NCBI GenBank assembly: GCA_963821645.1
Contig: CAWGEQ010000051.1
Span: forward strand, 17,282-81,281
Length of the DNA stretch: 64,000 nucleotides
Origin: an uncultured delta proteobacterium
GTDB lineage: Bacteria > Desulfobacterota > RBG-13-43-22
Reading direction: 5' to 3'
Positions within the stretch are counted from its first letter, which is position 1; the number at the start of each line of letters is the position of its first letter. The notes below the pieces were generated by a model. The model was not told where the DNA came from, ran no database searches, and was given only the letters and a program-made list of their open reading frames with translations. The translations under genes and the position numbers were made by a program. Positions 1-64,000 of this stretch are shown here, one piece after another.

Positions 1-747
1 CTTTGTCTCGGAGATCAAATCGGCAAACAGAGAATCAAACAAATGATGACAAACGGTTTGCTGCTTGTATCGCCCGGCTATTCCCTCATCCGGTAAAACC
101 GGTTCGGATTTTTCATAGAAATCCCAATCGACGTATATACTCCATAGGGGAAGTCGATAATGCCGGTCGGCAGGGCAATTCTCGCCTTCCTTCGCAGAAA
201 ACGCATAATCGCATTCCGCAAAATTAGGATCTTGATTTTCAATACCGAAAAAAACCTTTCAGGTCCGACTGCGGTCAACGTGACTATGATCAAAGGAGTT
301 GGGGGGGAAAATAGAATAAAAAATCAGATCGGGATCTCCGCTTCGCGGATCGACGAGCATGACGTCGCATTTATAAGTCAACATCCACAGAAAATAGTTA
401 TTAGAGGTATCAAAACCAGGCCAGAAATTGCAAAATCCAACTCGAATCAGTGGTCTGAGAGGTCGATTATGGGGCACGTCCAGAAGTCCCCAGGCTTGCA
501 GATTGCCTAATGCCCTTGAGACATCCCCATCAATAACCGGGACTTGATCCGGATAGAGACGACTTAGCCGGTCTTTGATTTCCACGACACTCAACCGGCC
601 ATCGCAAAGCAACCAGATCAAGGCCGCCGTGGGACTTAAGGTATGCTTGGATTGGTTATGACTTGCCCATAAAATTAAATTTTCGCCGGACCATTGCATG
701 ACGAGACCCATCCTTCTAACAGGCCGCATGCTATCGAAAATATTCAT
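1..747 (-). pseudogene. PqqD-like (RRE-type) domain fused to a GT10 (alpha-1,3-fucosyltransferase-like) glycosyltransferase. It is interrupted by an in-frame TGA at 259-261, and the 3' end runs off the window.
   Basis: The minus-strand frame is open from 747 to position 1 except for one TGA at 259-261. The N-terminus (LILWASHNQSKHTLSPTAALIWLLCDGRLSVVEIKDRL...ALGNLQAWGLL) looks PqqD-like. It is followed by IRVGFCNFWPGFD, and after the TGA by KVFFGIENQDPNFAECDYAFS...ADRHYRLPLW, which are typical GT10 motifs. Confidence 0.55.
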
Positions 748-815
748 ATTTTATCCAAAGGACGATGGGAACAAGGACATGGAATTTTTAGACCTTTATC
801 TTGGCAAGGCCGTTA

Positions 816-1007
816 CTATGACTCCAGGAAACTTTCCGTCCTTGAACAGTCTTGTTTCAAATTTTTCAGTGCTTGAGCCTTCATTTCCATGTCCCTTTGA
901 TTGTGCTTGCAGGAACGGGTACAACCCTCGGGGCAAAAGCTGGAGCAATTTCTTAGATATCCGCGAGTCGGGGGGTGCTTATATTCTCCCTGGTCCATGA
1001 GATCCAT
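816..1007 (-). CDS. Hypothetical small Cys-rich protein (63 aa)
   Basis: The ORF has GAAGGA 5 nt upstream of its ATG. It contains CSSFCPEGCTRSC. It lies between the S/T/Y-rich peptide gene and the PqqD/GT10 gene on the same strand. I recognise no homology. Confidence 0.2.
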   Translation of the reverse strand: MDLMDQGEYKHPPTRGYLRNCSSFCPEGCTRSCKHNQRDMEMKAQALKNLKQDCSRTESFLES

Positions 1008-1157
1008 AAGGATCCTTCGCCACGAATGTCTTGGGGCCTGAGCTATAAGGATTAGGCCCCAAAAATGGCAGACAACAAAGAGATGGTTGTCAGATGCCCC
1101 AACACCCCGGCTTCATTTTATTTGTTTCGCCCTGGGGTGACATCGAAATCTTAATCT

Positions 1158-1469
1158 TCAGTCGTGGTTGGAGCTGGCGTAGTAGTCGGAGCTGCCGTAG
1201 TAGTTGGAGCTGCCTGTAGTTGGAGCTGTCGTAGTAGTTGGCCCGCTCGTTTGGGCGTGTGCCGGAACAATAATCGAGTTCACCACGGGTGCAGCCCATT
1301 TACTCGGGATGATATGGGCGCCTGCGATCACTCCACCTGCGACCAAAATTTTGCCCAAGGCCTTCCGGCGCGTTTTGAGAAGTTCCTGTTCCTGATCAGG
1401 ATTGGTATCTTCTGAAATAGATTTCTGCTCAACCGTCAGCCGTTTCTCTCTGTCGTTGGAACCCATCAT
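1158..1469 (-). CDS. Small exported protein with a twin-arginine-type signal and a Ser/Thr/Tyr/Gly-rich C-terminal tail
   Basis: KTRRKALGKILVAGGVIAGA resembles a Tat signal. It is followed by PSKWAAPVVNSIIVPAHAQ, which contains an AxA-type cleavage site, and then TSGPTTTTAPTTGSSNYYGSSDYYASSNHD. Confidence 0.5.
   Translation of the reverse strand: MMGSNDREKRLTVEQKSISEDTNPDQEQELLKTRRKALGKILVAGGVIAGAHIIPSKWAAPVVNSIIVPAHAQTSGPTTTTAPTTGSSNYYGSSDYYASSNHD
1170..1240. repeat. Imperfect ~18-nt tandem repeat, 4 copies (GGAGCTGCCGTAGTAGTT-like)
   Basis: Read directly from the sequence. It encodes the SSNYYGSSDYYASS/TTTT tail of the 1158-1469 ORF. Confidence 0.7.
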
Positions 1470-1583
1470 TTAATTTCTCCTTTCTCGTCCCTTAATTATT
1501 TTCCTCATTACCCGTAGGAATAATATATCGGAAAAACCTGGTAATCTCAAATATATTATAAAATTAATTGAAGGGGGATCTGA

Positions 1584-1651
1584 ATCATATTAAATGTTAC
1601 CGAAGGGGTTAAAATAAAGGGATCGATAACTCATAATTGATGTTACCGAGG
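1584..1651. repeat. IS left end carrying outer (1584-1605) and inner (1629-1651) inverted-repeat copies
   Basis: The outer repeat is ATCATATTAAATGTTACCGAAG and the inner is ACTCATAATTGATGTTACCGAGG. Both share an ATGTTACCGA core. Confidence 0.75.
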
Positions 1652-1679
1652 AAATTTTCTCGGTAGGAGGTAAAAAATT

Positions 1680-2852
1680 ATGAGTCCCCAATCCAAAAAA
1701 GAATACCGGGTAGCCATTGTTAAACGATATAAACAGGGCACCAAAGCCCAGAAGAGTCTCATCCTGGATGAATTCTGCGCGGCTATCGGTTATCATCGAA
1801 AGCACGCCATTCGCCTGCTCAGGGGCTTTAAACGGTTCACCAAGCCCCAGCCTAAACCCCGGGGTCCCCGACCCGTCTACGACTCTCCAGAGCTCTTAAA
1901 AGCCCTAAAAAAAATTTGGCTGGCCGCCAATCAGCCCTGTTCCCCCAGGTTAAAAGCCTCTTTGCCTTTATGGCTGCCCAGTTACGGTCCCACCTTCGGA
2001 GAACTATCACCGCAGGTTCTAACAAACCTGGGAAAAATCTCTGCCCCCACTATAGGGCGGTTGCTGAAACCCGTTCGCAGCCAATATAAAAAACGAGGCC
2101 GGGCCACTACCAAACCCGGCACTCTTCTGCGAAAACAAATCCCCCTGAAAACCAACCAGTGGGATGAATCCCGACCAGGCTTTTTGGAAGCTGACACCGT
2201 GGCCCATTGTGGAGACTCGATGGCTGGCATGTTTGCCTTTACCGTAGATGGCGTCGATATCGCCACCGGGTGGACCGAACAACGGGCGGTCTGGGGAAAA
2301 GGCGAAACAGGCGTTTTGGAACAAATCCATCATATCGAACAATCTCTGCCTTTCCCTTTACTCGGCTTCGATTCCGATAATGGCTCCGAATTCTTAAACT
2401 ACCACCTCCTGAGACACTTCACCGAAAGAAAAAAGCCCATCCAATTCACCCGTAGCCGCGCCTATCATAAAGACGATAATGCCCACGTCGAACAAAAAAA
2501 CTGGACCCATGTCCGCCAGTGGTTGGGATATGACCGCTTGGACAACCCCCAGGTCGTTCCCCTCCTAAACGACCTCTATACCCAGGAATGGCGTTTGTTC
2601 CATAATTTCTTCTTGCCCTCGGTTAAACTGTTGGCCAAAGATAGAATTGCTTCTAAAACGATCCGGCGCTATGATCCTCCTAAAACGCCCTACCAGCGGG
2701 TCATGGAATCCCCCTTGGTAACGCCGGCGACTAAAAAGGAACTCACGGCACAGTTCTCTACCTTGAACCCCTTCAGGTTGAGAGCAGCTATTGAGATAAA
2801 ACTTAAAAAAATTTTCCAAACTCAATCGCAAAATGGCAAGGTTAATCCCTGA
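1680..2852 (+). CDS. DDE (rve/integrase-core) transposase with an N-terminal HTH
   Basis: DTVAHCGD...GFDSDNGSEFLN...YHKDDNAHVEQKNW gives a D, D, E catalytic pattern. There is an AGGAGG SD upstream. The architecture resembles ISNCY/IS481-type, but I cannot fix the family by eye. Confidence 0.85.
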   Translation: MSPQSKKEYRVAIVKRYKQGTKAQKSLILDEFCAAIGYHRKHAIRLLRGFKRFTKPQPKPRGPRPVYDSPELLKALKKIWLAANQPCSPRLKASLPLWLPSYGPTFGELSPQVLTNLGKISAPTIGRLLKPVRSQYKKRGRATTKPGTLLRKQIPLKTNQWDESRPGFLEADTVAHCGDSMAGMFAFTVDGVDIATGWTEQRAVWGKGETGVLEQIHHIEQSLPFPLLGFDSDNGSEFLNYHLLRHFTERKKPIQFTRSRAYHKDDNAHVEQKNWTHVRQWLGYDRLDNPQVVPLLNDLYTQEWRLFHNFFLPSVKLLAKDRIASKTIRRYDPPKTPYQRVMESPLVTPATKKELTAQFSTLNPFRLRAAIEIKLKKIFQTQSQNGKVNP

Positions 2853-2855
2853 ACC

Positions 2856-2924
2856 CCTCGGTAACATCAATTATGAGTCAATGATCTCCTCCCTCACTCC
2901 CTCTTGGTAACATTTAATTATGAT
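2856..2924. repeat. IS right end carrying inner (2856-2878) and outer (2903-2924) inverted-repeat copies
   Basis: 2856-2878 is the exact reverse complement of 1629-1651 (23/23). 2903-2924 matches 1584-1605 with one indel and one mismatch. Confidence 0.75.
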
Positions 2925-3182
2925 TAAACTAGGGGGATCTGATCCCTGTAAAGAAAGAACTGCGGCGACTCCGCATTTAAATCATAAGTCCGGTTCCTTG
3001 GCACTGGTTTGTTATTTTAATAATTTTATTCAATGGATTATTTTTTTATGTGAAAACTCATTTTTGACCTTCGCCCTTCATAAAAAGGAATTCGAATATC
3101 AGGGGCGTGCAGGTTCCTTATGATGGGTTTTTGGGACAATCAAAACCTTTTCAAGTAAAAGTTCCAATAGAAATATTCCGCA

Positions 3183-3896
3183 TTAATACCTGTGCCTCAG
3201 CCGCCTTTTACACAAGTTGAGCAAAAGAAAGGTTCGCCAACTGATCTTTTGGGAAAGGACGAAACCTTGCAGACTTCGGTTTTCCTGATGTTTGCGGTAT
3301 TTAATCGTTTTTTCCGGGACAAATTCAACGACGCCGAAGAGTTCCGACAGGAGACCAAGCCAGGAATCATGCATGGGGATCTTTTTAGGAAAAGGGAGGG
3401 CGATGTCGAGCAGTTCACGGGAAAAAGCCAGGCAGCAGCCCATATAGGTGTTGTGTTTAAGATTCTTCAATAAGCCTTTGCCTGAGGCAATCATGTCGAA
3501 GATCGATTCCTGGATCACGGTGCCGGTCTCATCAATGACAGAGCCGTCCAAGACAAGGGTATATATTTTTGAAGGCTTATTTTGAAAACAATCCCTGATG
3601 ACAGCCAGCTTATTTTCCAGCCAGACATCATCCTGATCGGACAGGGCGATCGCCTCGCCGGTGGCCTGTTTCAAGGCGTTTTCAAAGTTGAAGATCGGGT
3701 TATAGAACTTATTGTCGGGAAAAATCCTAATCCGGGTGTCATGAAAGCCTTTAATGACAGCCAGGGTCCCATCTGTTGACGAATCGTCCGAAATGATCAG
3801 CTCATCCGTTTCGCCCAACTGCCTAAGAATGGATTCAAGCTGTTCGGCAATGTACTTCTCACCGTTAAAAGAGGCCAGGCAGACGCTTATTTTCAT
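3183..3896 (-). CDS. Family 2 glycosyltransferase
   Basis: MKISVCLASFNGEKYIAEQLESIL...LIISDDSSTDGT...LSDQDDVW is the GT2 (GT-A, DxD) signature. Confidence 0.85.
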   Translation of the reverse strand: MKISVCLASFNGEKYIAEQLESILRQLGETDELIISDDSSTDGTLAVIKGFHDTRIRIFPDNKFYNPIFNFENALKQATGEAIALSDQDDVWLENKLAVIRDCFQNKPSKIYTLVLDGSVIDETGTVIQESIFDMIASGKGLLKNLKHNTYMGCCLAFSRELLDIALPFPKKIPMHDSWLGLLSELFGVVEFVPEKTIKYRKHQENRSLQGFVLSQKISWRTFLLLNLCKRRLRHRY

Positions 3897-4084
3897 GGCT
3901 CCGGCCTCAAATCTTTTCTATAAAAGATTGCCGGAAAAAATCCGGTCATTGATTTCTGGTAAAACCTCATACCCAATTGGGGCACCACGTATCATGAAAC
4001 CGGGATCCAAGGATTCAAGTGAAAGGTATTGAGTTTAAATACCCTCGAAACCTGGAATCCTCGAACCCTATTTTCGTGGTAAGA

Positions 4085-4543
4085 TTATTTGATCTCCGGC
4101 CCTTTCAGCCAATCATAACCGATCACCGGATCATTATAGGCAATTCGCCCCTCATCGGAGGGATCATACACCCTGGAGGTAATATAAAACAAATGGGCCG
4201 GTCCGCTGAGGCATTTACAGCCATGGGCCACTCCGGGCGGGATGCGCAGCACGCTGGCCGGTTGATTTTCGCCCATCATGATCTCCATAGTTTCTCGATA
4301 GGTGGACGAGTTCGGCCGCGTATCATGTAAGGCCACTTTTAACACCCCGACGCCCACATACCACCAGTCAATCTGTACCTGGTGGATATGCCAGGCCTTG
4401 ACAACGCCCTGGTACATCAGCGAATGGCTCCACTGGCCGAATCCTTCGGCAAAAAAATCATCGGTCAGGCGGATGATCTCGCGGAAGAAGCCCCGCTCGT
4501 CCACATGAGTCACCAAGTTTTGGAGAATGACACCGTCGATCAT
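4085..4543 (-). CDS. dTDP-4-dehydrorhamnose 3,5-epimerase-like cupin (short RmlC-related sugar epimerase)
   Basis: DERGFFREI, AWHIHQ.Q.DWWYV and IPPGVAHG motifs in a 152-aa protein. Confidence 0.7.
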   Translation of the reverse strand: MIDGVILQNLVTHVDERGFFREIIRLTDDFFAEGFGQWSHSLMYQGVVKAWHIHQVQIDWWYVGVGVLKVALHDTRPNSSTYRETMEIMMGENQPASVLRIPPGVAHGCKCLSGPAHLFYITSRVYDPSDEGRIAYNDPVIGYDWLKGPEIK

Positions 4544-4696
4544 AAGCTTTCCTTCGAAACATAATCAAATGATTCAAAAAATTTAGAGGGAAAAGACTTA
4601 AATGTCAAATAATATTTCCTTTTTAAAATATTGCTTGAAAATCATCTTCATAATCCCTATCATTAAAGTACACTTTTTAGAATACAAGGATTCTTT

Positions 4697-5611
4697 ATGG
4701 ATAGACGCAACTTTCTAAAACAGGTCGCTTTGTGGTCTGCCGGTCTGACCCTGTCGCCACCCTTATTCCGCTTGATTCCGGAACTGAATGCCCAAACCAG
4801 GCCATCGCTCGTCGCCGTAACCGAGGGGGCCGACTATGGGGCCTTAGTCTCCAAGGTCCTCGGCCCTTTGGGAGGCATTCAGACCTTTGTTAAAAAAGGC
4901 CAGAAGGTGGTTGTTAAACCCAACATCGGCTGGGACCGCACCCCGGAACAGGGTGCCGATACCCATCCGGAGGTGGTCAAGGCCTTAGTTCGGCTGGCCC
5001 TGGAAGCCGGGGCCTCGCAGGTGCTGGTCTTTGACCGGCCCTGCAATGAAGAGCGGCGCTGTTATAACAACAGCGGAATCAAAAGGGCCGTAGAATCCCT
5101 TGGAGACCGGCGGGTTCTTTGTCCCTATATGGATAATCGAAAATTTATACCGGTTCGAATCGCCAAAGGAAAATCCGTCAGCGAATGGGAGTTTTATAAG
5201 GAGGCCCTGGAGGCCGATTGCTATATCAATGTGCCGGTGGCCAAACACCATTCTTCCGCGGGGTTAAGCCTGGGCTTGAAAAACATCATGGGCATACTCG
5301 GCGGATACCGGGGGAAGATCCATTTCTCTTTAGGGCAGCGTATTGCTGATTTGAACACGGTCTTAAAGCCCCACCTGACCGTCATGGATGCTACCCGGAT
5401 CCTGCTCCGGAACGGCCCTCAGGGGGGAGACCTGAAAGACGTCAAGGTCTTAAATACCCTGATGGCCTCCACCGATATTGTGGCGGTTGATGCCTATGCC
5501 ACCACTACCCTCTTTCACCTGAAGCCGGAGGAAATCGAATCCACCCAGGCGGCCTATCAATTGGGTTTGGGGGAGATAGACCTGAAGAAAATCAAAGTGG
5601 TCAAGGTCTGA
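4697..5611 (+). CDS. Tat-signal DUF362 domain protein
   Basis: MDRRNFLKQVALWSAGLTL is a twin-arginine signal. KVVVKPNIGWDRTPEQGADTHPEVVKALV is the DUF362 core. Confidence 0.8.
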   Translation: MDRRNFLKQVALWSAGLTLSPPLFRLIPELNAQTRPSLVAVTEGADYGALVSKVLGPLGGIQTFVKKGQKVVVKPNIGWDRTPEQGADTHPEVVKALVRLALEAGASQVLVFDRPCNEERRCYNNSGIKRAVESLGDRRVLCPYMDNRKFIPVRIAKGKSVSEWEFYKEALEADCYINVPVAKHHSSAGLSLGLKNIMGILGGYRGKIHFSLGQRIADLNTVLKPHLTVMDATRILLRNGPQGGDLKDVKVLNTLMASTDIVAVDAYATTTLFHLKPEEIESTQAAYQLGLGEIDLKKIKVVKV

Positions 5612-5622
5612 TTAAAATGATC

Positions 5623-5657
5623 GTTCAAAGTTCAAAGTTCGGAGTTCGGAGTTAGAA
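5623..5657. repeat. Heptamer array: GTTCAAA GTTCAAA GTTCGGA GTTCGGA GTTAGAA
   Basis: Five consecutive 7-nt units immediately 3' of the DUF362 gene, read directly. Confidence 0.8.
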
Positions 5658-5726
5658 AAATCTTTCTGAAAGAAAGCCGGTTATATTGAAGCTCCCTGCA
5701 CAACAAAAAAAGTGAACAGGTATTGA

Positions 5727-7271
5727 ATGCCCAAGAATAAAACATTCCCTCTCCTCTACTGGAGGCGTATCTCCCAAACCCTTTTTCTACTTTTGTTTCT
5801 GGTCCTCTTCCGCCTGACCGACTATAAAGGGGTGGACCAGATCCCTTATGCCGTCAATATCTTTTTCCGCCTCGACCCCCTGGTGGCCGCTGCGGCCATG
5901 CTGGCCGCCAGGGCCGTGATCTCCCTGCTCCTTCTGTCCCTGATCGTCATCGGCCTGACCTTTATTCTGGGGCGTTTTTTCTGCGGCTGGTTTTGTCCTC
6001 TCGGTACTCTGTTGGACCTATCTCATTCGGTTGTTTTTCCCCCCAAAAAAAGAACACCGAACGTCCATCGCCGATCCTGGAAATATCTTCTCTTGGGGTT
6101 TGTTCTCGTGGCCGCCCTTTTCGGTCTCCCGACGGTCGGCTACTTTGATCCCTTTTCTCTCCTGGTACGAGGAATGGCCGTATCCATAGACCCTTTTTTT
6201 AATTTTACCCTTGTTTCCCTTTTTGATTCTTTATATCGCCTCGGTCCAGCCTGGTTATCCTCTGTCAGCGAATCGATCTATTCCTTTTTCAAGAATACCC
6301 TCTTAGCTTACAATCAAAAAGTTTTCACCCTGAGCCTATTATCCCTTTTTATCCTTTTATCGATTTTTGCCCTGGAACGCCTTGAAAGGCGCTTCTGGTG
6401 CAAAAATCTTTGTCCCTTGGGAGGACTCCTGTCCTTAATATCCAGATTTTCCTGGCTTCGGGGTCACGTTCAGAGTTCGTGCCGGGAGTGTGGGGTCTGC
6501 ACCAAAATATGCCGCATGGAGGCCATAGATCGGGACGGCGGTATCGCCGCCGGAGACTGCAACCTTTGCTTGGATTGTTTGGACCGCTGTCCGGACAAGT
6601 CCATTTCTTTTGTTTTTAATAAACCGAAGCAAAGACAAGCACCACTGGGCGTGTCCCGCAGGGCCTTTATAGGAACGCTTTCGACAGGACTTATCCTTCC
6701 AACCTTTTTGAACGTCCGGGCTGAAACCAAAATCCCGAATCCAACCCTGATCCGTCCCCCAGGGGCCCTTAAAGAAACTGAGTTTCTGGATCGATGTGTG
6801 CGCTGCGGCGAATGCATGAAAGTATGTATCAACAATGCCCTTCAGCCCTGCTGGCTGGAGGGTGGCCTGGAAGGCCTATTTTCTCCCCGTCTTTTTCCCC
6901 GCTTGGGTTATTGCGAGTTTAATTGTACCCTTTGCGGTCAGGTCTGCCCGACCGGGGCCATCCAAAAACTCCCTTTAATGGAAAAACAAAAAACCGTTAT
7001 CGGCGTCGCCTATTTCGATAAAAATCGATGCCTCCCTTATGCCAAGGGGACTCCCTGCATCGTCTGCGAAGAACATTGTCCCACGCCGGAAAAGGCCATT
7101 AAGTTCCGGGAGACTGCCGTGATTAATCCCCAGGGAAAAACGGTGACCATAAAACAACCCTATCTTCTTGAATCGTTATGTATCGGCTGCGGCATTTGTG
7201 AAAACAAATGTCCTTTAGAAGGGAAAGCCGGGGTATTGGTGATCAATAATCGCGAAGGGAAAAGGGCTTAA
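5727..7271 (+). CDS. Membrane polyferredoxin: a NapH/MauN-like N-terminal half fused to a NapG-like 4x[4Fe-4S] half
   Basis: FCGWFCPLG and FWCKNLCPLG are NapH-type CxxxCP motifs. There are several TM segments and six CxxCxxCxxxCP-type clusters. An internal SRRAFIGTLSTGLIL twin-arginine-like segment sits at about residue 310. Confidence 0.75.
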   Translation: MPKNKTFPLLYWRRISQTLFLLLFLVLFRLTDYKGVDQIPYAVNIFFRLDPLVAAAAMLAARAVISLLLLSLIVIGLTFILGRFFCGWFCPLGTLLDLSHSVVFPPKKRTPNVHRRSWKYLLLGFVLVAALFGLPTVGYFDPFSLLVRGMAVSIDPFFNFTLVSLFDSLYRLGPAWLSSVSESIYSFFKNTLLAYNQKVFTLSLLSLFILLSIFALERLERRFWCKNLCPLGGLLSLISRFSWLRGHVQSSCRECGVCTKICRMEAIDRDGGIAAGDCNLCLDCLDRCPDKSISFVFNKPKQRQAPLGVSRRAFIGTLSTGLILPTFLNVRAETKIPNPTLIRPPGALKETEFLDRCVRCGECMKVCINNALQPCWLEGGLEGLFSPRLFPRLGYCEFNCTLCGQVCPTGAIQKLPLMEKQKTVIGVAYFDKNRCLPYAKGTPCIVCEEHCPTPEKAIKFRETAVINPQGKTVTIKQPYLLESLCIGCGICENKCPLEGKAGVLVINNREGKRA

Positions 7272-7327
7272 TTGGCCACTGGATAGGCGGCTTGAAATGA
7301 TGAACGGGTCTGAAAGTCTGATCCCGG

Positions 7328-8002
7328 TTATAGTGTGTTTACTCTCAATTTCGCATCTGAAGGGCGAATATAGAGGGGGCGGAGTTCTTCCGCGGTGGAC
7401 TGAAAGCCTTGCTGAAATCGGGACCGAGCCAGTGCCCCCAGGACGGTTGGAGAAATAAGATGCAGATGGGGTTCGGGGAACAAGGCCTTTGAACCAAGGG
7501 CCTCCTTAAAAAAACCCTGATAAAGCCTGGCCCCATTGCCCACCAGAAGGACCGGCTCTTTGATTTCTTGAACCAGATTCTGGGGTTTCGTATTTCTGGG
7601 TTCCCCGGCTGGAATTATTTTCCCTTCGGAATCTGTCCGGAAATAAGCACAAAAAACCTCTTTCTTTCTGGCGTCGATAACGGGACAAATCAGGTAAGGA
7701 CAAAAGGTGAAGGAAGAGGCCAAGGCTTCCAGAGTGGAAATTCCGGCAACCGGTTTTTGGGTTGCCAAGGCCAGGCCTTTTACCGTGGCGATCCCGATGC
7801 GGAGACCAGTGAAACTTCCAGGGCCGACAGTCACGGCCCAGAGATCGACATCATGAAGGCCCCATCCTGCCTGTTCCAGAAGGAACAATAAAATCTTCCA
7901 TAACTGGTTGGCATGGGTCTTGGCCACCCGAACCTGGGCCTGGGCTTGAACCACTTCCCCTTCCAAAAGGGCCACCCCTGCGGTTTCGGTCGCCGTATCC
8001 AA
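7328..8002 (-). CDS. tsaB: tRNA t6A biosynthesis protein TsaB
   Basis: LDTATE...VTVGPGSFTGLRIGIATVKGLA. The start codon is TTG. Confidence 0.8.
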   Translation of the reverse strand: MDTATETAGVALLEGEVVQAQAQVRVAKTHANQLWKILLFLLEQAGWGLHDVDLWAVTVGPGSFTGLRIGIATVKGLALATQKPVAGISTLEALASSFTFCPYLICPVIDARKKEVFCAYFRTDSEGKIIPAGEPRNTKPQNLVQEIKEPVLLVGNGARLYQGFFKEALGSKALFPEPHLHLISPTVLGALARSRFQQGFQSTAEELRPLYIRPSDAKLRVNTL

Positions 8003-8098
8003 GGTCAGTATCTTCAGGTTTTTCCCCTTTTTCGGTTAATTAAAATTTTTCTAAAGTTCCGGAATCTGAGAGTCTAAAGAATCGGCATAGGGCCTTGA

Positions 8099-8170
8099 GT
8101 GTTAGGTATGAGGTATAAGGTTTTTCCTTTGAAGCCTGCACCTTATACCTTGAACCTTACACCTTACGCC
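8099..8170. repeat. Heptamer-periodic imperfect hairpin (AAGGT/ACCTT type)
   Basis: The left arm is GTGTTAG GTATGAG GTATAAG. The right arm is CTGCACC TTATACC TTGAACC TTACACC TTACGCC. It lies between rseP and tsaB. Confidence 0.8.
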
Positions 8171-8175
8171 CGTTT

Positions 8176-9324
8176 TCATTGCTGTATAATTCGGACGATG
8201 TCATTGTAAAAAACAAAGACCATCAGCAGGATCAGAACAAACATGCCGACTTGTTGGGCTACTTCTCGTTTCTTCAGGCTGAGGGGTTTCCCCAGGATCC
8301 ATTCAAGTCCAAAAAAGAATAAATGCCCTCCATCCAGAACGGGTATGGGAAGAAGATTTAAGATTCCCAGGTTTATGCTCAGCAAGGCGGTAAAAAACAG
8401 GAGATTGGCCCATCCTTCCTGGGCCTGCTGATCGGCCAATTGGGCAATAAAAATCGGTCCGCCTAATGTCTCTAAGGGTACCTTCCGCTCCACCAGTTTG
8501 ATCAGACTGACCACGGTCATTTTCGTAATTCCCCAGGTTTGGGCCAGTCCGTTTTGAAAGGCCTCAAAAAAACCCAACTCCCTGGTAACGTATTTCCCCG
8601 AAGGGGTAACTCCGATAACCGCTTCCCGAACATCTTCCCCAAAAAGATTCTTAACCGTACTTCTGACCGGAGTAACCTCGGTCTTATATTGCAGTTTTCC
8701 CCTGACAAAAATCATAGCAATGGGTTTTCCCGTGTTTTTTCGTATTATATCGGGCAAATCTTTCCAGTTGGTGATAGGCCTGCCATCCATCCGGATGATC
8801 TTGTCTCCTGAACGAAGACCGGCATTGTAGGCCGGGAAATCGCGCTTAACTTCCCCGATCTCACTGGTCAGTATGACCTGCCCGACGAATAAAAACCCCA
8901 AACAAAAGACGGCGACGGCGAAAAAAAGATTAAACAAAGGCCCGAAAAGGACAATCAGCATCCGTTTCCCGACGGACTTATGGGAAAAAGAAAAGGCCTT
9001 TTCTTCTTCCGAGACCTCTTCATCCGGCCCTTCTCCCACCATTTTTACATATCCCCCCAAGGGAAAGGCCGAGATCCGGTAGTCCGTTTCCCTCCATTTA
9101 AAACCTACCAGACGGGGACCCAAGCCGAAAGAAAATCGTTCCACCCTAACCCCAAAAAATTTTGCCGCCCCAAAATGTCCCAGCTCGTGAAAAAAGATCA
9201 GCAACCCGAGAACGATGATAAAAGGGACCAGCTTAAACAGAAACCCATAAAACAAAGGCTGGGTCCCGGCGGTTCCGGCAAGGATAGAGATAAAATTTCC
9301 CAATTGCAGTATAATCAAGTCCAT
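8176..9324 (-). CDS. rseP: RIP metalloprotease RseP (site-2 protease)
   Basis: HELGHF zinc motif, a PDZ-like middle region and multiple TM segments. It has the conserved position after dxr. Confidence 0.9.
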   Translation of the reverse strand: MDLIILQLGNFISILAGTAGTQPLFYGFLFKLVPFIIVLGLLIFFHELGHFGAAKFFGVRVERFSFGLGPRLVGFKWRETDYRISAFPLGGYVKMVGEGPDEEVSEEEKAFSFSHKSVGKRMLIVLFGPLFNLFFAVAVFCLGFLFVGQVILTSEIGEVKRDFPAYNAGLRSGDKIIRMDGRPITNWKDLPDIIRKNTGKPIAMIFVRGKLQYKTEVTPVRSTVKNLFGEDVREAVIGVTPSGKYVTRELGFFEAFQNGLAQTWGITKMTVVSLIKLVERKVPLETLGGPIFIAQLADQQAQEGWANLLFFTALLSINLGILNLLPIPVLDGGHLFFFGLEWILGKPLSLKKREVAQQVGMFVLILLMVFVFYNDIVRIIQQ

Positions 9325-9347
9325 TGAATGTCTTCCTTATGTTCAGT

Positions 9348-9420
9348 GGTATTAGGTACGGGGTGTAAGGTAAACGGTATAGGGCTTTTCCTTGAACCTT
9401 ATACCTTGAACCCTGAACCT
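9348..9420. repeat. Heptamer-periodic imperfect hairpin (AAGGT/ACCTT type)
   Basis: GGTATTAGGTACGGGGTGTAAGGTAAACGGTATAGGG / CTTGAACCTTATACCTTGAACCCTGAACC. The right arm overlaps the last codons of dxr (..KKGSGFKV). Confidence 0.8.
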
Positions 9421-10574
9421 TTCTTTTCAATCCAGGAACCGGCCAGCTTCCTGGCCCAGGAATCGATAGTCAGAATTTCTTCCAGACCACCGGGGGAGAC
9501 AGACTTATGATTTCCCATAGTCTCTTCTATTACGGCTGGAATCCCCTCGAATGACAGCCCTCCATTTAAAAAAGAAAAAACAGCCGCTTCATTGGCGGCA
9601 TTCAAAACCACCGGCATACTTCCTCCAACCCTTCCCGCTTCCAGGGCCAGCCTCAAACAAGGGAATCTTTCCAGGTCCGGTCTGAAGAAGGTCAAACCGG
9701 GCATTTGGAACAGATCTAAAAAACCATGATTCAAGGGCAGCCGCTCGGGATAAGATAGGGCATAGGCTATGGGCATCATCATATCCGGGTTTCCCATCTG
9801 GGCCAAGATAGAACCATCCTGATATTCGACCATGGAATGGACGATACTCTGAGGATGGATACAAACGTCCACCTGGTCCGGAGAAACGCCGAATAACCAC
9901 TGGGCCTCCATCACTTCCAGTCCTTTATTCATCAGGGTGGCTGAGTCAATGGTAATCTTCGGGCCCATTTTCCATTTGGGATGATTCAAGGCTTGCCGGC
10001 CGGTAATGCCTTTCATCTCTTCAAGGGAGCACTTCCAAAAAGGGCCCCCTGATGCTGTGAGGATAATCCTTCGTAAGGCCTCTCGCTGCTGGCCCTGCAA
10101 AACTTGGAAAATGGCGCTGTGTTCGCTGTCAATGGGGAGAATAGTCACTCCATGTTTTCGGGCTTCTTCCACCATCAAGGCGCCGGCCATCACTAAGGGC
10201 TCTTTATTGGCCAGGGCGATGGTCTTTCCGGCCTTAATGGCCGCCAGGGTTGGCCCTAATCCAATCGCTCCGACCATGGCCGAGACAACCATGTCCACCT
10301 TATCCAGGGCGGCAATTTCTTCATGACCTTCGGGCCCCCAAAGGACCCTTAAGGGAAATCCCGGAAACCCGCCATCGGTTAATTCAACGGCTTCTTTCTC
10401 CGAAGCCACCGAAACCGCTTGAGGCTTAAAATAAAGGATCTGTTGGCGAAGAAGTTTTATATTTTTCCCGGCAACCAGTCCGATGATGCGAAATTGATCC
10501 TCAAATTGTTTCACCAGACTGAGGACCTGAACCCCGATAGAACCGGTACTGCCTAAGAGGGATAATACTTTCAA
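9399..10574 (-). CDS. dxr: 1-deoxy-D-xylulose 5-phosphate reductoisomerase
   Basis: LGSTGSIG..., LANKE, IDSEHSAIFQ and NHPKWKMG motifs. Confidence 0.95.
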   Translation of the reverse strand: MKVLSLLGSTGSIGVQVLSLVKQFEDQFRIIGLVAGKNIKLLRQQILYFKPQAVSVASEKEAVELTDGGFPGFPLRVLWGPEGHEEIAALDKVDMVVSAMVGAIGLGPTLAAIKAGKTIALANKEPLVMAGALMVEEARKHGVTILPIDSEHSAIFQVLQGQQREALRRIILTASGGPFWKCSLEEMKGITGRQALNHPKWKMGPKITIDSATLMNKGLEVMEAQWLFGVSPDQVDVCIHPQSIVHSMVEYQDGSILAQMGNPDMMMPIAYALSYPERLPLNHGFLDLFQMPGLTFFRPDLERFPCLRLALEAGRVGGSMPVVLNAANEAAVFSFLNGGLSFEGIPAVIEETMGNHKSVSPGGLEEILTIDSWARKLAGSWIEKKGSGFKV

Positions 10575-10637
10575 CGCTTCAATCCAATCCTAATCCGAAG
10601 GAATCAAAAAAATTATCAAATCTTTTCCCTTATCCAT

Positions 10638-11462
10638 TCATTTCTGAAAAAACACGATAAAAAAATAAACCAACGGCGCCGGCAACAGCAGGCTGTCCAC
10701 GCGATCCAGAAACCCACCGTGCCCCGGGAAAAGGGAGCCCGAATCCTTTACCCGGACAGTCCGTTTAAACATGGATTCCAGCAAATCACCCAATTGGCTG
10801 ACCACACCAATCAGCAAACCCAGGCCGATCATATAGACCCTGGGATATTGAGAGAACAGGGTCTCTTGAAAAATCCAGGCCACCAACAAATTGGCCGCCA
10901 GGCCACCCAAAGACCCTTCGATGGTTTTTCGGGGGCTTATCAAAGGGGCCAGTTTATGTCTCCCCCAGGTGCGTCCCACATAATAGGCAGCCGTATCCCC
11001 GGCGTAGTTGACGGCCAACAGGAAAAAAAGCCAGTTAACGCCATGGCCTTCCTTCCGAATGAGGATAAAAAAAGGAAGATAGAGCGGCAAGTACCAGAGA
11101 GCAAATATTTGTTTCCCAAGGGAATCAAAAAAAGGTTTCTGGTTCGGGAAGGAAACCATCAATTGTATAAAACAAAAAATCGTCCCCAGGACCAAGGCTA
11201 AAAAAAGGCCGTTTGGCCCTATAAAATAAGCACCACCAAGGGTCAAGGTCCCGATAAACCAATGAAGCCATAGGATATGGGCCGGGGGTTTTTCATAAAG
11301 CAAATAAAAAAATTCCCGGTTCCCTAAAAAAAAACCGGCCCAGACCAGTATGAGAAAAAGAACCGGACCCCCGAAGTAGAGACAACTAAAAAGCAAGGGT
11401 ATAATCAACGAAGCGGTGATAACGCGTTTACCATGAGAAGTAGGTGACTGAAAACCCAACAC
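10638..11462 (-). CDS. cdsA: Phosphatidate cytidylyltransferase
   Basis: A multi-TM protein with the C-terminal SMFKRTVRVKDSGSLFPGHGGFLDRVDS signature. Confidence 0.9.
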   Translation of the reverse strand: MLGFQSPTSHGKRVITASLIIPLLFSCLYFGGPVLFLILVWAGFFLGNREFFYLLYEKPPAHILWLHWFIGTLTLGGAYFIGPNGLFLALVLGTIFCFIQLMVSFPNQKPFFDSLGKQIFALWYLPLYLPFFILIRKEGHGVNWLFFLLAVNYAGDTAAYYVGRTWGRHKLAPLISPRKTIEGSLGGLAANLLVAWIFQETLFSQYPRVYMIGLGLLIGVVSQLGDLLESMFKRTVRVKDSGSLFPGHGGFLDRVDSLLLPAPLVYFFIVFFQK

Positions 11463-11468
11463 AGCTCC

Positions 11469-12233
11469 TTAAGAACGATCCCGGAGAGGCAGGGGTTTTT
11501 TCCGGCGAACCTGATCCCCGGTCAAGCCGAAACGTCTTTCCCTCTCTTGAAATTCTTGAATGGCGGTCAGGAGGTGTTTTTTACGGAAATCAGGCCAGAG
11601 GGTCTGGGTCACATAAATTTCCGTATAAGCCGATTGATAAATTAAAAAATCACTCAGCCGGTATTCCCCGCTGGTTCGAATGAGCAAATCCGGGTCCGGC
11701 AAACCTTGGGTATAGAGGTATCGCTCAAAGGTCGCCTCTGAAATATCTTCGATGGAAAGGGTCTTATTCAGGACGGCTTCAGCCACCTTCCGAACGGCCA
11801 TAAGGATTTCAGCCCGCCCGCTGTAGCTCAAGGCCACATTTAAGATCATGTCCGTGTTCTCTTGGGTTTGTGAAATGGCCTTTATCAACTGCGGCTGGAG
11901 CTTATCAGGTAACTGTTCCAGGTTACCGATGACTTTTAAGGCAATCCCGTTTTTCTTCAATTCCTGGATTTCGGATTTCAAATAACGGGAGAGCAACTGC
12001 ATTAAGGCCTTAACCTCCCATTTAGGGCGATTCCAGTTTTCCCTCGAAAACGCATAGAGGCTCAAAACCTGAATCCCCAATTCCCGGCAGGTCTTCACCG
12101 CCTCTCGAACCGATTCCACGCCCTGTTTGTGCCCGGCCACACGGGGCAAGGATCGCTGCTGGGCCCAACGTCCGTTCCCATCCATAATGATGGCAATATG
12201 CCTGGGTATTTTTTCAGAATAAGTTGATTTCAT
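11469..12233 (-). CDS. uppS: Isoprenyl transferase (undecaprenyl diphosphate synthase)
   Basis: HIAIIMDGNGRWA, FSRENW.RP and RTSGE.RLSDFL motifs. Confidence 0.95.
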   Translation of the reverse strand: MKSTYSEKIPRHIAIIMDGNGRWAQQRSLPRVAGHKQGVESVREAVKTCRELGIQVLSLYAFSRENWNRPKWEVKALMQLLSRYLKSEIQELKKNGIALKVIGNLEQLPDKLQPQLIKAISQTQENTDMILNVALSYSGRAEILMAVRKVAEAVLNKTLSIEDISEATFERYLYTQGLPDPDLLIRTSGEYRLSDFLIYQSAYTEIYVTQTLWPDFRKKHLLTAIQEFQERERRFGLTGDQVRRKKPLPLRDRS

Positions 12234-12295
12234 CAGGAATGGGGATGCGGATACGAAATCCGCCTTTGGTGAATACTCAGGCTCTTACGAAGCCG

Positions 12296-12853
12296 CTAAA
12301 AGGATAAGATCTCTTTTTCTTTCTCCTCGCTGATTCGGTCCACCCTTACAATAAAGTCATTGGTAATTTTTTGGACCTCTTCCTGCGCTTTAAAAAGTGC
12401 GTCCTCGGAAATGGCCTTATCTTTTTTCAGTTCTTTTAATGATTCATTGGACTCCCGGCGACTATTCCGCAAGGCTACCCTGGATTCTTCGGCTATTTTC
12501 TTGATCACCTTGACCAGATCGCGGCGTCTTTCTTCGGTCAAGGCAGGTATATTGATGCGGATTATTTTTCCATCATTAATAGGGTTGAGCCCCAGTTCGG
12601 ATTTAAGGATAGCCCTTTCGATATCACCGATGGCCTTGATATCCCAGGGTTGAATGGTAATCAACCGGCTTTCCGGTACAGCAATAGAGGCCACCTGGTT
12701 CAACGGAACCTGGCTGCCGTAATATTGAACCCGAAGTCCGTCCAACAAAGAAACGGAAGCCCGTCCGGTGCGAATCCGGCTTAAGTCTTTTTTTAAGGCC
12801 TCTATGGCCTTCTCCATCCTTTCCTTTGTCTCTTTATATACCTTGTCCAACAT
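12296..12853 (-). CDS. frr: Ribosome recycling factor
   Basis: A 185-aa protein with [11 protein letters not shown]...ITIQPWD...[11 protein letters not shown]. Confidence 0.95.
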
Positions 12854-12856
12854 GAT

Positions 12857-13579
12857 TCACCCCTTTATCAAGGTCCCGATGCGGGAACCCAGGAGGATCT
12901 TTTTTAAGTTACCCTTTATCAAACCGTTAAAAACGATGATCGGGATGTTGTTTTCCCTGGCCAGAGAAACGGCCGTAGCGTCCATAACCTGAAGGTGACT
13001 CTGTAAGAAGTGGGAATAACTTATTTCCTTATAGATCTTGGCACCGGGATTCAATTTCGGATCCTTATCATAGACCCCTTCCACCTGAGTGGCTTTTAAA
13101 ATCACTTCTGCACCCAGTTCAGAGGCCCTTAAGGCCGCGGCGGTGTCCGTGGTAAAAAAGGGATTTCCCGTTCCGGCCGCAAGCAGCAGGACCGTCCCCT
13201 TTTCCAGCAGGACCTTGGCCGATTGAGGCACATAGGCTTCGGCCAGACCCTGGACCGGCAAGGCCGATAAAACCAGGGCCTGAATTTTTTCGTTTTTCAA
13301 AGACTCTTTGATGGCCACGGCATTGAACAGGGTGGCCAACATCCCCAAATAGTCGGCTTGAATCCGGTCCATGCCGCGGGCACTGGCGGCAACCCCGCGG
13401 AAGATATTCCCCCCCCCGACAACGATACCGATCTGAGCGCCCAGGGCGACGACTTCTTTAATCTCCCCGGCGGTCTTGGCCACGACCTTGACGTCGATAC
13501 CAAATCCCTTATCACCGGCCAGGGCCTCCCCGCTGAGCTTCAATAAAATTTTTTTATATTTCTTTTTGTTTCCGGCCAT
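12857..13579 (-). CDS. pyrH: UMP kinase
   Basis: KILLKLSGEAL...GIVVGGGNIFRG... Confidence 0.95.
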   Translation of the reverse strand: MAGNKKKYKKILLKLSGEALAGDKGFGIDVKVVAKTAGEIKEVVALGAQIGIVVGGGNIFRGVAASARGMDRIQADYLGMLATLFNAVAIKESLKNEKIQALVLSALPVQGLAEAYVPQSAKVLLEKGTVLLLAAGTGNPFFTTDTAAALRASELGAEVILKATQVEGVYDKDPKLNPGAKIYKEISYSHFLQSHLQVMDATAVSLARENNIPIIVFNGLIKGNLKKILLGSRIGTLIKG

Positions 13580-13715
13580 GGTTTATCCTTGGGATCGCCC
13601 GCACCGGGCTTGAGGATCGCTTCGCTGAAGGATCGTCCCGCCTTCGACGGGACTTGAGGGAGGAGTCATTTGCCTTATGCCTCTAACGAAGTGCTCCCCG
13701 ATCGAAGCGGCCCTC

Positions 13716-14312
13716 TTATTCTTCACCTAACTGATACCGGGCGAAGCGCCGTATGGTGATGCTTTCCCCAATCTGGGCAATCTTTTCATTGATTAAGTCC
13801 GTGATGGAGATATCCGGATTTTTAACGTAGGGTTGCTCCATCAGGCAGGACTCTTTTAAATATTTTTCCACTTTACCTTCCACCATCTTCTCAACGACTT
13901 TTTCCGGTTTTCCGGTCTCTTTGGCCTGAGCCCTATAGATCTCCTTCTCCTTTTCCAGGAGTTCGGCCGGCATCTCTTCCCGGCGCACACACATCGGATT
14001 GGCGGCGGCGATATGCATGGCCAGGTTGTGGACCAGTTCCCCGAACTGCTCGGTCCGGCCGACAAAATCGGTTTCACAATTGATCTCCACCATTACCCCG
14101 ATCTTCCCGCCGGCATGAATGTAGGAACCAACCTGTCCTTGAGAAGTGGTCCTCCCGGCCCTTTTCTGGGCAGTGGCCAAGCCTTTTTTCCGTAAATGGT
14201 CAACGGCTTTTTCCATATCACCGTCGGCCGCTTTTAAGGCCTCTTTACAATCCATCATTCCGGCCTGGGTCTTATCCCGCAGGGCCTTGACTAATTCCGA
14301 TGTTATATTCAA
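13716..14312 (-). CDS. tsf: Elongation factor Ts (short form)
   Basis: [16 protein letters not shown]...[13 protein letters not shown] with a UBA-like N-terminus. It overlaps the rpsB stop by 4 nt. Confidence 0.95.
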
Positions 14313-15166
14313 CTTTCCGTACCTCCCTGGATTGACGTTTCTTCGAGCTTTCGAATGATGATCACTTCCGGACCTCCCGGAACTTGAGGACTTTCCCCCT
14401 TCTTAACTCCTAATGGGGGTGTTTCAACAGCGGCTTCTTCAGGCATGGCCTCTTTATCGATCTCCGCCTGTTGAGCCTCTTCCCTCTTGGCCTTGCCTTC
14501 CAGACAGGCATCGGCCATCTTAGAGGTAATCAACCGGATGGCCCGAATGGCATCGTCGTTACCGGGGATGATATAATCAATTTCATCGGGATCGCAGTTG
14601 GTGTCCACAACCGATACCAGGGGGATCCCCAATTTTCTGGCCTCCAGGATGGCTATCCGTTCCTTTCGAGGATCGATGACAAAAATGGCCTTAGGGAGGG
14701 CTTCCAGATCCTTGATGCCACCCAAGTTGCGGAGCAGTTTGACATACTCTCGATCCATGGTGATGATTTCTTTCTTGGGAAACCTCTGAATCGTTCCGTC
14801 GGCCTTGATCCTTTCCAAATATTTCAACCGTTCTATCCCCAGGCGAATGGTCACAAAATTGGTCAACGTCCCCCCCAACCAGCGGTGATTGACATAAAAC
14901 ATCCCGCAACGATCGGTTTCTTCTTTTATGGCCTCCTGGGCCTGTTTTTTGGTGCCCACAAAGAGAACCGTTCCGCCCTGAGCCACGGTATCCACTACAA
15001 AATCATAGGCGGTTTTAAACAGGTTGACGGTTTTTTGCAGATCAATGATGTAAATCCCATTCCTGGCCCCGTAAATATAAGGCTTCATTTTGGGATTCCA
15101 TCGCTTGGTCTGGTGGCCGAAATGAACCCCGGCCTCCAATAACTGCTTCATCGAAACATAAGACAT
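14309..15166 (-). CDS. rpsB: 30S ribosomal protein S2 (with an acidic C-terminal extension)
   Basis: [19 protein letters not shown]... Confidence 0.95.
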
Positions 15167-15275
15167 AATCTTCCTCCTTTTGGGTTATTCCGCCGCTTTT
15201 TCAACAGCTTTCTCCCCTTTTTTAAAGCTTCACCCCAGGGGCCGAAAAAAGCGTGAGAATTTAGTAAATTTATAT

Positions 15276-15304
15276 ATTATACTTAAAAATGATTTTTCAA
15301 GCAA
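15276..15304 (-). promoter_or_regulatory. Candidate sigma70 promoter of the rpsB operon (TTGCTT-N17-TATAAT)
   Basis: On the minus strand the -35 is at 15299-15304 and the -10 at 15276-15281, with an exact 17-nt spacer. It lies about 110 nt upstream of the rpsB ATG. Confidence 0.5.
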
Positions 15305-15311
15305 GGAAAAA

Positions 15312-15824
15312 CTATGGATTTTTTTCCAAGGCCAGTAGTCTCTTCTTGAGCGGCAGCCCGCCGCCAAAACCGACCAAATCTCCTCGGGCACCGATGACCC
15401 GATGGCAGGGGACCACAACAGGGACCGGGTTGTTATGATTGGCCAGACCGACGGCCCGGCAGGCCTTGGGACGGCCGATGGTCCGGGCTATTTCACCATA
15501 GCTTCGGGTTTCTCCATAGGGGATTTTCGTCAGGGTCTCCCAGACCTGAAGTTGAAAAGGGGTCCCTTGGAGGTCCAGGGGGACGGAAAAGGCAACTTTT
15601 CTGCCGGTTAGATATTCATCCAATTGTCGATAAAGATCCTCAAAGGGGTCGGGGTTTTGGGTAAAAAAATTGGGTTGAAAATGAGTCAGGATCTTTTCAA
15701 AAAAGGATTCCACTGAATGGGTCGGGAAGGAGAGATAGCACACCCCTTTCTCCGTAGCCGCCACATAGACTCTCCCCAAGACCGGAAACTGCTTGCTGTC
15801 ATAGTATACCGTTTTGCTGTTCAT
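15312..15824 (-). CDS. ogt: Methylated-DNA--protein-cysteine methyltransferase
   Basis: IPYGETRSYGEIA...VVVPCHRVIG active-site motif. Confidence 0.9.
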   Translation of the reverse strand: MNSKTVYYDSKQFPVLGRVYVAATEKGVCYLSFPTHSVESFFEKILTHFQPNFFTQNPDPFEDLYRQLDEYLTGRKVAFSVPLDLQGTPFQLQVWETLTKIPYGETRSYGEIARTIGRPKACRAVGLANHNNPVPVVVPCHRVIGARGDLVGFGGGLPLKKRLLALEKNP

Positions 15825-15887
15825 CCTATTTTCTCTGGTAACCTCCCAAAAAGTACGATAAAAGTTGATGGATCGCTCCTCCCGTTA

Positions 15888-16823
15888 TTAACCTTTCCAT
15901 CTGGACCCTTGAAAACCGTCTGTTTCCCGGAAACGATCATGGATCATTTTTAAGGTCTCCTGTTTTTTTAAGACCCAGAGGGGGGCCACGAACTGCTTAG
16001 GATTGGGGTCTCCCGTCAGGCGTTGAATGATCCAGTGGGGCGGGCAATGTTCCAAAAACCGGCAGACCCAATCCACATATTGGTCCTGCCCGATAGGATG
16101 ATAGTTTCCCTGCCGGTACCAGGTTTCCAGTAAGGTCCCCCGGTTGATATAAAGTGAATGGATTTTTATTCCCTGAATATCCAGTTCGGCCAATCGCTCG
16201 GCAGTAAAGAGGATTTCCTCCGGCCCCTCACCAGGCAAACCCAGAATGACATGAACGCAAATATTGATCTGGCGTTTCCTGGTCTCTTTAACGGCCCGGA
16301 TAAAATCTTCCACCGTATGTCCCCGGTTAAGCAAAGCCAAAGTTTTAGGGTGAAAGGATTGAAGACCATATTCGATCCAAACCAGATGGGAGTTTTGATA
16401 ACCGGCCAGGAGATCGAGGACCTCGGGGTTAATGCAGTCCGGTCTGGTCCCTACCGACAATCCGACCACCTCTTCTATGGACAGGGCCTCCTGATACAAC
16501 GGCGCTAAAATCTCCAAGGGGGCATAGGTGTTGGAGAAAGACTGAAAATAGGCGATAAATTTAGAGGCCCCGTACCGTTTCTTCAAAAAGCCTTTCCCTT
16601 GGATGATCTGCCGGGTTATCGAAGGAGTCCGCAAATAGGCCCCTGTACCGGAACCCTGGGAATCACAATACAGACACCCTGAGGTTCCTTTGGTCCCATC
16701 ACGGTTCGGGCAGGTCAAACCCGCATCTAAGGAAATTTTTTGAACCCGACAGCCGAAAACCTGGGTCAAATAAGAGGAATACCGGTTATAGGGTTGATCA
16801 TTCATTGGCGGAAATAGTACCAT
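15888..16823 (-). CDS. TIGR01212-family radical SAM protein
   Basis: LDAGLTCPNRDGTKGTSGCLYCD is characteristic of this family. 311 aa. Confidence 0.85.
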   Translation of the reverse strand: MVLFPPMNDQPYNRYSSYLTQVFGCRVQKISLDAGLTCPNRDGTKGTSGCLYCDSQGSGTGAYLRTPSITRQIIQGKGFLKKRYGASKFIAYFQSFSNTYAPLEILAPLYQEALSIEEVVGLSVGTRPDCINPEVLDLLAGYQNSHLVWIEYGLQSFHPKTLALLNRGHTVEDFIRAVKETRKRQINICVHVILGLPGEGPEEILFTAERLAELDIQGIKIHSLYINRGTLLETWYRQGNYHPIGQDQYVDWVCRFLEHCPPHWIIQRLTGDPNPKQFVAPLWVLKKQETLKMIHDRFRETDGFQGSRWKG

Positions 16824-16858
16824 AAAGATCGAAAACTGTGGTATAATTTATTCAGAAA

Positions 16859-18097
16859 GTGACAACCAAAGAAAGGTTAATAAAGATGCACTCCAACAAC
16901 GAACCTTCTCCTTTATTTGTGCCTTCCTCTGAGATAGAAACAAGAATTCGCTGTCTTCAGGAAAAGATGGGCCTGGAAGGGATGGACGGGGTCCTGATCT
17001 GCCAGAACGTGGACCTTTTTTACTTTTCCGGCACCATGCAGCCGGGCTTTCTTTATGTCCCGATTGAAGAAGAGCCGGTATTCCTGTCCAAAAAAAATAT
17101 CGACCGGGCACTGGAAGAATCTACCCTTAATACCATTGTGGCCATATCCTCGGCCAAGGAAATCCCTTCTTTATTGGCCGACAGGGGCCTTCCCCAACCC
17201 CAGGACCTGGGACTGGAAATGGATATCCTGCCGGCCAACGGGTATCTTCAATTGAAAAGCATTTATAAGAATTCCCGGATCATGGATGCCTCTATCCTGA
17301 TCCGCAAGTGCCGGATGCTTAAATCCCCCTGGGAAATCGAAAAGATGAGCCGGGCCGCACAAATGATGACTCGAATGGTCCTCGAGGTTCCCAAGGTCTT
17401 GCGGCCGGGAATGACGGAAATAGCGTTGGCCGGTTTACTGGAGGCCTTCCTGCGCAAAGAAGGGCACCAGGGGTTTATCAGAAGCCGGGGCTTTAATCAG
17501 GAAATCTTCTATGGCCACCTGCTTTCCGGGCCGGAAGGCCTCAAACCTTCTTATATGGATTCCCCTTCCGGGGGAATGGGTGTGGGACCGGCCTTTAGCC
17601 AAGGGGCAGGGTGCAAGCCGATCCGGGCCCGGGAGCCGATCAGTATTGATTATGTGGGTTGTTATAACGGATATCTGGTCGACCAAACCCGCATGTTTTC
17701 CCTTGGCGATCCGCCGAAGCCGGTCAAAGAGGCCTTTCAGGCCATTGTCCGGATTCAAGAATCCATCCGGTTGCAGGCCCAACCAGGTGTCCCCTGCGAG
17801 CAAGTTTATTTCTGGGCTGTTGAAGAAGCAATCCGTTTGGGATACAAGTCCCAATTCATGCGCACCGGCCTTACTCCATTATCTTATGTCGGCCATGGCC
17901 TCGGACTGGAGTTGGACGAACTTCCTATCATCGGCCAAAAATTTGATTGGCCCTTGGAGGCCGGAATGGTGTTTGCCCTGGAGCCGAAGATGTTCTTGCC
18001 CGAATACGGCCTGGTGGGTATCGAAAATACCTATCAGATGACCGAAACAGGACTCACCCTGATCACTACCGCTCCGGATGATTTTCAGATACTATGA
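16859..18097 (+). CDS. M24-family Xaa-Pro peptidase (creatinase-like N domain plus M24 domain)
   Basis: YNGYLVDQTRMF...HGLGLELDE...GMVFALEP. The ORF starts at GTG 16859, but ATG at 16886 is an alternative. Confidence 0.85.
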   Translation: MTTKERLIKMHSNNEPSPLFVPSSEIETRIRCLQEKMGLEGMDGVLICQNVDLFYFSGTMQPGFLYVPIEEEPVFLSKKNIDRALEESTLNTIVAISSAKEIPSLLADRGLPQPQDLGLEMDILPANGYLQLKSIYKNSRIMDASILIRKCRMLKSPWEIEKMSRAAQMMTRMVLEVPKVLRPGMTEIALAGLLEAFLRKEGHQGFIRSRGFNQEIFYGHLLSGPEGLKPSYMDSPSGGMGVGPAFSQGAGCKPIRAREPISIDYVGCYNGYLVDQTRMFSLGDPPKPVKEAFQAIVRIQESIRLQAQPGVPCEQVYFWAVEEAIRLGYKSQFMRTGLTPLSYVGHGLGLELDELPIIGQKFDWPLEAGMVFALEPKMFLPEYGLVGIENTYQMTETGLTLITTAPDDFQIL

Positions 18098-18106
18098 CCC
18101 CAAAAA

Positions 18107-18175
18107 GGTATAAGGTTTAAGGTAGAGGGTCATCCAAGGAGAGAGGTTTACCTTGAAACTTGAATCTTGAACCTG
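18107..18175. repeat. Heptamer-periodic imperfect hairpin (AAGGT/ACCTT type)
   Basis: GGTATAAGGTTTAAGGTAGAGGGT ... TACCTTGAAACTTGAATCTTGAACCT. It lies between the M24 peptidase gene and the oxidoreductase gene. Confidence 0.8.
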
Positions 18176-18205
18176 ACTCAGCCGTTTATCATTGGAGGTT
18201 CAACT

Positions 18206-19939
18206 ATGTCTAAACAAATTGTTATTATCGGTGCTGTCGCCCTGGGTCCCAAGGTTGCCTGCCGGGCCCGCAGGATGGACCCGACGGCACAGGTGATTTT
18301 GATCGAGCAAAGCCATCATTTCTCTTATGGTGGCTGTGGCATTCCCTTCTATATTTCAGGAGACATCAGCGACATTCAAGCCCTCATGTCCACTTCTTTT
18401 CATTTGGTTCGCGATGCTCAATTTTTTAAAGATGCTAAAGGGGTTCAGGTCCATAGTCAAACCCGGGCACTGGCTATTGACCGCCAAAAACGGCGGGTTC
18501 GAATTCAAAACATAGTCAGCGGTGCGGAAGAGGCGCTGTCCTACGACAACCTGGTACTGGCCACAGGGGCTTCTCCGGTCAGGCCGGACATCGACGGGAT
18601 AAACCTCAAAGGGGTTACCGCCATCTCCAATCCCGCTGAGGCCTTGATGATCAAAGAATCCCTCAGTCAAGGCAAGGTCAACCATTGCGTCATCATCGGT
18701 GCCGGTCCCATCGGATTGGAGATGGCCCAGGCCGTTGCCGATCTTTGGGGCGTGGAAACCACCGTTTTGGAAATTCAGGATCAAGTCTTGCCAGGACTCT
18801 TAGACCCGGATCTGGCCCGAATGCTGTTGGCTGAATTAAAGGGTCATGATGTGGACGTTCTTCTGGGAGAACGGGCCGTCAAGATTCTGGGGAATGATCA
18901 AGGGCAGGTCCAAAAGGTGATTACCGAAAACAAAGAATTGCCCGCCGACCTGGTTATCCTGGCCGTTGGGGTTAGGCCGAATACGGTTTTAGCCCAAGAG
19001 GCCGGGCTGGTTGTCGGTAATACCGGCGGAATAGCCGTTAATGAATATCTCCAGACCTCGGACCCTCGTATTTATGCCGGTGGCGATTGCATAGAGGTCT
19101 CCCATCTCATTACCGGACAACCCTGTTTTTTCCCCTCCGGCTCTCTGGCTAACAGACAGGGTCGGGTAATCGGTTCCAATGTGGCCGGGGGCCGGGAAAC
19201 CTTTCCCGGGGTTATCGGAAGTTTTGCCATCAAAGTATTCGATCTGGCGGCAGGACGGTGCGGCCTGACCACGGCTGCAGCCCGGCAAGCCGGATTTGAG
19301 GCCGAAGAGGCGTTGGTGATTCAGTCTGACCGGGCCCATTTCTACCCCGGCCAGGAATTGATGGCCCTGAAGCTCGTGGCCGATCGGAAAACGCGGAGGA
19401 TCCTGGGAATATCCGGGGTCGCCAAAAATGGAGACGCCCTGATGGCTCGCCTCACTGCCGTAGCCGGGGCCTTGCCCTATAATATGACCATAGAAGATGT
19501 GGCCAATCTGGAAATACCCTATTCTCCGCCTTTTGCAGCCGCCATGGATATCCTGAATGCCGTAGCCAACACCCTTAAAAACACCCTGGAAGGCAAGAAC
19601 CGTCCTTTACCCATAGAACAATTTCAGGAGCTCTTTTCCGGTAACAACGAAGAATCTGTCCTATTCTTAGACGTTCGGGGGCCGCGAAATGCCCAGCCTT
19701 ATGTCCAGCAATTAGGCCCTCGCTGGATCAATATTCCCCAGGAAACGCTCTCCCGTCGTCTCGATGAACTGCCCCGGGCGGAAAAACTGGTCCTGGTCTG
19801 TAACTCGGGGGTCCGCTCTTACGAGGCCCAAATTCTCTTAGATGAGGCCGGGATAAAGAATACCCTCAACCTGGCCGGGGGCGTGGCCGGGCTCAAATGG
19901 GCCGGACTAAACCCCCTTAAGGAAGAGGAAGAGAAATAA
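18206..19939 (+). CDS. FAD-dependent pyridine nucleotide-disulfide oxidoreductase (CoA-disulfide reductase/NADH oxidase-like) with a C-terminal rhodanese domain
   Basis: IVIIGAVALGPK is the FAD motif. SYGGCGIP carries the redox Cys, and VLVCNSGVRSYEA is the rhodanese active-site loop. ATG at 18206 is preceded by GGAGG. The longer TTG-started ORF begins inside a repeat. Confidence 0.85.
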   Translation: MSKQIVIIGAVALGPKVACRARRMDPTAQVILIEQSHHFSYGGCGIPFYISGDISDIQALMSTSFHLVRDAQFFKDAKGVQVHSQTRALAIDRQKRRVRIQNIVSGAEEALSYDNLVLATGASPVRPDIDGINLKGVTAISNPAEALMIKESLSQGKVNHCVIIGAGPIGLEMAQAVADLWGVETTVLEIQDQVLPGLLDPDLARMLLAELKGHDVDVLLGERAVKILGNDQGQVQKVITENKELPADLVILAVGVRPNTVLAQEAGLVVGNTGGIAVNEYLQTSDPRIYAGGDCIEVSHLITGQPCFFPSGSLANRQGRVIGSNVAGGRETFPGVIGSFAIKVFDLAAGRCGLTTAAARQAGFEAEEALVIQSDRAHFYPGQELMALKLVADRKTRRILGISGVAKNGDALMARLTAVAGALPYNMTIEDVANLEIPYSPPFAAAMDILNAVANTLKNTLEGKNRPLPIEQFQELFSGNNEESVLFLDVRGPRNAQPYVQQLGPRWINIPQETLSRRLDELPRAEKLVLVCNSGVRSYEAQILLDEAGIKNTLNLAGGVAGLKWAGLNPLKEEEEK

Positions 19940-21708
19940 TGTCATTTTCAAATTTAAAGTCTTCGAAAATTCAAGGCTTGATCCAGGTAGCCAGGGGGCA
20001 AAAAAAAGCCACGACCGTCATTAAGGACATTCACCTGGTCAATGTCTATTCCCATGAAATTCAAAAAAACCTTTCCGTAGGTTTATTCCAGGACCGGATT
20101 GCCTATATCGGCCCGGAGCCGCAAGACCTGATCGGTCCCCAAACACGGATCATTAGCGGTCTGGGGCAATATCTGTTGCCCGGATTTATAGATGGCCATA
20201 CCCATTTGGACAGTATCTTTACCTGCCGCTCCTACGCCCCCTATGCCTTAGCTACCGGCAATACCACGGCCATTACCGAAATGGCTATGATCGGCAATGT
20301 TTTCGGAAGGAAAGGCATCGATCTGTTTATGCAGGAGGCTATGGGCCTTCCCTTCAAGATTTTTTTTCTGGCCCCGGTCCTGACACCACCTTATCCCGAA
20401 CTGGAAACGAGCATGGGGATGACCCCCAAGGAATTCGCCGGCCTTCTGAAAAAACCGGAGGTCTTGGGTATCGGAGAGGCCTACTGGCCGAGGGTCTTGG
20501 GTTTGGATCCCCGGGTCATGGCCGGCTATCCCCTGGCCCATCATTTAAACAAGACACGGGAAGGGCATGCCGCCGGGGCCAGGGAGAAAAACTTGATCGC
20601 TTATGTGGCCGCCGGAGCCACCTCCTGTCATGAATCGACCAATCCCGATGAGGCCATCGAGCGGCTTCGGCTGGGAATGGCGGTCATGGTCCGTGAAGGC
20701 TTTGTGCGTTCCGAGCTTAAAGCCGTCGCGCCCATTGCCCGAATGGGTCTTGACCTGAGCCGGCTCATGCTCGTCTCCGATGTGTTTCATCCGGCCCAAC
20801 TGCTTCAAAAAAAGGGAATGAATGATTTATTGGCCCAGGCCGTGGCCTTTGGTTTTGATCCAATAACCGCTGTCCAGACCGTAACACGGAATGTGGCCGA
20901 TTATTTCGGCCTGAAGGATTTGGGCGGAATCGCCCCGGGAAAGTCGGCCGACCTGGTCCTGGTGGACAATTTAACGGATTTTAATTGTCTGAAAGTCTGG
21001 ACCAATGGTGAACTTGTCTGGGATCAGGGGAAATGGGTCAAGGATGTGCCGCCTTTTACTTATCCTCTTGAGACCAGTGAGTCTTTTTCGATTTCAAGGG
21101 TTACGCCGGATCTTTTTTGCATTCCTTCTTCGACTTCCAAGGCCTCGGTCCGAACGGTCATGGCCGTCAACCATACTATAACCAGAGAAGGGCAGGCCCA
21201 ACTCGAGAGTAAAAAAGGAGCACTGCAGACAGATCCCGATCAAGATGTTTTAAAAGTAGCCGTCTTTCAGCGGCGAGAAGCAGGCCTCCGCCCGTCCCTC
21301 GGTTTTTGCCAGGGCATAGGACTGAAAAAGGGGGCCCTGGCTACCAGCCTGAATTGGGATACCAATAACATTCTGGTCATCGGGGTTACCGATCAGGAGA
21401 TGGCCCTGGCGGTTAATCGCCTTTTGGAATTGAAAGGAGGGATAGTGGTCTGCCGGGAGGATCGTATCCTGGCCGAAATGCCCATGCCGGTTATGGGGCT
21501 GATCTCCGAAGAACCCCTGCCGGTTTTGACTCGACAGATCGAAGAAATAGACCGGGCGATCCAATCTCTGGGCTCGGCCCTGGAGAGTCCCTTCCTGGCT
21601 TTGCAGACCTTTTGTTTTACGGGTTTGCCCTTTATTCGCCTGACGGACAAAGGCCTGGCGGATATAAGGAAGAAGGAGTTGGTGGGAATGTTATTAGGGA
21701 ATGATTGA
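19939..21708 (+). CDS. ade: Adenine deaminase
   Basis: LLPGFIDGHTHLDS and an amidohydrolase fold, 589 aa. The start overlaps the upstream stop (TAATG). Confidence 0.8.
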   Translation: MSFSNLKSSKIQGLIQVARGQKKATTVIKDIHLVNVYSHEIQKNLSVGLFQDRIAYIGPEPQDLIGPQTRIISGLGQYLLPGFIDGHTHLDSIFTCRSYAPYALATGNTTAITEMAMIGNVFGRKGIDLFMQEAMGLPFKIFFLAPVLTPPYPELETSMGMTPKEFAGLLKKPEVLGIGEAYWPRVLGLDPRVMAGYPLAHHLNKTREGHAAGAREKNLIAYVAAGATSCHESTNPDEAIERLRLGMAVMVREGFVRSELKAVAPIARMGLDLSRLMLVSDVFHPAQLLQKKGMNDLLAQAVAFGFDPITAVQTVTRNVADYFGLKDLGGIAPGKSADLVLVDNLTDFNCLKVWTNGELVWDQGKWVKDVPPFTYPLETSESFSISRVTPDLFCIPSSTSKASVRTVMAVNHTITREGQAQLESKKGALQTDPDQDVLKVAVFQRREAGLRPSLGFCQGIGLKKGALATSLNWDTNNILVIGVTDQEMALAVNRLLELKGGIVVCREDRILAEMPMPVMGLISEEPLPVLTRQIEEIDRAIQSLGSALESPFLALQTFCFTGLPFIRLTDKGLADIRKKELVGMLLGND

Positions 21709-21778
21709 TGTAAAGGTGTACGGTTCAAGGTTTAGGGTTCAAGGTAAAACCCTACGCCTTGCGCCCTGCACCTTATGG
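21709..21778. repeat. Heptamer-periodic imperfect hairpin (AAGGT/ACCTT type)
   Basis: GTAAAGGTGTACGGTTCAAGGTTTAGGGTTCAAGGTA / ACCCTACGCCTTGCGCCCTGCACCTTATG. It lies between convergent genes. Confidence 0.8.
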
Positions 21779-21784
21779 GTTTTT

Positions 21785-22282
21785 TTATTCCCCCTGCAAT
21801 ATCTTCAATTCCTCCTCCCCGACTACTTCCAGGAGTACATCTCCCAGGACTTTGGCTGTCTCCCCGACAAAACGGGTGCATTCGTCCCTGCGTCCGTCGG
21901 TTCTCCTGGCCTTCACATCTTCCGGATCATACCAATTACACCTTGAAATCGTCTGACAGCTTGTGTCTCCATAGGTTTCGACCGCTAAATTTTTTAAACG
22001 GTCATAGATCACTTTTATCGTCGGGGTCAATCGGGCATCTTCCATTTCGTCTTTATTGGCACCGGCAAAGAGGCATCCAATCACCTGAACGGCCCCGCCT
22101 ATGGCCCCGCACAGATCTCCCCGGTAACACCCCCCGGTTAAACCGGCCATGGCCCGCATGGCTACATCCCTCTCTTCTTCTCCAATCATATCCAGGCCCA
22201 CGGCCAGGACGGCCTGGGCTCAATAAAAATCATTAGCAAAGAGATCCATGGCCTTTTCACGCATGTTTTCAGGGGTCACCAT
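21785..22282 (-). CDS. C_GCAxxG_C_C family redox protein, a candidate selenoprotein (Sec codon at 22220-22222)
   Basis: ATG at 22280-22282 has AAGGAGA 8 nt upstream. The reading is MVTPENMREKAMDLFANDFY-TGA-AQAVLAVG...GDLCGAIGGA...DTSCQTI...DECTRFV. The TGA sits exactly where the family has its first conserved Cys (xCAQAvL). Confidence 0.7.
22192..22217 (-). promoter_or_regulatory. Candidate SECIS-like stem-loop 3' of the in-frame UGA
   Basis: The mRNA reads UGA-GC-CCAGGCC-N12-GGCCUGG, giving a 7-bp GC-rich stem that starts 3 nt after the UGA. I have not scored it against any model. Confidence 0.35.
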
Positions 22283-22454
22283 AAAACCAGTCTCCTTATC
22301 TTAAAAAACTCACAATCCAATCCTCCAGGTCACAAACCTCCTGGCCGAACATTCCTCTCAAGCTTTCAAAAATCCGTTCATAGCGGCCAGCCGGTTTTCC
22401 TGTTCGGCGACCTGTTCGGTCAATTGTCGGGTATAATAACCATTCCGAAGTCTT

Positions 22455-22483
22455 TTGACAATCCTTCTTTTTCGCATTACAAT
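22455..22483 (+). promoter_or_regulatory. Candidate sigma70 promoter for the cytochrome genes (TTGACA-N17-TACAAT)
   Basis: -35 at 22455-22460 and -10 at 22478-22483 with an exact 17-nt spacer. It lies about 150 nt upstream of the 22633 start. Confidence 0.55.
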
Positions 22484-22512
22484 TTCGGTAACAACTTGGT
22501 CTTAAGAAAAAC

Positions 22513-22600
22513 TTTTGGTCTGACAGGATTAACAGGATTGACCTGTTTTTTTGCTCAGGTTCCGGAAGACCCTGAGCAACCTCAATCCGCTTTCCGGCGG
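22513..22600 (+). repeat. Copy A of a ~90-nt repeat: TGACAGGAT..ACC.TTTTTTTGCTCAGG-N10-CCTGAGCAACC..ATCCGCTTTC
   Basis: It aligns along its length with 42583-42665 and contains a 9-bp stem (TTGCTCAGG/CCTGAGCAA). Confidence 0.8.
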
Positions 22601-22632
22601 AGGCTAAGACTTTCGGACGGATACCCCCTGGT

Positions 22633-24750
22633 ATGAATCATAGACCCTTTATATTCTTTTGCGTTTCTCTTGCCCTTCTCCTGACGCTCGGGGCGGCCTA
22701 TTTTTTTGAACAAAAACTCTCCTGGAAAACCATTCAAAGAAAGACTATTTTAAGACCGGAAATAAAAGAACTGATTCTGTTTGACGGAAAGGTTCGGGAA
22801 CGGTGTTTGACCTGCCACGAGGGTATTGAAGAGATCTCCCCTTCCCACCCCATCCGGACCTTCGGGTGCACCCTGTGTCATGGGGGGAATGGACTGGCTC
22901 TGGATAAACACCTGGCCCACCAGAATCTTCTTGGGGGGAGAAACCCTTCTGATTTTCGGGTCGTCCGTCTTACCTGCGGCCGCCGCGCTCCGGATGGAAC
23001 CCTCTGTCATTCGGGACACCCGGGAATCGAAAAGGATCCTGCTGAAACGGCGCCCAAAAGCCTGATGGCCACCATGGCCGGAGTTATCGCCGGATTAAGG
23101 ATCACCTGGGGCGCACAGGAAACCCCGGACGCCATTTATGCTTCGGTGGGGGTTAAAGGGCCCAACCGGATTCTGCAAACCATTCCGGTGTTCCAGCAGG
23201 AAGGTTTGCCTAAAGATGACCGGGGAAACACAAAAGCGATTGACGATCTGGGAAATCCGATAAGCATTTCCGGTCAGTACGCCGATGATCACTGGCGTAA
23301 GTTTTGCTCCCGCTGCCATCTTTATAATCAACGTCCTTCCGGCAAAAATGCCCATGGCGGCGGATGTTCCTCCTGTCATGTTTTAAGAAACGATACCGGA
23401 CATTATGAGGGGAAAGACCAGGCCATTTCAAAGTCCCGGGAAGGATATGGGCAAATCCACCGCCTGACGACCTCTATTCCCACCAGCCAATGTCTGCGGT
23501 GTCATAATCGCAGTGGACGGATAGGTCTCACCTTCACCGGTCTTATGGAATCCGATCAATATGGGACCCCCTATCAAAATGGAAAATTGAACCCCCTTCG
23601 TCTCAGCGATGATCGATTTGTGTTGCCTTTGACCCCGGATATCCATTTTGAAAAAGGGCTGCAGTGTATCGACTGCCACACCGCCAGGGAGATTATGGGA
23701 GACGGCCGGATTTATTCCCGTATGTCTCAAGCCGTCGAGATACGCTGCCGGGATTGTCATGGAACGGAAAATGAATTTCCCAAGGTTTACCGGGTCCGCT
23801 CGGAAAAAGATCCCGCCCTATGGGCCTCGTCTTATATAAAGGTGCCTCCCTTGAAAGTCGGAGACGCACTCCTGGCCACATCCCGGGGCGGTTACCTGAT
23901 CAATGTGCGTAAAGAACCGCAGGGTTTTTTTCTCTACGGCAAGGTGGACGGAAAGCGCCATCCCCTGAAAATCATAACCAAGAATCCGGGGCCCCATATT
24001 CTGCCGGGACATTCTTCCCGGAGGATGGAATGCTTCTCCTGCCATTCCCGCTGGGCCCCCCAATGCTATGGCTGTCATGACTACCGGAAAAACGGTCAAA
24101 GGCAATGGGACTCCATGACCAAACGGGAATCACCGGGACGCTGGCAGGAAACCAGGGATTATTTTCGCTTTGAAGACCCTCCCCTGGGCATCAACCAGCG
24201 CAACAAGGTTTCTCCCTTTATGCCGGGATGCCAGGTACTGACTACTATCCTGGACCCCGAAAACCATCCCCTTCCCGGATGGGACCGGGTCTTGCATCGA
24301 AGGGCCAATTTTTCAGGGATCGTTTCCGGCCCAATTAATCCCCATTCCATCCGGAAGGAAGTCCGCTCCTGTCCCGACTGCCATAACAATCCCAAGGCCC
24401 TGGGCCTGGGAAGCGGGATTTTGTCTTTAGGCCGATCATGGAAAGACAATAAACACCTTTCCCCTTTTATTGGAGAAAAGGCCTTTCCCCATTCCTGGGA
24501 ATCCTTTGCCGCCCCGGACGGACGGCCTTTACAATCGATCTCTCACCCGGGAGCCCGGTTTTTTGATCAAAAGGATTTAAGAAAAATCCTTCAGGTAACG
24601 CCCTGTCTGCCCTGTCATGATTCTTATCGAGACCCCATATATCAGGACATAAAAAAAAGCTATGTCCTGGATCGAACCCCGAAGCACAAAGGGATAGTTG
24701 CGGATTATCTATCCCTGACAAAGGGAGGTGCGAAACCCGGGCGCCCATGA
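22633..24750 (+). CDS. Multihaem c-type cytochrome, N-terminally membrane-anchored (11 CxxCH plus one CX9CH)
   Basis: CxxCH motifs: CLTCH, CTLCH, CSRCH, CSSCH, CLRCH, CIDCH, CRDCH, CFSCH, CYGCH, CPDCH and CLPCH. CGRRAPDGTLCH aligns to a canonical site in the paralog. There is an N-terminal hydrophobic segment. Confidence 0.9.
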   Translation: MNHRPFIFFCVSLALLLTLGAAYFFEQKLSWKTIQRKTILRPEIKELILFDGKVRERCLTCHEGIEEISPSHPIRTFGCTLCHGGNGLALDKHLAHQNLLGGRNPSDFRVVRLTCGRRAPDGTLCHSGHPGIEKDPAETAPKSLMATMAGVIAGLRITWGAQETPDAIYASVGVKGPNRILQTIPVFQQEGLPKDDRGNTKAIDDLGNPISISGQYADDHWRKFCSRCHLYNQRPSGKNAHGGGCSSCHVLRNDTGHYEGKDQAISKSREGYGQIHRLTTSIPTSQCLRCHNRSGRIGLTFTGLMESDQYGTPYQNGKLNPLRLSDDRFVLPLTPDIHFEKGLQCIDCHTAREIMGDGRIYSRMSQAVEIRCRDCHGTENEFPKVYRVRSEKDPALWASSYIKVPPLKVGDALLATSRGGYLINVRKEPQGFFLYGKVDGKRHPLKIITKNPGPHILPGHSSRRMECFSCHSRWAPQCYGCHDYRKNGQRQWDSMTKRESPGRWQETRDYFRFEDPPLGINQRNKVSPFMPGCQVLTTILDPENHPLPGWDRVLHRRANFSGIVSGPINPHSIRKEVRSCPDCHNNPKALGLGSGILSLGRSWKDNKHLSPFIGEKAFPHSWESFAAPDGRPLQSISHPGARFFDQKDLRKILQVTPCLPCHDSYRDPIYQDIKKSYVLDRTPKHKGIVADYLSLTKGGAKPGRP

Positions 24751-24790
24751 TCAGCAAAAAACGAATGTCGAAAGAAGGAAAAAACAAATA

Positions 24791-24829
24791 ACTTCATGAT
24801 TCGAAATTCGTTATTCGATATTCGACATT
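24791..24829. repeat. TTCGATA-type heptamer element (single arm): CTTCATGATTCGAAATTCGTTATTCGATATTCGACATTC
   Basis: Read directly. It lies between the two cytochrome genes. Confidence 0.8.
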
Positions 24830-24874
24830 CAAGTTTTTTATTAAACCCTCATTCTTTTAAAAGGATTCCCTGAA

Positions 24875-26800
24875 GTGACCAAATGGTTTTTATTGCCCTG
24901 CCTGATTCTCGCCCTGTTCATTATCATGACCGATCATCCTCAATCCGCCAACCAGGGCTGTCTTTCCTGTCATCAGGGGATTGAGTCACCGGGGCCGAAC
25001 CACCGGTTTCCCTGCGAGCGATGCCATGGGGGAAATGTTCAGGCAGAGTCCCGAGAAAAAGCTCATCAAGGACTGATTGCCAATCCCTCCTCTTTGGATC
25101 AGGCACACAACCGATGTGTCCCCTGCCATCAGGAACAAATTAACAGAGTTCGACATTCCCTCATGGCCACCTCGGCCGGAGAAATCAATCAGACCCGTTA
25201 TTTGTGGGGCGCCCAGGAGGACACCGACCCCCGGTATCTGAACCGAAAAATGGACCGATATCCGGCGATACCTGTTTTTTCGGAAAGCGGTCAATTGGTT
25301 GACGACCTGCTGAGACGCCGTTGCCTTCGATGTCATCTCCATTCCACGGGGACCAAGAGATACGGAGAATGGCGGGCTGAGGGATGTGCGGCCTGCCATA
25401 TGCCCTATGCCCCCGACGGTCTTAGTCAAAGCAGGGACAAAGCCATCAGGTCGGTGGCCGATCAAATCCGGGAAGACCCCCATCGACAAAAGCGGGGCTA
25501 TCCCTTAACCCATCAATTCACCAGGGCGGTGCCGACGGAGCAATGCCTGACCTGTCACAACGGACATCGGGTCGGAATGGATTTTGTTGGCCTGGCGGAG
25601 CGGGATTATGACCAGAGCTACCGCTTTTTCTCCAAAGACGGGGAACAGGCGTCTTTGATCTACGGTTTTGACCCTCGCCGAATGACACCGGATATCCATT
25701 TTGAAAAAGGGCTGGGCTGCCTTGATTGCCATGCCTCCGGTGATGTTATGGGGGATGGAAAAGTTTATGCCCACTCAATGGAACAGGTGGCTATCCGCTG
25801 TCAGGATTGTCATGGGACACCGCAACACGAACCCCGGACAAAGATTTTGCCCCTTTCGGCGAATGGCCCTCTAAACGAAAAAGACAAAACGGTCCGGCAG
25901 GAAATCGTTCTGGATTCAAAGGGGAACCCTCTCCTGCACGTCAAAAAAGAAGCTAACGGCCTATTTCTATATTCAAAATCAAACAACAGTAAACACAGGG
26001 TCCCCTTGATATCCGCCGGAGCAACGGCCTTATCCCACCGCATCCCCGAGCATATCCGCGGGATGGAATGCCACAGTTGCCACGCCCTTTGGTCCTATCA
26101 GGATTTTGGTTTTCATCTGATCCGGGAAGATCGACCCGATTATGAAAAATGGGCCCCTTTATGGCTTCAAAACGATCCCCAGGTTCAGGACCTTCTGCGG
26201 AAGAATCTCCCTTTGAAAAAAGACCTGCGGTCCCCTCCCCTTTCCCGCGATTATTTGACGGGTACCCTTTCCCCTGGGATCTGGTATTCCGGGTGGAGTT
26301 ACCGCCGTCTGGAATCCCCTATTTTCGGCATCAACGAAAGGGGACGGACCAGTGTTTTTCGCCCCCTCCATCAGTTCGTAGTCAGCCAGGTGGATGGGAA
26401 AGGAAGGGTTGTGTTGAACAGTCAAGTTTTAAGGACCAAAGACGGAAAACCGGGTTTAGGATTTAATCCCTATGCCCCCCATACCATACGCCGGGAGACC
26501 CTCCGTTGCGAGGGATGCCACACCAATCTTAGGGCCTTGGGTTTGGGAAACCTGATGGCCCAAGAGGACGGAAAGGGGAATTTCAAGTTATCTCCTCCGC
26601 TTACCAACCCCAGAAATGGCGGCCTGAATATCCCCTTTGAGTGGGAAGCCCTCATTGATGAGAAAGGGACCCCCTTGCAAACCCAAACCCGCCCGGGAGC
26701 CCGGCCATACAATGAAAAAGAAATAAGAAGATTGATGACCAAATCAAAGGCCTATAAGGGCTTTTATACCCTTTATTATCAGGAAAAGGGGAGGTATTGA
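24875..26800 (+). CDS. Multihaem c-type cytochrome, paralog of 22633-24750 (10 CxxCH)
   Basis: CxxCH motifs: CLSCH, CERCH, CVPCH, CLRCH, CAACH, CLTCH, CLDCH, CQDCH, CHSCH and CEGCH. It shares blocks with the paralog, such as TPDIHFEKGLGCLDCH..MGDGKVY...IRCQDCHGT. Confidence 0.9.
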   Translation: MTKWFLLPCLILALFIIMTDHPQSANQGCLSCHQGIESPGPNHRFPCERCHGGNVQAESREKAHQGLIANPSSLDQAHNRCVPCHQEQINRVRHSLMATSAGEINQTRYLWGAQEDTDPRYLNRKMDRYPAIPVFSESGQLVDDLLRRRCLRCHLHSTGTKRYGEWRAEGCAACHMPYAPDGLSQSRDKAIRSVADQIREDPHRQKRGYPLTHQFTRAVPTEQCLTCHNGHRVGMDFVGLAERDYDQSYRFFSKDGEQASLIYGFDPRRMTPDIHFEKGLGCLDCHASGDVMGDGKVYAHSMEQVAIRCQDCHGTPQHEPRTKILPLSANGPLNEKDKTVRQEIVLDSKGNPLLHVKKEANGLFLYSKSNNSKHRVPLISAGATALSHRIPEHIRGMECHSCHALWSYQDFGFHLIREDRPDYEKWAPLWLQNDPQVQDLLRKNLPLKKDLRSPPLSRDYLTGTLSPGIWYSGWSYRRLESPIFGINERGRTSVFRPLHQFVVSQVDGKGRVVLNSQVLRTKDGKPGLGFNPYAPHTIRRETLRCEGCHTNLRALGLGNLMAQEDGKGNFKLSPPLTNPRNGGLNIPFEWEALIDEKGTPLQTQTRPGARPYNEKEIRRLMTKSKAYKGFYTLYYQEKGRY

Positions 26801-26845
26801 CGGAAGTGACCGACGGAGGTTAGACAGAAGAGCTACCGACCTTAA

Positions 26846-27010
26846 TTATCCGGTAAAGGCCTTTATGCCAGGAAAATTATTCACATAGGAGCGGAAACCC
26901 ATGTCGCTGAAGTCACCCGCTTGATGGTCAAACATAATATCGGCCGACTGCCGTTCCTAAAAGGCGATAAATTGATCGGGATCATCACCCGATCCGATAT
27001 TATGAGATAA
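26846..27010 (+). pseudogene. Start-less CBS-domain C-terminal fragment
   Basis: The open frame reads ..ARKIIHIGAETHVAEVTRLMVKHNIGRLPFLKGDKLIGIITRSDIMR*. There is no in-frame start upstream of the CBS motif. Confidence 0.35.
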
Positions 27011-27214
27011 CTACTACGATATGCTTCCGGATTAGGGCGTAGTAGTGCTGGTAGGGCACCTTATCGTAACAGTGGCGGAGCCTTTAAGCGTCGTTCCTGT
27101 GATAAAAGCGGTAATCTGGGTATCAACCGGGGAAGGGTTGTCTACTTGTAAGGACGCCGTGGTAGTTGTTGAGTAGCAGCGGTAGAAAGTAAAAGGTCGT
27201 CGATAAAACTCCGC

Positions 27215-27622
27215 CTACTGTAGAGTCCAGACAAGATCGGTATTAGATGTCGCCGAAGTAATGGTGGTATTAGTGGTGGTACGTTGTCGTAGTGTGTTCG
27301 TACTGGTTACCCCGAAAGATCCCCCTCGGGATGATGTTAAAATAATCGAGGCGTCGGTTCGCCTCCCCTGACTATCCGTGACTATTACAGTAATCGGGGT
27401 GGTTCCAACACCAAAGGCGATCTGGCTATTTCCTGCCAGCACGGTAACCTGGGCCGCAGTGCCGCCGGAACCCCCAAAGCCCGTTGTTGTCCCGCTGGTT
27501 ATGCTGTCTTTATTGTTGACGTCCGAAGAATTGCACCCCATTAAACCAAAAAGTGCAACAACCATTAATAAAAAAAGGGAAATAAAAGAAAATGATTTAT
27601 TAGGCATGGGGCTTATTCCCAA
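27215..27622 (-). CDS. Putative lipoprotein with a Thr-rich, Ig-like (Big_1-like) repeat
   Basis: The signal peptide ends in LFGLMGC, a lipobox-like motif. AAQVTVLAGNSQIAFGVGTTPITVIVTDSQG follows. The frame stays open for 60 more codons after the TAG at 27215-27217. Confidence 0.55.
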   Translation of the reverse strand: MGISPMPNKSFSFISLFLLMVVALFGLMGCNSSDVNNKDSITSGTTTGFGGSGGTAAQVTVLAGNSQIAFGVGTTPITVIVTDSQGRRTDASIILTSSRGGSFGVTSTNTLRQRTTTNTTITSATSNTDLVWTLQ

Positions 27623-28044
27623 CTGAGGACATCCTTATCTTCCCCTTCTCCCCCTGATTTGTTATCACGGCCCAGGGAATAGAGATCATATTCTCCGTGG
27701 GTCCCGGGGCTTTGATAATTGTAGGGATTCCCCCAGGGGTCAAGGGGGACATTTTTCTTCAGATAGGGGCCTTCCCATTTATCCCCGCCCGGATTGGTCA
27801 TCAAGGCGTTCAACCCTTCCGTAGTAGAAGGATAAGAGCCGACATCCAATTTATACTGGTCCAAGGCCTGTCCCAATAATTCAATTTGGGCCTTGGCCGC
27901 TGCTTGCTTTCCTTTGCCCAATTTAGGGAAAAGCCGGGGGGCGACCAATGCGGCCAGCAAGCCGATAATGACCATGACCACCAGAAGTTCTATCAGGGTG
28001 AATCCATAACGATTGGATATAGATTTTTTCCCTTTAATTTCCAT
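27613..28044 (-). CDS. gspG: Type II secretion major pseudopilin GspG
   Basis: The prepilin motif is NRYGFTLIELLVVMVIIGLLAAL. It also has QIELLGQALDQYKLD..GSYPST, EGPYL and DPWGNPY. Confidence 0.9.
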   Translation of the reverse strand: MEIKGKKSISNRYGFTLIELLVVMVIIGLLAALVAPRLFPKLGKGKQAAAKAQIELLGQALDQYKLDVGSYPSTTEGLNALMTNPGGDKWEGPYLKKNVPLDPWGNPYNYQSPGTHGEYDLYSLGRDNKSGGEGEDKDVLSWE

Positions 28045-28085
28045 CTGCCTTTATGCGGGGGCCTCCCTCTTTTATATTAAAAGAA

Positions 28086-28114
28086 ATATTAGAAAATACT
28101 ATGATCATAGTCAA
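28086..28114 (-). promoter_or_regulatory. Candidate sigma70 promoter of gspG (TTGACT-N17-TAATAT) with an overlapping 14-bp perfect palindrome
   Basis: -35 at 28109-28114 and -10 at 28086-28091. The palindrome ACTATGATCATAGT at 28098-28111 lies in the spacer. Confidence 0.45.
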
Positions 28115-28415
28115 CTAAAATTTTAACTCATTCTTTAATTTTAACTAATTCTTTTTCCCCTCGAGAACCTCTGCCGAAAGGGTCTTTTTCCTAATTGAAC
28201 CTATTTTTTGACGATCTCCCCACTCACCAACGTTTAGGTCTATAATATTCTTCCTTTAAATTTGCTTAGACCCACCCCAAAAGCCCTTTCCCTGGTTCTG
28301 TAAAATTTCATTATATACTATTTTTGCTTTAAAATTTTTTATTGTTTAATTTCAAATCTTATGTAATTATATTCCGTCGTTCGTGACGGCTGAAAATGAT
28401 GGGCTCCGGAGGAAA

Positions 28416-30422
28416 ATGTCTTTGCTGACACAAGGAAACAGACTTTCCCGAATATTTATTTTGTTTTTAATTGTTTTATGGTCATTCGGGGCTTCAGAGA
28501 TACTGGCGCAACCTCCGTCAACGGGCTCAACGCCTTCGCAGGTCCCAATGCCTTCCGCGGATCAAACGCATTCACCGGCCTCCGCGCCGGCCCAAGGCCC
28601 TGCCATTTCCCCGGTGGTCCCCTCAACACAAAATCCTCCGGGCCAACCCCAACCGGTAACTCAGCCTCCTGCCGGACAAGTTACTGCCCCTCCGGCAGAA
28701 TCTGGTAGAGTCCAACAACCCATCAGAGGCCGCTCCCTTACTGCCGGAAGGCAGATGCTGACGAAAGGAGGCGAAATTAGTTTTAATTTTGACGACGCCG
28801 ATGTCTATTCGGTCATCCAGACTATTTTCGGGGGGGTCCTCCAATATAATTATATCATCGACCCGAAAGTGAAAGGACGGGTGAACTTTAGATCCGTCTC
28901 CCCGGTAGCCAAGGAAGACGTCCTGTCTTTGATGGAGGTTATTTTACGGTTGAATGGGATAGGGGTAGTTGAAGAAGGGGGGCTATACCGCATCATCCCA
29001 ATTGCCGATATGCCCCGAGAGCCGGCCCCGGTAAAGATCGGGCGCGACGCGGATAAAGTGACCTTACATGGCCTGGGTTTGCTTCAAGTCGTTCCCATGA
29101 AGTTTATCTCTTCCACGGAAATGGTTAAGGTATTAACTCCCTTCCTTTCCACCAACGCCGTGATAGTGGATGTGCCTAAAATAAACTATCTTATCCTGAT
29201 AGATACGGATGCCAATGTAAAACGGTTATTGCACTTGGTGGAGATATTCGATAGCGAACAGCTTAAGCAGATAAAACCCCAGGTCTTTGTCTATCCCGTT
29301 CAAAACGCCAAAGCCAAGGACCTAGCCGGTTTGTTGCAACAAATTTACCTTGGGGCAAACGCGCCGCCAAAAACATCTACCACGACCACAACGACCAAGC
29401 CAGGAACCCCTCCCGGAGCGCCGCCTTCCCCTCCTGGTCCACAAACCCAAACTCGCGTCAGTTCCGCTTCGGCAGGGGAAGCCCTGGTTTCCGATGTAAC
29501 CAAAATTTTTCCCGATGAAATCACCAATTCCCTGGTCATTCTGGCCACGCCGGAAGACTACTCCCTTATTTTACAAACCTTAAAGAAGATTGATCAGGTG
29601 CCGAGACAGGTGATGATCGAGGTACTTATTGCCGAGATAACTTTAAGCGATGAGTTAAAGTTCGGATTAGAGTGGGCCTTGAGAACCAGGGGGGGGGATC
29701 AGAGTTTTCTTAGTTTTACCGGAAGTTTTATCCCTACGGCGAGCAGCACAACATCGACAACCACTACACAGGCGCCGGGATTCTCATTCTTGGGACTTGA
29801 TAAAACCGGGCTCATAAGAGGATTTTTGCAGACCCTGGCTACCCAGGGTAAAACCAACGTCCTGGCCTCCCCCCACATCATGGCCGCCGATAACCGCGAG
29901 GCCAAGATCCAGATTGGAAGTCAGGTCCCGATCGTTACCGACGTGCTGAGCACTACGGTAACCACTCAAACCGTGCAATATAAAGATACCGGTGTGATCC
30001 TTAAAATAAAACCCACCATTAATGAAAGCGGCCTGGTCTCCATGGAAATCAGCCAGGAGGTTTCAGATTTTGTCTTCCAGGCAATCGGCACGAACACCTT
30101 CCCGGTATTTACCAAAAGAGAGGCCTCGACCTTCATGGTAGCCCAGGATGGACAGACCGTTGTCATTGGAGGACTGATCCAAAATAAGATCGGAAAGACC
30201 AGATCAGGGCTCCCCTTTCTGAGTAAGATTCCCATACTCGGCTATCTTTTCGGCTATACCGATAACACCTTCGACCGAACAGAAATTATATTATTACTCA
30301 CACCAAGAGTCGTTAGGGATCAACAAGGGGCCGAAAAAATGACCGATATGTACATCCACCGGCTGGATAGCAGTTTTGAGGGTCAGATTAAAAGCAAAAA
30401 AATAACCATCCCGAAAGAATAA
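28416..30422 (+). CDS. gspD: Type II secretion secretin GspD, with a Pro-rich N-terminal extension and Thr/Pro linkers
   Basis: It has a signal peptide (MSLLTQGNRLSRIFILFLIVLWSFGASEILAQ), N-domains and a secretin core (VLASPHIMAADNREAKIQIG...GGLI...LPFLSKIPILGYLFG). The ORF track starts at GTG 28383. Confidence 0.9.
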   Translation: MSLLTQGNRLSRIFILFLIVLWSFGASEILAQPPSTGSTPSQVPMPSADQTHSPASAPAQGPAISPVVPSTQNPPGQPQPVTQPPAGQVTAPPAESGRVQQPIRGRSLTAGRQMLTKGGEISFNFDDADVYSVIQTIFGGVLQYNYIIDPKVKGRVNFRSVSPVAKEDVLSLMEVILRLNGIGVVEEGGLYRIIPIADMPREPAPVKIGRDADKVTLHGLGLLQVVPMKFISSTEMVKVLTPFLSTNAVIVDVPKINYLILIDTDANVKRLLHLVEIFDSEQLKQIKPQVFVYPVQNAKAKDLAGLLQQIYLGANAPPKTSTTTTTTKPGTPPGAPPSPPGPQTQTRVSSASAGEALVSDVTKIFPDEITNSLVILATPEDYSLILQTLKKIDQVPRQVMIEVLIAEITLSDELKFGLEWALRTRGGDQSFLSFTGSFIPTASSTTSTTTTQAPGFSFLGLDKTGLIRGFLQTLATQGKTNVLASPHIMAADNREAKIQIGSQVPIVTDVLSTTVTTQTVQYKDTGVILKIKPTINESGLVSMEISQEVSDFVFQAIGTNTFPVFTKREASTFMVAQDGQTVVIGGLIQNKIGKTRSGLPFLSKIPILGYLFGYTDNTFDRTEIILLLTPRVVRDQQGAEKMTDMYIHRLDSSFEGQIKSKKITIPKE

Positions 30423-30495
30423 GGGGCTTCCCCCTCAACTCAGGCCGGGGTTTATTCGCCCCCGGACTAATCTATTATTTGAAGAAGTTCGCTCG

Positions 30496-31360
30496 TTATC
30501 CCAGTTCAATAGCATACTCAACTTTTAGGCCATTAGGGACTCTACCTTTGAGGCATGAGCGACTGATAACTTTGCTCCCGTCTTGGAATGACGGCCGGCA
30601 GAGGACGTCGCCGGGGATGAAATCCCGCCGGGCGCGGAAGACTGCGGGGAAGGTCCAACCCGTGTCGGGAAAACGGGCGGAGCCCCCGGCATTACCCTGG
30701 CGGGAGAAGCGCCCCCATGGGGGCAGCGGGCGGTCGGGGCTGGCCCGCGTGGGAAAGACGGGCATACCGGGTGCCTGAGGCTGGGGACCTGGTGTTGTCT
30801 GGAGGGTTTCCCTTTTCTTTGGGGATCCGGGGTTTTCCAAGGGAACTTGAATGGTTTCTTCTCCCCGGGCCATGACTACCTTGTCTTTCGTAATCTCCTT
30901 CAGCGTGAAACCCGCTCAGCATTTCTCCTTTTTTTAAGGTAGTCTGTCGATTTCCCCTTCCGGGAGTCGTGACCGGGGCCTTTTTGTCTTCCATATAGGC
31001 TATACTCAGATTAGGGGCGATCAGTGTTCCGAAAAGAACGAATTCCGGCTTGGGAAGAACGGCTTCCGCTTTTTTTTCAGGAGGGATCCTTCTTTCCGGA
31101 TGGAAGAGATTTTCATCGGCCACCACCACATAGTCCATGGGAGAAGGGTTCTGTGCCTTTGGCGGCTCGTTTTGAGTTTTCTCGACCGGTTTCTTTTTCA
31201 AGGAGGGGAGCACAATGGCCAGATTAGAATCGCGTTGGGGGAGTAGAAAACTAATGGTAAAGACCAGGGCGGCGGCGACCAAGAGACAATTCAGCAAATT
31301 AAAATTTATTAGGACCCGCCTGAACTCCAATTTATTTACCTCCATAGAGGGCGGAAACAT
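30496..31360 (-). pseudogene. GspC/PilP-like inner-membrane T2SS component with an apparent +1 frameshift near 30905-30910
   Basis: One frame gives a TM segment plus ...PEFVLFGTLI..SIAYMEDKK...TTLKKGEMLSGF. A second frame continues TLKEITKDKVVMARGEETIQVPL. The GC-rich tail is low complexity and its true frame is unclear. Confidence 0.4.
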
Positions 31361-31988
31361 CCAATCGTACCATTAAATCTCTCGGCTGTTGAAAATTTCT
31401 GACCCGGCAATCCAACTCTTTAATAACCAGATAAGGGGTCTTGGTCTCGATAAAAAAAACCATATCCCTTAAGGCCCCGGTATCCGGTGCCGTAAAATCA
31501 AAACTCACATTAATAATCTTAAATCGACTTTTCTCCGCGGATTTTTCTTTCTTGGACCTGGGGCCTTTTTGCCCTTTCGGTTCCTCCTTGGTTTGACCGG
31601 GGAGCGCGGGGGCAAGATCTTCTTCCTTCCCAACCCGTTCACTGGAGATGACGCCGCCTCTGCTGGTGATTATGCCTTTGGTCGTTTCCTGGAGAGTGGC
31701 CGCGGCCAAGGAAAAGGAGTCACCTGATATCAATTTTGCCGCATCGGTTTTTCTTTGTTCCCTGAGGGCGGTCAGTTTCTTTTGGAGATCCGGCCCTTCG
31801 GCAATGGCGGTCAGGTATTTTCCCAGGGTTTTGGCCTTTATATTCTGTTCTTCTTTGATGGCCGACAACGATTCCTGAATCCGCACATACCCGTACTGAT
31901 AAATGATCAATCCCAGGAGGATAATCAGGACAGGGATGGCTATGATTAAGATTCTATTTTTTTTCATCTTAAGGATTTTAAGATCCAT
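31332..31988 (-). CDS. gspM: GspM/PilO-like T2SS assembly protein
   Basis: A single N-terminal TM segment, a coiled region and about 218 aa, positioned after the GspL-like gene. The call rests mainly on position and architecture. Confidence 0.5.
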   Translation of the reverse strand: MDLKILKMKKNRILIIAIPVLIILLGLIIYQYGYVRIQESLSAIKEEQNIKAKTLGKYLTAIAEGPDLQKKLTALREQRKTDAAKLISGDSFSLAAATLQETTKGIITSRGGVISSERVGKEEDLAPALPGQTKEEPKGQKGPRSKKEKSAEKSRFKIINVSFDFTAPDTGALRDMVFFIETKTPYLVIKELDCRVRNFQQPRDLMVRLDVSALYGGK

Positions 31989-31990
31989 TT

Positions 31991-33508
31991 TTAAGTTGAA
32001 AGCGATCCATATTTTGCCTTGGGATCTTTAAAAGTTGGGGCGGAAAATTCCACCTTCTTAAAAAATTTAGAACCTTCCAGCTTGGGAATCAACATCGTCG
32101 CTGAAGGGGCATATCCTTCAATATTGACCTGGGCTTCAAAAATCCTCAGCCTGGTCAGCCAGGCATTCTTCGGTAACAGCAAAGTGAGCTCTTTCAGAAT
32201 ATTCAAATCCAGAGGTTTTATCTGCTTGAAGTCGTTAATAAGATTAATCTCGCCGGAAACCGCTTCGATTTCTTTTTTCAGATTATCCACTTTTTTTATT
32301 TCACCCTTTTTTAAGACAATCTGTTTTTCTAAATTATGGAGCCTTTGCGTTTCTATTTCAACCGGAGTTGTCCAATAAATCCCCACCAGGACCCCCAGGG
32401 TCAAGAGCAGCAGGAGCGTAATCACCCAGGGGGGCTTTGACTTTCGGTGAAGGCCCTTTAGCAATAAATTCAGATCCCAGGACTTAGCCCACAAAGATTC
32501 CAGGATCCCCCCGACAGCGGCATAGGGAATCTGTTTTCGTCCCTTCCCAAAGGTCCCGAACCGGAAATCCGTCTCATCCAGAAAATGGACCGTATGTCTC
32601 ATCTGGATCTTAATCGATTCCTTTAGGGTCGGGGTATTATCCTTCAAGTAAAAAATGATCCCACCCGGCAGCGCCTTTTGGTCTAAAAAGGGGAGCTGCG
32701 ATTCTATTGCCTCTTCGATCTGTTCGACCTTTGTTTTCTTAGAAGCCTCTCCGAAAAAACCGGAAAAGACCTTCAAGTCGGTAGCAGAAAAGAGTAAGGC
32801 CCCTTCATACTGATCTTTATCGATCTCCATAAAAAGGGCCTGGTTCGAATTCCGGTTGTATTGACAAAGGAGGCTTAAACCCAGGAGGTTGATGGTTATT
32901 CCTTCTACTTTGAACCCTTTTTCCCGGAGGGCCTTTAGATAAGGGTCGATCAAGTCCGCCCTGGCGGCCGCCACCTGGATAAAGACCCTGCCGGCCTCTT
33001 CCTTCAAAACCTTAAAATCATAATAGGCCTTATCCGGAGTAAAGGGGGTTATTTTATCCAATTCATAAGTCATGACCTCGGCCACATTCTCTAAAACCGT
33101 GGACGGGTAGTCCACCGTTTTGATAACCGTCCAGGCCTTGGGAATGCTCAAAGTAACGGGACATTTTTCCGCCCCCAGCTCGGCCTCGGCCAGGGCCAGC
33201 GAAGAGGTCAAGAAATTGGGCGGCGGGTAATCCCCTTCTGCCGAAGGATATTTTTTAAATCCGATGATCTTTATCCGGGAAAGGAAACGGGAACCAAGGG
33301 CTGCCTGGATTTCCCCTTTTTCAATGGACAGACACAAAGATTTCTTATAGGAAAGGCGGTCATCGGCGGGACTCAAGAAAAACCAATCGGCGATGGAAGT
33401 CCCGATTTTCTGCCAAGCCGCCCAGTCAGGGCTGAATTTCCTGAGAGTAATTTGAAGTTGTTCCATTTGAAATAAAATTTTACCATCCCTCCCGGCAGTT
33501 GTCAACAT
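31991..33508 (-). CDS. gspL: GspL-like protein (PilM-like cytoplasmic domain, TM segment, PilN-like periplasmic domain)
   Basis: The central TM segment is PPWVITLLLLLTLGVLVGIYW. The C-terminus (LNILKELTLLLPKNAWLTRLRIFEAQVNIEGYA) is PilN/GspL-like. It is positioned after gspK. Confidence 0.6.
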   Translation of the reverse strand: MLTTAGRDGKILFQMEQLQITLRKFSPDWAAWQKIGTSIADWFFLSPADDRLSYKKSLCLSIEKGEIQAALGSRFLSRIKIIGFKKYPSAEGDYPPPNFLTSSLALAEAELGAEKCPVTLSIPKAWTVIKTVDYPSTVLENVAEVMTYELDKITPFTPDKAYYDFKVLKEEAGRVFIQVAAARADLIDPYLKALREKGFKVEGITINLLGLSLLCQYNRNSNQALFMEIDKDQYEGALLFSATDLKVFSGFFGEASKKTKVEQIEEAIESQLPFLDQKALPGGIIFYLKDNTPTLKESIKIQMRHTVHFLDETDFRFGTFGKGRKQIPYAAVGGILESLWAKSWDLNLLLKGLHRKSKPPWVITLLLLLTLGVLVGIYWTTPVEIETQRLHNLEKQIVLKKGEIKKVDNLKKEIEAVSGEINLINDFKQIKPLDLNILKELTLLLPKNAWLTRLRIFEAQVNIEGYAPSATMLIPKLEGSKFFKKVEFSAPTFKDPKAKYGSLST

Positions 33509-33572
33509 TCAACCGCTAACAGCACTGAAAGGGGATCTACTACAAGCAGCAGATAATAAATTACTTTCACCA

Positions 33573-33625
33573 AAGAGACGCAGGGGGGGCGCAAAGGAAG
33601 ATATTCTCCGTGTTCTCTGAGTCTC
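33573..33625. repeat. Imperfect hairpin of related style (GAGACGC AGGGGGG GCGCAAA GGAAGAT / ATTCTCC GTGTTCT CTGAGTC)
   Basis: Read directly in the 195-nt gspK-gspL spacer. It is a weaker match to the heptamer family than the other copies. Confidence 0.45.
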
Positions 33626-33703
33626 GAACGAGTCCACCCAAGCGGACGAGAGGGCGGGACTATGGAAGGCAGCTAAAGGGAAGAAGGCATCTATGAATTT
33701 GTC

Positions 33704-34657
33704 TCATTCCGGTTTTAAAATGACCGGGGTTTTATAATATAAAATTTTATAGCTATTATTTCCCTGAAGTGTGACCGTGGCCCTGATCCCGGTACCCAGC
33801 CGGAGTTTTTTTCTATACCCAAAAGATTCGATGGTAAAGGTAGTGCTGGGGGCAATGGTCATAAATTGCATGATCTGGGCCGCATTGGTCCCCAAAAGGG
33901 GGGTCAGTTCCTGGATATTCTTAAACTCTTGTTTCTGACGAAACTCGATAATCGCCTCGGCCGCTTCCGTCGACATTCCGGGAACGGTCATCAGGACTTC
34001 TTTGGGGGCGGCATTGGCATTGACCTTATTGGTTTTCCCCTGGACTGTGAGGAAATCGATCAGGCCCTTTTTCTTCCCCGTCCCGTAGAGGAGTTCCCGG
34101 GTTATCCCCTTGACCATAATAAGCTCCTCTATGGAATCAAAATCGGCATTCTTGGCTTTATAGGGATTGGGAAGAGACAAATAGTAGTCCGATTCGGCCC
34201 CGTGAAGACGGGTTAAATCGTCCTTGTCTCGCCAGTCCTGGATGGAATCGACGATCGTTTCCAAATCATCTCCCGTAACACCCAGATTGGTGAGCAGGCT
34301 TCTTAAAAGGGTCACATCCCCGGAATTAAGGTCTATCTTTCCGGTTTCATCATAAATCCGTACGGTATAGGTTCCGTCTCCCAAGGGAATGGAATAAGGG
34401 CTGCCGTCTGTTTTCCAGAGCTCATTGCCTTCCAGCAGGGCAGTAGCCCCGAGGTATTTTTGCCGGTAGAAGAGTTCCATCACCCCCCGCTCGATCCCGG
34501 CTTCGGCCAGAAATCTATTTTCTATGCCTTCCTTAAAGTAAAGGGTGGAATGGGTCTCGGTTCCGGTCAAAAAGGTAAAGGACAAAGCGATGACCATCAG
34601 GATGGTCAAAACCCACAACACAGTAAGGAGGGCGATGCCTTTCTGGTTTTTAATCAT
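33704..34657 (-). CDS. gspK: Type II secretion minor pseudopilin GspK
   Basis: MIKNQKGIALLTVLWVLTILMVIAL at the N-terminus. The C-terminus has an HhH-like NVNANAAPKEVLMTVPGMSTEAAEAIIEFR. Confidence 0.85.
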   Translation of the reverse strand: MIKNQKGIALLTVLWVLTILMVIALSFTFLTGTETHSTLYFKEGIENRFLAEAGIERGVMELFYRQKYLGATALLEGNELWKTDGSPYSIPLGDGTYTVRIYDETGKIDLNSGDVTLLRSLLTNLGVTGDDLETIVDSIQDWRDKDDLTRLHGAESDYYLSLPNPYKAKNADFDSIEELIMVKGITRELLYGTGKKKGLIDFLTVQGKTNKVNANAAPKEVLMTVPGMSTEAAEAIIEFRQKQEFKNIQELTPLLGTNAAQIMQFMTIAPSTTFTIESFGYRKKLRLGTGIRATVTLQGNNSYKILYYKTPVILKPE

Positions 34658-34658
34658 C

Positions 34659-35390
34659 TTATTTTGACTTCTTTGTTACACCCGGAGTAGTTAATGACCA
34701 TCCTGTTTTCATAGGAATGATCAAAGAAAGGGCCTTCCCCTGGGTAGTCCAATGAAGCCGAATCTTTTCCGGTAGGGTGTTGCCTCCGGGCCACTGATCG
34801 ACCCATTCTCCTTTTTCTTCGGTCGGGTCCTTAAAATAATATTCAAAATAAAAATCGTCCAACTGGTCTAATAGCTTTATCTCCCTTTTGATCTCTTGCC
34901 CTACCCTGCTTTCCGAGGCCATAAGGGACCATTTCCCGTTGTCCCCTTCGGCGACACGATAGGAAACGACCGAATAACCGATTTCCCCTTCCCAGATGGA
35001 ATAGTTGGTTGTAACTTCCAGGGAAGTCCGATCTCCCGTAAAATTAAGTTTGGTCTCTCCATTGACTTCCCGGGTCATAGGAATGACCGATTGGATTTGA
35101 GATTCGATCACGGTCAAAGAGGCCCTGACCCTTTCCAGAGAATCTATCTTTTTCCCCCCGGCTTCAACCGACCGAAAGCCAAGTCTCAGAACGCCCATGA
35201 GGATGAGAATCATAATCCCGAGAATGGAAATGGAAATCATGAGTTCCAACAGAGTGAAACCGGCAGAAGGACCTTTGAATATCGAATATCGAACACCGAA
35301 TTTCGAATCACGAAGTAGTTTTTCCCTTAGACATTCGGTATTTGACATTTTATTTTTGCCCTTAAAATAAACCCTCGAATTTCGAATCAT
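34659..35390 (-). CDS. gspJ: Type II secretion minor pseudopilin GspJ (start uncertain; the leader runs through repeat elements)
   Basis: SAGFTLLELMISISILGIMILIL prepilin motif, followed by SLERVRASLTVIESQIQ. The first 43 codons lie in TTCGATA-type repeats. Confidence 0.7.
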   Translation of the reverse strand: MIRNSRVYFKGKNKMSNTECLREKLLRDSKFGVRYSIFKGPSAGFTLLELMISISILGIMILILMGVLRLGFRSVEAGGKKIDSLERVRASLTVIESQIQSVIPMTREVNGETKLNFTGDRTSLEVTTNYSIWEGEIGYSVVSYRVAEGDNGKWSLMASESRVGQEIKREIKLLDQLDDFYFEYYFKDPTEEKGEWVDQWPGGNTLPEKIRLHWTTQGKALSLIIPMKTGWSLTTPGVTKKSK

Positions 35391-35443
35391 GAAGTTGCCA
35401 TCCCCTTCGACATTCAGTATTCGTTATTCGATATTCAACATTC
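35277..35443. repeat. Two adjacent TTCGATA-type heptamer hairpin elements (35277-35348 and 35375-35443)
   Basis: GAATATCGAATATCGAACACCGAATTTCGAATCACGAAG...GACATTCGGTATTTGACATTT and TCGAATTTCGAATCATGAAG...TCGACATTCAGTATTCGTTATTCGATATTCAACATTC. Confidence 0.85.
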
Positions 35444-35461
35444 TCTTTTGATCTTCTTGAT

Positions 35462-35893
35462 CTATACCAGTTTTTGAGCCAACTTCTGCGTCCTCAGTGT
35501 CATCGATCTTTTCTTGAATCCCTTTGTCCAGGATACGGTCACTGCGATTTCGTACATCCTGACCTGAAGTTCTTCCGTCCTGTCCTTCAAGCTTTTTGAA
35601 ATAGAGACCTCAAATTGATAGCCATCATCCGTGACCCCCTTCCAGGTCTTTTCGGCAATTTCATCTTCGGACAAGACTTCCCGCATCTTGGATTGGGCCG
35701 CCAGGGTACCGGCCACATAATCTTCAGAAAGCGAAATGGACCTCAGGTCTATGGAAAAAAGCTGAATCACGGCAACAACGGCTATCCCCAAAAGGGACAA
35801 GGCCACCAGGACCTCCAGGAGGGTAAAACCAGCTTCAAAATAAACCCTTGAATGTCGAATTTCGAACACCGAATCTCGAATCATGAAGTTCAT
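35462..35893 (-). CDS. gspI: Type II secretion minor pseudopilin GspI
   Basis: EAGFTLLEVLVALSLLGIAVVAVIQLF prepilin motif. The protein is about 120 aa after the motif. The leader is encoded by a repeat. Confidence 0.75.
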   Translation of the reverse strand: MNFMIRDSVFEIRHSRVYFEAGFTLLEVLVALSLLGIAVVAVIQLFSIDLRSISLSEDYVAGTLAAQSKMREVLSEDEIAEKTWKGVTDDGYQFEVSISKSLKDRTEELQVRMYEIAVTVSWTKGFKKRSMTLRTQKLAQKLV

Positions 35894-36008
35894 CTTTTCC
35901 CTTCGACATTCGTTATTCGATATTCGATATTCGATATTCGCTTTTTTCCCTCCCTTTTTCGAATCATGCAGTGGTGTCTTTCCTTTCGATATTCGACATT
36001 CGACATTC
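35850..36008. repeat. Two adjacent TTCGATA-type heptamer hairpin elements (35850-35940 and 35958-36008)
   Basis: GAATGTCGAATTTCGAACACCGAATCTCGAATCATGAAG-loop-CTTCGACATTCGTTATTCGATATTCGATATTCGATATTCG. The second copy is shorter. Confidence 0.85.
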
Positions 36009-36038
36009 TATCTTCGTTCTTTCTTCCCCCTGCCCTTT

Positions 36039-36521
36039 TCACTGGACCACCACTGCCCCCATCAAAGGATCCAGACGGATCAAAACCGTTTTTTTCTTGC
36101 TGGATATTTGAAAATCGGCGCCTTCCCCTCCCCAATTAGGCTCGAAGATGAGACGATATTGGCCGCTTATCATCTCCCCGGCCGCAGGATCGATTATTTT
36201 GAATTCCAAATTGGAAGGGATTTTTCTGCTCTTGCGTCCTTCTATGCCGTACGCTTTGGTGTCTAAATCAATGGCCACCACCTCTTGTTTTCCGTTGATT
36301 TTGGACAGATTTCTGGCCTGCCTTAAAGTAGCCGAAAACTCTCGGACGGTGGCCTGGAGTCTGGCAGAGGACAAAAAGTTGGAGAAATAAACCGTAACCA
36401 AGCCCAAGATCATCAGGCTTAGGATCATAACGATAATCAATTCCAGTAGGGTAAAACCGGATTCATTTTTTTTAATGCGAAAATTAGAATATCGAATATC
36501 GAATATCGAATATCTAATCAT
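36039..36521 (-). CDS. gspH: Type II secretion minor pseudopilin GspH
   Basis: ESGFTLLELIIVMILSLMILGLVTVYF prepilin motif. The ATG overlaps the stop of the upstream ORF (ATGA) and lies in a repeat arm. Confidence 0.75.
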   Translation of the reverse strand: MIRYSIFDIRYSNFRIKKNESGFTLLELIIVMILSLMILGLVTVYFSNFLSSARLQATVREFSATLRQARNLSKINGKQEVVAIDLDTKAYGIEGRKSRKIPSNLEFKIIDPAAGEMISGQYRLIFEPNWGGEGADFQISSKKKTVLIRLDPLMGAVVVQ

Positions 36522-36525
36522 GAAG
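36485..36525. repeat. TTCGATA-type arm (GAATATC x4 ..TAATCATGAAG), left partner of 36937-36980
   Basis: Read directly. It is complementary in style and sequence to the arm at 36937-36980. Confidence 0.8.
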
Positions 36526-36961
36526 TTAAAGTCTTTTTGCTTTTTTCTTTTTCTTTCGCTGTCCGAATGCTCTTCACAAAAATTGAAATCAGCTCGTTAT
36601 TCTCATTGAACAGAGATTCAAACTTTGATTTGTTCTTAACCATGTTTGCCTTCTCGATCATAAGCAGCCAAATCCTTGTTTCCCGCAATTCCTTAAGACA
36701 TACTTTCATCTTATGGATAAAATCAACACGAGATTCTGCGCTTTGCGCTTCACCATAATTGGAGGCGGGAGATGTTCCACTCCGAATGAGTTGGCCGGAA
36801 ATATGATTTCCGGCTTTCGTCTTCGGCAAGCTCTCGGCCTCACGAATAATTCGGACAGCAAAATCTATCAATCGATCTTCGATATCAAATACTTTGTTTC
36901 CCCCCGTCTTGTGCAATTCATTTCCTGTTGAATAGTCTTCACTTCGATATTCGTTATTCAT
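36518..36961 (-). CDS. Four-helix-bundle protein (TIGR02436; the '23S rRNA intervening sequence protein' family)
   Basis: ISGQLIRSGTSPASNYGEAQSAESRVDFIHKMKVCLKELRETRIWLLM matches the family signature. Confidence 0.85.
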   Translation of the reverse strand: MNNEYRSEDYSTGNELHKTGGNKVFDIEDRLIDFAVRIIREAESLPKTKAGNHISGQLIRSGTSPASNYGEAQSAESRVDFIHKMKVCLKELRETRIWLLMIEKANMVKNKSKFESLFNENNELISIFVKSIRTAKEKEKSKKTLTS

Positions 36962-36980
36962 GATTCGATATTCGACATTC
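36937..36980. repeat. TTCGATA-type arm (CTTCACTTCGATATTCGTTATTCATGATTCGATATTCGACATTC), right partner of 36485-36525
   Basis: Read directly. It contains the start codon of the four-helix-bundle ORF. Confidence 0.8.
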
Positions 36981-36998
36981 TCTTTTGATCTTTTTATT

Positions 36999-38192
36999 TC
37001 AAAACGGCAGATCCGTCATGCTAAAAATGGCCATAAGCATGGATAGGACGATAAAACCGATGACCAGCCCCATCCCCAGTATCATGGCCGGTTCGAGAAA
37101 GCCGACAAACCTCTTGATGGAAATCCGCAGACTTTTTTCATAGGTAACGGCTACCTGCATCAGCATTTTGTCCAATTGTCCGGTCTCTTCGCCCACCTTG
37201 ATCATGGACAAGGCCAGGGGAGGAAAGACATTGGACTTAGCCAGGGGTAAGGAAATCCCTTTCCCTTCTTTTATTCCCTGGGCGATATTATCCAAGGCCA
37301 GGGCGATGGTTTGATTAGTAACCACATCCCGGGAATTTTTCAAGGCTTGCAAAAGGGGCACCCCGCTTCTTAACAAGGTCCCCAGGGTCCGGCAAAAACG
37401 AGCGGTCTCCAGCTTGCGGATAATGTCTCCCATCAAAGCCAGTTTGAAACGGTCCCAATAAAGCCGCCCTTGTTCCGATTTGATAGTGGTCCGGAAGAGG
37501 AACCCGCCCAGGATGAACAAGGCCAGGAAAATCCACCAGTAGGTCTTTAGACCCTGACTGGCGGAAAGCAGGATTTGGGTGGACAAGGGCAAAGAACTCC
37601 CCATTTCGGAAAAAATAACCGAAAACTTGGGCAGGACATAAGTGAGCAGGATAATGATCGAGAGGCCCCCGGTGGAAACTAAGATAATCGGGTAGATCAT
37701 GGAAGTTAAGACCTGCTCTTTAAGTTCTTTGGTCGATTCCAGAAATTCATTCAGCTTGTCAAGGACCTCTACTAAAATTCCGCCGGCCTCACCGGCCCTG
37801 ACCATATTGACATAAAGTCTGGAGAACACCCTGGGATGCCTCAGGAGGGCATCGGAGAAAGAACCTCCTTCCCGGATGGACCGGAGAATATCCTGAATGA
37901 CGGCTTGATTCTGTTTGCTTTCGGCAATACCGGCCAGGATGTTCAGGCTCCGGTCGAGGGGCAAACCGGCCTCCAGCAAGGCCGTCAATTCGTTGGTAAA
38001 GCTGATAATATCCCCTTTGGCTGATTTTAAACTCAGAGATCTTCCCAGCCCCTTCCCGGGGATGAATACTTTTAGAGGGATGATGCCGGAATTTTTCAGC
38101 CTGTCGATCGCGGCCTGTTGATCAGGGGCCTCGATGGCTCCCTCCATTATCGTGCCCTGAATATCGGTTCCCCGGTAGGAAAAGACGGCCAT
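36999..38192 (-). CDS. gspF: Type II secretion inner-membrane platform protein GspF
   Basis: 397 aa, two T2SSF repeats and 3 TM segments. It directly follows gspE. Confidence 0.95.
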   Translation of the reverse strand: MAVFSYRGTDIQGTIMEGAIEAPDQQAAIDRLKNSGIIPLKVFIPGKGLGRSLSLKSAKGDIISFTNELTALLEAGLPLDRSLNILAGIAESKQNQAVIQDILRSIREGGSFSDALLRHPRVFSRLYVNMVRAGEAGGILVEVLDKLNEFLESTKELKEQVLTSMIYPIILVSTGGLSIIILLTYVLPKFSVIFSEMGSSLPLSTQILLSASQGLKTYWWIFLALFILGGFLFRTTIKSEQGRLYWDRFKLALMGDIIRKLETARFCRTLGTLLRSGVPLLQALKNSRDVVTNQTIALALDNIAQGIKEGKGISLPLAKSNVFPPLALSMIKVGEETGQLDKMLMQVAVTYEKSLRISIKRFVGFLEPAMILGMGLVIGFIVLSMLMAIFSMTDLPF

Positions 38193-39709
38193 TATACCTC
38201 TTGGGTTACTCTCAGCACTTCTTGTAATGTGGTATGGGCATCTCTGACTTTTTCCAGGCCATCCTCCAAGAGGGTCTTCATCCCGTTCTGCCTGGCCACT
38301 TCCCGCATCTTTTGGGCGTCCTCATTATTGAGGATCATCCGGCGGATATGATCATCGACCACGAATAATTCGAAGATCCCGATTCGGCCGTAAAAGCCGG
38401 TATAGGCGCAGTGTTCACAGCCGGTCCCTTTATACAGGGTCTTGATATTTCCCATCCGCAGATGAACCAATTCCTCTTGAACCGTCGGGGCCGGATCGGC
38501 GATCTTGCAGACCGGACAGATGACCCGGACCAGTCGTTGGGCCAGAACACCCCGGACGGTCGAAGAAAGGAGAAAGCTTTCCACCCCCATATCCAACAGA
38601 CGGGTAACGGCACTGGGGGCATCGTTGGTGTGTAGGGTGGAAAAAACTAAGTGTCCGGTCAGGGCCGACTGGATGGCGATATCGGCGGTCTCCAGGTCCC
38701 TGATCTCTCCAATCATGATGATATCGGGATCATGGCGAACGATATGCCTCAGGGTGTTAGCAAAGTTCAACCCGATTTGAGGTTTCATCTGGATCTGGTT
38801 GATCCCCTTGAGCTGGTATTCGATGGGGTCTTCAACGGTGACAATCTTTTTGTCGGGGGTGTTGATCTTGTCCAGTGCCCCGTAAAGGGTGGTGGTCTTC
38901 CCGCTTCCGGTCGGCCCGGTGACCAAGACAATCCCGTTAGGTTTTTTGATTAACTGATTAAAGGTTTGCAGAGTTTGTCCGGAAAAACCCAGTATATTGA
39001 GGTCGATGGTGATGCCTTCCTTTTGCAGGATCCGCATGACCACGTCCTCCCCGTAAAGGACCGGTATGGTCGATACCCGCAATTCAATGTCCTTCTCAGC
39101 CACTTTCAGTTTGATCCGGCCATCCTGGGGCAGTCGCTTCTCGGCGATATTCAGTTTGGACATGATCTTGAGCCGAGACAGAATGGCGGCCTGAAGCTTC
39201 TTGGGAAGAGATTCGATTTCATGAAGCACCCCGTCGATTCGATACCGGACCCTCAGCTCGTCTTCGAAGGGCTCGATATGGATATCGCTGGCCCGGCTCT
39301 CCACCGCCCGGTTGATGACCATATTGACTAATTTGATGATCGGGGCCTCCGAGGCCAGGTCCTTGAGATGGCCGATGTCCTCTTCCTCGTCGGCCAAGAA
39401 TTCAAGCTCACCGGTCCCCATGTCCTCGATGATGCGATTGATATTTTGGGTCTCCTGGCCGTAAAACTTGCCGATATATTCGTCGAGCACCCTGGGTTCG
39501 CCGGCATAGACCTGAACCCGGGCCGAGGTGGCCACCTGCAAGGCATCAATGGTCTCCTTATCCTCCGGGTTGCCCATGGCCACTTTTAAAATATTATTCT
39601 TAAATTCCAGGGGAACGATGACGTTTTCCCGGATGAAACGTGAAGAAATACCCTCCAAAGCCAAGGGGATCTTGGGAAGGTTTTCCGGATCCAAAAGATT
39701 TGTGTTCAT
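38192..39709 (-). CDS. gspE: Type II secretion ATPase GspE
   Basis: A GSPII_E N-domain, Walker A (GPTGSGKTT), an Asp box and the tetracysteine CPVC...CEHC. Confidence 0.95.
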   Translation of the reverse strand: MNTNLLDPENLPKIPLALEGISSRFIRENVIVPLEFKNNILKVAMGNPEDKETIDALQVATSARVQVYAGEPRVLDEYIGKFYGQETQNINRIIEDMGTGELEFLADEEEDIGHLKDLASEAPIIKLVNMVINRAVESRASDIHIEPFEDELRVRYRIDGVLHEIESLPKKLQAAILSRLKIMSKLNIAEKRLPQDGRIKLKVAEKDIELRVSTIPVLYGEDVVMRILQKEGITIDLNILGFSGQTLQTFNQLIKKPNGIVLVTGPTGSGKTTTLYGALDKINTPDKKIVTVEDPIEYQLKGINQIQMKPQIGLNFANTLRHIVRHDPDIIMIGEIRDLETADIAIQSALTGHLVFSTLHTNDAPSAVTRLLDMGVESFLLSSTVRGVLAQRLVRVICPVCKIADPAPTVQEELVHLRMGNIKTLYKGTGCEHCAYTGFYGRIGIFELFVVDDHIRRMILNNEDAQKMREVARQNGMKTLLEDGLEKVRDAHTTLQEVLRVTQEV

Positions 39710-39769
39710 TTACAATCTTTTCTTTATTCGAAATGGTTCATTCGTTATTCAAATTTTTTTTAACCTTAG

Positions 39770-39787
39770 TTCCCGGGTTCCCGGGAA
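39770..39787. promoter_or_regulatory. Perfect inverted repeat TTCCCGGG-TT-CCCGGGAA in the gspE leader
   Basis: Read directly. It lies about 10-30 nt downstream of the predicted -10. Confidence 0.4.
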
Positions 39788-39795
39788 TGTTTTAA

Positions 39796-39824
39796 ATTTT
39801 AATCCTCTCCTCCCCTCTTGTCAA
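39796..39824 (-). promoter_or_regulatory. Candidate sigma70 promoter of the gspE-to-gspC operon (TTGACA-N17-TAAAAT)
   Basis: -35 at 39819-39824 and -10 at 39796-39801 with an exact 17-nt spacer. It lies about 85 nt upstream of the gspE ATG. Confidence 0.55.
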
Positions 39825-39833
39825 TCTTAACCC

Positions 39834-41268
39834 TCACGCCGCTATTGGCGGATGGCGTCCGGCCCAGGGCCTGGCCATCTCCAATTGGGCCGCCAGGCGA
39901 AACAGGGTGGCCTCATCGCCGAAACGTCCGATGAAATGCGTTCCGATGGGCAACCCCTCTCCATTCCAGAAAAGGGGAACCGACATGGCCGGCTGACCGG
40001 TAAGATTGCAGATGGGCGTAAAGGGGGCGAAGGCCGATGCCTGGCGAAGCCCCTGAAGGGCATCATCCGGGGCGGGTTCGAATCTCCCCAGGGGCAAGGG
40101 AGGCAGGGCCAGGGTAGGCGTAAGCCAGATATCGTAATCGAGAAAGAAACGGGCCACATCGCGGGCCATCCGCTGTATCGTCTGGAGGGCCAGAAGATAT
40201 TTTGCCCCGGTTTGGGTGCGGCCGATCTCGTTCAAGGTCCAGGTCAAGGGTTCCATATCTTCGGGCTTCACGGGTCGGCCCAGGATATACTCGATGCCTT
40301 CCAGGGTTGAGGCGCAACCGGCCGACCAGACCGTGAGAAAAGACCCTGTCCAACTGCTCTCCATCGACCTTCGGAGAAGCCTCCGTCACCCGGTGCCCCA
40401 ATTTCTCGCATAACCCGGCAACCCTCTGCACCGCTTCCCGGCAGTCCGCATGCACGGGAACACCGTCCAGGGCTTCCGTGCTGAAGGCGATGCGCAGCTT
40501 TCCCGGATGGACCCCGACTTCCTGTTGAAAAGGCCGGGCCGGCGGCGGGGCCCAGTAAGGGTCACCCAGGTCCGGACCCGAGGTGGCGTCCAGCAGCACG
40601 GCGCTGTCCCGCACCGAGCGCGTCACCGCGTGCTCGCAGACGATCCCGCTCATCACATCCCCGAAGTTGGGTCCCAGGGGGTTTCTGGCCCGGGTGGGCT
40701 TGAGGCCGAAAAGCCCGCAACAGGAGGCCGGGATGCGGATGGAACCGCCGCCATCATTGGCATGGGCCATGGGCACCAGGCCGGAGGCCACGGCCGCCGA
40801 CGAGCCGCCGCTTGATCCCCCGGTAGTCCGGGTCGTATCCCAGGGGTTGCGACAGGGGCCGAAGAGACGAGGCTCGGTGGTGGGGAGGATGCCGAACTCC
40901 GGGGTATTGGTCTTGCCCACGACGATCAACCCGGCCCGCTTCAAACGGGCCACCAGTTCGCTGTCCCGGTCGGGGATAAAATTTTTAAGCAGGGCCGATC
41001 CGAGGGACATGGGCACCCCGGCATAGGCGGCCATCAGGTCCTTGAGCAGAAAAGGCACGCCCTGAAAGGGTCCCTCGGGGATCTTTCCCCGGGCCGCGTC
41101 CCGCGCCAGATCGAACATCGATGTGACCACGGCGTTGAGCTGCGGGTTCAGCCGCTCGATCCTTTCAATAGCCGCATTTACCAATTCGATGGGTTGAAGT
41201 TCCTTTTTCCGCACCAGTTCCGCTTGAGCACAGGCATCCATAAAAGCCAATTCTTCGGCCAGACCCAT
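39834..41268 (-). pseudogene. Amidase-signature family amidase with one apparent +1 frameshift near 40345-40350; visibly GC-rich
   Basis: [14 protein letters not shown]...GGSIRIPAS is the amidase signature. The frame switches at ..DRVF|[10 protein letters not shown] within a TTTT run. ATG at 41266-41268 has GAGGAGG upstream. Confidence 0.8.
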
Positions 41269-41503
41269 GATTTCCTCCTCGTTGAAAATGATCGAGAGCA
41301 ACTCTCAGATGGAATGAATATAAAATAGAGGAGAAAAAGAAGTCAAGGAAGGAAATCAAAAAACCGCTTCCCCCCTTGATCACTGGATTCAAAAAAAATT
41401 TTGATTGACTTATCTGCTTACCGGCTTACAATACAAATGAACCATTAAAAAAATAAGGATGCACCGGATCAAAAATTGGTTCGGGCGGACTTAAGGAGGC
41501 TTT

Positions 41504-41704
41504 ATGTTAGGTTTAAATCAGGACATGCTCATTATTATATTGATTGTCGCGGTTATTTTCGGGGCAAAAAAATTACCGGAACTCGGGAAAGGATTAGGAA
41601 AAGGGATTAAAGAATTTAAAAGCGGCATATCCGGTCAGGATGCCGAGGAAGCCGCGCCTAAAGCCAAAGAGATTGAACCGGACGACAAAATCAAAAAGGA
41701 ATAA
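41504..41704 (+). CDS. tatA: Twin-arginine translocase subunit TatA/E
   Basis: IIILIVAVIFGAKKLPELGKGLGKGIKEFK. Confidence 0.9.
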   Translation: MLGLNQDMLIIILIVAVIFGAKKLPELGKGLGKGIKEFKSGISGQDAEEAAPKAKEIEPDDKIKKE

Positions 41705-41925
41705 CTTTCAACTCAAATCTGTTTTAGATCCCGCCTGGAAAAGGAAGTCAATATCCGAGACCGAAGGGGCCGGCTTTGGCCTGCCCTGGGAAGGATGATT
41801 CCTTAAAATCCGAAGCACGAAATCCAAAAAGAACGATAAAATTTATAAAGCCTTATCGATTGGCAACCCAAAAACAATCGCCAGTCTTCCCCGGCCGGAA
41901 ATTAGTCTCTCAAATAAATTAAAAA

Positions 41926-42498
41926 ATGAAATCTCTTCCAACCTTAGAATATCTGGTCAGTTGTTATGGGTATTGGGCCATACTGATCGGTACATTTTTT
42001 GAAGGGGAGACTATCTTAGTCGTCGGGGGATTCATAGCCCATTTGGGTTATCTAAAATTGCCTTATGTCATGGGAGCGGCCTTTATCGGAAGTTTTTCGG
42101 GGGATCAATTTTTCTTCATCCTCGGACGCTTAAAGGGACAAACCTTATTGGCCAAATTTAAAGAGACCCAACGGCGGGTCGATAAGATTCATAAGTTTTT
42201 GAACCGTTATAATGATCTGATCATGATCGGGTTCCGATTTGTTTATGGCATCCGTATCCTGACGCCAATAGTATTAGGCACCAACCATAAAATAAAGGCC
42301 AGCCGCTTTTTAGTGTTCAATGCCCTGGGGGCAATCATCTGGTCCATTGCGGTATCCCTCGGGGGCTATCTCTTTGGTGAAGCCCTGGAAATAGTCATTA
42401 AGGATATCAAACACTATCAGCTTAAAATTATCATCGGCATGATGATCATCGGCTTACTGGCCTGGATCCTCCATCGATTCGTCTGGAAAAACCGTTAA
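41926..42498 (+). CDS. DedA-family membrane protein
   Basis: FFEGETILVVGGF...GSFSGDQFFFILGR...FVYGIRILTP. Confidence 0.85.
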   Translation: MKSLPTLEYLVSCYGYWAILIGTFFEGETILVVGGFIAHLGYLKLPYVMGAAFIGSFSGDQFFFILGRLKGQTLLAKFKETQRRVDKIHKFLNRYNDLIMIGFRFVYGIRILTPIVLGTNHKIKASRFLVFNALGAIIWSIAVSLGGYLFGEALEIVIKDIKHYQLKIIIGMMIIGLLAWILHRFVWKNR

Positions 42499-42582
42499 AT
42501 TCTCTCCCTATTCTCCCTGAGAACTAATCCCTAATCCCAACTGATCGGGAGAAGAACCCCGAATTTCGAATCATGAACCAAT

Positions 42583-42665
42583 TTTTGATTGACAGGATAA
42601 CAATTAACCTATTTTTTTGCTCAGGGTCCAAAAAAACCTGAGCAACCGCGATCCGCTTTCGGCTG
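42583..42665 (+). repeat. Copy B of the ~90-nt TGACAGGAT...GCTCAGG hairpin repeat
   Basis: It aligns with 22513-22600. It is preceded by a TTCGATA-type half element at 42559-42577. Confidence 0.8.
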
Positions 42666-42788
42666 AGATTCAGCGTTCGTCCGTAGAACGATTGGGTTTG
42701 TGCCTTTCTTCCGAAAAGGCACAAAAATCCAGGTAATCCGGTAAATCCTGTCGAAAAAAGTTTTTAAATTCAGATTTCGTCTTATTGT

Positions 42789-43176
42789 TTATTGTCCCAC
42801 CGGCCCAAACCATAGGCCCCAACCGGTCAGGGCCGCCACTAACAGGATCAAAATCCCGAAAACAAAAAAGGTGCTCCGGGGGCCGAATCCGAATCTCGAT
42901 TCCCAGGGGAACAGGGCCAGAAGGAAAAGGGCCCCGAAGGGGAGAATCAGGCCGGCCCAGAGAGGCGGCAGATATAAAAGCAGGGTTTGAACCGCCAAAA
43001 AAATCCAGGGGGCCTGAACCCGAGCTTCCCGCATAAACCCCTTCCCTGCCGGGGTTTGACAAAGGGGCCGGGAACAGGAGGGCCGCCCAAAGGATCAACA
43101 GGACCACCAATAGGGCGGTGATAAATTCCTTGAATAAAAGTTGATCCCGGGTTATTTTTTCAGGGATGTTTTCCAT
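42789..43176 (-). pseudogene. Cytochrome b C-terminal-domain / subunit IV-like membrane protein with an apparent +1 frameshift near 43046
   Basis: The N-terminal frame reads ..KEFITALLVVLLILWAALLFPAPL. The second frame reads QAPWIFLAVQTLLLYLPPLWAGLILPF, which is (P)EWYFL-like. The two join by removing one T. Confidence 0.5.
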
Positions 43177-43222
43177 AGGCCGGTATTATATCGAAAATAA
43201 AATGGTTTGAATAGATCCTTCC

Positions 43223-43699
43223 ATGAAATCCTTGCTTACCTCAACCCGTACCTTTATTACCCGACGCCTTTTTATCACCGGGGGTATTCTTTCCGGGATG
43301 GGAGCGCTCTATTTAATCCTCAGGGGGATTTTTTCTTTTCTTCAACAACCCGCTTCCCGGACCAGGCCGACCCGGTTTGCTTTACTGGGTCGTCAGGAGT
43401 TGACCCAGAGTCGAACCGACCTTCTGTTTCGCCAAGGGGTATGGTTGATCCGGGATGATCGAGGCTGGTATGGTCTGATCAATGTCTGTACTCACCTTGG
43501 ATGTCAACCGGCCTTTGACCCCAAAATGAGGATATTGATCTGTCCCTGTCACGGCAGCCGGTTCGATCTTAAGGGAAATGTCCTCAAAGGCCCGGCGGCC
43601 CGTCCGCTCCAGAGGCCTTTTCTCTGGATAGGGTCCAAACAAGAAATCCAGGTGGATCTCCGGCGATTGGTAGATTCCGGTTTTAGATTGCGGACATGA
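43223..43699 (+). CDS. Rieske [2Fe-2S] protein
   Basis: CTHLGC...CPCHGSRF motifs, plus an N-terminal Tat-like/TM segment. Confidence 0.85.
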   Translation: MKSLLTSTRTFITRRLFITGGILSGMGALYLILRGIFSFLQQPASRTRPTRFALLGRQELTQSRTDLLFRQGVWLIRDDRGWYGLINVCTHLGCQPAFDPKMRILICPCHGSRFDLKGNVLKGPAARPLQRPFLWIGSKQEIQVDLRRLVDSGFRLRT

Positions 43700-44335
43700 A
43701 AAAACCTTCTTGGGACAATAGCTTTTGGAAACACCTGCATCCGATACGGCTTCAGCCGGAGTTCATCGGCTTTACCTATACCTTTTGTCTGGGAGGCTGC
43801 ACCTTCCTGCTTTTTCTGCTGCTGGGTATAAGCGGCCTGTTGCTGTCCTTCTATTATCTTCCTCTTGCGGACAAGGCCTATCCGAGCATAACCGAGATCA
43901 CCTATCTGGTCCCCTACGGAGGATTTATACGCAATATCCATTACTGGTCCGGCCAATTCATGGTCATCGCCTTACTCCTCCACATGATTCGGGTCTTTTA
44001 TTATCGGGCCTATCGACCTCCCCGGCAGTTTAATTGGTTGGTTGGCCTGCTCTTGCTGGTTTTGACTTTTGGAGAAGATTTCAGCGGGTATGTCCTGCGT
44101 TGGGATGGCGACACCTATCCGGCCGCCCTGGTGGCCGTGAATCTGGTTCGAGAAATCCCCTGGATCGGCCCTTTTCTTCATTTGCTTTTGGTCGGCGGGG
44201 ATCAAATCGGAGAGACCACGGTCCTTCGTTTTTATATTTTGCATTGTATGCTCTTACCCGGCCTGATGCTCTTTTTGATCTTCTATCACTTCTGGCGGGT
44301 GCAGAAAAGACGGGTTGGCCGGAAAACCGCTTTGA
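43696..44335 (+). pseudogene. Cytochrome b (b6-like N-terminal haem-binding subunit) with an apparent +1 frameshift about 10 codons before the inferred stop
   Basis: GGFIRNIHYWSGQFMVIALLLHMIRVFY and LRFYILHCMLLPGLML carry the haem-ligand His residues. Shifting frame near 44301 gives ..FWRVRKDGLAGKPL* ending at 44335. The uncorrected ORF runs on into dctP. Confidence 0.75.
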
Positions 44336-44474
44336 TCAAATTCCCCGGCCCCTATCCTCGGTTCCTGAAGATCTTTCTCCCAATTTTTCTCCTTGACCCG
44401 CTTTCCCCCCTATTTTATACTCCTGCAACAAAAAGCATTTTTATTCAAAAACACACTAAATCGGGAGGAACATT

Positions 44475-45506
44475 ATGGGAAAGAAATGCATCGGATCGGT
44501 CGTCATCCTTATCCTTCTCCTGGGGGTGGTCCATTGGGGCCTTTGTGCGACTTATAAGCCGGAATACAAAATGAGCATCGTGGTCGGTCCCACGGGACCC
44601 TGGGGAGAGGGTGCGGCCCGATTCGCCGAAGCGGTGAGGAAGGCCACGGAAGGCCGTATCAACATCAAACCCTATTACAGCGGCCAGCTCTTCGCCGGAA
44701 AACAGACCAACGAATTTCTCCTGATGAAACAGGGGGTCATCGATTTCGCCCTCGGCTCAACCATAAACTGGTCCACCACCATCAAGGAGCTGAACCTCTT
44801 TTCACTGCCCTTTTTCTTTCCCAATTATAAGGCCCTTGATTCCGTGGAGCACGGCGAAACCGGAAAACATCTCATAAAAATCATCGAAGATAAAGGGGTG
44901 GTCGTCCTCGGTTGGGGAGAAAACGGCTACCGGGACCTGACCAACAGCAAACGACCCATAAAAAGGCCGGAGGACCTCGAAGGCCTCAAGATCCGGGTCG
45001 TGGGTTCCCCCATCTTTATCGATACCTTTAAGGCCATGGGCGCCAACCCCGTATCCATGAACTGGGGCGAAGCCCTTTCCTCCTTCCAGCAGGGAACGGT
45101 GGACGGGCAGGAAAACCCGGTGGTTTCCGTCATTATCCCCAACAAATTATGGCAGGTCCATAAATACATGACCGCCTGGGGTTATGCCATCGATCCCCTC
45201 ATCCTCGGTATGAGCAAGGAGGTCTGGGATGGTCTCCCGATGAAAGACAAGGAGGCCATAAAAAAAGCGGCCGCAGAGACCGTCACCTGGCAGAAAAAAG
45301 GGGCCCGGGAGGGGCTGGAGGGGACCATGCCGGCCCTGGAGCTGCTCAGAAAAAACGGCATGGAGGTTACGGTCCTCTCACCGGATCAGAGCAAGGCCTT
45401 TATCAATAAGACCCGGCCCGTCTACGAAAAATGGGAGAAGGAAATAGGACCCGATCTGGTTAAACTGGCTGAAAAAGAGATACAACAAGCGGGCAAGAAA
45501 AGATAA
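44475..45506 (+). CDS. dctP: TRAP transporter substrate-binding protein (DctP family)
   Basis: A signal peptide, then ..IKPYYSGQLFAGKQTNEFLLMKQGVIDFALGS and LKIRVVGSPIF. Confidence 0.9.
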   Translation: MGKKCIGSVVILILLLGVVHWGLCATYKPEYKMSIVVGPTGPWGEGAARFAEAVRKATEGRINIKPYYSGQLFAGKQTNEFLLMKQGVIDFALGSTINWSTTIKELNLFSLPFFFPNYKALDSVEHGETGKHLIKIIEDKGVVVLGWGENGYRDLTNSKRPIKRPEDLEGLKIRVVGSPIFIDTFKAMGANPVSMNWGEALSSFQQGTVDGQENPVVSVIIPNKLWQVHKYMTAWGYAIDPLILGMSKEVWDGLPMKDKEAIKKAAAETVTWQKKGAREGLEGTMPALELLRKNGMEVTVLSPDQSKAFINKTRPVYEKWEKEIGPDLVKLAEKEIQQAGKKR

Positions 45507-45513
45507 AAATATT

Positions 45514-45742
45514 GGGTTACGGGTTGCGGGTTGTCAATAAGAACTACAGCGATTTTTATTACCAATGCGCTTTTTTATCCGTCATTTCGGCATGCTTTAA
45601 GCCGGAATCCAGAGACTTTGATTTTCTCATTTTCTTGAAAACCTGGATTCCCGATAAAGACATTCGGGAATGACGAATAAAGTGTCGCTATAGTATTAGA
45701 CGAGTTTAATTTTTCTTCTAACGAACCTCGCAACTCGCAACA
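45514..45742. repeat. Composite: heptamer arms GGGTTAC GGGTTGC GGGTTGT (45514-45534) and CGAACCT CGCAACT CGCAACA (45722-45742) flanking a ~100-nt palindromic element (45579-45675)
   Basis: The inner element is CCGTCATTTCGGCATGCTTTAAGCCGGAATCCAG ... CCTGGATTCCCGATAAAGACATTCGGGAATGACG, whose arms are reverse complements with mismatches. Confidence 0.75.
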
Positions 45743-45764
45743 GAGATATTTCAACAATTTTAAT

Positions 45765-46232
45765 ATGCTCAAAAAAATTTTTGCCCAGGGCGAAGAGGCG
45801 GCCGGCGTAGTTCTTCTTCTGGCCATGTGTCTCCTGGCCTTTGCCAATGTGCTGACCCGCTATTTTATCCGTTATTCCTTTGCCTTTACCGAAGAAATAG
45901 AAGTGGCCTGTCTGGTCTGGCTGACCATGCTGGGTGCGGCCGCCGGATTTCGAAGGGGGATACACCTTGGTTTTAATCTGCTGGCCCTTCGTTTTCCGGC
46001 CTTTGGGAGAAAGGCCCTCTTACCCCTGGCCTCCCTCTTGACCCTGGCGACCATCGGTCTTTTGACCTGGTTCGGCCTCTCCCAGGTCCAGGATGAATTC
46101 GCCTTAAACGTCCGGACAGAGGCCTTGGATATCCCCCAATGGTGGTACACCCTGTCCATTCCGGTGGGCGGGATTTTGATCATCCTGCGCTCGCTGGAGG
46201 CCGCCTGGAAAGAGTTTAAGGGAAGGGCCTGA
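45765..46232 (+). CDS. dctQ: TRAP transporter small permease (DctQ)
   Basis: 155 aa and 4 TM segments, positioned between dctP and dctM. Confidence 0.8.
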   Translation: MLKKIFAQGEEAAGVVLLLAMCLLAFANVLTRYFIRYSFAFTEEIEVACLVWLTMLGAAAGFRRGIHLGFNLLALRFPAFGRKALLPLASLLTLATIGLLTWFGLSQVQDEFALNVRTEALDIPQWWYTLSIPVGGILIILRSLEAAWKEFKGRA

Positions 46233-47516
46233 TGGAATCGGTCCTCCTCTTCTTTCTGATTTTTTTATTCCTCCTGCTTCTGGGTGTGCCGGTGGCCACC
46301 TCCCTGGGCTTTACCTCCATTCTGCTCATCTGGGACTATCACCTGGGGATCCGGGTCATCGCCTCCAACTTTTACGCCAATGTGGCCAAGTTTCAACTCC
46401 TGGCCCTGCCCTTCTTTATCCTGGCCGGCCTTATCCTGGACCGTTGCGGGATATCGAAGAGGCTTATCCGTTTTGTCAGTCTGCTGGTAGGGCCGATCCC
46501 CGGTGGACTGGCCGTCGTGACCATCATCGTCGGGGTCATCTTTGCCGGTATCTCCGGATCGGGCCCGGCAGACACCGCCGCCCTGGGGGTCATCCTCTTT
46601 CCGGCCATGGTGTCCATGGGCTACCACCGGGGCTACACCGCGGCCCTGATCGCCTCTTCCGGTTCTCTGGCCATTGTCATACCCCCGAGCATCGCCTTTA
46701 TCATCTACGGAGTCATCACCAGCACCTCCATCCCGGCCCTTTTTGCCGCCGGCGTCATTCCGGGGGTCATCACCGCCCTGTTTCTGATCATCCCTTCGGT
46801 TTTCATTGCTCGAAAACAGGGCTGGAAAGGGGAGAGATGGGGGACGGCCGGTGAAGTCTGGCAGGCCTTTAAAGAGGCCCTCTGGGGTCTATTGGCCCCG
46901 GCTGTCATTCTAAGCGGGATTTATGGCGGGATCTTTACGGCCACCGAAGCGGCCGTGGTGGCGGTTTTTTACGGCCTCTTTTTGGGAATGTGTATCTATC
47001 GAAACCTGACGCTTAAGGCCCTGTACGATATCTTCAAAGATGCGGCCTTGTCTTCGGCCGTAGTCATGTTCATTGTGGCCTTTGCCGGCCTCTTTTCCTG
47101 GACCGGTTCCACCCTGGGAGTCATGGACAAGGCCTCATCCAGTCTTCTTTCTCTTTCTTCCAATCCCATGGATCATCCTTCTATTGATCAACGTCATGCT
47201 TTTTATCGCCGGCATGTTGATGGACGCCATTTCCATCTATTATGTCTTTCTACCTATCCTCATCCCCATCATGGCCTTTTTCCATTGGGACCCGGTCTGG
47301 TTCGGGGTCGTCATGACCCTCAATCTGGCCATCGGTCAGATCACGCCGCCGGTGGCGGTAAATCTCTATGTGATTGCCAACATCGCCAACCTTTCCCTGG
47401 AACAAATTTCCAAATCCGTTATCCCTTTTGTGGCCATTATGTTAGCGGCCCTGCTGGTCATCATCTTCTTCCCGGGTCTGTCCACTTTCCTGCCGAGTTT
47501 TTTTGGATTAAAATGA
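46232..47516 (+). pseudogene. dctM: TRAP transporter large permease (DctM) with one apparent +1 frameshift near 47165-47170
   Basis: The frame switches at ..LLSLSSNP|WIILLLINVMLFIAGMLMDAISI within a CCC run. Both halves are typical DctM. Confidence 0.85.
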
Positions 47517-47537
47517 TAAAAGAAAAGGGCAGGAGAG

Positions 47538-47850
47538 GTTGAGGTTCAAGGTTCAAGGTTTAGAGTTCAGAGTTCGGAGAAAACATCCTCTGTAGAAGCG
47601 TTGTAGGGGCGGGTTTGAAACCCGCCCCTACGGGGGCACGAAGGCTTATTTTGAAAACCGAATATTGAATTTAGAATCAGGAAGAATTTATTTCCCCCTT
47701 ACTTCGATATTCGATTTAAGCTTTTTTCTGAGCTTTCAGCTTTGAGCTTTGTTTTTCTTTGAGCTTTGAGCTTTCAGCTTTGAGCCTGGTTCTTTTGAGC
47801 TTTCCGCTTTATTCACTTGCACCTTGGACCTTGTACCTCGCGCCTTCTTC
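47538..47850. repeat. Composite of at least 5 repeat modules between and into convergent genes
   Basis: The modules are GTTCAAG-type heptamers (47538-47579), the hairpin GTAGGGGCGGGTTTGAAACCCGCCCCTAC (47603-47631), a TTCGATA-type element (47658-47716), AGCTTTS heptamers (47730-47786) and TTGCACC TTGGACC TTGTACC TCGCGCC (47817-47844). Confidence 0.8.
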
Positions 47851-50411
47851 CCCGGCCACAAATAAACAATGGGCGAGGCCACAAAGATCGAGGAATAGGT
47901 CCCGACGATGACCCCGAAGAGCAGGGCCAGGGCAAAATCATGGATCACCACCCCCCCGAGGAAATAGAGGGCTAAAACGACCAGGAAGACCGTCAGTGAA
48001 GTAATGACGGTCCGGGAGAGGACTTCGTTGATGCTGACATTGATGATCTCTCCGAAATCCTTTTTCCCGCTGCGGTTCATGGTCTCCCGGATCCGGTCAA
48101 AGACGACCACCGTGTCGGTCAGGGAATAGCCGGCCAGGGTCAGGAGGGCGGTCACAATAAGCAAGGTAATTTCTTTATCCAACAGATAAAAAATCCCCAG
48201 GACGGCCAGGACATCATGAAAGGTGGCAATGGCCGCGGCCACCCCGAAGCGAAATTCAAAACGCCAGGCCAAGTAGAGAATGATGCCGGCTAAAGAGATG
48301 GCAATAGCCAGCAAGGCCGCCTTTTTTAAGGCCGCACTGACCGAGGACCCGATCTCGGCCTTGCTTTCCACCGTAAATTTGAGTTCCGGGAAATCCTCCT
48401 GCAGGGCCTTGGCTATGGCATCGGTCTCTTTGCCCACGGAGTGTTCCGATTTCTTAACCCGGACGATCAGAATATTTTCATGGGCCACCTGCTGCAGTTC
48501 CAGGTCTTTAAAACCCCGTTGGGTCAAGGCGCCCCGGACCTGGTCCAGCCTGAAGGACTGGGCGGCCTTAAACTGGGCCATGGTCCCCCCGGAAAATTCC
48601 ACCCCCAGGTTGGCCTGTCCCCGGTTGATCTGCACAAAGGCAATCAAACCCAGGAGACAGAGGATTCCGGAAAAGATAAAGGCATACTTCCTGAATCCGA
48701 TAAAATCGATCTTGGTTTTTTTCAAGAACTCCACAAAGTGTATCGGTTTGAGACGGCGCTTGGCGCCCAGGTAATCATAGACCACCCGGGTACAAAAAAG
48801 GGCAGTGAAAAGATTGAAAATTACGCCCACACTCAAGGTGACGGCAAAACCCTTGATCGGCCCCGACCCGAAAAGGAATAAGGCGAAGGCGGTGATCAAG
48901 GTGGTGACGTGAGAGTCGATAATGGTCCAGAAGGCCTTATCATAACCCCCGTCCACCCCGGACTTGACCGGTTTGCCCTGATGGAACTCTTCCCGCATAC
49001 GCTCAAAGATCAGGACGTTGGAGTCCACGGCCATACCAATGGATAAAATGATACCGGCAATGCCCGGCAGGGTCAAGGTGGCCCGGAAGATCCCCAGGGC
49101 GGCGATCGTAAAAAGGACATTCAGAATCAGGGCAAAGTCGGCGATGAGCCCGGAAAACCGGTAATAATAGATCATAAACAAGATCACCAGTCCCGTACCG
49201 ACCAGCCCGGAAACAAATCCTCTTTGTATGGAATCCAGGCCCAGGGTCGGCCCGACGGTTACGTTCTGGACGACGTTGACCGGGGCCGGTAAGGCCCCGG
49301 CCCTGAGAACAATGGCCAGGTCGCTGGCTTCTTCCATGGAAAAAGACCCGGTGATCTGGGCATGGCCGCCGGAGATCCGTTCCTGAATGACCGGCGCCGA
49401 CTGGACGACATTATCCAAAACGATGGCCAACTGGCGGCCCACATTGTCGCGGGTGACCTGATCAAAGACCCGGCTCCCATGGGCGTTCAGCTCCACGCTG
49501 ACATAAGGCTCGTTGAAATTCCCCCCGATCTGGACCTGAGCTGTCTTAACGGCATCCCCGGTCATGAGGGCCTTGTTATAAAGTAAAATAGGGATACGGC
49601 TGACCCGTCCGGTCTCCCGGTGGACTTCCTTGCGGATATAGACTTCTCTGTCCGCCGGGATCTGGTCTTTCAGGGCCTCATTGAGCTCGGCATGATTATA
49701 GTCCCTTTTCAATCTTCCGCCGTTAACGGCCTGTTCGATAAGGTTCTGCAAATCAATCTTGCTTTCACTGTCCACCAATTTAAATTCCAACTGGGCGGTC
49801 CGGCCGATAAGATCCATGGCCCGCTGAGGGTCCTTGACCCCGGGCAGTTGAACCACGATTTCATCACTCCCCTGGCGAACAATGACCGGTTCCGTGACCC
49901 CGAATTGATCGATCCGGTTCCGGATGATTTCCAGGCTTTGCGACAGGGCGTTCTCGGTGATCGATTTAATCTCTTTTTCTTTAAGAGCGAGCTCGACCTG
50001 GACCCCTTCGGGTCTTTGGGCCGTTGAAACCACGGTCAGAGAAGGGAATTCCTCCTTTATCGTCTTTTGAACCACGGGAAGCTGGTCGGCATTGGACAAT
50101 AGAAAAGTCAGATGGTTTTTCCCGGCGGCCTCTCCACGACTGGCCGGGATCTGCTTTTTCCTCAGACTTTCCCTCAAATCCTGTTGGGAAACCTCTAAAT
50201 AATTTTTGACGGCCTGATCCAAATCAACCTTAAGGATCAGATGCATGCCCCCCTGGAGGTCCAGCCCCAGTCGTAACCCCTCGCTGGGCAAGACCTTACT
50301 CCACCAGGATGGAAAATCTTTGGTCACCGATGGAATGATAAATAGAACGGACAAGGCTGCCAATACGCCGATCAAGGTAAATTTCCAACGAATTTTCTTA
50401 AGCATGATCAA
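47736..50411 (-). CDS. secDF: Protein translocase subunit SecDF (fused)
   Basis: 891 aa with 12 TM segments and SecD and SecF periplasmic domains. The last ~35 codons (..ARGTRSKVQVNKAESSKEPGSKLKAQSSKKNKAQS) are encoded by heptamer repeats. Confidence 0.9.
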   Translation of the reverse strand: MIMLKKIRWKFTLIGVLAALSVLFIIPSVTKDFPSWWSKVLPSEGLRLGLDLQGGMHLILKVDLDQAVKNYLEVSQQDLRESLRKKQIPASRGEAAGKNHLTFLLSNADQLPVVQKTIKEEFPSLTVVSTAQRPEGVQVELALKEKEIKSITENALSQSLEIIRNRIDQFGVTEPVIVRQGSDEIVVQLPGVKDPQRAMDLIGRTAQLEFKLVDSESKIDLQNLIEQAVNGGRLKRDYNHAELNEALKDQIPADREVYIRKEVHRETGRVSRIPILLYNKALMTGDAVKTAQVQIGGNFNEPYVSVELNAHGSRVFDQVTRDNVGRQLAIVLDNVVQSAPVIQERISGGHAQITGSFSMEEASDLAIVLRAGALPAPVNVVQNVTVGPTLGLDSIQRGFVSGLVGTGLVILFMIYYYRFSGLIADFALILNVLFTIAALGIFRATLTLPGIAGIILSIGMAVDSNVLIFERMREEFHQGKPVKSGVDGGYDKAFWTIIDSHVTTLITAFALFLFGSGPIKGFAVTLSVGVIFNLFTALFCTRVVYDYLGAKRRLKPIHFVEFLKKTKIDFIGFRKYAFIFSGILCLLGLIAFVQINRGQANLGVEFSGGTMAQFKAAQSFRLDQVRGALTQRGFKDLELQQVAHENILIVRVKKSEHSVGKETDAIAKALQEDFPELKFTVESKAEIGSSVSAALKKAALLAIAISLAGIILYLAWRFEFRFGVAAAIATFHDVLAVLGIFYLLDKEITLLIVTALLTLAGYSLTDTVVVFDRIRETMNRSGKKDFGEIINVSINEVLSRTVITSLTVFLVVLALYFLGGVVIHDFALALLFGVIVGTYSSIFVASPIVYLWPGKKARGTRSKVQVNKAESSKEPGSKLKAQSSKKNKAQS

Positions 50412-50573
50412 TCCTTTCCATACCCACTGTCTGCCGCACTCCCATTAGGAGCAAAGATCCATTTGGAACAGGCGGATCGAGGGCCTTTAGGTTCACCCGA
50501 ATTCAAACCCAATTTCCGCCTGTTAAAACTGTTTTGTTTCTCATTATTCAGGCCAAAAGTCAAGGTTATAATT

Positions 50574-52414
50574 TTAACCGGAAGAGTCCTCTGGACCTCG
50601 GGAAAGAAAAAGGGGCAATCCTATGGTCACCGTAGTGCCCTGATTTTCCTGGCTTTGGACCTCTAAGGTCCCTTCATGGGCCTGGATTATCTTTTGGGTA
50701 ATGACCAATCCTAACCCCACCCCTTTTTCTTTGGTGGTATAATAGGGGGCCAAAATTTTTTTCAATCCTTCCCGGGGTATGCCTTTACCCGTATCGGCCA
50801 CCGAGATTTCCAGGAAATCTCTGGTGAAGTTCGGAGTGGCGCGTTATCCGTTTTGAGATGGATTTTCTTTCACTCCGAACTCCGAACTCCGAACCCCGAA
50901 CCACTCTTCACCGTCAGAAGGATATCTCCCCCGCCCGGCATGGCCTCCAGGGCATTATTGAAGATATTGAGGAAGGCCTGGGTAAGTTGAAAACGATCAC
51001 AGCGGATCAGGGGAACTTGCGCTTCCCATTTTTTTATAATCCGAATTCCCTTTGATCTGAACTCCTCTTCCATCACCTCCAGCACATAGTCCAAGATTTC
51101 AAAGATCGATTGTTCTTCCAATTTGATTTCCGGAGGCTTGGCCATCATTAAAAACTGACCGATTATTTGATTGACTCTGGCGATTTCATTGCGAACGATT
51201 TGAGTAAACCGTTCATATTCCTTTTGCTCCTCTAAAACGGGCCAACGAAATTCCTGTTGCAGCCTCTGCACCACCAGGCCAATGGCATTGAGGGGATTTT
51301 TGATTTCGTGGGCCACCCCGGCCGCCAATTGCCCCATGGCCGATAGTTCTTCTTTTAAACGGATCTGTTCCTCCATATCTCTCAATTTTCGAAGGTGACG
51401 GCCCTGGAACCGAAAGATAAAAAATAGTCCCATAAGTCCCGCGGCAAAAAGAACCATACTCGTCAGGATTATGGTTCTCCTGCCCTGATCCAGGATGGGA
51501 TTGACTTCTTTCAAGGAAAGCCCTAAGCGTACCCGGCCTAGGTCCTTACCAGCAGGTCGGAAGGATCGGACTATTTCTAAAAACTCTCCCTTTTTCCCTT
51601 TAATCCAGAAAAGACCGGGATCTCCGGAGCGGACCTGCTTTCTCAGGGATGTTGGGTCCGAATCAACCAAGAGCGCTTCACCGGTTTGGGCAATTATTTT
51701 TCCGGAAGACCCTTCAACCCTCAGGTAAGCGATATTCCCCTTCCCGGAAAAATCTTCCAGGAATCCCTGAATAATAATCTGTTGCCCCAAAGCGATGTAT
51801 TCTTCGGAAGAAAGCAGGATCAGGATCGCCCCGTGGCCATGGCGGCGGGCCACGGCCACGGCTAAGGGAAGGGTTTGACGTAAGGGTCCCTCTCCCCTGA
51901 AGACAGCCAAACGGGTCTTCCCGGTCAAGACCTTTTGGAAAAAAGGGGGCCTGTTTCTTAATGGTTCGGGTAAGAGGGGCAAGGCGAAATCTTTTGGCCC
52001 CGAATTCAAAAAATAGATTTGAGACAACCCCATCGGGCCGATCCTGTTTTTCAAGGATCGAGGATCGAAGGGCTTATGGGAGGACTCCTGATCAAGCTGC
52101 AAGGCCAGATTGATGAGACGTTCGATAAGCAAATCCTCAACACCCAAGACATCTTCCGAACCTTCGATCGTTACGGCGGACGATGGAAGACGGTTCTGGA
52201 AAAAGACGGCCAGCCAATTCCCGGAGTTTTTTTCCAGCCCTTTTATGACGACCAGGGCTTCTGTTTCTAAAATGTTAAACAGTTGACTGCGGGTCCGTTG
52301 GATTTCAAAATAGCCGTTGATCAGGAAAATGCCGATCAAGACGGTCATGACGAAAAACAGATATAAAGGGTATTGGATAGGTCCATGACCGGATATTTTG
52401 CGGGGCAATATCAT
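50574..52414 (-). pseudogene. Sensor histidine kinase (NtrB/ZraS/AtoS-like HisKA plus HATPase_c) whose HATPase_c domain is interrupted
   Basis: AAGVAHEIKNPLNAI is the H box and NIFNNALEAMPGGGDILLTVKS the N box. A stop follows. ...NFTRDFLEISVADTGKGIP...KGVGLGL resumes in another frame. Confidence 0.8.
50823..50912. repeat. CCGAACT-type heptamer hairpin element lying inside the kinase gene
   Basis: GGTGAAGTTCGGAGTGG ... CACTCCGAACTCCGAACTCCGAACCCCGAACCACTCTTCACC. Confidence 0.8.
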
Positions 52415-52537
52415 GGCTTAATATGAAAATAGATTTTTAACCGCCCTTAGCCTCTATATGGGCTCTGTAGGGAGAGGGGTATTTTCATGCTTCGTCGGTG
52501 ACCGCTTCAGGCGGGCATGAGAGCTTAGTACGAAAAA

Positions 52538-52602
52538 CCGAATATTGAATTTCATTGTTTTGGCTTTCCTTCGAAATTCGTTATTCGATATTCATCATTC
52601 GT
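52538..52602. repeat. TTCGATA-type heptamer hairpin element
   Basis: CCGAATATTGAATTTCATTG...CCTTCGAAATTCGTTATTCGATATTCATCATTCG. Confidence 0.8.
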
Positions 52603-53083
52603 TTTTATATTCAGACCCAGGCCCTCTCCTGCCCTGCCCCATTCCGTGTCCCATGCCCGGTCCCATTCCACGACGGAACCCCATACCAGGCCGAAATCCC
52701 AAATCGGTTTCAGGAGGTAACTTTTCCCGTTGTTCCGGGGTGAAGACCTTCAGGGCTTCCTGATAATAAAAAAGGGAGCGCTCATGGGCCTGGAGCAAAA
52801 GGGATTGGATCTGGCGGCGTAATGCTTCTCCCGGTTCCCCTTTATTTTCTTCCGGGGTCAAGGTCCTGAGTTCCATCCGCTTCATCATTATTTTTTTTCG
52901 CCCTTGAGCTGATTCCTGATGAAACCGACTTTTCAGTTCTTTGAGGCTTTGGGCCTGCTCCGGCGTGAGATTCAGATTTTCCGCCCAAGGCTCCGGGTTA
53001 GGAGAAGCAGATAAGACCTCGATTCCGGCTAAGTGAAGGCCCAGGCCAACGATCCAGAGAAAACAGATAATCTTTTTTACCAT
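52595..53083 (-). CDS. Spy/CpxP/ZraP-family periplasmic protein with a Gly/Met/His-rich C-terminal tail
   Basis: It has a signal peptide (MVKKIICFLWIVGLGLHLAGIEVLSA) and LTPEQ motifs (LTxxQ). The tail is GFRPGMGFRRGMGPGMGHGMGQG. The longer ORF to 53164 starts inside a repeat arm. Confidence 0.7.
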   Translation of the reverse strand: MVKKIICFLWIVGLGLHLAGIEVLSASPNPEPWAENLNLTPEQAQSLKELKSRFHQESAQGRKKIMMKRMELRTLTPEENKGEPGEALRRQIQSLLLQAHERSLFYYQEALKVFTPEQREKLPPETDLGFRPGMGFRRGMGPGMGHGMGQGRRGPGSEYKNE

Positions 53084-53112
53084 AGGCAAGTCACATCCAA
53101 GAAAATAGGCGC

Positions 53113-53216
53113 AAGGACCAGGGTTCAAGGTCCAAGGTGCGAGGTTAGAATGCAGTTTCTTCATTTTTTTAATCTTGAAGCCTTGAGCCTTAAGCCTTGT
53201 GCCTATGCCTCAAGCC
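53113..53216. repeat. Heptamer-periodic imperfect hairpin (AAGGT/CCTTRAG type)
   Basis: CAGGGTTCAAGGTCCAAGGTGCGAGGTTAGAATGCAG ... CTTGAAGCCTTGAGCCTTAAGCCTTGTGCCTATGCCTCAAGCC. The right arm overlaps the glgA 3' end. Confidence 0.8.
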
Positions 53217-54674
53217 TTTCCATCGCCAAATGATAGAGCCTGACATATTCCTTGGCCGAGGTCATCCAGGAAAAATCCTGGGCCATGGCGTTTTTCATCA
53301 ATTGGGTCCATTGGGTTTGGTTTTTATAGACAGCCAGGGCCTCTTGAAGAGCGGCCCATAATTCCCCGGCCTGATAGCGCCTGAATTTAAAACCGGTCCC
53401 TTTTCCGGTCCGCGGATCAAAAGGAATGATGGTATCATCCAGGCCTCCGGTGGCCCGCACAACCGGGATAGTCCCATACTTTAGGCTGTAGATCTGATTC
53501 AGGCCGCAAGGCTCATAGAGGGAAGGCATGAGAAAGAGATCGCTCCCGGCCTCTATTTTATGGGCCAGGACATTATCAAAGGCCAGACAAATGCCGACTT
53601 TTTCGGGGTACTCCTCGGCCAAGCCGGGAAAAGAGGACATGATACTTCTCTTCCCCGGTGCCCACGACAACCAAGGAGAGGTCCTCTTTCAGGAGACGAT
53701 CCATAATCTCGGCTAATAGATCAAACCCCTTTTGATCGGCCAGACGGGAGATAATCCCTAATACCGGATGCTCCATTCGATCTTCAGGCAAATGATAGCG
53801 GTTTAATAAATCTTTTTTGCAGGCTTTTTTGCCGCTGAGGTCCTTGGGATTATAATGGGCCGCCAGAAGAGGATCGGTCTCCGGATTCCAGAGGTCATAA
53901 TCGACCCCATTGACGATGCCGAACAGATCATCCTTTCGAAAACTCAAAATCCCTTCCAGACCGGAACCATACTCGGGGGTCTGGATTTCCTGGCTGTATT
54001 TTCGACTGACCGTCGTGATGATCTGGCTGTAAACGATGCCGGCCTTGAGCAAATTGGCCTTCCCCCAAAACTCCAGACCCGAAGGAGAAAAACTTTCCCC
54101 GGGCAATCCGGCCAATTCGACAATCTCTTTGGGAAAAGACCCCTGATAGGCCATATTATGGATGGTGAAAACAGAGGCCGTCTTCCGGTAGAAGGGGGCT
54201 ATGCTCCGTTGAAAATGTACATAAGCCGGATATCAGTCCGGTCTGCCAGTCCTGACCGTGGATGATATCCGGCTGAAAGCCCAGGACACGGGCGGCCATA
54301 AGGGTCCCTTGGGAAAAATAGACAAATCGGCTGTCATTATCAAAGTAATCGCCCTTGGCGCTTCCGTACAGATTGCCCCGGTCGTAGAACTCGTCTCTTT
54401 CTATAAAGTAAACGGGGAGACCCTCCTCCAACTCTCCTTGATAAATATCGGCAGGTATTTGGCGTAGACCCAGAGGAATGGGCAGATTCTCCAAAACTTT
54501 TTTAAGCCCATGTTTCCCCTGCCGCACCGACTGATAAAGGGGCATCACCAGCCGGACATCGCAGCCCAAAGCCTTTAAGGCCTTGGGCAAGGCCCCGGCC
54601 ACATCGGCCAGACCGCCGGTCTTGGCAAAAGGGACCACTTCGGGGGAAACAAAGAGAACTTTTAGGGGTTCCAT
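53203..54674 (-). pseudogene. glgA: Glycogen synthase GlgA with two apparent +1 frameshifts (about 54226 and about 53625)
   Basis: MEPLKVLFVSPEVVPFAKTGGLADV. The switches are at DWQTGLI|PAYVHF...FTIHNMAYQG and ..GTGEEKYHVLF|..LAEEYPEKVG. PSLYEPCGLNQ is also present. Confidence 0.85.
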
Positions 54675-54705
54675 GGAAAACTTTACTAAAACTTTTCTGG
54701 ACACC

Positions 54706-54733
54706 ATAAGGGCGGGTTTAAATCCGCCCTTAT
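54706..54733. repeat. Hairpin ATAAGGGCGG-GTTTAAAT-CCGCCCTTAT (second member of the GGGCGGGTTT.AAACCCGCCC type)
   Basis: Read directly. It lies just upstream of the glgA start. Confidence 0.75.
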
Positions 54734-54841
54734 ACGGGTTTTTCATGTTCCCTGACGCCTGTCGGGCCTGAGTTTAAAAGTTCAGGCCCAGTTAAACACC
54801 GGGAAAGAAGGTTTTCGATCGAGGAAAATATTAACACAAAA

Positions 54842-56145
54842 TTATTTTAAAAACAAATTGGGGAGCCAGAGGGAGATCTGGGGAAAGAATAAAAAGATAA
54901 ACAGGCAAATATACATGCCGATGATATAGGGGTAGATCCCTTTATAGATCGTATTGATCGGCACTTTCGTCACCCCGGAGACGACGAAGACATTGATGGC
55001 CATGGGCGGGAGGATGATTCCGATCATGGTGATCACGCAGACGATGACCCCGAACCAGACCGGGTCATAGCCCAATTTTAAACCAGGGGCAAAAAGATCG
55101 GCGTGGCCAGAATGAGAAAGGCCATGTCTTCGATAAAAGACCCGCCGATGAGATAGACGACAAAGATAAGGACCATGATAATGTTCCGGTTTAAGGGAAG
55201 GCTCCCCAGAAAGTCGGCCGCCATATAAGGGGTTCGGGTGACGGCAAAGAAATGGCCCAGGATGGTGGCCCCGGCGATCAGGGTGATGACCATGCAGCCA
55301 ATGCGCAGGGTGTCCATTAATGGATTTGATAAAACTTTTCAAATTCATTTCCCTCTTGGCCAGGGTCAGGATCAGGACGGCAAAGGTGCCCACACTGCCG
55401 GCTTCGGTGGGCGTGAAGTATCCCTGCATCAGGCCGCCGACCACCAAAATAAAAATAATCAGGACCCATAAAACCGGAGGAAGGGAGGCAAATCGTTCCT
55501 TCCAGGTCGATTTTTCTCCTTTCGGTCCCAATTTGGGATTGATCTTGCACCACCCGTATAAAGTAATGACAAAAGAAAAGGCGATGATCAATCCGGGGAT
55601 GATCCCGGCCAGGAAGAGCTTGCCGATGGAGGTCTCGGTCAGGATCCCGTAAATAATCAAGGTCACGCTGGGAGGGATAAGGACCCCCAGGGTTCCTACA
55701 GTGGCCACGGTGCCGCAGGACAATCGTTTATCATAGCCGTAGCGGTCCATTTCCGGTACGGCAATGGTGGCAAAGGTGGCCGCCGTGGCCGGAGAGGAGC
55801 CGCAGATGGCCTTGAAGGCCGTGGCCGCCGCTACGGTGCCGATGGCCAGACCCCCCCGGGATATGGCCCATGAATTTATAGCCCGAATCGTATAAGCTGC
55901 GGGCGATGCCGCCGCTGGCGCCTACTTGGCCCATAAGGACAAAGAGGGGTATGACCGTAAAGCCATAAGAAGAAAAGACACTGTAAGATATCCTTGGCTA
56001 CCAGGCTTAAGGCCGCCGGGACATTGACGATCCAGGCAAAACCGATAAATCCGGCCAGGGCCATGGAAAATCCGATCTCCAGGCCCATGAGAAAAAAAAC
56101 AAAAAGAAGTATGACCGTTAAAAGGCTGATCATTTCCAGACTCAT
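54842..56145 (-). pseudogene. dctM: Second TRAP large permease (DctM) with at least 4 frame disruptions
   Basis: DctM-like segments are spread over ORFs 55876-56382 (from MSLEMISLL), 55731-55934, 54842-55750 and 55078-55317. Confidence 0.75.
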
Positions 56146-56623
56146 GCCTCCCCCTCCTTTTTTAAAAACAAATCGGTGGCCAGGACCAGACATTCGATAA
56201 AGCAACAAACCCCGATTCCATAGGCAATGGGGTATTCGGGCATTCTTAAAGTCATGGAAACTTCTCCGGTCCGTGTTAAAATCATTTCCAAGGCTCAAAA
56301 GGTTCCAGCCGATGATCAAAAAGGTAACAATGGCCAATATCCTGGCCAGAAAATGAAAAAACTTTTGTCCGCCAAAAGGCAAGCCTTTCGGTTAAAAAAT
56401 CCATCAGCACATGTCCTCTTTCAAGAGAGGTCTGGGGAATGGCAAACCCGATGACGATGGCCCCCAAGAGGGAAACAATCTCATAGGTCCCAACGATCGG
56501 TAATTTAAACTCCCTGAGAATAACATCAGCCATGGTGAGAAACACGATGCCGGCCAATGCCAGTCCGGCAATCCCGTACATTAAACGGGAAAGGGAATGA
56601 ATAATGGAGACGATTGTTTTCAT
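56146..56623 (-). pseudogene. dctQ: Second TRAP small permease (DctQ) with at least 1 frame disruption (3' boundary approximate)
   Basis: MKTIVSIIHSLSRLMYGIAGLALAGIVFLTMADVILR continues in another frame (..KFFHFLARILAIVTFLIIGW). Confidence 0.6.
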
Positions 56624-56685
56624 GCAAGGCTCCTTAAAACAATTCCCTCCCCCTTAATGAGGGGGAGGGGTAAGAAGGTCGGATG

Positions 56686-57715
56686 TTAGGGATTTTTTTT
56701 GAGCCAGTCCTGGCAGAATTTCAAGGCCTCTTCACCGGGTAATCCTTTGGCCTTCATGGCCTGGGCATATTCACCAAAAATCGGGCGGGCGGCGGCTGGC
56801 CCACCGTTCATCTTCCTGTTTGGACAAGGGGATAAATCTGGTTGCCCTTTGGCCTTGGCAAATTCCCATTCCGGCTTTATCAATTTCGTCCCAGGACTTA
56901 CCTGTTTTTTCGATCCATTCTTCATTGACCTTTTGAATCGTAGTCTGGATGTCTTTGGGCAGGGCGTTCCATTTCTGTTTGTTCATGACCACAAAAAAGG
57001 CCATGGAATAGGCGGACCCATAATTCAGGGTGGTATATTTGGTGACTTCGGCAAATTTCCAGCCTTTTAAGGTTTCAACCGGAGACATCAGGCCGTCCAC
57101 CACCCCTTTCTGCATGGCATCATAGGTCTCGGTCTGGGGCATGGCTACCGGTGCGGCCCCCCAATGGGCGACCAGCTTGGCAGTGGTCCCGGTGCAGCGG
57201 ATTTTCATCCCTTTCAGTTCCTCCAGCTTGGTTATCTTTTTATCCTTGGTGTTAAGATGCCCGGACCATGGCCATGAAGATACATGACCTTAACATCATC
57301 CAATTCTTTGGGCTGAAACTTCTTATAAAAGAGCATTGCACAACCGGGTAGCCTGATAGGCCTGATCTTATATCCCAGGGGCATGTCGATGACTTCCATC
57401 AAGGGGAAAGCGTCCGGCAGTATAACTGAGAACCGACATGCCGATGTCCGAAATCCCTTTAACAACGCCATCGTAGCATTGGTTGGCGGGCGTCAAGGTG
57501 GCACCGGGAAACATGGTGATCTTTACCGCCCCATTGGTCCGTTTTTCAATCTCTTTGGCCCATTCTGTGGCCAGAATGGTGTGGGTGTGGGTGGCGGGGA
57601 AGAAAATCGAATAGGTAAGGGTAACGCTCTTGGTCTGGGAATGACCGACTCCGGTCAGAAGAAAGGAAAGGATGAAAAAACTTCCGATAAAAAAAATTAA
57701 CCCTTTTTTAAACAT
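56686..57715 (-). pseudogene. dctP: Second TRAP substrate-binding protein (DctP family) with at least 3 frame disruptions
   Basis: It has a signal peptide plus [15 protein letters not shown].. Further pieces lie in ORFs 57232-57471, 56771-57208 and 56686-56925. Confidence 0.75.
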
Positions 57716-57962
57716 GATCGACCTCCTTGTGATAGTTTTTCAACTGAATAAGTTTGAACCTACCGTTTCATCCGAATGTCTCATGCGTTAAACTTGCTCT
57801 CACCTCCCTTTCTTATTATGGGTACTTATAACGATCAAAATGCAAATCGGTTTCATTTATGAATGGCCTTCATTTGGTTATATTGTAATTATAATATAGT
57901 TATTTTTCGGGAGTATAATTTTTGCAGAGGAAAATTGTCAAGGGGAAAAATTTCCATAAAGA

Positions 57963-58148
57963 TTAGGCCCCATCCCTCAGGTCGCTGAAGTTGATTTCCA
58001 ACATCTTAGCACTGGCCAAAATCCGCTGGGCGTTGCAATCCACGGCCTGGATCCCCCCTGATAAATTTTTCAATTCTAAAGCGGCCCTTTTGATGAGCTG
58101 GATCTGCTCATCGATTTTTTTGAGGTCCTCGAGTTCCTGTTGATTCAT
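57963..58148 (-). CDS. Hypothetical small coiled-coil protein (61 aa)
   Basis: The ORF sits directly downstream of the PaaK-family gene. I recognise no family. Confidence 0.35.
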   Translation of the reverse strand: MNQQELEDLKKIDEQIQLIKRAALELKNLSGGIQAVDCNAQRILASAKMLEINFSDLRDGA

Positions 58149-58246
58149 GGGTGTCCCCCCTGCTTCTTTTCTTTTGAAGTATCAGACGGTTTATGCTTTT
58201 TTCATCCAGTATCCAGCATCCAGTATCTATTATAATATCTGTTTTT

Positions 58247-59588
58247 TTACTTTCGCAAATCCTTAAACCTCCTGGCCTTGCCTTCAGGGCGAGGCAGGCT
58301 TTGGAAAGGATGAAATTCAATCAGATAATTTAAGTTGGTCTGGAGCCTCAATCGGTCTTTCAAACGGGCCAGGATTTCTTTTTGATTCCCTTCCTGGCCG
58401 GGCTGGGTTTCCACCTTCAGGGATATCTCGTCCGTATCCCCTTTTTTGGTGACGATGACTTCGTACTCGTCTCCCAATTCGGTAAAACCGCGGACCACTT
58501 CCTCAATGGCCGAGGGAGATAGCAGGACCCCCTTGACCTTGGTGATGTCATCGGCCCGCCCGGAAACCCCGCCTTTGAATAATCGGAAGGTCCGCCCGCA
58601 GGCACAGGGGGTGTCGGCCCATTCCACCACATCCTTGGAATCGAAGCGGATGCAGGGCTGGGCCAGACGATCCAGGGCCGTGATGACCATTTTTCCTTTT
58701 TGACCCGGCTCGGTAATGGGTTTCCCGGTGATCAAATCCTCCACTTCCACCAGGAAAAGGGCTTCATTAATATGAATCCCTGATTGTTCCTGACATTCGT
58801 ATCCCCAGGCCCCTATTTCAGTGGCCCCCACATGATCGAAGACCTTGGCCCCCCAGGCCTCTTCCATCCGTTTCCGGGTGCTGGGGATACTGGCCCCGGG
58901 TTCACCGGCGCAAACAATCTTTCGGATGTTCAAGTCCTTGGCCGGGTCGATGTTCAAACGGTTTTTGGCCGTATCGGCCATGGTCAATACATAGCTCGGA
59001 GTGGCCATCATGGCCGTGGCTTGAAGTTCCTGGATCTTGAGGATCCGGGCGGCCGTGTCCAGGACCCCTCCGGGGACCACCTCACAACCCATTTTTTCCG
59101 CCCCATAGTGGGCCGCCCAGAAGGCCACAAAGACATTATACCCAAAGGGAAGGAAGACCCGGTCGGTCTTTCGAAACCCCTGGGCATAGAGGATATAGGC
59201 CCAGGACTCGGACCACCACTCCCAGTCCTGCCAGGTATCCGGTTGATACACCGGTTGACCGGTGGTGCCGCTGGTCTGCCGAAATTCGACCACCTCTTCC
59301 AGGGGAACGCAGAGGGCCTCCCCGTAAGGGAAAGGGGTCTTTGCGCTGGATGGAGCGCATCATGGACTTCTCCACCCTGGGGACTTTTTGAATATCCTCA
59401 TAGGTCTTTATATCTCCCGGTTCCAGCCCGGCTTCCTGATAAAGACGGCGATGGAACTTCGACCGCTCGTAGGCCCATTCGAAAATCTTTTTAAACTTTC
59501 GAAGCTGAAGGGCCCGCAAGTGCTCCCGGGGAAGGCGCTCCATCAAGGGGTTCCAATATTTTTTTGCTTCTGCTTCTAAAAGTGCCAT
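58247..59588 (-). pseudogene. Phenylacetate-CoA ligase (PaaK/F390-synthetase) family adenylating enzyme with one apparent +1 frameshift near 59326
   Basis: The switch is at ..SIQRKDPFP|YGEALCVPLEEVVEFRQTSGTTGQPV. The C-terminal half is intact. Confidence 0.85.
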
Positions 59589-59746
59589 GGTGACCTCTAT
59601 CGGATTCGATCAAATTTTCTTGTTTCATCTAATGAAACAAGTAGTTCGTTGAATGAATCCTATCATCATTTCCCCCGATCCTGTCAAGCAAAAAAACAGG
59701 GATGGGGAAAAATAAAACTTCTTGCCGGCCCGGACCGCAAATTCCT

Positions 59747-60547
59747 TCATAGGGCCTGCTTCTTTTCGAGGTAGCCTATTTCCCTGGAAATATTCAGGCC
59801 TGTTTTCAGGGCCTCTTTTATGATCCGTTTCAATTCCCTGGCATCCACCGAGGAAGAGATGAAACAAACCGCTAAACTGGCGACCACCTTTCCCCTAAAA
59901 TCACGAATCGGGACGGCCACCCCGGTAATGCCTTCGAAGGTCCTCTCCACATCGACGGCAAATCCCTCCTCCCGCACCCGACCGAGCCATTTTTTAAATT
60001 CCTCTTTTTTGGTAAATGATTTTTTAGTGGTGGCCCTGAGCGGATTTTTCTCCAATAGATGTTCTACTTCGGAGTCGGACAAATGGGCCATGAGCATGGG
60101 GCCCAACATGCCCCAATACGGAGGACGGCGGGTGCCGATCTTCGAGGTAAAGGTGATCGGGTTGCGTGAATCCTCTCTCTTGTCGATGTAGATCAATTGC
60201 CCCTGCTCCAGGATGGCCAGGAATAATGTTTTACCCAGCTTCTGATGCAATTGGTCTAAAAAGGGAGAGGCCGTTTTTCTCAGGGAGAAAGAATGAAAGA
60301 CAATACTCCCCAACTCGAACAATCGGAGCCCCAGAGAATATTCCTTGGAGGCATGATCCTGATTAAGAAAGCCGTACGTCACCAACGTCGAACACAGTCG
60401 TAAAACCGTAGCCCTGGAGAGATTGAGGATCTCCGCCAGTTGACTCAGGGTAAGCCCTTTCCTCTCACCGGTAAAGGCATTCAGGATTTGTAAGGCCCTT
60501 TCCAACGAACGATTATAAAAAGCTTCATTTTTATCCCCTGGCATCAA
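59747..60547 (-). CDS. IclR-family transcriptional regulator
   Basis: An N-terminal wHTH (SLERALQILNAF...LTLSQLAEILNLSRATVLRL) plus an IclR effector domain. Confidence 0.9.
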   Translation of the reverse strand: MMPGDKNEAFYNRSLERALQILNAFTGERKGLTLSQLAEILNLSRATVLRLCSTLVTYGFLNQDHASKEYSLGLRLFELGSIVFHSFSLRKTASPFLDQLHQKLGKTLFLAILEQGQLIYIDKREDSRNPITFTSKIGTRRPPYWGMLGPMLMAHLSDSEVEHLLEKNPLRATTKKSFTKKEEFKKWLGRVREEGFAVDVERTFEGITGVAVPIRDFRGKVVASLAVCFISSSVDARELKRIIKEALKTGLNISREIGYLEKKQAL

Positions 60548-60903
60548 TATTCACCTGATGAAATTATTTTTCCCAGGGTAATAACAGAAAGCTCTCTTTG
60601 TCAACCGGAATATTCTGATGAAGAACATTCAACCCTCGCTGGAGGCGGAGTGGTTACTCGTCACTCCGGTTAAGCGATTCCCGGTATGATAGTCCCACCT
60701 GAAGGGAAAATGACCACATCCGCCTCGGGAGTCTTTTGGACGGCAGCCTCAATGGCCTTCTGAAATTTTAAGTCTTTAAAATTACCAGACCCCCTTTTTT
60801 CCCTTGACCCCGCTCTCTTTTCTATTTTATACAAATAAAATAGAAAATTTACCTATTTGCCGCCAGCATCAATAACCGGTAAACCCTTTTAAAGGAATAA
60901 ATA

Positions 60904-61344
60904 GTGAAACTTTCCACAAAGATTCGATATGGCGTCAGGTCGCTTTGCGATATGGTCACAAACGTAACCGGCTCCCCGGCACAAATAAAGGATATTTCTA
61001 AAAGACAATCAATATCAGCAAGGTATATTGAACAAATATTTCAAAAACTAAAAAAGGCCGGGCTTATCAAAAGCGTTCGGGGTAGGTCGGGCGGATATCT
61101 CCTTACCCAAAACCCCAACGAAATTAGTGTGGGGGATGTAATCAGGGCCATTGAGGGGAAAGACATACAACTGGTCGCTTGTTTTAATAAGAATAAAGGG
61201 GCGATAAAAGCCTGCGAAAGATTAGGAAACTGTGCAGCTTCCCAGGTATGGGAAGAGGCCTCAAAACGGTTAACGGATTACTTTGATTCGGTTACCATTA
61301 AACAAATTTGCGAAGAGCAGACAAAACAGAAAAGAGAAACTTAG
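60904..61344 (+). CDS. Rrf2-family transcriptional regulator
   Basis: MKLSTKIRYGVRSLCDM...ISARYIEQIFQKLKKAGLIKSVRGRSGGY. The start codon is GTG. Confidence 0.9.
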   Translation: MKLSTKIRYGVRSLCDMVTNVTGSPAQIKDISKRQSISARYIEQIFQKLKKAGLIKSVRGRSGGYLLTQNPNEISVGDVIRAIEGKDIQLVACFNKNKGAIKACERLGNCAASQVWEEASKRLTDYFDSVTIKQICEEQTKQKRET

Positions 61345-61562
61345 AAATTCCCTCCTTTAAAATCCTTCAAAACCCGCCCGCCCGTCTCCCTCTTTTGTCT
61401 TCTCCTTTCAATAGTCTTTTTCTTTTCTGGAAGGAAATCGTATGAGTTAAACTACGCCTTTATCTCCATTTTGTAGGTAAAACCCTTCAACCGATAAAAC
61501 CACCAAGCATTTCTATTAAAAATAATCATTATATTTCAATAAGATATATATAGAGTACCCGT

Positions 61563-61578
61563 TGGTACACCCTTTGCT
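61563..61578 (+). promoter_or_regulatory. Candidate sigma54 promoter (TGGTAC-N5-TTGC)
   Basis: TGGTACACCCTTTGCT matches the TGGCAC-N5-TTGC spacing exactly. It lies 180 nt upstream of the receiver gene. Confidence 0.5.
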
Positions 61579-61596
61579 TTACTATTCAATAGGTAT

Positions 61597-61746
61597 TCAT
61601 CGTTGATGGACTCGTAAAAAGCCCATCATCTGGCCTTTTCCATCATTCCGGCAAATGCCGGAATCCAGGGAATTCAACAGCTTCTGGACCCCGGCTTTCG
61701 CCGGAGTGACGACCAAAGTGACTTTTTACGAGGTTGTCACCAATGA
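61597..61746. repeat. MITE-like element with ~25-bp terminal inverted repeats (..GGACTCGTAAAAAG / CTTTTTACGAGGTTGTC..) and internal hairpins
   Basis: The internal hairpins are TTCCGGCAAATGCCGGAATCCAG and CCCCGGCTTTCGCCGGAG. They are related in style to 45579-45675. Confidence 0.65.
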
Positions 61747-61758
61747 AGGGAGAAAAAA

Positions 61759-62118
61759 ATGAAGGTATTAATCGTTGATGATAATCAATCGGTGGCCTCT
61801 GTTGTCCAGATTATGCTGGAAATCGAAGGTTATGAAGTAAAATCAGCACTAAATGGACCCGAAGGGTATTTGGCCTATCTGCAGTTCCTGCCGGACCTGG
61901 TGATCACGGATATTCAAATGCCCGGAGAAAATGGCTTCGAGCTGATGAATCACATCAGGGAGAAAGATCCAAAGGCAAAGACGATTTATATGAGCGGTAA
62001 CCTGGAACAGTTTTATCCCCTCCTTGAGGAAGAAAAGAGCAAGTACCAGATCAACTTCCTGGACAAACCCTTTTCCAGGGAAGAACTGATGGGGCAGGTT
62101 TCTCATTTCTTATCTTGA
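61759..62118 (+). CDS. Stand-alone response-regulator receiver (CheY-like)
   Basis: MKVLIVDDN...DLVITDIQMPGENGFEL... Confidence 0.9.
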   Translation: MKVLIVDDNQSVASVVQIMLEIEGYEVKSALNGPEGYLAYLQFLPDLVITDIQMPGENGFELMNHIREKDPKAKTIYMSGNLEQFYPLLEEEKSKYQINFLDKPFSREELMGQVSHFLS

Positions 62119-62259
62119 GAAGATGGTTATGGGATGTAAGGAGTTGAGGTGTTAGGGGGTTTCCCACTGCGGAGTGCATCCCGTGATCTTAGGATTAGAG
62201 TCCGCCATGGGGACAGTATTTTGAGGAATCCCGACCTATCAAATTCTAAGGAGGAAAAA

Positions 62260-62547
62260 ATGAAAAAGCTAATAAAGATCTTACACATCAATCCAAGTTG
62301 GCAAGTAATTTATATCCTTATTCGTGACAGAGTTCTTATTAAATCTAAGGTCCCCTTAGAAAAGGCAATTTCGATGTTGAAGAATGAAAAATTTGACTTG
62401 ATCGTCTCGGAACCCCAAAAAATAGCCATATTAGATCGTCCGACAGCGTTAGGAAAAAAGATTCCCCATGGATGGCCTTTGCGGGGAAAGGGAAATAAAA
62501 TTACAGAAAAAATAGCCGAATTTCAACCCGGGATGTGTTATGGCTGA
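62260..62547 (+). CDS. Hypothetical protein (95 aa), possibly a degenerate receiver-like fold
   Basis: ATG at 62260 has AAGGAGG upstream. It reads MKKLIKILHINPSWQ...KFDLIVSEP. No phospho-acceptor Asp context is evident. Confidence 0.35.
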   Translation: MKKLIKILHINPSWQVIYILIRDRVLIKSKVPLEKAISMLKNEKFDLIVSEPQKIAILDRPTALGKKIPHGWPLRGKGNKITEKIAEFQPGMCYG

Positions 62548-62724
62548 AACTCCATTAAACATCAACTCTAACACTACTTACTCTCTCAGACATGAAGATC
62601 GTCCTGCCGGGAATGAATCTGAGTAATCAGATTCATTCCGGAGAAATTAATGCTTCGATTATCGGGAAGGATTCATTCGGCTCAAGTCGGCATTTCGCTA
62701 ACATCAATCCCTTATTCCTGGCCC

Positions 62725-63739
62725 TTATTCCTGGACGCTCTTCCAGGTTTCATCCGGATCAAAGGCCATTATGGTCCGGGCCGCTTCTCTGGTTTTTTTG
62801 CCAAGGTCCTTTTGAAAAACGACCCCATTCTGATTGACCATAAAGGTCATGACGCCGGAAGAGCCATACTTCGCCGGGTAGGCGATAAGGGCGAATCCCC
62901 CGATCATCCTGCCCTCGACCACATAATCACGGGCACCCGCCGGATGCGTTCTTACCCTGGGCCTTGAGAATCCTGTAAACGTACCCATGGTAAGGCGTAG
63001 GTTGATCCCCCAATGGTTCCCCGCCGTATCCCCCTTCCCGCGCAGCGGCAAATAAAGGCCCCATGGGGCTTTGCTCCTGCCCTTCGCCGGCCTCCCAATA
63101 GAGGCCGTCCTGCTTACCGGGCGTACTGGCAAATTCTTGGGCGTACTCCAGCAGGGCCTTCCCCTGACGGGCCTTTCTCATGGCATATTCCTTCTGGGCG
63201 TCCACATAGGCCAGGCACACCTGAATGGCGTTCAGCTCATTCCTGCCTACCCGGCGCGCCAATATCTCCTGCCTGCCCGCTTTGGTATCGAACCTCCAGC
63301 CCTTCTCGGTTTTCACTAAAGGAATGGGAAAAGGCCAATCGTCATTCCCCAAGCGGAGCTGGGCCTTGCCGGAGGCCTCTTCCAGCCGGTTCTTCTCTTC
63401 ATAATGCTTGACGAACCGATCACGTCCCTCTTTATCCTGCACCGGATCTCCGGACAGGACAAGAGCCTTGCCTCCGGGTCCGAAAATCTTCAGCAGCAAT
63501 TGGGTATTACCGGCCTTGACCGCCTCAGCCATGGCCTTGACCGCCTCCTCCGGTGTCGAATAGCTCTTCTGGTGTCGAGGTTTGGCATAAACGCTGCCGG
63601 CGGCCAAAACAACGGCCAAAACAGCCGCTACAACAAAGAGCCCCTTACTTCTGACCAGTCCTATTTCCTTGTTACGATTGGATTGCAACATCACTCTATC
63701 CTCCATAGGGAATTGGTGTCCCGACATTTGAGTATTCAC
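62725..63739 (-). pseudogene. DUF2950-family secreted protein with one apparent +1 frameshift near 62940
   Basis: The switch is at ..YHGYVYRILKAQGKNA|..GARDYVVEGRMIGGFALIAYPAKYGSSGVMTFMVNQNGVVFQKDLG. Confidence 0.8.
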
Positions 63740-64000
63740 TTGCCACGTTCGCGCGCGGGTCCACCGCCGGGATGTCCTCTCCCGGGGGCGGGTCTGTTGC
63801 CTACGGGCCCGGGACCTGCGGATCTTGGCCCGGACAGACTTTCATGGCCTCGCTGGCTGTCCCTTCGCGTTTGACCGCCCGGGGCAATGCCGCCAAAGGC
63901 CGTAGGACTTTGCAGGCCTTGGACTCCCTGATGTCCAGGGACGGGCATTTGCCTTTGCATCTCCGGCCTGACCGGCATAGGTTTGGCTGCAACCGGCGGT
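63736..64000 (-). CDS. Partial ORF with a Gly/Pro/Arg-rich C-terminus; possibly the DUF3300-type partner often found upstream of DUF2950
   Basis: I can see only a low-complexity tail (..GRGHPGGGPARERGK*). The frame is uncertain and the ORF runs off the window. Confidence 0.2.
   Translation of the reverse strand, partial: PPVAAKPMPVRPEMQRQMPVPGHQGVQGLQSPTAFGGIAPGGQTRRDSQRGHESLSGPRSAGPGPVGNRPAPGRGHPGGGPARERGK

Follow-up and report, generated by a model that had tools for sequence, protein, structure and literature searches.

The heptamer arrays scattered across the window (the whole 64,000-nt stretch of DNA that we analyzed) are, in the reading that we consider reasonably probable, the inverted arms of small palindromic insertion cassettes, with the hairpins being ORF-less derivatives of a selfish cassette that resembles the intervening sequences (IVSs) of 23S rRNA. 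The full-length cassette is about 0.45-0.5 kb and consists of a purine-rich 5' arm, a PF05635 gene ("S23p", an Avd-like four-helix bundle), and a complementary 3' arm. The 5' arm has about 4-5 tandem units of 7 nt, or of 8 nt in other subfamilies. Most copies in the window lack the ORF and contain just an arm, a short loop, and an arm (60-190 nt); some are solo arms. The cassette unit recurs at unrelated sites, both in single genomes and across different genomes and phyla. It lies within host transcription units or at their ends, in sense orientation, and its sites turn over quickly among close relatives.

A sequence-only reading had proposed a window-wide family of period-7 hairpins. We scanned the window for runs with at least 15 of 21 matches at lag 7 and found 23, whereas 30 Markov-1 shuffles averaged 0.43 such runs and never had more than 3. 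Outside lag 7 and its harmonic at 14, each lag gave 0-6 runs. Tandem Repeats Finder (TRF) concurs, with period-7 arrays at essentially every coordinate in that reading. The runs amount to roughly 19 elements, so the proposed count of at least 20 loci roughly holds when each arm counts; there are strong hairpins at ~12 sites and ~5 single arms. The architecture also proved constant, with a purine-rich 5' arm, a loop, and a complementary 3' arm. Gene cores, taken as positions over 120 nt away from any ORF end, make up 58% of the window, yet none of the 23 runs has its midpoint in one (p = 2.7e-9). This agrees with the proposed placement at gene boundaries, except that 50823-50912 is within a histidine-kinase gene. 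The arrays do translate into periodic peptides such as IRYSIFD, and they do inflate ORF calls: the SecDF call gains ~36 codons of array, and pseudopilin ORFs "start" in hairpin loops.

The host is an uncultured soil member of the Thermodesulfobacteriota, not a cyanobacterium. The window has one HIP1 site, and its closest relatives are among soil "delta proteobacterium" MAGs. Because comparable arrays are found at orthologous sites of independent MAGs, an assembly artefact is excluded. Similar arrays are also present in a complete Brocadia genome, in plasmids of cultured cyanobacteria, and in metagenomes.

One element in the window has both arms and the gene:

36478-36981, minus strand: full-length cassette of ~0.5 kb, arms plus PF05635 gene
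36981-36937, minus strand: cassette 5' arm, GAATGTCGAATATCGAATCATGAATAACGAATATCGAAG, a TRF array
Within 36961-36518, minus strand: cassette PF05635 ORF (23S_rRNA_IVP, Avd-like)
36525-36478, minus strand: cassette 3' arm, CTTCATGATTAGATATTCGATATTCGATATTCGATATTC, a TRF array

The segments 36485-36525 and 36937-36980 had been taken for a hairpin, but they are the two ends of this cassette, with arms 410 nt apart and the gene between them. The ORF matches Pfam PF05635 (E = 1.8e-14), a purpose-built PF05635 profile (E = 1.5e-47), and PDB entry 2RLD, which has 5 chains (E = 1.4e-17). At the orthologous site, L001 lacks the gene. Relatives of the protein (55-81% at the amino acid level) are found in Brocadia, Syntrophobacterales, Desulfobacteraceae, Nitrospira, Rhodothermales, and Planctomycetota. 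The cassette and its relatives in other phyla have GAATATC/GATATTC arms in common, and the relatives' flanking units are as in the window (GAATATCGAACAAGGAATAATGAATGTCGAAGG upstream and ACTTCATAATTCGAAATTCCTTGTTCGATATTCG downstream). The arms and the PF05635 gene form one unit of homology.

Several shorter elements match the ends of the cassette. Here and below, z compares the folding of a locus to dinucleotide shuffles (two values are two z given for that locus), and lines that name no strand have none assigned:

35268-35446, minus strand: two adjacent ORF-less GAATATC/TCATGA hairpins (~35277-35345 and ~35372-35443) between pseudopilin genes; z -5.2/-5.3
35835-36025, minus strand: two ORF-less GAATATC/TCATGA hairpins (~35850-35940 and 35955-36022, the latter with a shortened 3' arm); z -3.6/-2.8
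24756-24837, plus strand: ORF-less GAATATC/TCATGA hairpin 3' of a multihaem cytochrome gene, with a T-run after it; z -3.4
47658-47716, minus strand: ORF-less GAATATC/TCATGA hairpin 3' of secDF; z -2.5/-3.5
52538-52603, minus strand: ORF-less GAATATC/TCATGA hairpin between LTXXQ-family and histidine-kinase genes; z -2.9
42540-42577, minus strand: half element, with outer motif CCCAACTGATCGGGAGAAGAACC joined to one TCATGA-type arm end

These hairpins read GAATGTCGAAGGG-loop-ACTTCATGATTCG, which corresponds to both cassette ends with the gene absent. At 35268-35446, where a larger fold nests the two hairpins, the junction GAATGTCTAAGGG-loop-ACTTCGTGATTCGAAATTCGGTGTTCGATATTCG matches the ends of the cassette, and at 35835-36025 the sequence CGAATAACGAATGTCGAAGGG-AAAAGATGA-ACTTCATGATTCGAGATTCGGTGTTCGAAATTCG agrees with both ends of cassette L122. 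The motif CCCAACTGATCGGGAGAAGAACC of the half element is as found downstream of L035-type cassettes, and TTCTCCCAACTAATTGGGAGAAGAACC lies 3' of cassettes L035, L037, and L038, with variants at L045 and L064. On this sequence evidence, the short TCATGA-flavour hairpins are two PF05635-cassette ends joined. Listing them as one more anonymous flavour had captured the constant architecture but missed this relationship. All 5 of the 5 oriented miniatures are in sense with the genes. Since the PF05635 profile detected no remnants of the gene in the other window hairpins, the ORF-less forms could be precursors or targets of the cassette, rather than derivatives.

The hairpin at 24756-24837, whose orientation agrees with the plus-strand genes, is retained in L033, and 87-88% identical copies are found elsewhere (L001 7786-7850 and L033 7972-8035). 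A soil DNA contig (run X25) skips 47648-47732, and L014 and L007 have a different hairpin at the 47658-47716 site. At the site orthologous to 52538-52603, L001 has a longer version and L014 has the 3' arm alone.

The remaining elements in the window have other units:

8090-8171: AAGGTNN/ACCTTNN hairpin between two minus-strand genes, found by TRF; z -5.1/-6.2
9348-9423: AAGGTNN/ACCTTNN hairpin whose 3' arm enters the stop-proximal end of ORF 9399-10574; z -2.9/-3.7
18102-18179: AAGGTNN/ACCTTNN hairpin between two plus-strand genes, from the lag scan and folding
21709-21778: GGTTCAA/AAGGT-type hairpin 3' of an adenine deaminase gene, followed by T7; z -5.6
53105-53216: AAGGNNN/NNNCCTT hairpin with a conserved loop; z -4.7 (plus strand)
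50823-50912, minus strand: (GTTCGGA)n hairpin inside the HATPase_c domain of a histidine kinase; z of the 50815 locus -2.5 to -3.7
45505-45750: heptamer arms GGGTTRC (45514-45534) and GCAACTC-type (45722-45742); z -4.4/-8.0
5617-5659, plus strand: single (GTTCRRA)5 array without a complementary partner; z ~0
47535-47580, plus strand: single GGTTCAA/GTTCRGA array at the stop of ORF 46232-47542, no partner; z ~0
47724-47846: direct AGCTTTS and CACCTTG arrays, no hairpin, making up the final ~36 codons called for secDF
58200-58235: single (ATCCAGY)3-4 array, no complementary partner; z ~0

For most paired loci, folding is far stronger than in dinucleotide shuffles (z -2.5 to -8). The description as pairs of complementary arms fails for the arrays at 5623, 47538, 47730-47786, 47816-47846, and 58204, which are partnerless (z ~0), and for 42559, which is a half element. 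SecDF proteins of more distant relatives (83-88% identity) align only to residue ~853-855.

These sites also vary. In L033, the unit number and sequence at 18102-18179 are fully remodelled while the flanks are 94% identical, and 21709-21778 is replaced by 268 nt with other arrays and a TCATGA-type hairpin; in L034 the latter hairpin is conserved with a changed 3' arm. Both L001 and L014 have arms at 53105-53216 with other unit numbers and sequences, and L014 has an unrelated heptamer hairpin at the 58200-58235 site. The hairpin at 50823-50912 is kept in place down to ~74% nucleotide identity. It has four units in the 5' arm of the coding (minus) strand and one in the other arm. The kinase is called as a HisKA ORF (50870-52414) and a HATPase_c fragment (50574-50801); the insert is in frame in six relatives, with length differences in multiples of 3, and the window is +2 nt off frame. 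Finally, 45505-45750 has a highly structured, ORF-less interior of 187 nt. It is single copy, has orthologues in L007 and L014 only, and had no match in Rfam.

Within the window, the GAATATC/TCATGA flavour alone has a link to a PF05635 gene. The AAGGT flavour is linked to PF05635 only via metagenomic look-alikes (a PF05635 ORF adjoins 5 of 80 metagenomic AAGGT arrays), and the GTTCGGA, AGCTTTS, GGGTTGC, and ATCCAGY flavours were tied to no gene.

We surveyed 160 PF05635 loci. Among the first 77, which were tested for flanking inverted repeats, 75 (97%) exceeded the 95th percentile of shifted controls. Arms were periodic in 130/302 cases (43%), versus 5/352 controls, with periods of 7 nt (67) or 8 nt (61) only, and the period never differed between the two arms of a cassette. 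The arms have a median of 4.2 units, each with a conserved core of 3-5 nt and the rest variable. The 5' arm is purine-rich in 116/125 cassettes and in 11/12 window hairpins. The gene is usually co-oriented with its upstream neighbor (110/136, or 81%) and its downstream neighbor (114/146). Metagenomic AAGGT arrays have their complementary partner downstream in 17 cases and upstream in one. Identity is 73% in the arms, 75% in the gene, and 55% at third codon positions. We found no transposase or other mobility gene linked to the cassettes, and none of 20 sampled loci was in an rRNA gene.

In unlinked copies, the homology starts and stops at the arms: L115 and L118 share 454 nt at 91% identity, and one Brocadiaceae MAG has two copies that are 97% identical over 442 nt (up to the end of one contig) with unrelated upstream flanks. 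Comparisons of close genomes confirmed presence/absence polymorphism, with sites present, absent, or replaced at ~90% identity (L034, L033, and the soil contig). For instance, L034 has a cassette at the 30.45-kb site of the window, and L033 has a 165-nt hairpin insert. Arms differ in length by whole 7-nt units, and several alternative registers of pairing are open to them. These comparisons revealed no clean target-site duplication; "empty" sites mostly hold other sequence.

The sequence-only reading had likened the arrays to the STRRs of heterocystous cyanobacteria, and the analogy goes deeper than claimed: PF05635 genes on plasmids of Nostoc, Trichormus, and Calothrix have inverted heptamer arrays built in the same way on either side (4/6 Nostocales loci examined). 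Like the window arrays, STRRs are intergenic tandem 7-nt units with many copies and several flavours per genome, but their hosts are heterocystous cyanobacteria rather than Thermodesulfobacteriota. Contrary to that reading, STRRs have been described as hairpin-forming 7-bp repeats, such as between hupS and hupL (PMC2670836). The STRR descriptions in PMC2670836 and PMC4692102 tie them to no gene cassette, and we did not find a link between STRR-type repeats and PF05635 cassettes in the literature that we searched. Neither STRR1-3 units nor GGGAATC/GGGGAYT units occur in tandem in the window. The GGGAATC (Xanthomonas) and GGGGAYT (Nostoc) repeats are also intergenic-enriched heptamer SSRs, sometimes in inverted pairs, that vary between close species (PMC4692102); they were read as G-quadruplex formers, whereas most units in the window are not G4-competent and the arrays point to a gene cassette.

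The 23S rRNA IVSs of Coxiella burnetii and Leptospira, like the cassettes, combine a PF05635 ORF with stem-forming terminal inverted repeats. The Coxiella IVS has an S23p ORF and a 28-bp terminal stem that RNase III cuts, is 428 nt (versus ~450-500 nt for window-type cassettes), and is viewed as selfish and horizontally acquired (PMC4990558). IVSs lie in 23S rRNA helices, whereas the window elements lie between protein-coding genes, and once inside one; the cassette arms are 7/8-nt tandem arrays, and RNase III excision is only proposed here. MITEs and their autonomous parents also pair a full-length form that has a gene with far more numerous deleted forms that keep the inverted ends, and vary in presence among close genomes. 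Unlike in MITEs, the gene that the cassettes enclose is not a recognizable transposase, no target-site duplication was established, and the ends are tandem arrays of variable length. REP/BIME elements and REPINs are likewise short imperfect palindromes with paired inverted arms, in many copies, at gene boundaries within transcription units. However, tandem heptamers are not what REPs are built from, and the gene associated with REPs is a Y1 (IS200/IS605-like) RAYT transposase that lies elsewhere, whereas the cassette arms enclose a gene for a four-helix-bundle protein.

Could the arrays be a mutational by-product? Heptamer tracts might grow by replication slippage, with 7 nt as a favored unit, so that ordinary hairpins or terminators become 7-periodic independently and the tie to PF05635 is secondary. 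Heptameric SSRs are over-represented in many bacterial genomes and ascribed to slippage, according to the account of Mrazek et al. 2007 within PMC4692102. Unit number does vary between orthologous sites and between arms (4 vs. 1 at 50823-50912), several arrays are single arms, and shifting the arms by one unit pairs almost as well (22.4 vs. 24.0 of 28 for the best register). But slippage accounts for changes in length, not for origin or spread. Across phyla, the inner arm sequences keep their variant units in a set order and are conserved along with the gene, far beyond the identity at synonymous sites; no period other than 7 or 8 nt occurs, and both arms always share it; the polarity is strict (purine-rich 5' arm, partner downstream 17 vs. 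1); homology of unlinked copies halts at the arm ends; and TCATGA-flavour hairpins at different loci of one genome share non-periodic junction sequence. We think that slippage is an unlikely explanation.

We also doubt that these are REP-like elements that serve the host by terminating transcription, shielding upstream mRNA from 3' exonucleases, or setting operon stoichiometry, with the PF05635 gene as an occasional passenger. The strict boundary placement, the sense orientation, the coding-strand T-runs after 21709-21778 and 24756-24837, and the persistence of 50823-50912 would fit, and the STRR literature suggests roles in transcript stability or translational coupling (PMC2670836). However, sites are quickly lost or replaced between ~90%-identical genomes, several T-runs are on the wrong strand, and a simple terminator scan of the window called no hairpin as such (its sole overlap was the short inner stem 50830-50857). 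Arm mismatches are G·U as often as A·C (208 vs. 207), so there is no sense-strand RNA signature; selection may maintain arm complementarity in the DNA itself, or may not act on RNA pairing at all. That symmetry would suit an arm that is a row of 7/8-bp binding sites, like a TIR end, for a protein, possibly the pentameric PF05635 product, with complementarity as a consequence of inverted putative sites rather than of hairpin formation. The periodic arms with conserved cores, arm conservation beyond what pairing needs, and the five chains of 2RLD point the same way. Avd, a homologue, is pentameric and binds nucleic acid. It is required by the Bordetella-phage DGR reverse transcriptase for cDNA synthesis, according to bioRxiv 10.1101/2023.10.23.563531. 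Yet ORF-less copies far outnumber genes, and the sense-orientation bias indicates a constraint at the transcript level. We regard recognition at the DNA level as very unlikely.

If the arrays are instead arms of IVS-like cassettes, then read-through from the host operon would let the arms zip into an imperfect stem of 30-45 bp in the transcript. RNase III would cut this stem, as it does in the IVSs of 23S rRNA, which share the ORF family and end in inverted repeats too, and so the insert would be tolerated between cistrons. Several results weigh against this reading: the equal numbers of G·U and A·C mismatches, the lack of a clean target-site duplication and of a linked mobility gene, the absence of the 20 sampled loci from rRNA genes, the single window flavour that has a PF05635 gene, and the lack of gene remnants in the other hairpins. 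Even so, pairing of the arms within the host's transcript, followed by processing in the manner of IVS stems, is probable. The PF05635 protein itself may bind the repeated arms, and copies that lack the ORF would be retained as processing or stabilizer hairpins that are neutral or of slight use.

Tandem Repeats Finder recovers essentially all of the period-7 arrays that the sequence-only reading had listed across the window. When we scanned the window by lag, counting as a run any stretch with at least 15/21 matches at lag 7, we found 23 runs, compared with a mean of 0.43 in 30 first-order Markov shuffles. Other lags gave 0–6 runs each, except for the harmonic at 14. The arrays had been said to lie at gene boundaries, and none of the 23 run midpoints falls in a gene core (cores are 58% of the window; p = 2.7e-9). 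They had also been said to inflate ORF calls, and heptamer arrays indeed make up the final ~36 codons of the ORF called for SecDF (47736–47846). Alignments to SecDF relatives at 83–88% identity end at residue ~853–855, so the C-terminus of SecDF is uncertain.

That the arrays are arms of hairpins is correct for only part of them. Many sites have strong folds relative to dinucleotide-shuffle controls, with z of about -5 at 8090, 21705, 35270, and 53105, and of -2.5 to -3.7 at 9340, 24750, 35835, 47650, 52530, and 50815. But the arrays at 5623, 47538, 47730, 47816, and 58204 have no complementary partner, so the picture is of a family of hairpins together with solo arms. We found no known RNA families, tRNAs, or rRNA in the window. 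Three features of the window are considered individually:

36518–36961, minus strand: PF05635 ORF, exactly between arms at 36478–36525 and 36937–36981
50574–52414, minus strand: histidine-kinase gene, with a (GTTCGGA)n hairpin at 50823–50912 inside the HATPase_c domain
45505–45750: element of 246 nt with heptamer arms around a 187-nt ORF-less interior; fold z down to -8 on the minus strand

The elements turn over quickly. Among genomes that are ~90% identical, the flanks of orthologous sites align and the hairpins do not. At 18102 and 53105, both the number and the sequence of the units differ between orthologous sites, and in L033 (at 21709) and L014 (at 58200), two of the sequences with orthologous sites, other sequence takes the place of the entire element. 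A contig from soil DNA skips the hairpin at 47658–47716. Another such sequence, L034, has an insert of ~560 nt that was seen in this genome only, and it is a PF05635 gene (23S_rRNA_IVP, E = 9e-39) between repeat arms. As for target-site duplications, filled and empty sites showed replacement and no clean insertion, with a possible TAATTA at the junction of a 165-nt insert in L033. This insert (L033 15300–15480, at the site of window ~28080), which neither the window nor L034 has, carries AGCNNNC/GCTNNNN heptamer arms with a small CATCCGGAAA-type hairpin on either side of them. At 42502–47592, the window and L014/L007 contain about 5 kb, where L001 has ~250 nt instead; both breakpoints are at intergenic spacers rich in repeats.

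The PF05635 ORF in the window matches the Pfam model with E = 1.8e-14 and a family profile that we built with E = 1.5e-47. It is also similar to PDB entry 2RLD (E = 1.4e-17), which has five chains. To survey such cassettes, we fetched 80 loci for each of two proteins, from L034 and from the window, or 160 loci altogether. In the first set, the inverted repeats at the flanks of 75/77 loci exceeded the 95th percentile of shifted controls. Across both sets, the arms were periodic in 130/302 cases, versus 5/352 for controls; the period was 7 in 67, 8 in 61, and essentially nothing else. If both arms were periodic, they always had the same period (21 cases of 7/7 and 20 of 8/8). The arms have a median length of about 40 nt, are 82% complementary, and contain 4.2 units at the median. 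Of 125 cassettes, 116 have a purine-rich 5' arm and 111 a 5' arm with positive GC skew, and 11 of 12 window hairpins have this polarity as well.

Relatives of the window protein are found in Candidatus Brocadia, Syntrophobacterales, Desulfobacteraceae, Nitrospira, Rhodothermales, Verrucomicrobiota, and Planctomycetota. Many of the relatives that we examined, and the closer ones most clearly, share the heptamers of the window cassette, with ...GAATATCGAATATCGAACAAGGAATAATGAATGTCGAAGG upstream and ACTTCATAATTCGAAATTCCTTGTTCGATATTCGATATTC downstream. Variants shift on both arms together; in some examples, TCGAAT/ATTCGA has become TAGAAT/ATTCTA or CCAATAT/ATATTGG. The TCATGA-core hairpins of the window, in the direction of the genes beside them, read GAATGTCGAAGGG, a short loop, and ACTTCATGATTCGAAATTCG. 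These hairpins are both ends of the cassette without the gene, and we regard this identity of the TCATGA flavor as firm. No pseudogene remnants of PF05635 were found in the other hairpin loops of the window or of the loci L001–L034.

The cassette behaves as a unit. In L115 and L118, which are cassette loci at unrelated sites, homology begins and ends at the arms (454 nt, 91% identity). One Brocadiaceae MAG has a pair of copies that share 97% identity along 442 nt, up to the point where one contig ends, and their upstream flanks are unrelated. Across nine cassettes from different phyla, the arms outside the anchor motifs are 73% identical, compared to 75% for the gene and 55% for third codon positions. 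Within 1.5 kb of the 160 loci, there is no recurrent mobility gene; the only recurrent neighbors are syntenic housekeeping genes.

Soil metatranscriptome coverage of the window at 46–54 kb is sparse, but the L115 cassette appears in RNA-derived contigs from a Brocadia metatranscriptome. In RNA-derived contigs from sequencing runs X2 and X5, L115 position 1637 (within the PF05635 gene) is joined directly to 1883 (in the 3' arm), with 245 nt left out. The joined form is probably an internally deleted paralog, intermediate between a full cassette and an ORF-less hairpin. In L116, L118, L119, and L126 (from Brocadiaceae and Desulfobacteraceae), the cassettes are nested in a further inverted repeat, CATAAGCGCTAAGTT ... 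AACTTAGCGCTTATG, which suggests that they were inserted into a second palindromic element or are associated with one. A MITE-like element of another kind, with inverted ends CGTAAAAAG/CTTTTTACG is present at 61590–61750 of the window, at 13740–13880 of L001, and at 1778–1913 of the cassette locus L143, where it appears to interrupt the PF05635 gene. By eye, L001 has sequence with similar ends at the site of the window's PF05635 cassette. In L105, from a KSB1 MAG, two matches to the Acido-Lenti-1 sRNA (2486–2531 and 3059–3104) adjoin the cassette.

The arms of the 160 sampled cassettes did not match the other flavors of the window (AAGGT, GTTCRRA, AGCTTTS, GGGTTGC, and ATCCAGY). We scanned metagenomes for the pattern (AAGGTNN)3AAGGT and considered 80 loci. 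A complementary arm lies downstream of the array in 17 of these and upstream in one. The loops are either of hairpin size (3–132 nt) or longer (284–707 nt), and the longer ones include gene-size spacings. A PF05635 ORF adjoins the array in 5/80 loci; in one of them, L221, the order is ...AAGGTCCAAGGGGGCAAGGTTCAAGG, PF05635 gene, ACCTTGAAC...ACCTTTTACCTTTTACC. So, the AAGGT flavor of the window has gene-bearing counterparts elsewhere, and it is a probable member of the PF05635 cassette family. Among the arms of the 160 sampled cassettes, we found no gene-bearing counterpart for GTTCGGA, AGCTTTS, GGGTTGC, or ATCCAGY, and we assign the flavors other than TCATGA and AAGGT to the family by their architecture only. 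The element at 45505–45750 is single-copy, has conserved counterparts in L007 and L014 alone, and is without a match in Rfam; it could be a cassette whose cargo is an RNA.

The (GTTCGGA)n hairpin within the histidine kinase is old: its position is kept down to ~74% DNA identity. In six relatives, the insert is read in frame, and the differences in its length are multiples of 3. The copy in the window has 2 additional nt and is out of frame, so the histidine kinase is split between two ORFs. With a unit of 7 nt, slippage would shift the frame, and the hairpin might therefore act as an on/off switch, or else the window's copy may reflect an assembly error. At this site, L003, L002, and L006 have extra GC-rich sequence (31 to ~150 nt) within the heptamer array, with the frame kept.

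The window encodes SecDF, multihaem cytochromes c, an operon resembling type II secretion or type IV pilus systems, and the histidine kinase. The closest relatives of its SecDF (94–96% protein identity, and about 90% DNA identity) are from MAGs of uncultured Thermodesulfobacteriota or "delta proteobacterium" from soil, peat, and groundwater. No exact match to its adenine deaminase protein is on record. A cyanobacterial origin is ruled out by the single HIP1 site, by the gene content, and by the relatives. Near secDF, period-7 arrays are also found in far more distant organisms, namely Syntrophorhabdaceae, UBA6106, UBA7527, and one Gemmatales MAG, often as an arm and a complementary arm; they are absent at the Desulfobulbus loci.

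The sequence-only reading had compared the arrays to the STRR repeats of heterocystous cyanobacteria. This analogy is right and can be sharpened. Nostocales plasmids carry PF05635 genes bracketed by heptamers. A search of plasmid proteins with the L034 protein gave mainly Nostoc, Calothrix, Trichormus, Anabaena, and Scytonema, and inverted heptamers bracket the gene in 4/6 of the loci examined:

N. punctiforme plasmid: AGGAGTC/GACTCCT inverted heptamers
T. variabilis plasmid: AGAATTC/AGGAGTC types
Calothrix brevissima plasmid: GGGTGTA/TACACCC inverted heptamers
Calothrix PCC 7716 plasmid: TTAGCTG/CAGCTAA-type inverted heptamers

The two Nostoc 7120 copies of the PF05635 gene are preceded by the 3' end of an ISL3 transposase gene, and no complementary arm is seen upstream.

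Like STRRs, the window's arrays are tandem 7-nt units that are mostly intergenic, dispersed, and present in many copies; unlike STRRs, whose hosts are heterocyst-forming cyanobacteria, they are in a member of the Thermodesulfobacteriota. The units of STRR1–3 are CCCCAGT, TTGGTCA, and CAACAGT; no tandem copies of these were found in the window in any rotation or on either strand. STRRs are described as repeats of 7 bp with the ability to form hairpins, and their origin and function as unknown (PMC2670836). Heptamer SSRs are described as over-represented in bacteria generally, with slippage as the suggested cause (PMC4692102). We found nothing relevant in the literature on heptamer repeats in Deltaproteobacteria, Geobacter, or Syntrophus. 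Under the names of the PF05635 family, judging largely by titles, we found no title on flanking repeats.

The other known counterpart is the S23p-type IVS. The window cassette has the PF05635 (S23p) gene, as the only element of the window to do so, and terminal inverted repeats that could form a long stem. In contrast, IVSs lie in helix 9, 25, or 45 of the 23S rRNA, while 0/20 cassette loci sampled for this were in an rRNA gene. An old proposal is that the IVS ORF serves mobility. The closest experimentally studied relative of the cassettes is the IVS of Coxiella: it is 428 nt, contains an S23p ORF, has terminal inverted repeats that form a 28-bp stem cut by RNase III, and is seen as a selfish element gained by horizontal transfer (PMC4990558). 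The TCATGA hairpins also resemble MITEs in sharing inverted ends with a longer, gene-bearing element; however, the parent of a MITE encodes a transposase, and PF05635 is the sole gene enclosed by these cassettes.

We read the window's elements as full-length and ORF-less forms of a widespread PF05635 cassette with inverted arms of period 7 or 8. The cassette is a variant both of STRR repeats and of S23p-type IVSs, two known kinds between which apparently no connection had been made. We infer that the cassettes would live off host transcripts, by read-through from the operon. The PF05635 gene is co-oriented with its upstream neighbor in 110/136 cases and with its downstream neighbor in 114/146, and the window miniatures that can be oriented agree with the flanking genes (5/5 by script, and further ones by eye). 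This bias towards the sense orientation, together with the placement of the cassettes within operons and their lack of a dedicated promoter, suggests such a lifestyle. By analogy with the IVS stem that is cut by RNase III, the stem of the arms might make the insert tolerable via processing. Several results count against a purely RNA-level constraint, however. Mismatches between arms are as often A·C (207) as G·U (208), which gives no signal of selection on the sense-strand RNA; arms shifted by one unit pair almost as well, and register-specific mirror symmetry is weak; and a simple terminator scan called no hairpin as such, with a short inner stem (50830–50857) as the sole overlap. Alternatively, each arm may be a row of putative binding sites for a protein, perhaps a PF05635 oligomer.

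A broader reading, which we consider rather unlikely, is that hairpins of period 7 or 8 across Bacteria, including the classical STRRs, are footprints of a single pan-bacterial class of mobile cassettes. A putative Avd-like pentamer of PF05635 would recognize the arms and drive or license their spread, unlike known transposases, and the IVSs of 23S rRNA would simply be those copies whose insertion site was in rRNA.

In practice, the arms lengthen ORF calls, interrupt assemblies, and can lie in frame within genes, and masking them would help pipelines that annotate soil and sediment MAGs. STRR heptamers have been used for decades in cyanobacterial fingerprinting, and PF05635 genes ("S23 ribosomal" or "four helix bundle") are annotated in many bacterial genomes; to our knowledge, the family has no known function outside of the Avd proteins of DGRs. 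If STRR repeats and PF05635 genes are truly two halves of one element, then both puzzles could be tested together, through binding of the protein to the arms, processing by RNase III, and mobility, and there would be a natural source population for the IVSs of 23S rRNA.

Follow-up and report, generated by a model that had tools for sequence, protein, structure and literature searches.

An in-frame TGA interrupts a gene on the minus strand of the window (the whole 64-kb stretch of DNA analyzed here), and it raises the question of whether this codon ends a short reading frame or is read as selenocysteine (Sec) within a longer one. A mechanical list of open reading frames gives just the part that lies beyond the TGA (21785..22201, minus strand, 138 aa, GTG start). 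According to the original prediction, the same frame stays open upstream through this single TGA as far as an ATG, and this can be seen in the sequence: the TGA at 22222-22220 is the sole interruption between the ATG at 22282-22280 and the TAA that ends at 21785 (Table 1). The translation runs from MVTPENMREKAMDLFANDFY across the TGA into AQAVLAVG..., in agreement with the N-terminus ending in [TGA]-AQAVLAVG that had been described, and the strong AAGGAGA claimed to lie 8 nt before the ATG is present at 22297-22291. The other sequence features named in that prediction are likewise all present. The internal GTG and ATG (22201 and 22190) lack a Shine-Dalgarno sequence. On comparative sequence evidence we propose, with a probability of roughly 0.9, that this gene (22282-21785, minus strand) encodes a predicted 165-residue selenoprotein of the PF09719 family with Sec inserted at the UGA of codon 21.

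Table 1. Features of the predicted selenoprotein gene and of the RNA that follows its UGA (hairpin positions count the U of UGA as nt 1).
Feature	Position	Strand	Remarks
Full CDS of the predicted selenoprotein, C_GCAxxG_C_C family	21785..22282	minus	165 codons + TAA, predicted Sec at codon 21
Shine-Dalgarno sequence AAGGAGA	22291..22297	minus	8-nt spacer to ATG 22282-22280
In-frame TGA, predicted selenocysteine codon 21	22220..22222	minus	on first conserved Cys column of the family
Cys58 codon, CGAxxG motif	22109..22111	minus	invariant across the family
Cys109 codon, TSCxTIS, third family Cys	21956..21958	minus	from alignment
Cys135 codon, DECTRF, fourth family Cys	21878..21880	minus	invariant; from alignment
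Sigma-70-like promoter match TTGTCA-17-TATTAT, 10/12	22433..22461	minus	~150 nt upstream of ATG; consensus match only
Codons 23-30, suppressed synonymous variation	22193..22216	minus	lowest 8-codon window in the gene
Hairpin C (favored SECIS candidate)	22191..22209	minus	98.2% of cells paired; -10.0 kcal/mol in free RNA
Hairpin A (CCAGGCC-N12-GGCCUGG of the original prediction)	22192..22217	minus	nt 6-12 with 25-31; -14.7 kcal/mol in free RNA
Hairpin B (single-sequence MFE fold)	apical nt 9-12 with 18-21	minus	-13.9 kcal/mol in free RNA; 91.0% of cells paired; double changes 0

Once the stop is replaced by Cys, Pfam PF09719 (C_GCAxxG_C_C) recognizes the protein with 63.1 bits (cut-off 27; E=3e-17), as the earlier assignment to this family would have it. 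The match covers profile positions 1-116 of 118 and begins at residue 19, which corresponds to profile position 1; the domain therefore starts before the TGA. It had also been claimed that the TGA sits on the first conserved Cys of the family, and an alignment of the protein with 17 distant full-length PF09719 members (22-32% identical), taken from an exhaustive HMMER search, confirms the column. The TGA occupies the place of the nearly invariant first family Cys, in the context G[FY]xC[AS]QAV, and U21, C58, C109 and C135 fall on the four conserved Cys columns C / CGAxxG / C / C. At least 90% of the distant family members have Cys at the TGA column. The clade of the window protein has Cys without exception at two additional positions, C52 and C115, and an acidic tail, EVVGEEELKILQG, is conserved at its C-terminus. 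This clade is a single 50%-identity cluster, and the next full-length relatives are just 26-31% identical to P0001, one of its Cys forms. The window protein stays below the cut-offs of two NCBIfam models, TIGR01909 (38.9 bits vs 47.4) and NF045669, the DVU_1555 family C-GCAxxG-C-C protein (65.3 bits vs 103).

The DNA of orthologues was examined at 28 loci of species-representative genomes and at 40 metagenomic loci; 61 of these loci include the region. The named genomes are MAGs of uncultured Desulfobacterota, ‘delta proteobacterium’ or Desulfobacteraceae; the exceptions, as binned, are one Acidobacteriota, one Pseudomonadota and one unclassified bacterium. Codon 21 is TGA in 60 of the 61 loci and TGT in the other, with TAA or TAG in none, and among the genome loci alone it is TGA in 25 of 26. 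Judged from these sequences, the conserved TGA pattern is far beyond chance, and the related genomes hold TGA-containing orthologues of the kind that the original prediction had suggested looking for. When three separately fetched Cys-form loci are counted, about 94% of the orthologues examined (60/64) would use Sec. The Cys orthologues L013/L073 (TGT), L071 and L072 (both TGC) each have one continuous ORF, and full-length Cys-form proteins of 165-166 aa also occur among the best 120 database homologues (P0001, P0002 and P0007). About 115 of these 120 are 133-141 aa long and start just past the TGA position; gene callers treat UGA as a stop, so that just the last 133-141 residues are annotated.

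The sequence on both sides of the TGA also behaves as coding sequence. The upstream ATG is conserved and is preceded in most orthologues by an AGGAG-like Shine-Dalgarno sequence. The 20 codons upstream of the TGA are 77% conserved as protein and have an ordinary synonymous diversity (0.47, vs 0.52 in the gene body), and they are therefore translated in this frame. TGA is the ordinary stop of 18 of the 33 Pfam-supported genes in the window, where it is the commonest stop, so the genetic code is standard. Some copies of the gene are damaged. One orthologue (L027:6001-6493) has the TGA and the hairpin described below, with a frameshift ~100 codons in. In a single lineage (L025:5880-6320, L062:2880-3410, L064 and L065) unrelated sequence that begins with MCQAIFGW stands in place of the first 29 codons, in which the Sec codon and the hairpin's 5' half would lie. 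Three of these four copies have also had the C-terminus after GRRD replaced, which gives them the look of remnants, and they are probably gene remnants. A database fragment of the family, P0131, has Trp at the Sec column; this is most likely an annotation artifact of a gene call made with a table in which TGA is Trp (translation table 4 or 25), rather than a variant.

Synonymous variation drops sharply just beyond the TGA. Across codons 23-30 the synonymous diversity is 0.19, against 0.52 for the rest of the gene (Mann-Whitney p=7e-6). The drop speaks for an RNA element in this stretch and for a non-protein constraint on nt +7 to +30. GGCC occurs three times here, so that three mutually exclusive hairpins are possible, termed A, B and C, whose pairing we scored as cells across 47 distinct sequences. 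Hairpin A is the inverted repeat CCAGGCC-N12-GGCCUGG of the original prediction, and it does exist 3' of the UGA as claimed, at 22217-22192. Hairpin C is nested within the same stretch. It consists of a lower stem (14-16:30-32), an unpaired U17 opposite U29, a 4-bp upper stem (18-21:25-28) and an apical loop G22 U23 G24 (22201-22199) that begins 18 nt after the UGA.

In free RNA, C is the least stable of the three hairpins. With nt 1-12 removed, the MFE fold is hairpin C, at -11.5 kcal/mol, and it makes up 88% of the ensemble. All of these energies are ordinary for so G+C-rich a composition (z = -1.5 to -1.7). The comparative data slightly favor C: the variable synonymous sites (nt 6, 9, 12, 24 and 33) are all unpaired in C, whereas nt 6, 9 and 12 are paired in A, and the observed score of C was reached by 0/500 column shuffles. 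For hairpin A, 95.4% of cells are paired, with 15 broken and a double change in 1 cell. Hairpin B was ruled out as a conserved element by its 91% of cells paired and its lack of covariation. The evidence for hairpin C as a SECIS lies mostly in conservation; its covariation amounts to one pair, 19-27 (G-C 37, G-U 5, A-U 5), with the A-U state in related sequences and possibly a single event. The GUG-loop hairpin also agrees with the published bacterial SECIS (bSECIS) consensus, which calls for a loop of 3-9 nt with a G in the first two loop positions followed by G or U, a UGA-to-loop spacing of 16-37 nt and an MFE of -7.5 kcal/mol or lower (PMC13188914); applied by hand, these rules accept its GUG loop, its 18 nt spacing and its -10.0 to -11.5 kcal/mol. 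The inverted repeat first put forward as the SECIS is thus present in the sequence and probably not the functional element, since the nested hairpin C fits the comparative data and the consensus better and is probably the SECIS candidate. Each of the two, A and C, may have its own moment of forming. A search of the window against Rfam at gathering thresholds found no hit, and one at E<=10 across 21700-22400 found nothing relevant, with only chance CRISPR-DR and TLS hits.

Hairpin C resembles the fdhF element of Escherichia coli in some respects and differs from it in others. The minimal SECIS of Escherichia coli comprises nt 15-31, with a bulged U17 and loop nucleotides G23 and U24 (PMC8659212). 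Like that fdhF element, hairpin C is a small hairpin that starts 10-11 nt after the UGA, has an unpaired U at nt 17 and opens its apical loop with G-U (G22 U23 here, G23 U24 in E. coli). Its loop, in contrast, is the 3-nt GUG, and its U17 and U29 form a mismatch in place of a bulge on one side. Nor does it have an evident counterpart of the extended lower stem that belongs to the 40-nt E. coli element. The Cys forms serve as a small control supplied by nature. Among them, the hairpin is intact in L071 (TGC) and in L073/L013 (TGT), which suggests that these are recent single-base changes from Sec to Cys. L072, the most divergent Cys form, is the sole sequence with CTC at nt 28-30, which breaks the lower stem.

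Genes for Sec insertion and further selenoproteins were sought around the locus. ARAGORN found no tRNA at all, and so no tRNA-Sec, whether in the 64-kb window or in the sequence flanking 49 related loci. A Pfam scan detected no SelA, SelB or SelD among the 40 window ORFs; the ORF at 58247-59293, considered as a SelD candidate on account of an upstream TGA, is a truncated AMP-binding ligase by Pfam. Neither a scan of the window for in-frame TGA codons nor a scan of the window and related loci for known Sec motifs revealed a second selenoprotein gene, and both returned only noise. Two families with Sec forms elsewhere (PMC13188914) are present in the window as Cys forms, namely a CoADR-like flavoprotein with a rhodanese domain (18167-19939, plus strand; GGCGIP) and an Ogt methyltransferase (15312-15824, minus strand; PCHRV). 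An indirect hint that Sec machinery may be present comes from the hosts of the clade: they belong to the Thermodesulfobacteriota, which are among the most selenoprotein-rich bacteria (PMC13188914).

The neighborhoods of 63 loci hold no universal gene partner, and the context is not conserved. Close relatives share the neighborhood of the window (CoADR-like gene, M24 peptidase, radical SAM, Ogt, rpsB and tsf), and others differ entirely. The commonest neighbor, found directly upstream on the same strand at 14 of the 63 loci (for example L069:4595-5749), is a radical SAM gene of ~380-430 aa. This gene is absent from the window, and it may be a clade-specific functional partner. In the window itself, two large multihaem c-type cytochrome genes (22633-24750 and 24875-26800, plus strand; 705 and 641 aa) diverge from the selenoprotein gene. 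The intergenic region between cytochrome and selenoprotein genes has back-to-back promoter-like sites (22433-22483). The search that gave the sigma-70-like match at 22433-22461 found 2 sites against 0.9 expected, which is not significant. A cluster resembling a type II secretion system or type IV pilus (secretin GspD, PilM/PilN-like, T2SS K, F and E ATPase) lies at 28383-39709.

Several other genes in the window are broken, and the original prediction had set the TGA apart from them. This distinction holds, in that those genes look frameshifted or truncated, as seen from partial coverage of their Pfam profiles, and do not look like substitutions. The match of the amidase gene (40063-41301, minus strand) ends at profile position 285 of 445, that of the DctM gene (54842-55750, minus strand) begins at profile position 122, and that of the AMP-binding ligase gene (58247-59293, minus strand) begins at profile position 170. 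In the close relative L069, rpsB is split in two. Together, the damaged window genes and the split rpsB suggest a technical and not a biological cause, namely indel errors in long-read assemblies.

This background of damage, together with split genes in related assemblies, is what would speak for the TGA at codon 21 being a sequencing or assembly error, or else a recent inactivating mutation that has left a pseudogene. Such an origin is effectively refuted by this TGA, which recurs at codon 21 in 60 independent assemblies that represent many samples and species. Moreover, the flanks are under purifying selection, and the other disruptions have the look of frameshifts and truncations, not of substitutions. 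Read-through of the UGA in some way that does not involve Sec, whether by a reassigned code, by near-cognate insertion of Trp or Cys or by a suppressor tRNA, could draw on the Trp in P0131 and on the Sec machinery not being seen in the window. We consider it extremely improbable. The simplest account of P0131 is a gene call under table 4 or 25, TGA serves as an ordinary stop in more window genes than any other codon, and the homologues have Cys at this column, which is the signature of Sec; a conserved SECIS-like hairpin also lies at the right distance.

The remaining alternative takes the UGA at face value, as a real stop that would leave a 20-codon upstream ORF and a separate, shorter PF09719 protein beginning at GTG 22201 or ATG 22190. 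The bulk of the best 120 homologues (~115, at 133-141 aa) are annotated in this way, and the lineage of L025, L062, L064 and L065 does without the first 29 codons. However, the shortened protein would lack the first conserved Cys of its family, and a true stop sits uneasily with 60 loci that have TGA and never TAA or TAG, and with Cys forms that are a single continuous ORF. The internal GTG and ATG have no Shine-Dalgarno sequence, while the upstream ATG has a conserved one, and the internal GTG is itself the apical loop of the conserved hairpin. As for the lineage with the deleted N-terminus, three of its four copies lost the C-terminus too and are remnant-like. Taken together, the comparative results (TGA in 60 of 61 loci, upstream codons that are translated, a standard code) exclude that the TGA is a sequencing error, that the gene is a pseudogene or that the code is reassigned, and they make a leader ORF followed by a shorter protein very unlikely. 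The Sec reading, by contrast, draws on the conservation of TGA alone among the stop codons, the conserved flanks, the Cys orthologues, the synonymous suppression after the UGA and the use of TGA as a stop elsewhere, and in this central point the original prediction stands.

When a UGA occupies the ribosomal A site, the first ~12 nt downstream lie within the mRNA channel, as ribosome footprints indicate. For the predicted selenoprotein we therefore envisage that, with nt 1-12 held in the ribosome, the RNA from nt 14 onward would fold into 3 bp, an unpaired U17, 4 bp and the GUG loop. By analogy with the minimal E. coli SECIS, whose geometry it shares, hairpin C might then recruit SelB-GTP-Sec-tRNA(Sec), and the UGA at codon 21 would be decoded as selenocysteine. 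The finished protein could use Sec21 as a reactive nucleophile, which would enter a selenenylsulfide bond to a conserved Cys.

The Cys orthologue P0001 is all-helical in its AlphaFold model (pLDDT 84, pTM 0.83). Residue 21 opens the helix 21-33 in this model, and Cys58 lies immediately before the helix 59-73. The reactive Cys or Sec of thiol oxidoreductases is often found at a helix N-terminus. No solved relative was found in the PDB by sequence (best E-value 0.98), and a Foldseek search of the PDB with the AlphaFold model gave no fold relative (best E-value 2.1). With no structural relative by sequence or by fold, structure gives no functional lead. We infer, at low confidence, that a selenol/thiol redox center with Sec21 as the nucleophile is the most likely role; alternatively, Sec21 could serve as a ligand of a metal or cluster.

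Selenoproteins of the PF09719 family are not new. One was reported in 2007 as a ‘Putative redox protein’ of the Olavius algarvensis delta-1 symbiont (Zhang & Gladyshev, PMC1976440), and the family is among the selenoprotein families in a later review (PMC9312934). A 2026 review separates ‘form 1’, the Olavius symbiont protein, from ‘form 2’ (WP_012158890.1), and the published representatives of the two forms are MGD8741185.1 and WP_012158890.1 (PMC13188914). The NCBIfam name of TIGR01909 likewise reads ‘C-GCAxxG-C-C family (seleno)protein’. The gene described here thus adds to a selenoprotein family that was known before, as a member that is new or has at least gone unannotated, and since PF09719 is already listed as such, the find is less novel than the original prediction implied.

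Compared by description, the published Sec proteins and the window protein share the Pfam family, Sec in place of a conserved Cys and a deltaproteobacterial (Thermodesulfobacteriota) host, and in both cases a SECIS-like hairpin directly follows the UGA. The window clade differs in being a separate 50%-identity cluster in our data that lies below the TIGR01909 and NF045669 cut-offs. With the Cys-containing proteins that make up most of PF09719, the window protein shares the four-Cys pattern and an all-helical predicted fold. Those proteins differ in having Cys, not Sec, at the first position, and C52, C115 and the acidic tail are peculiar to the window clade. A bolder proposal would make the PF09719 clade of these hosts a distinct, Sec-dominant subfamily restricted to Desulfobacterota-like bacteria. 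It would perhaps correspond to neither published ‘form’, it would be missed by selenoprotein-aware models and so be truncated in essentially every entry, and its three GGCC repeats, with their mutually exclusive hairpins around a minimal SECIS of the E. coli type, could tune Sec insertion. We regard this combination as possible but rather unlikely.

Near-universal Sec at the first Cys would, on these alignments, mark the reactive center of PF09719, and the compact, well-conserved hairpin, as a clean example from nature, could help to refine models of the bacterial SECIS, though neither point alters existing knowledge of selenoproteins. The more immediate consequence concerns the sequence records of the family. 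About 115 of the best 120 entries end up without the residue that is most likely catalytic. A dedicated model of the clade would mend hundreds of records and would add one selenoprotein for these Desulfobacterota.
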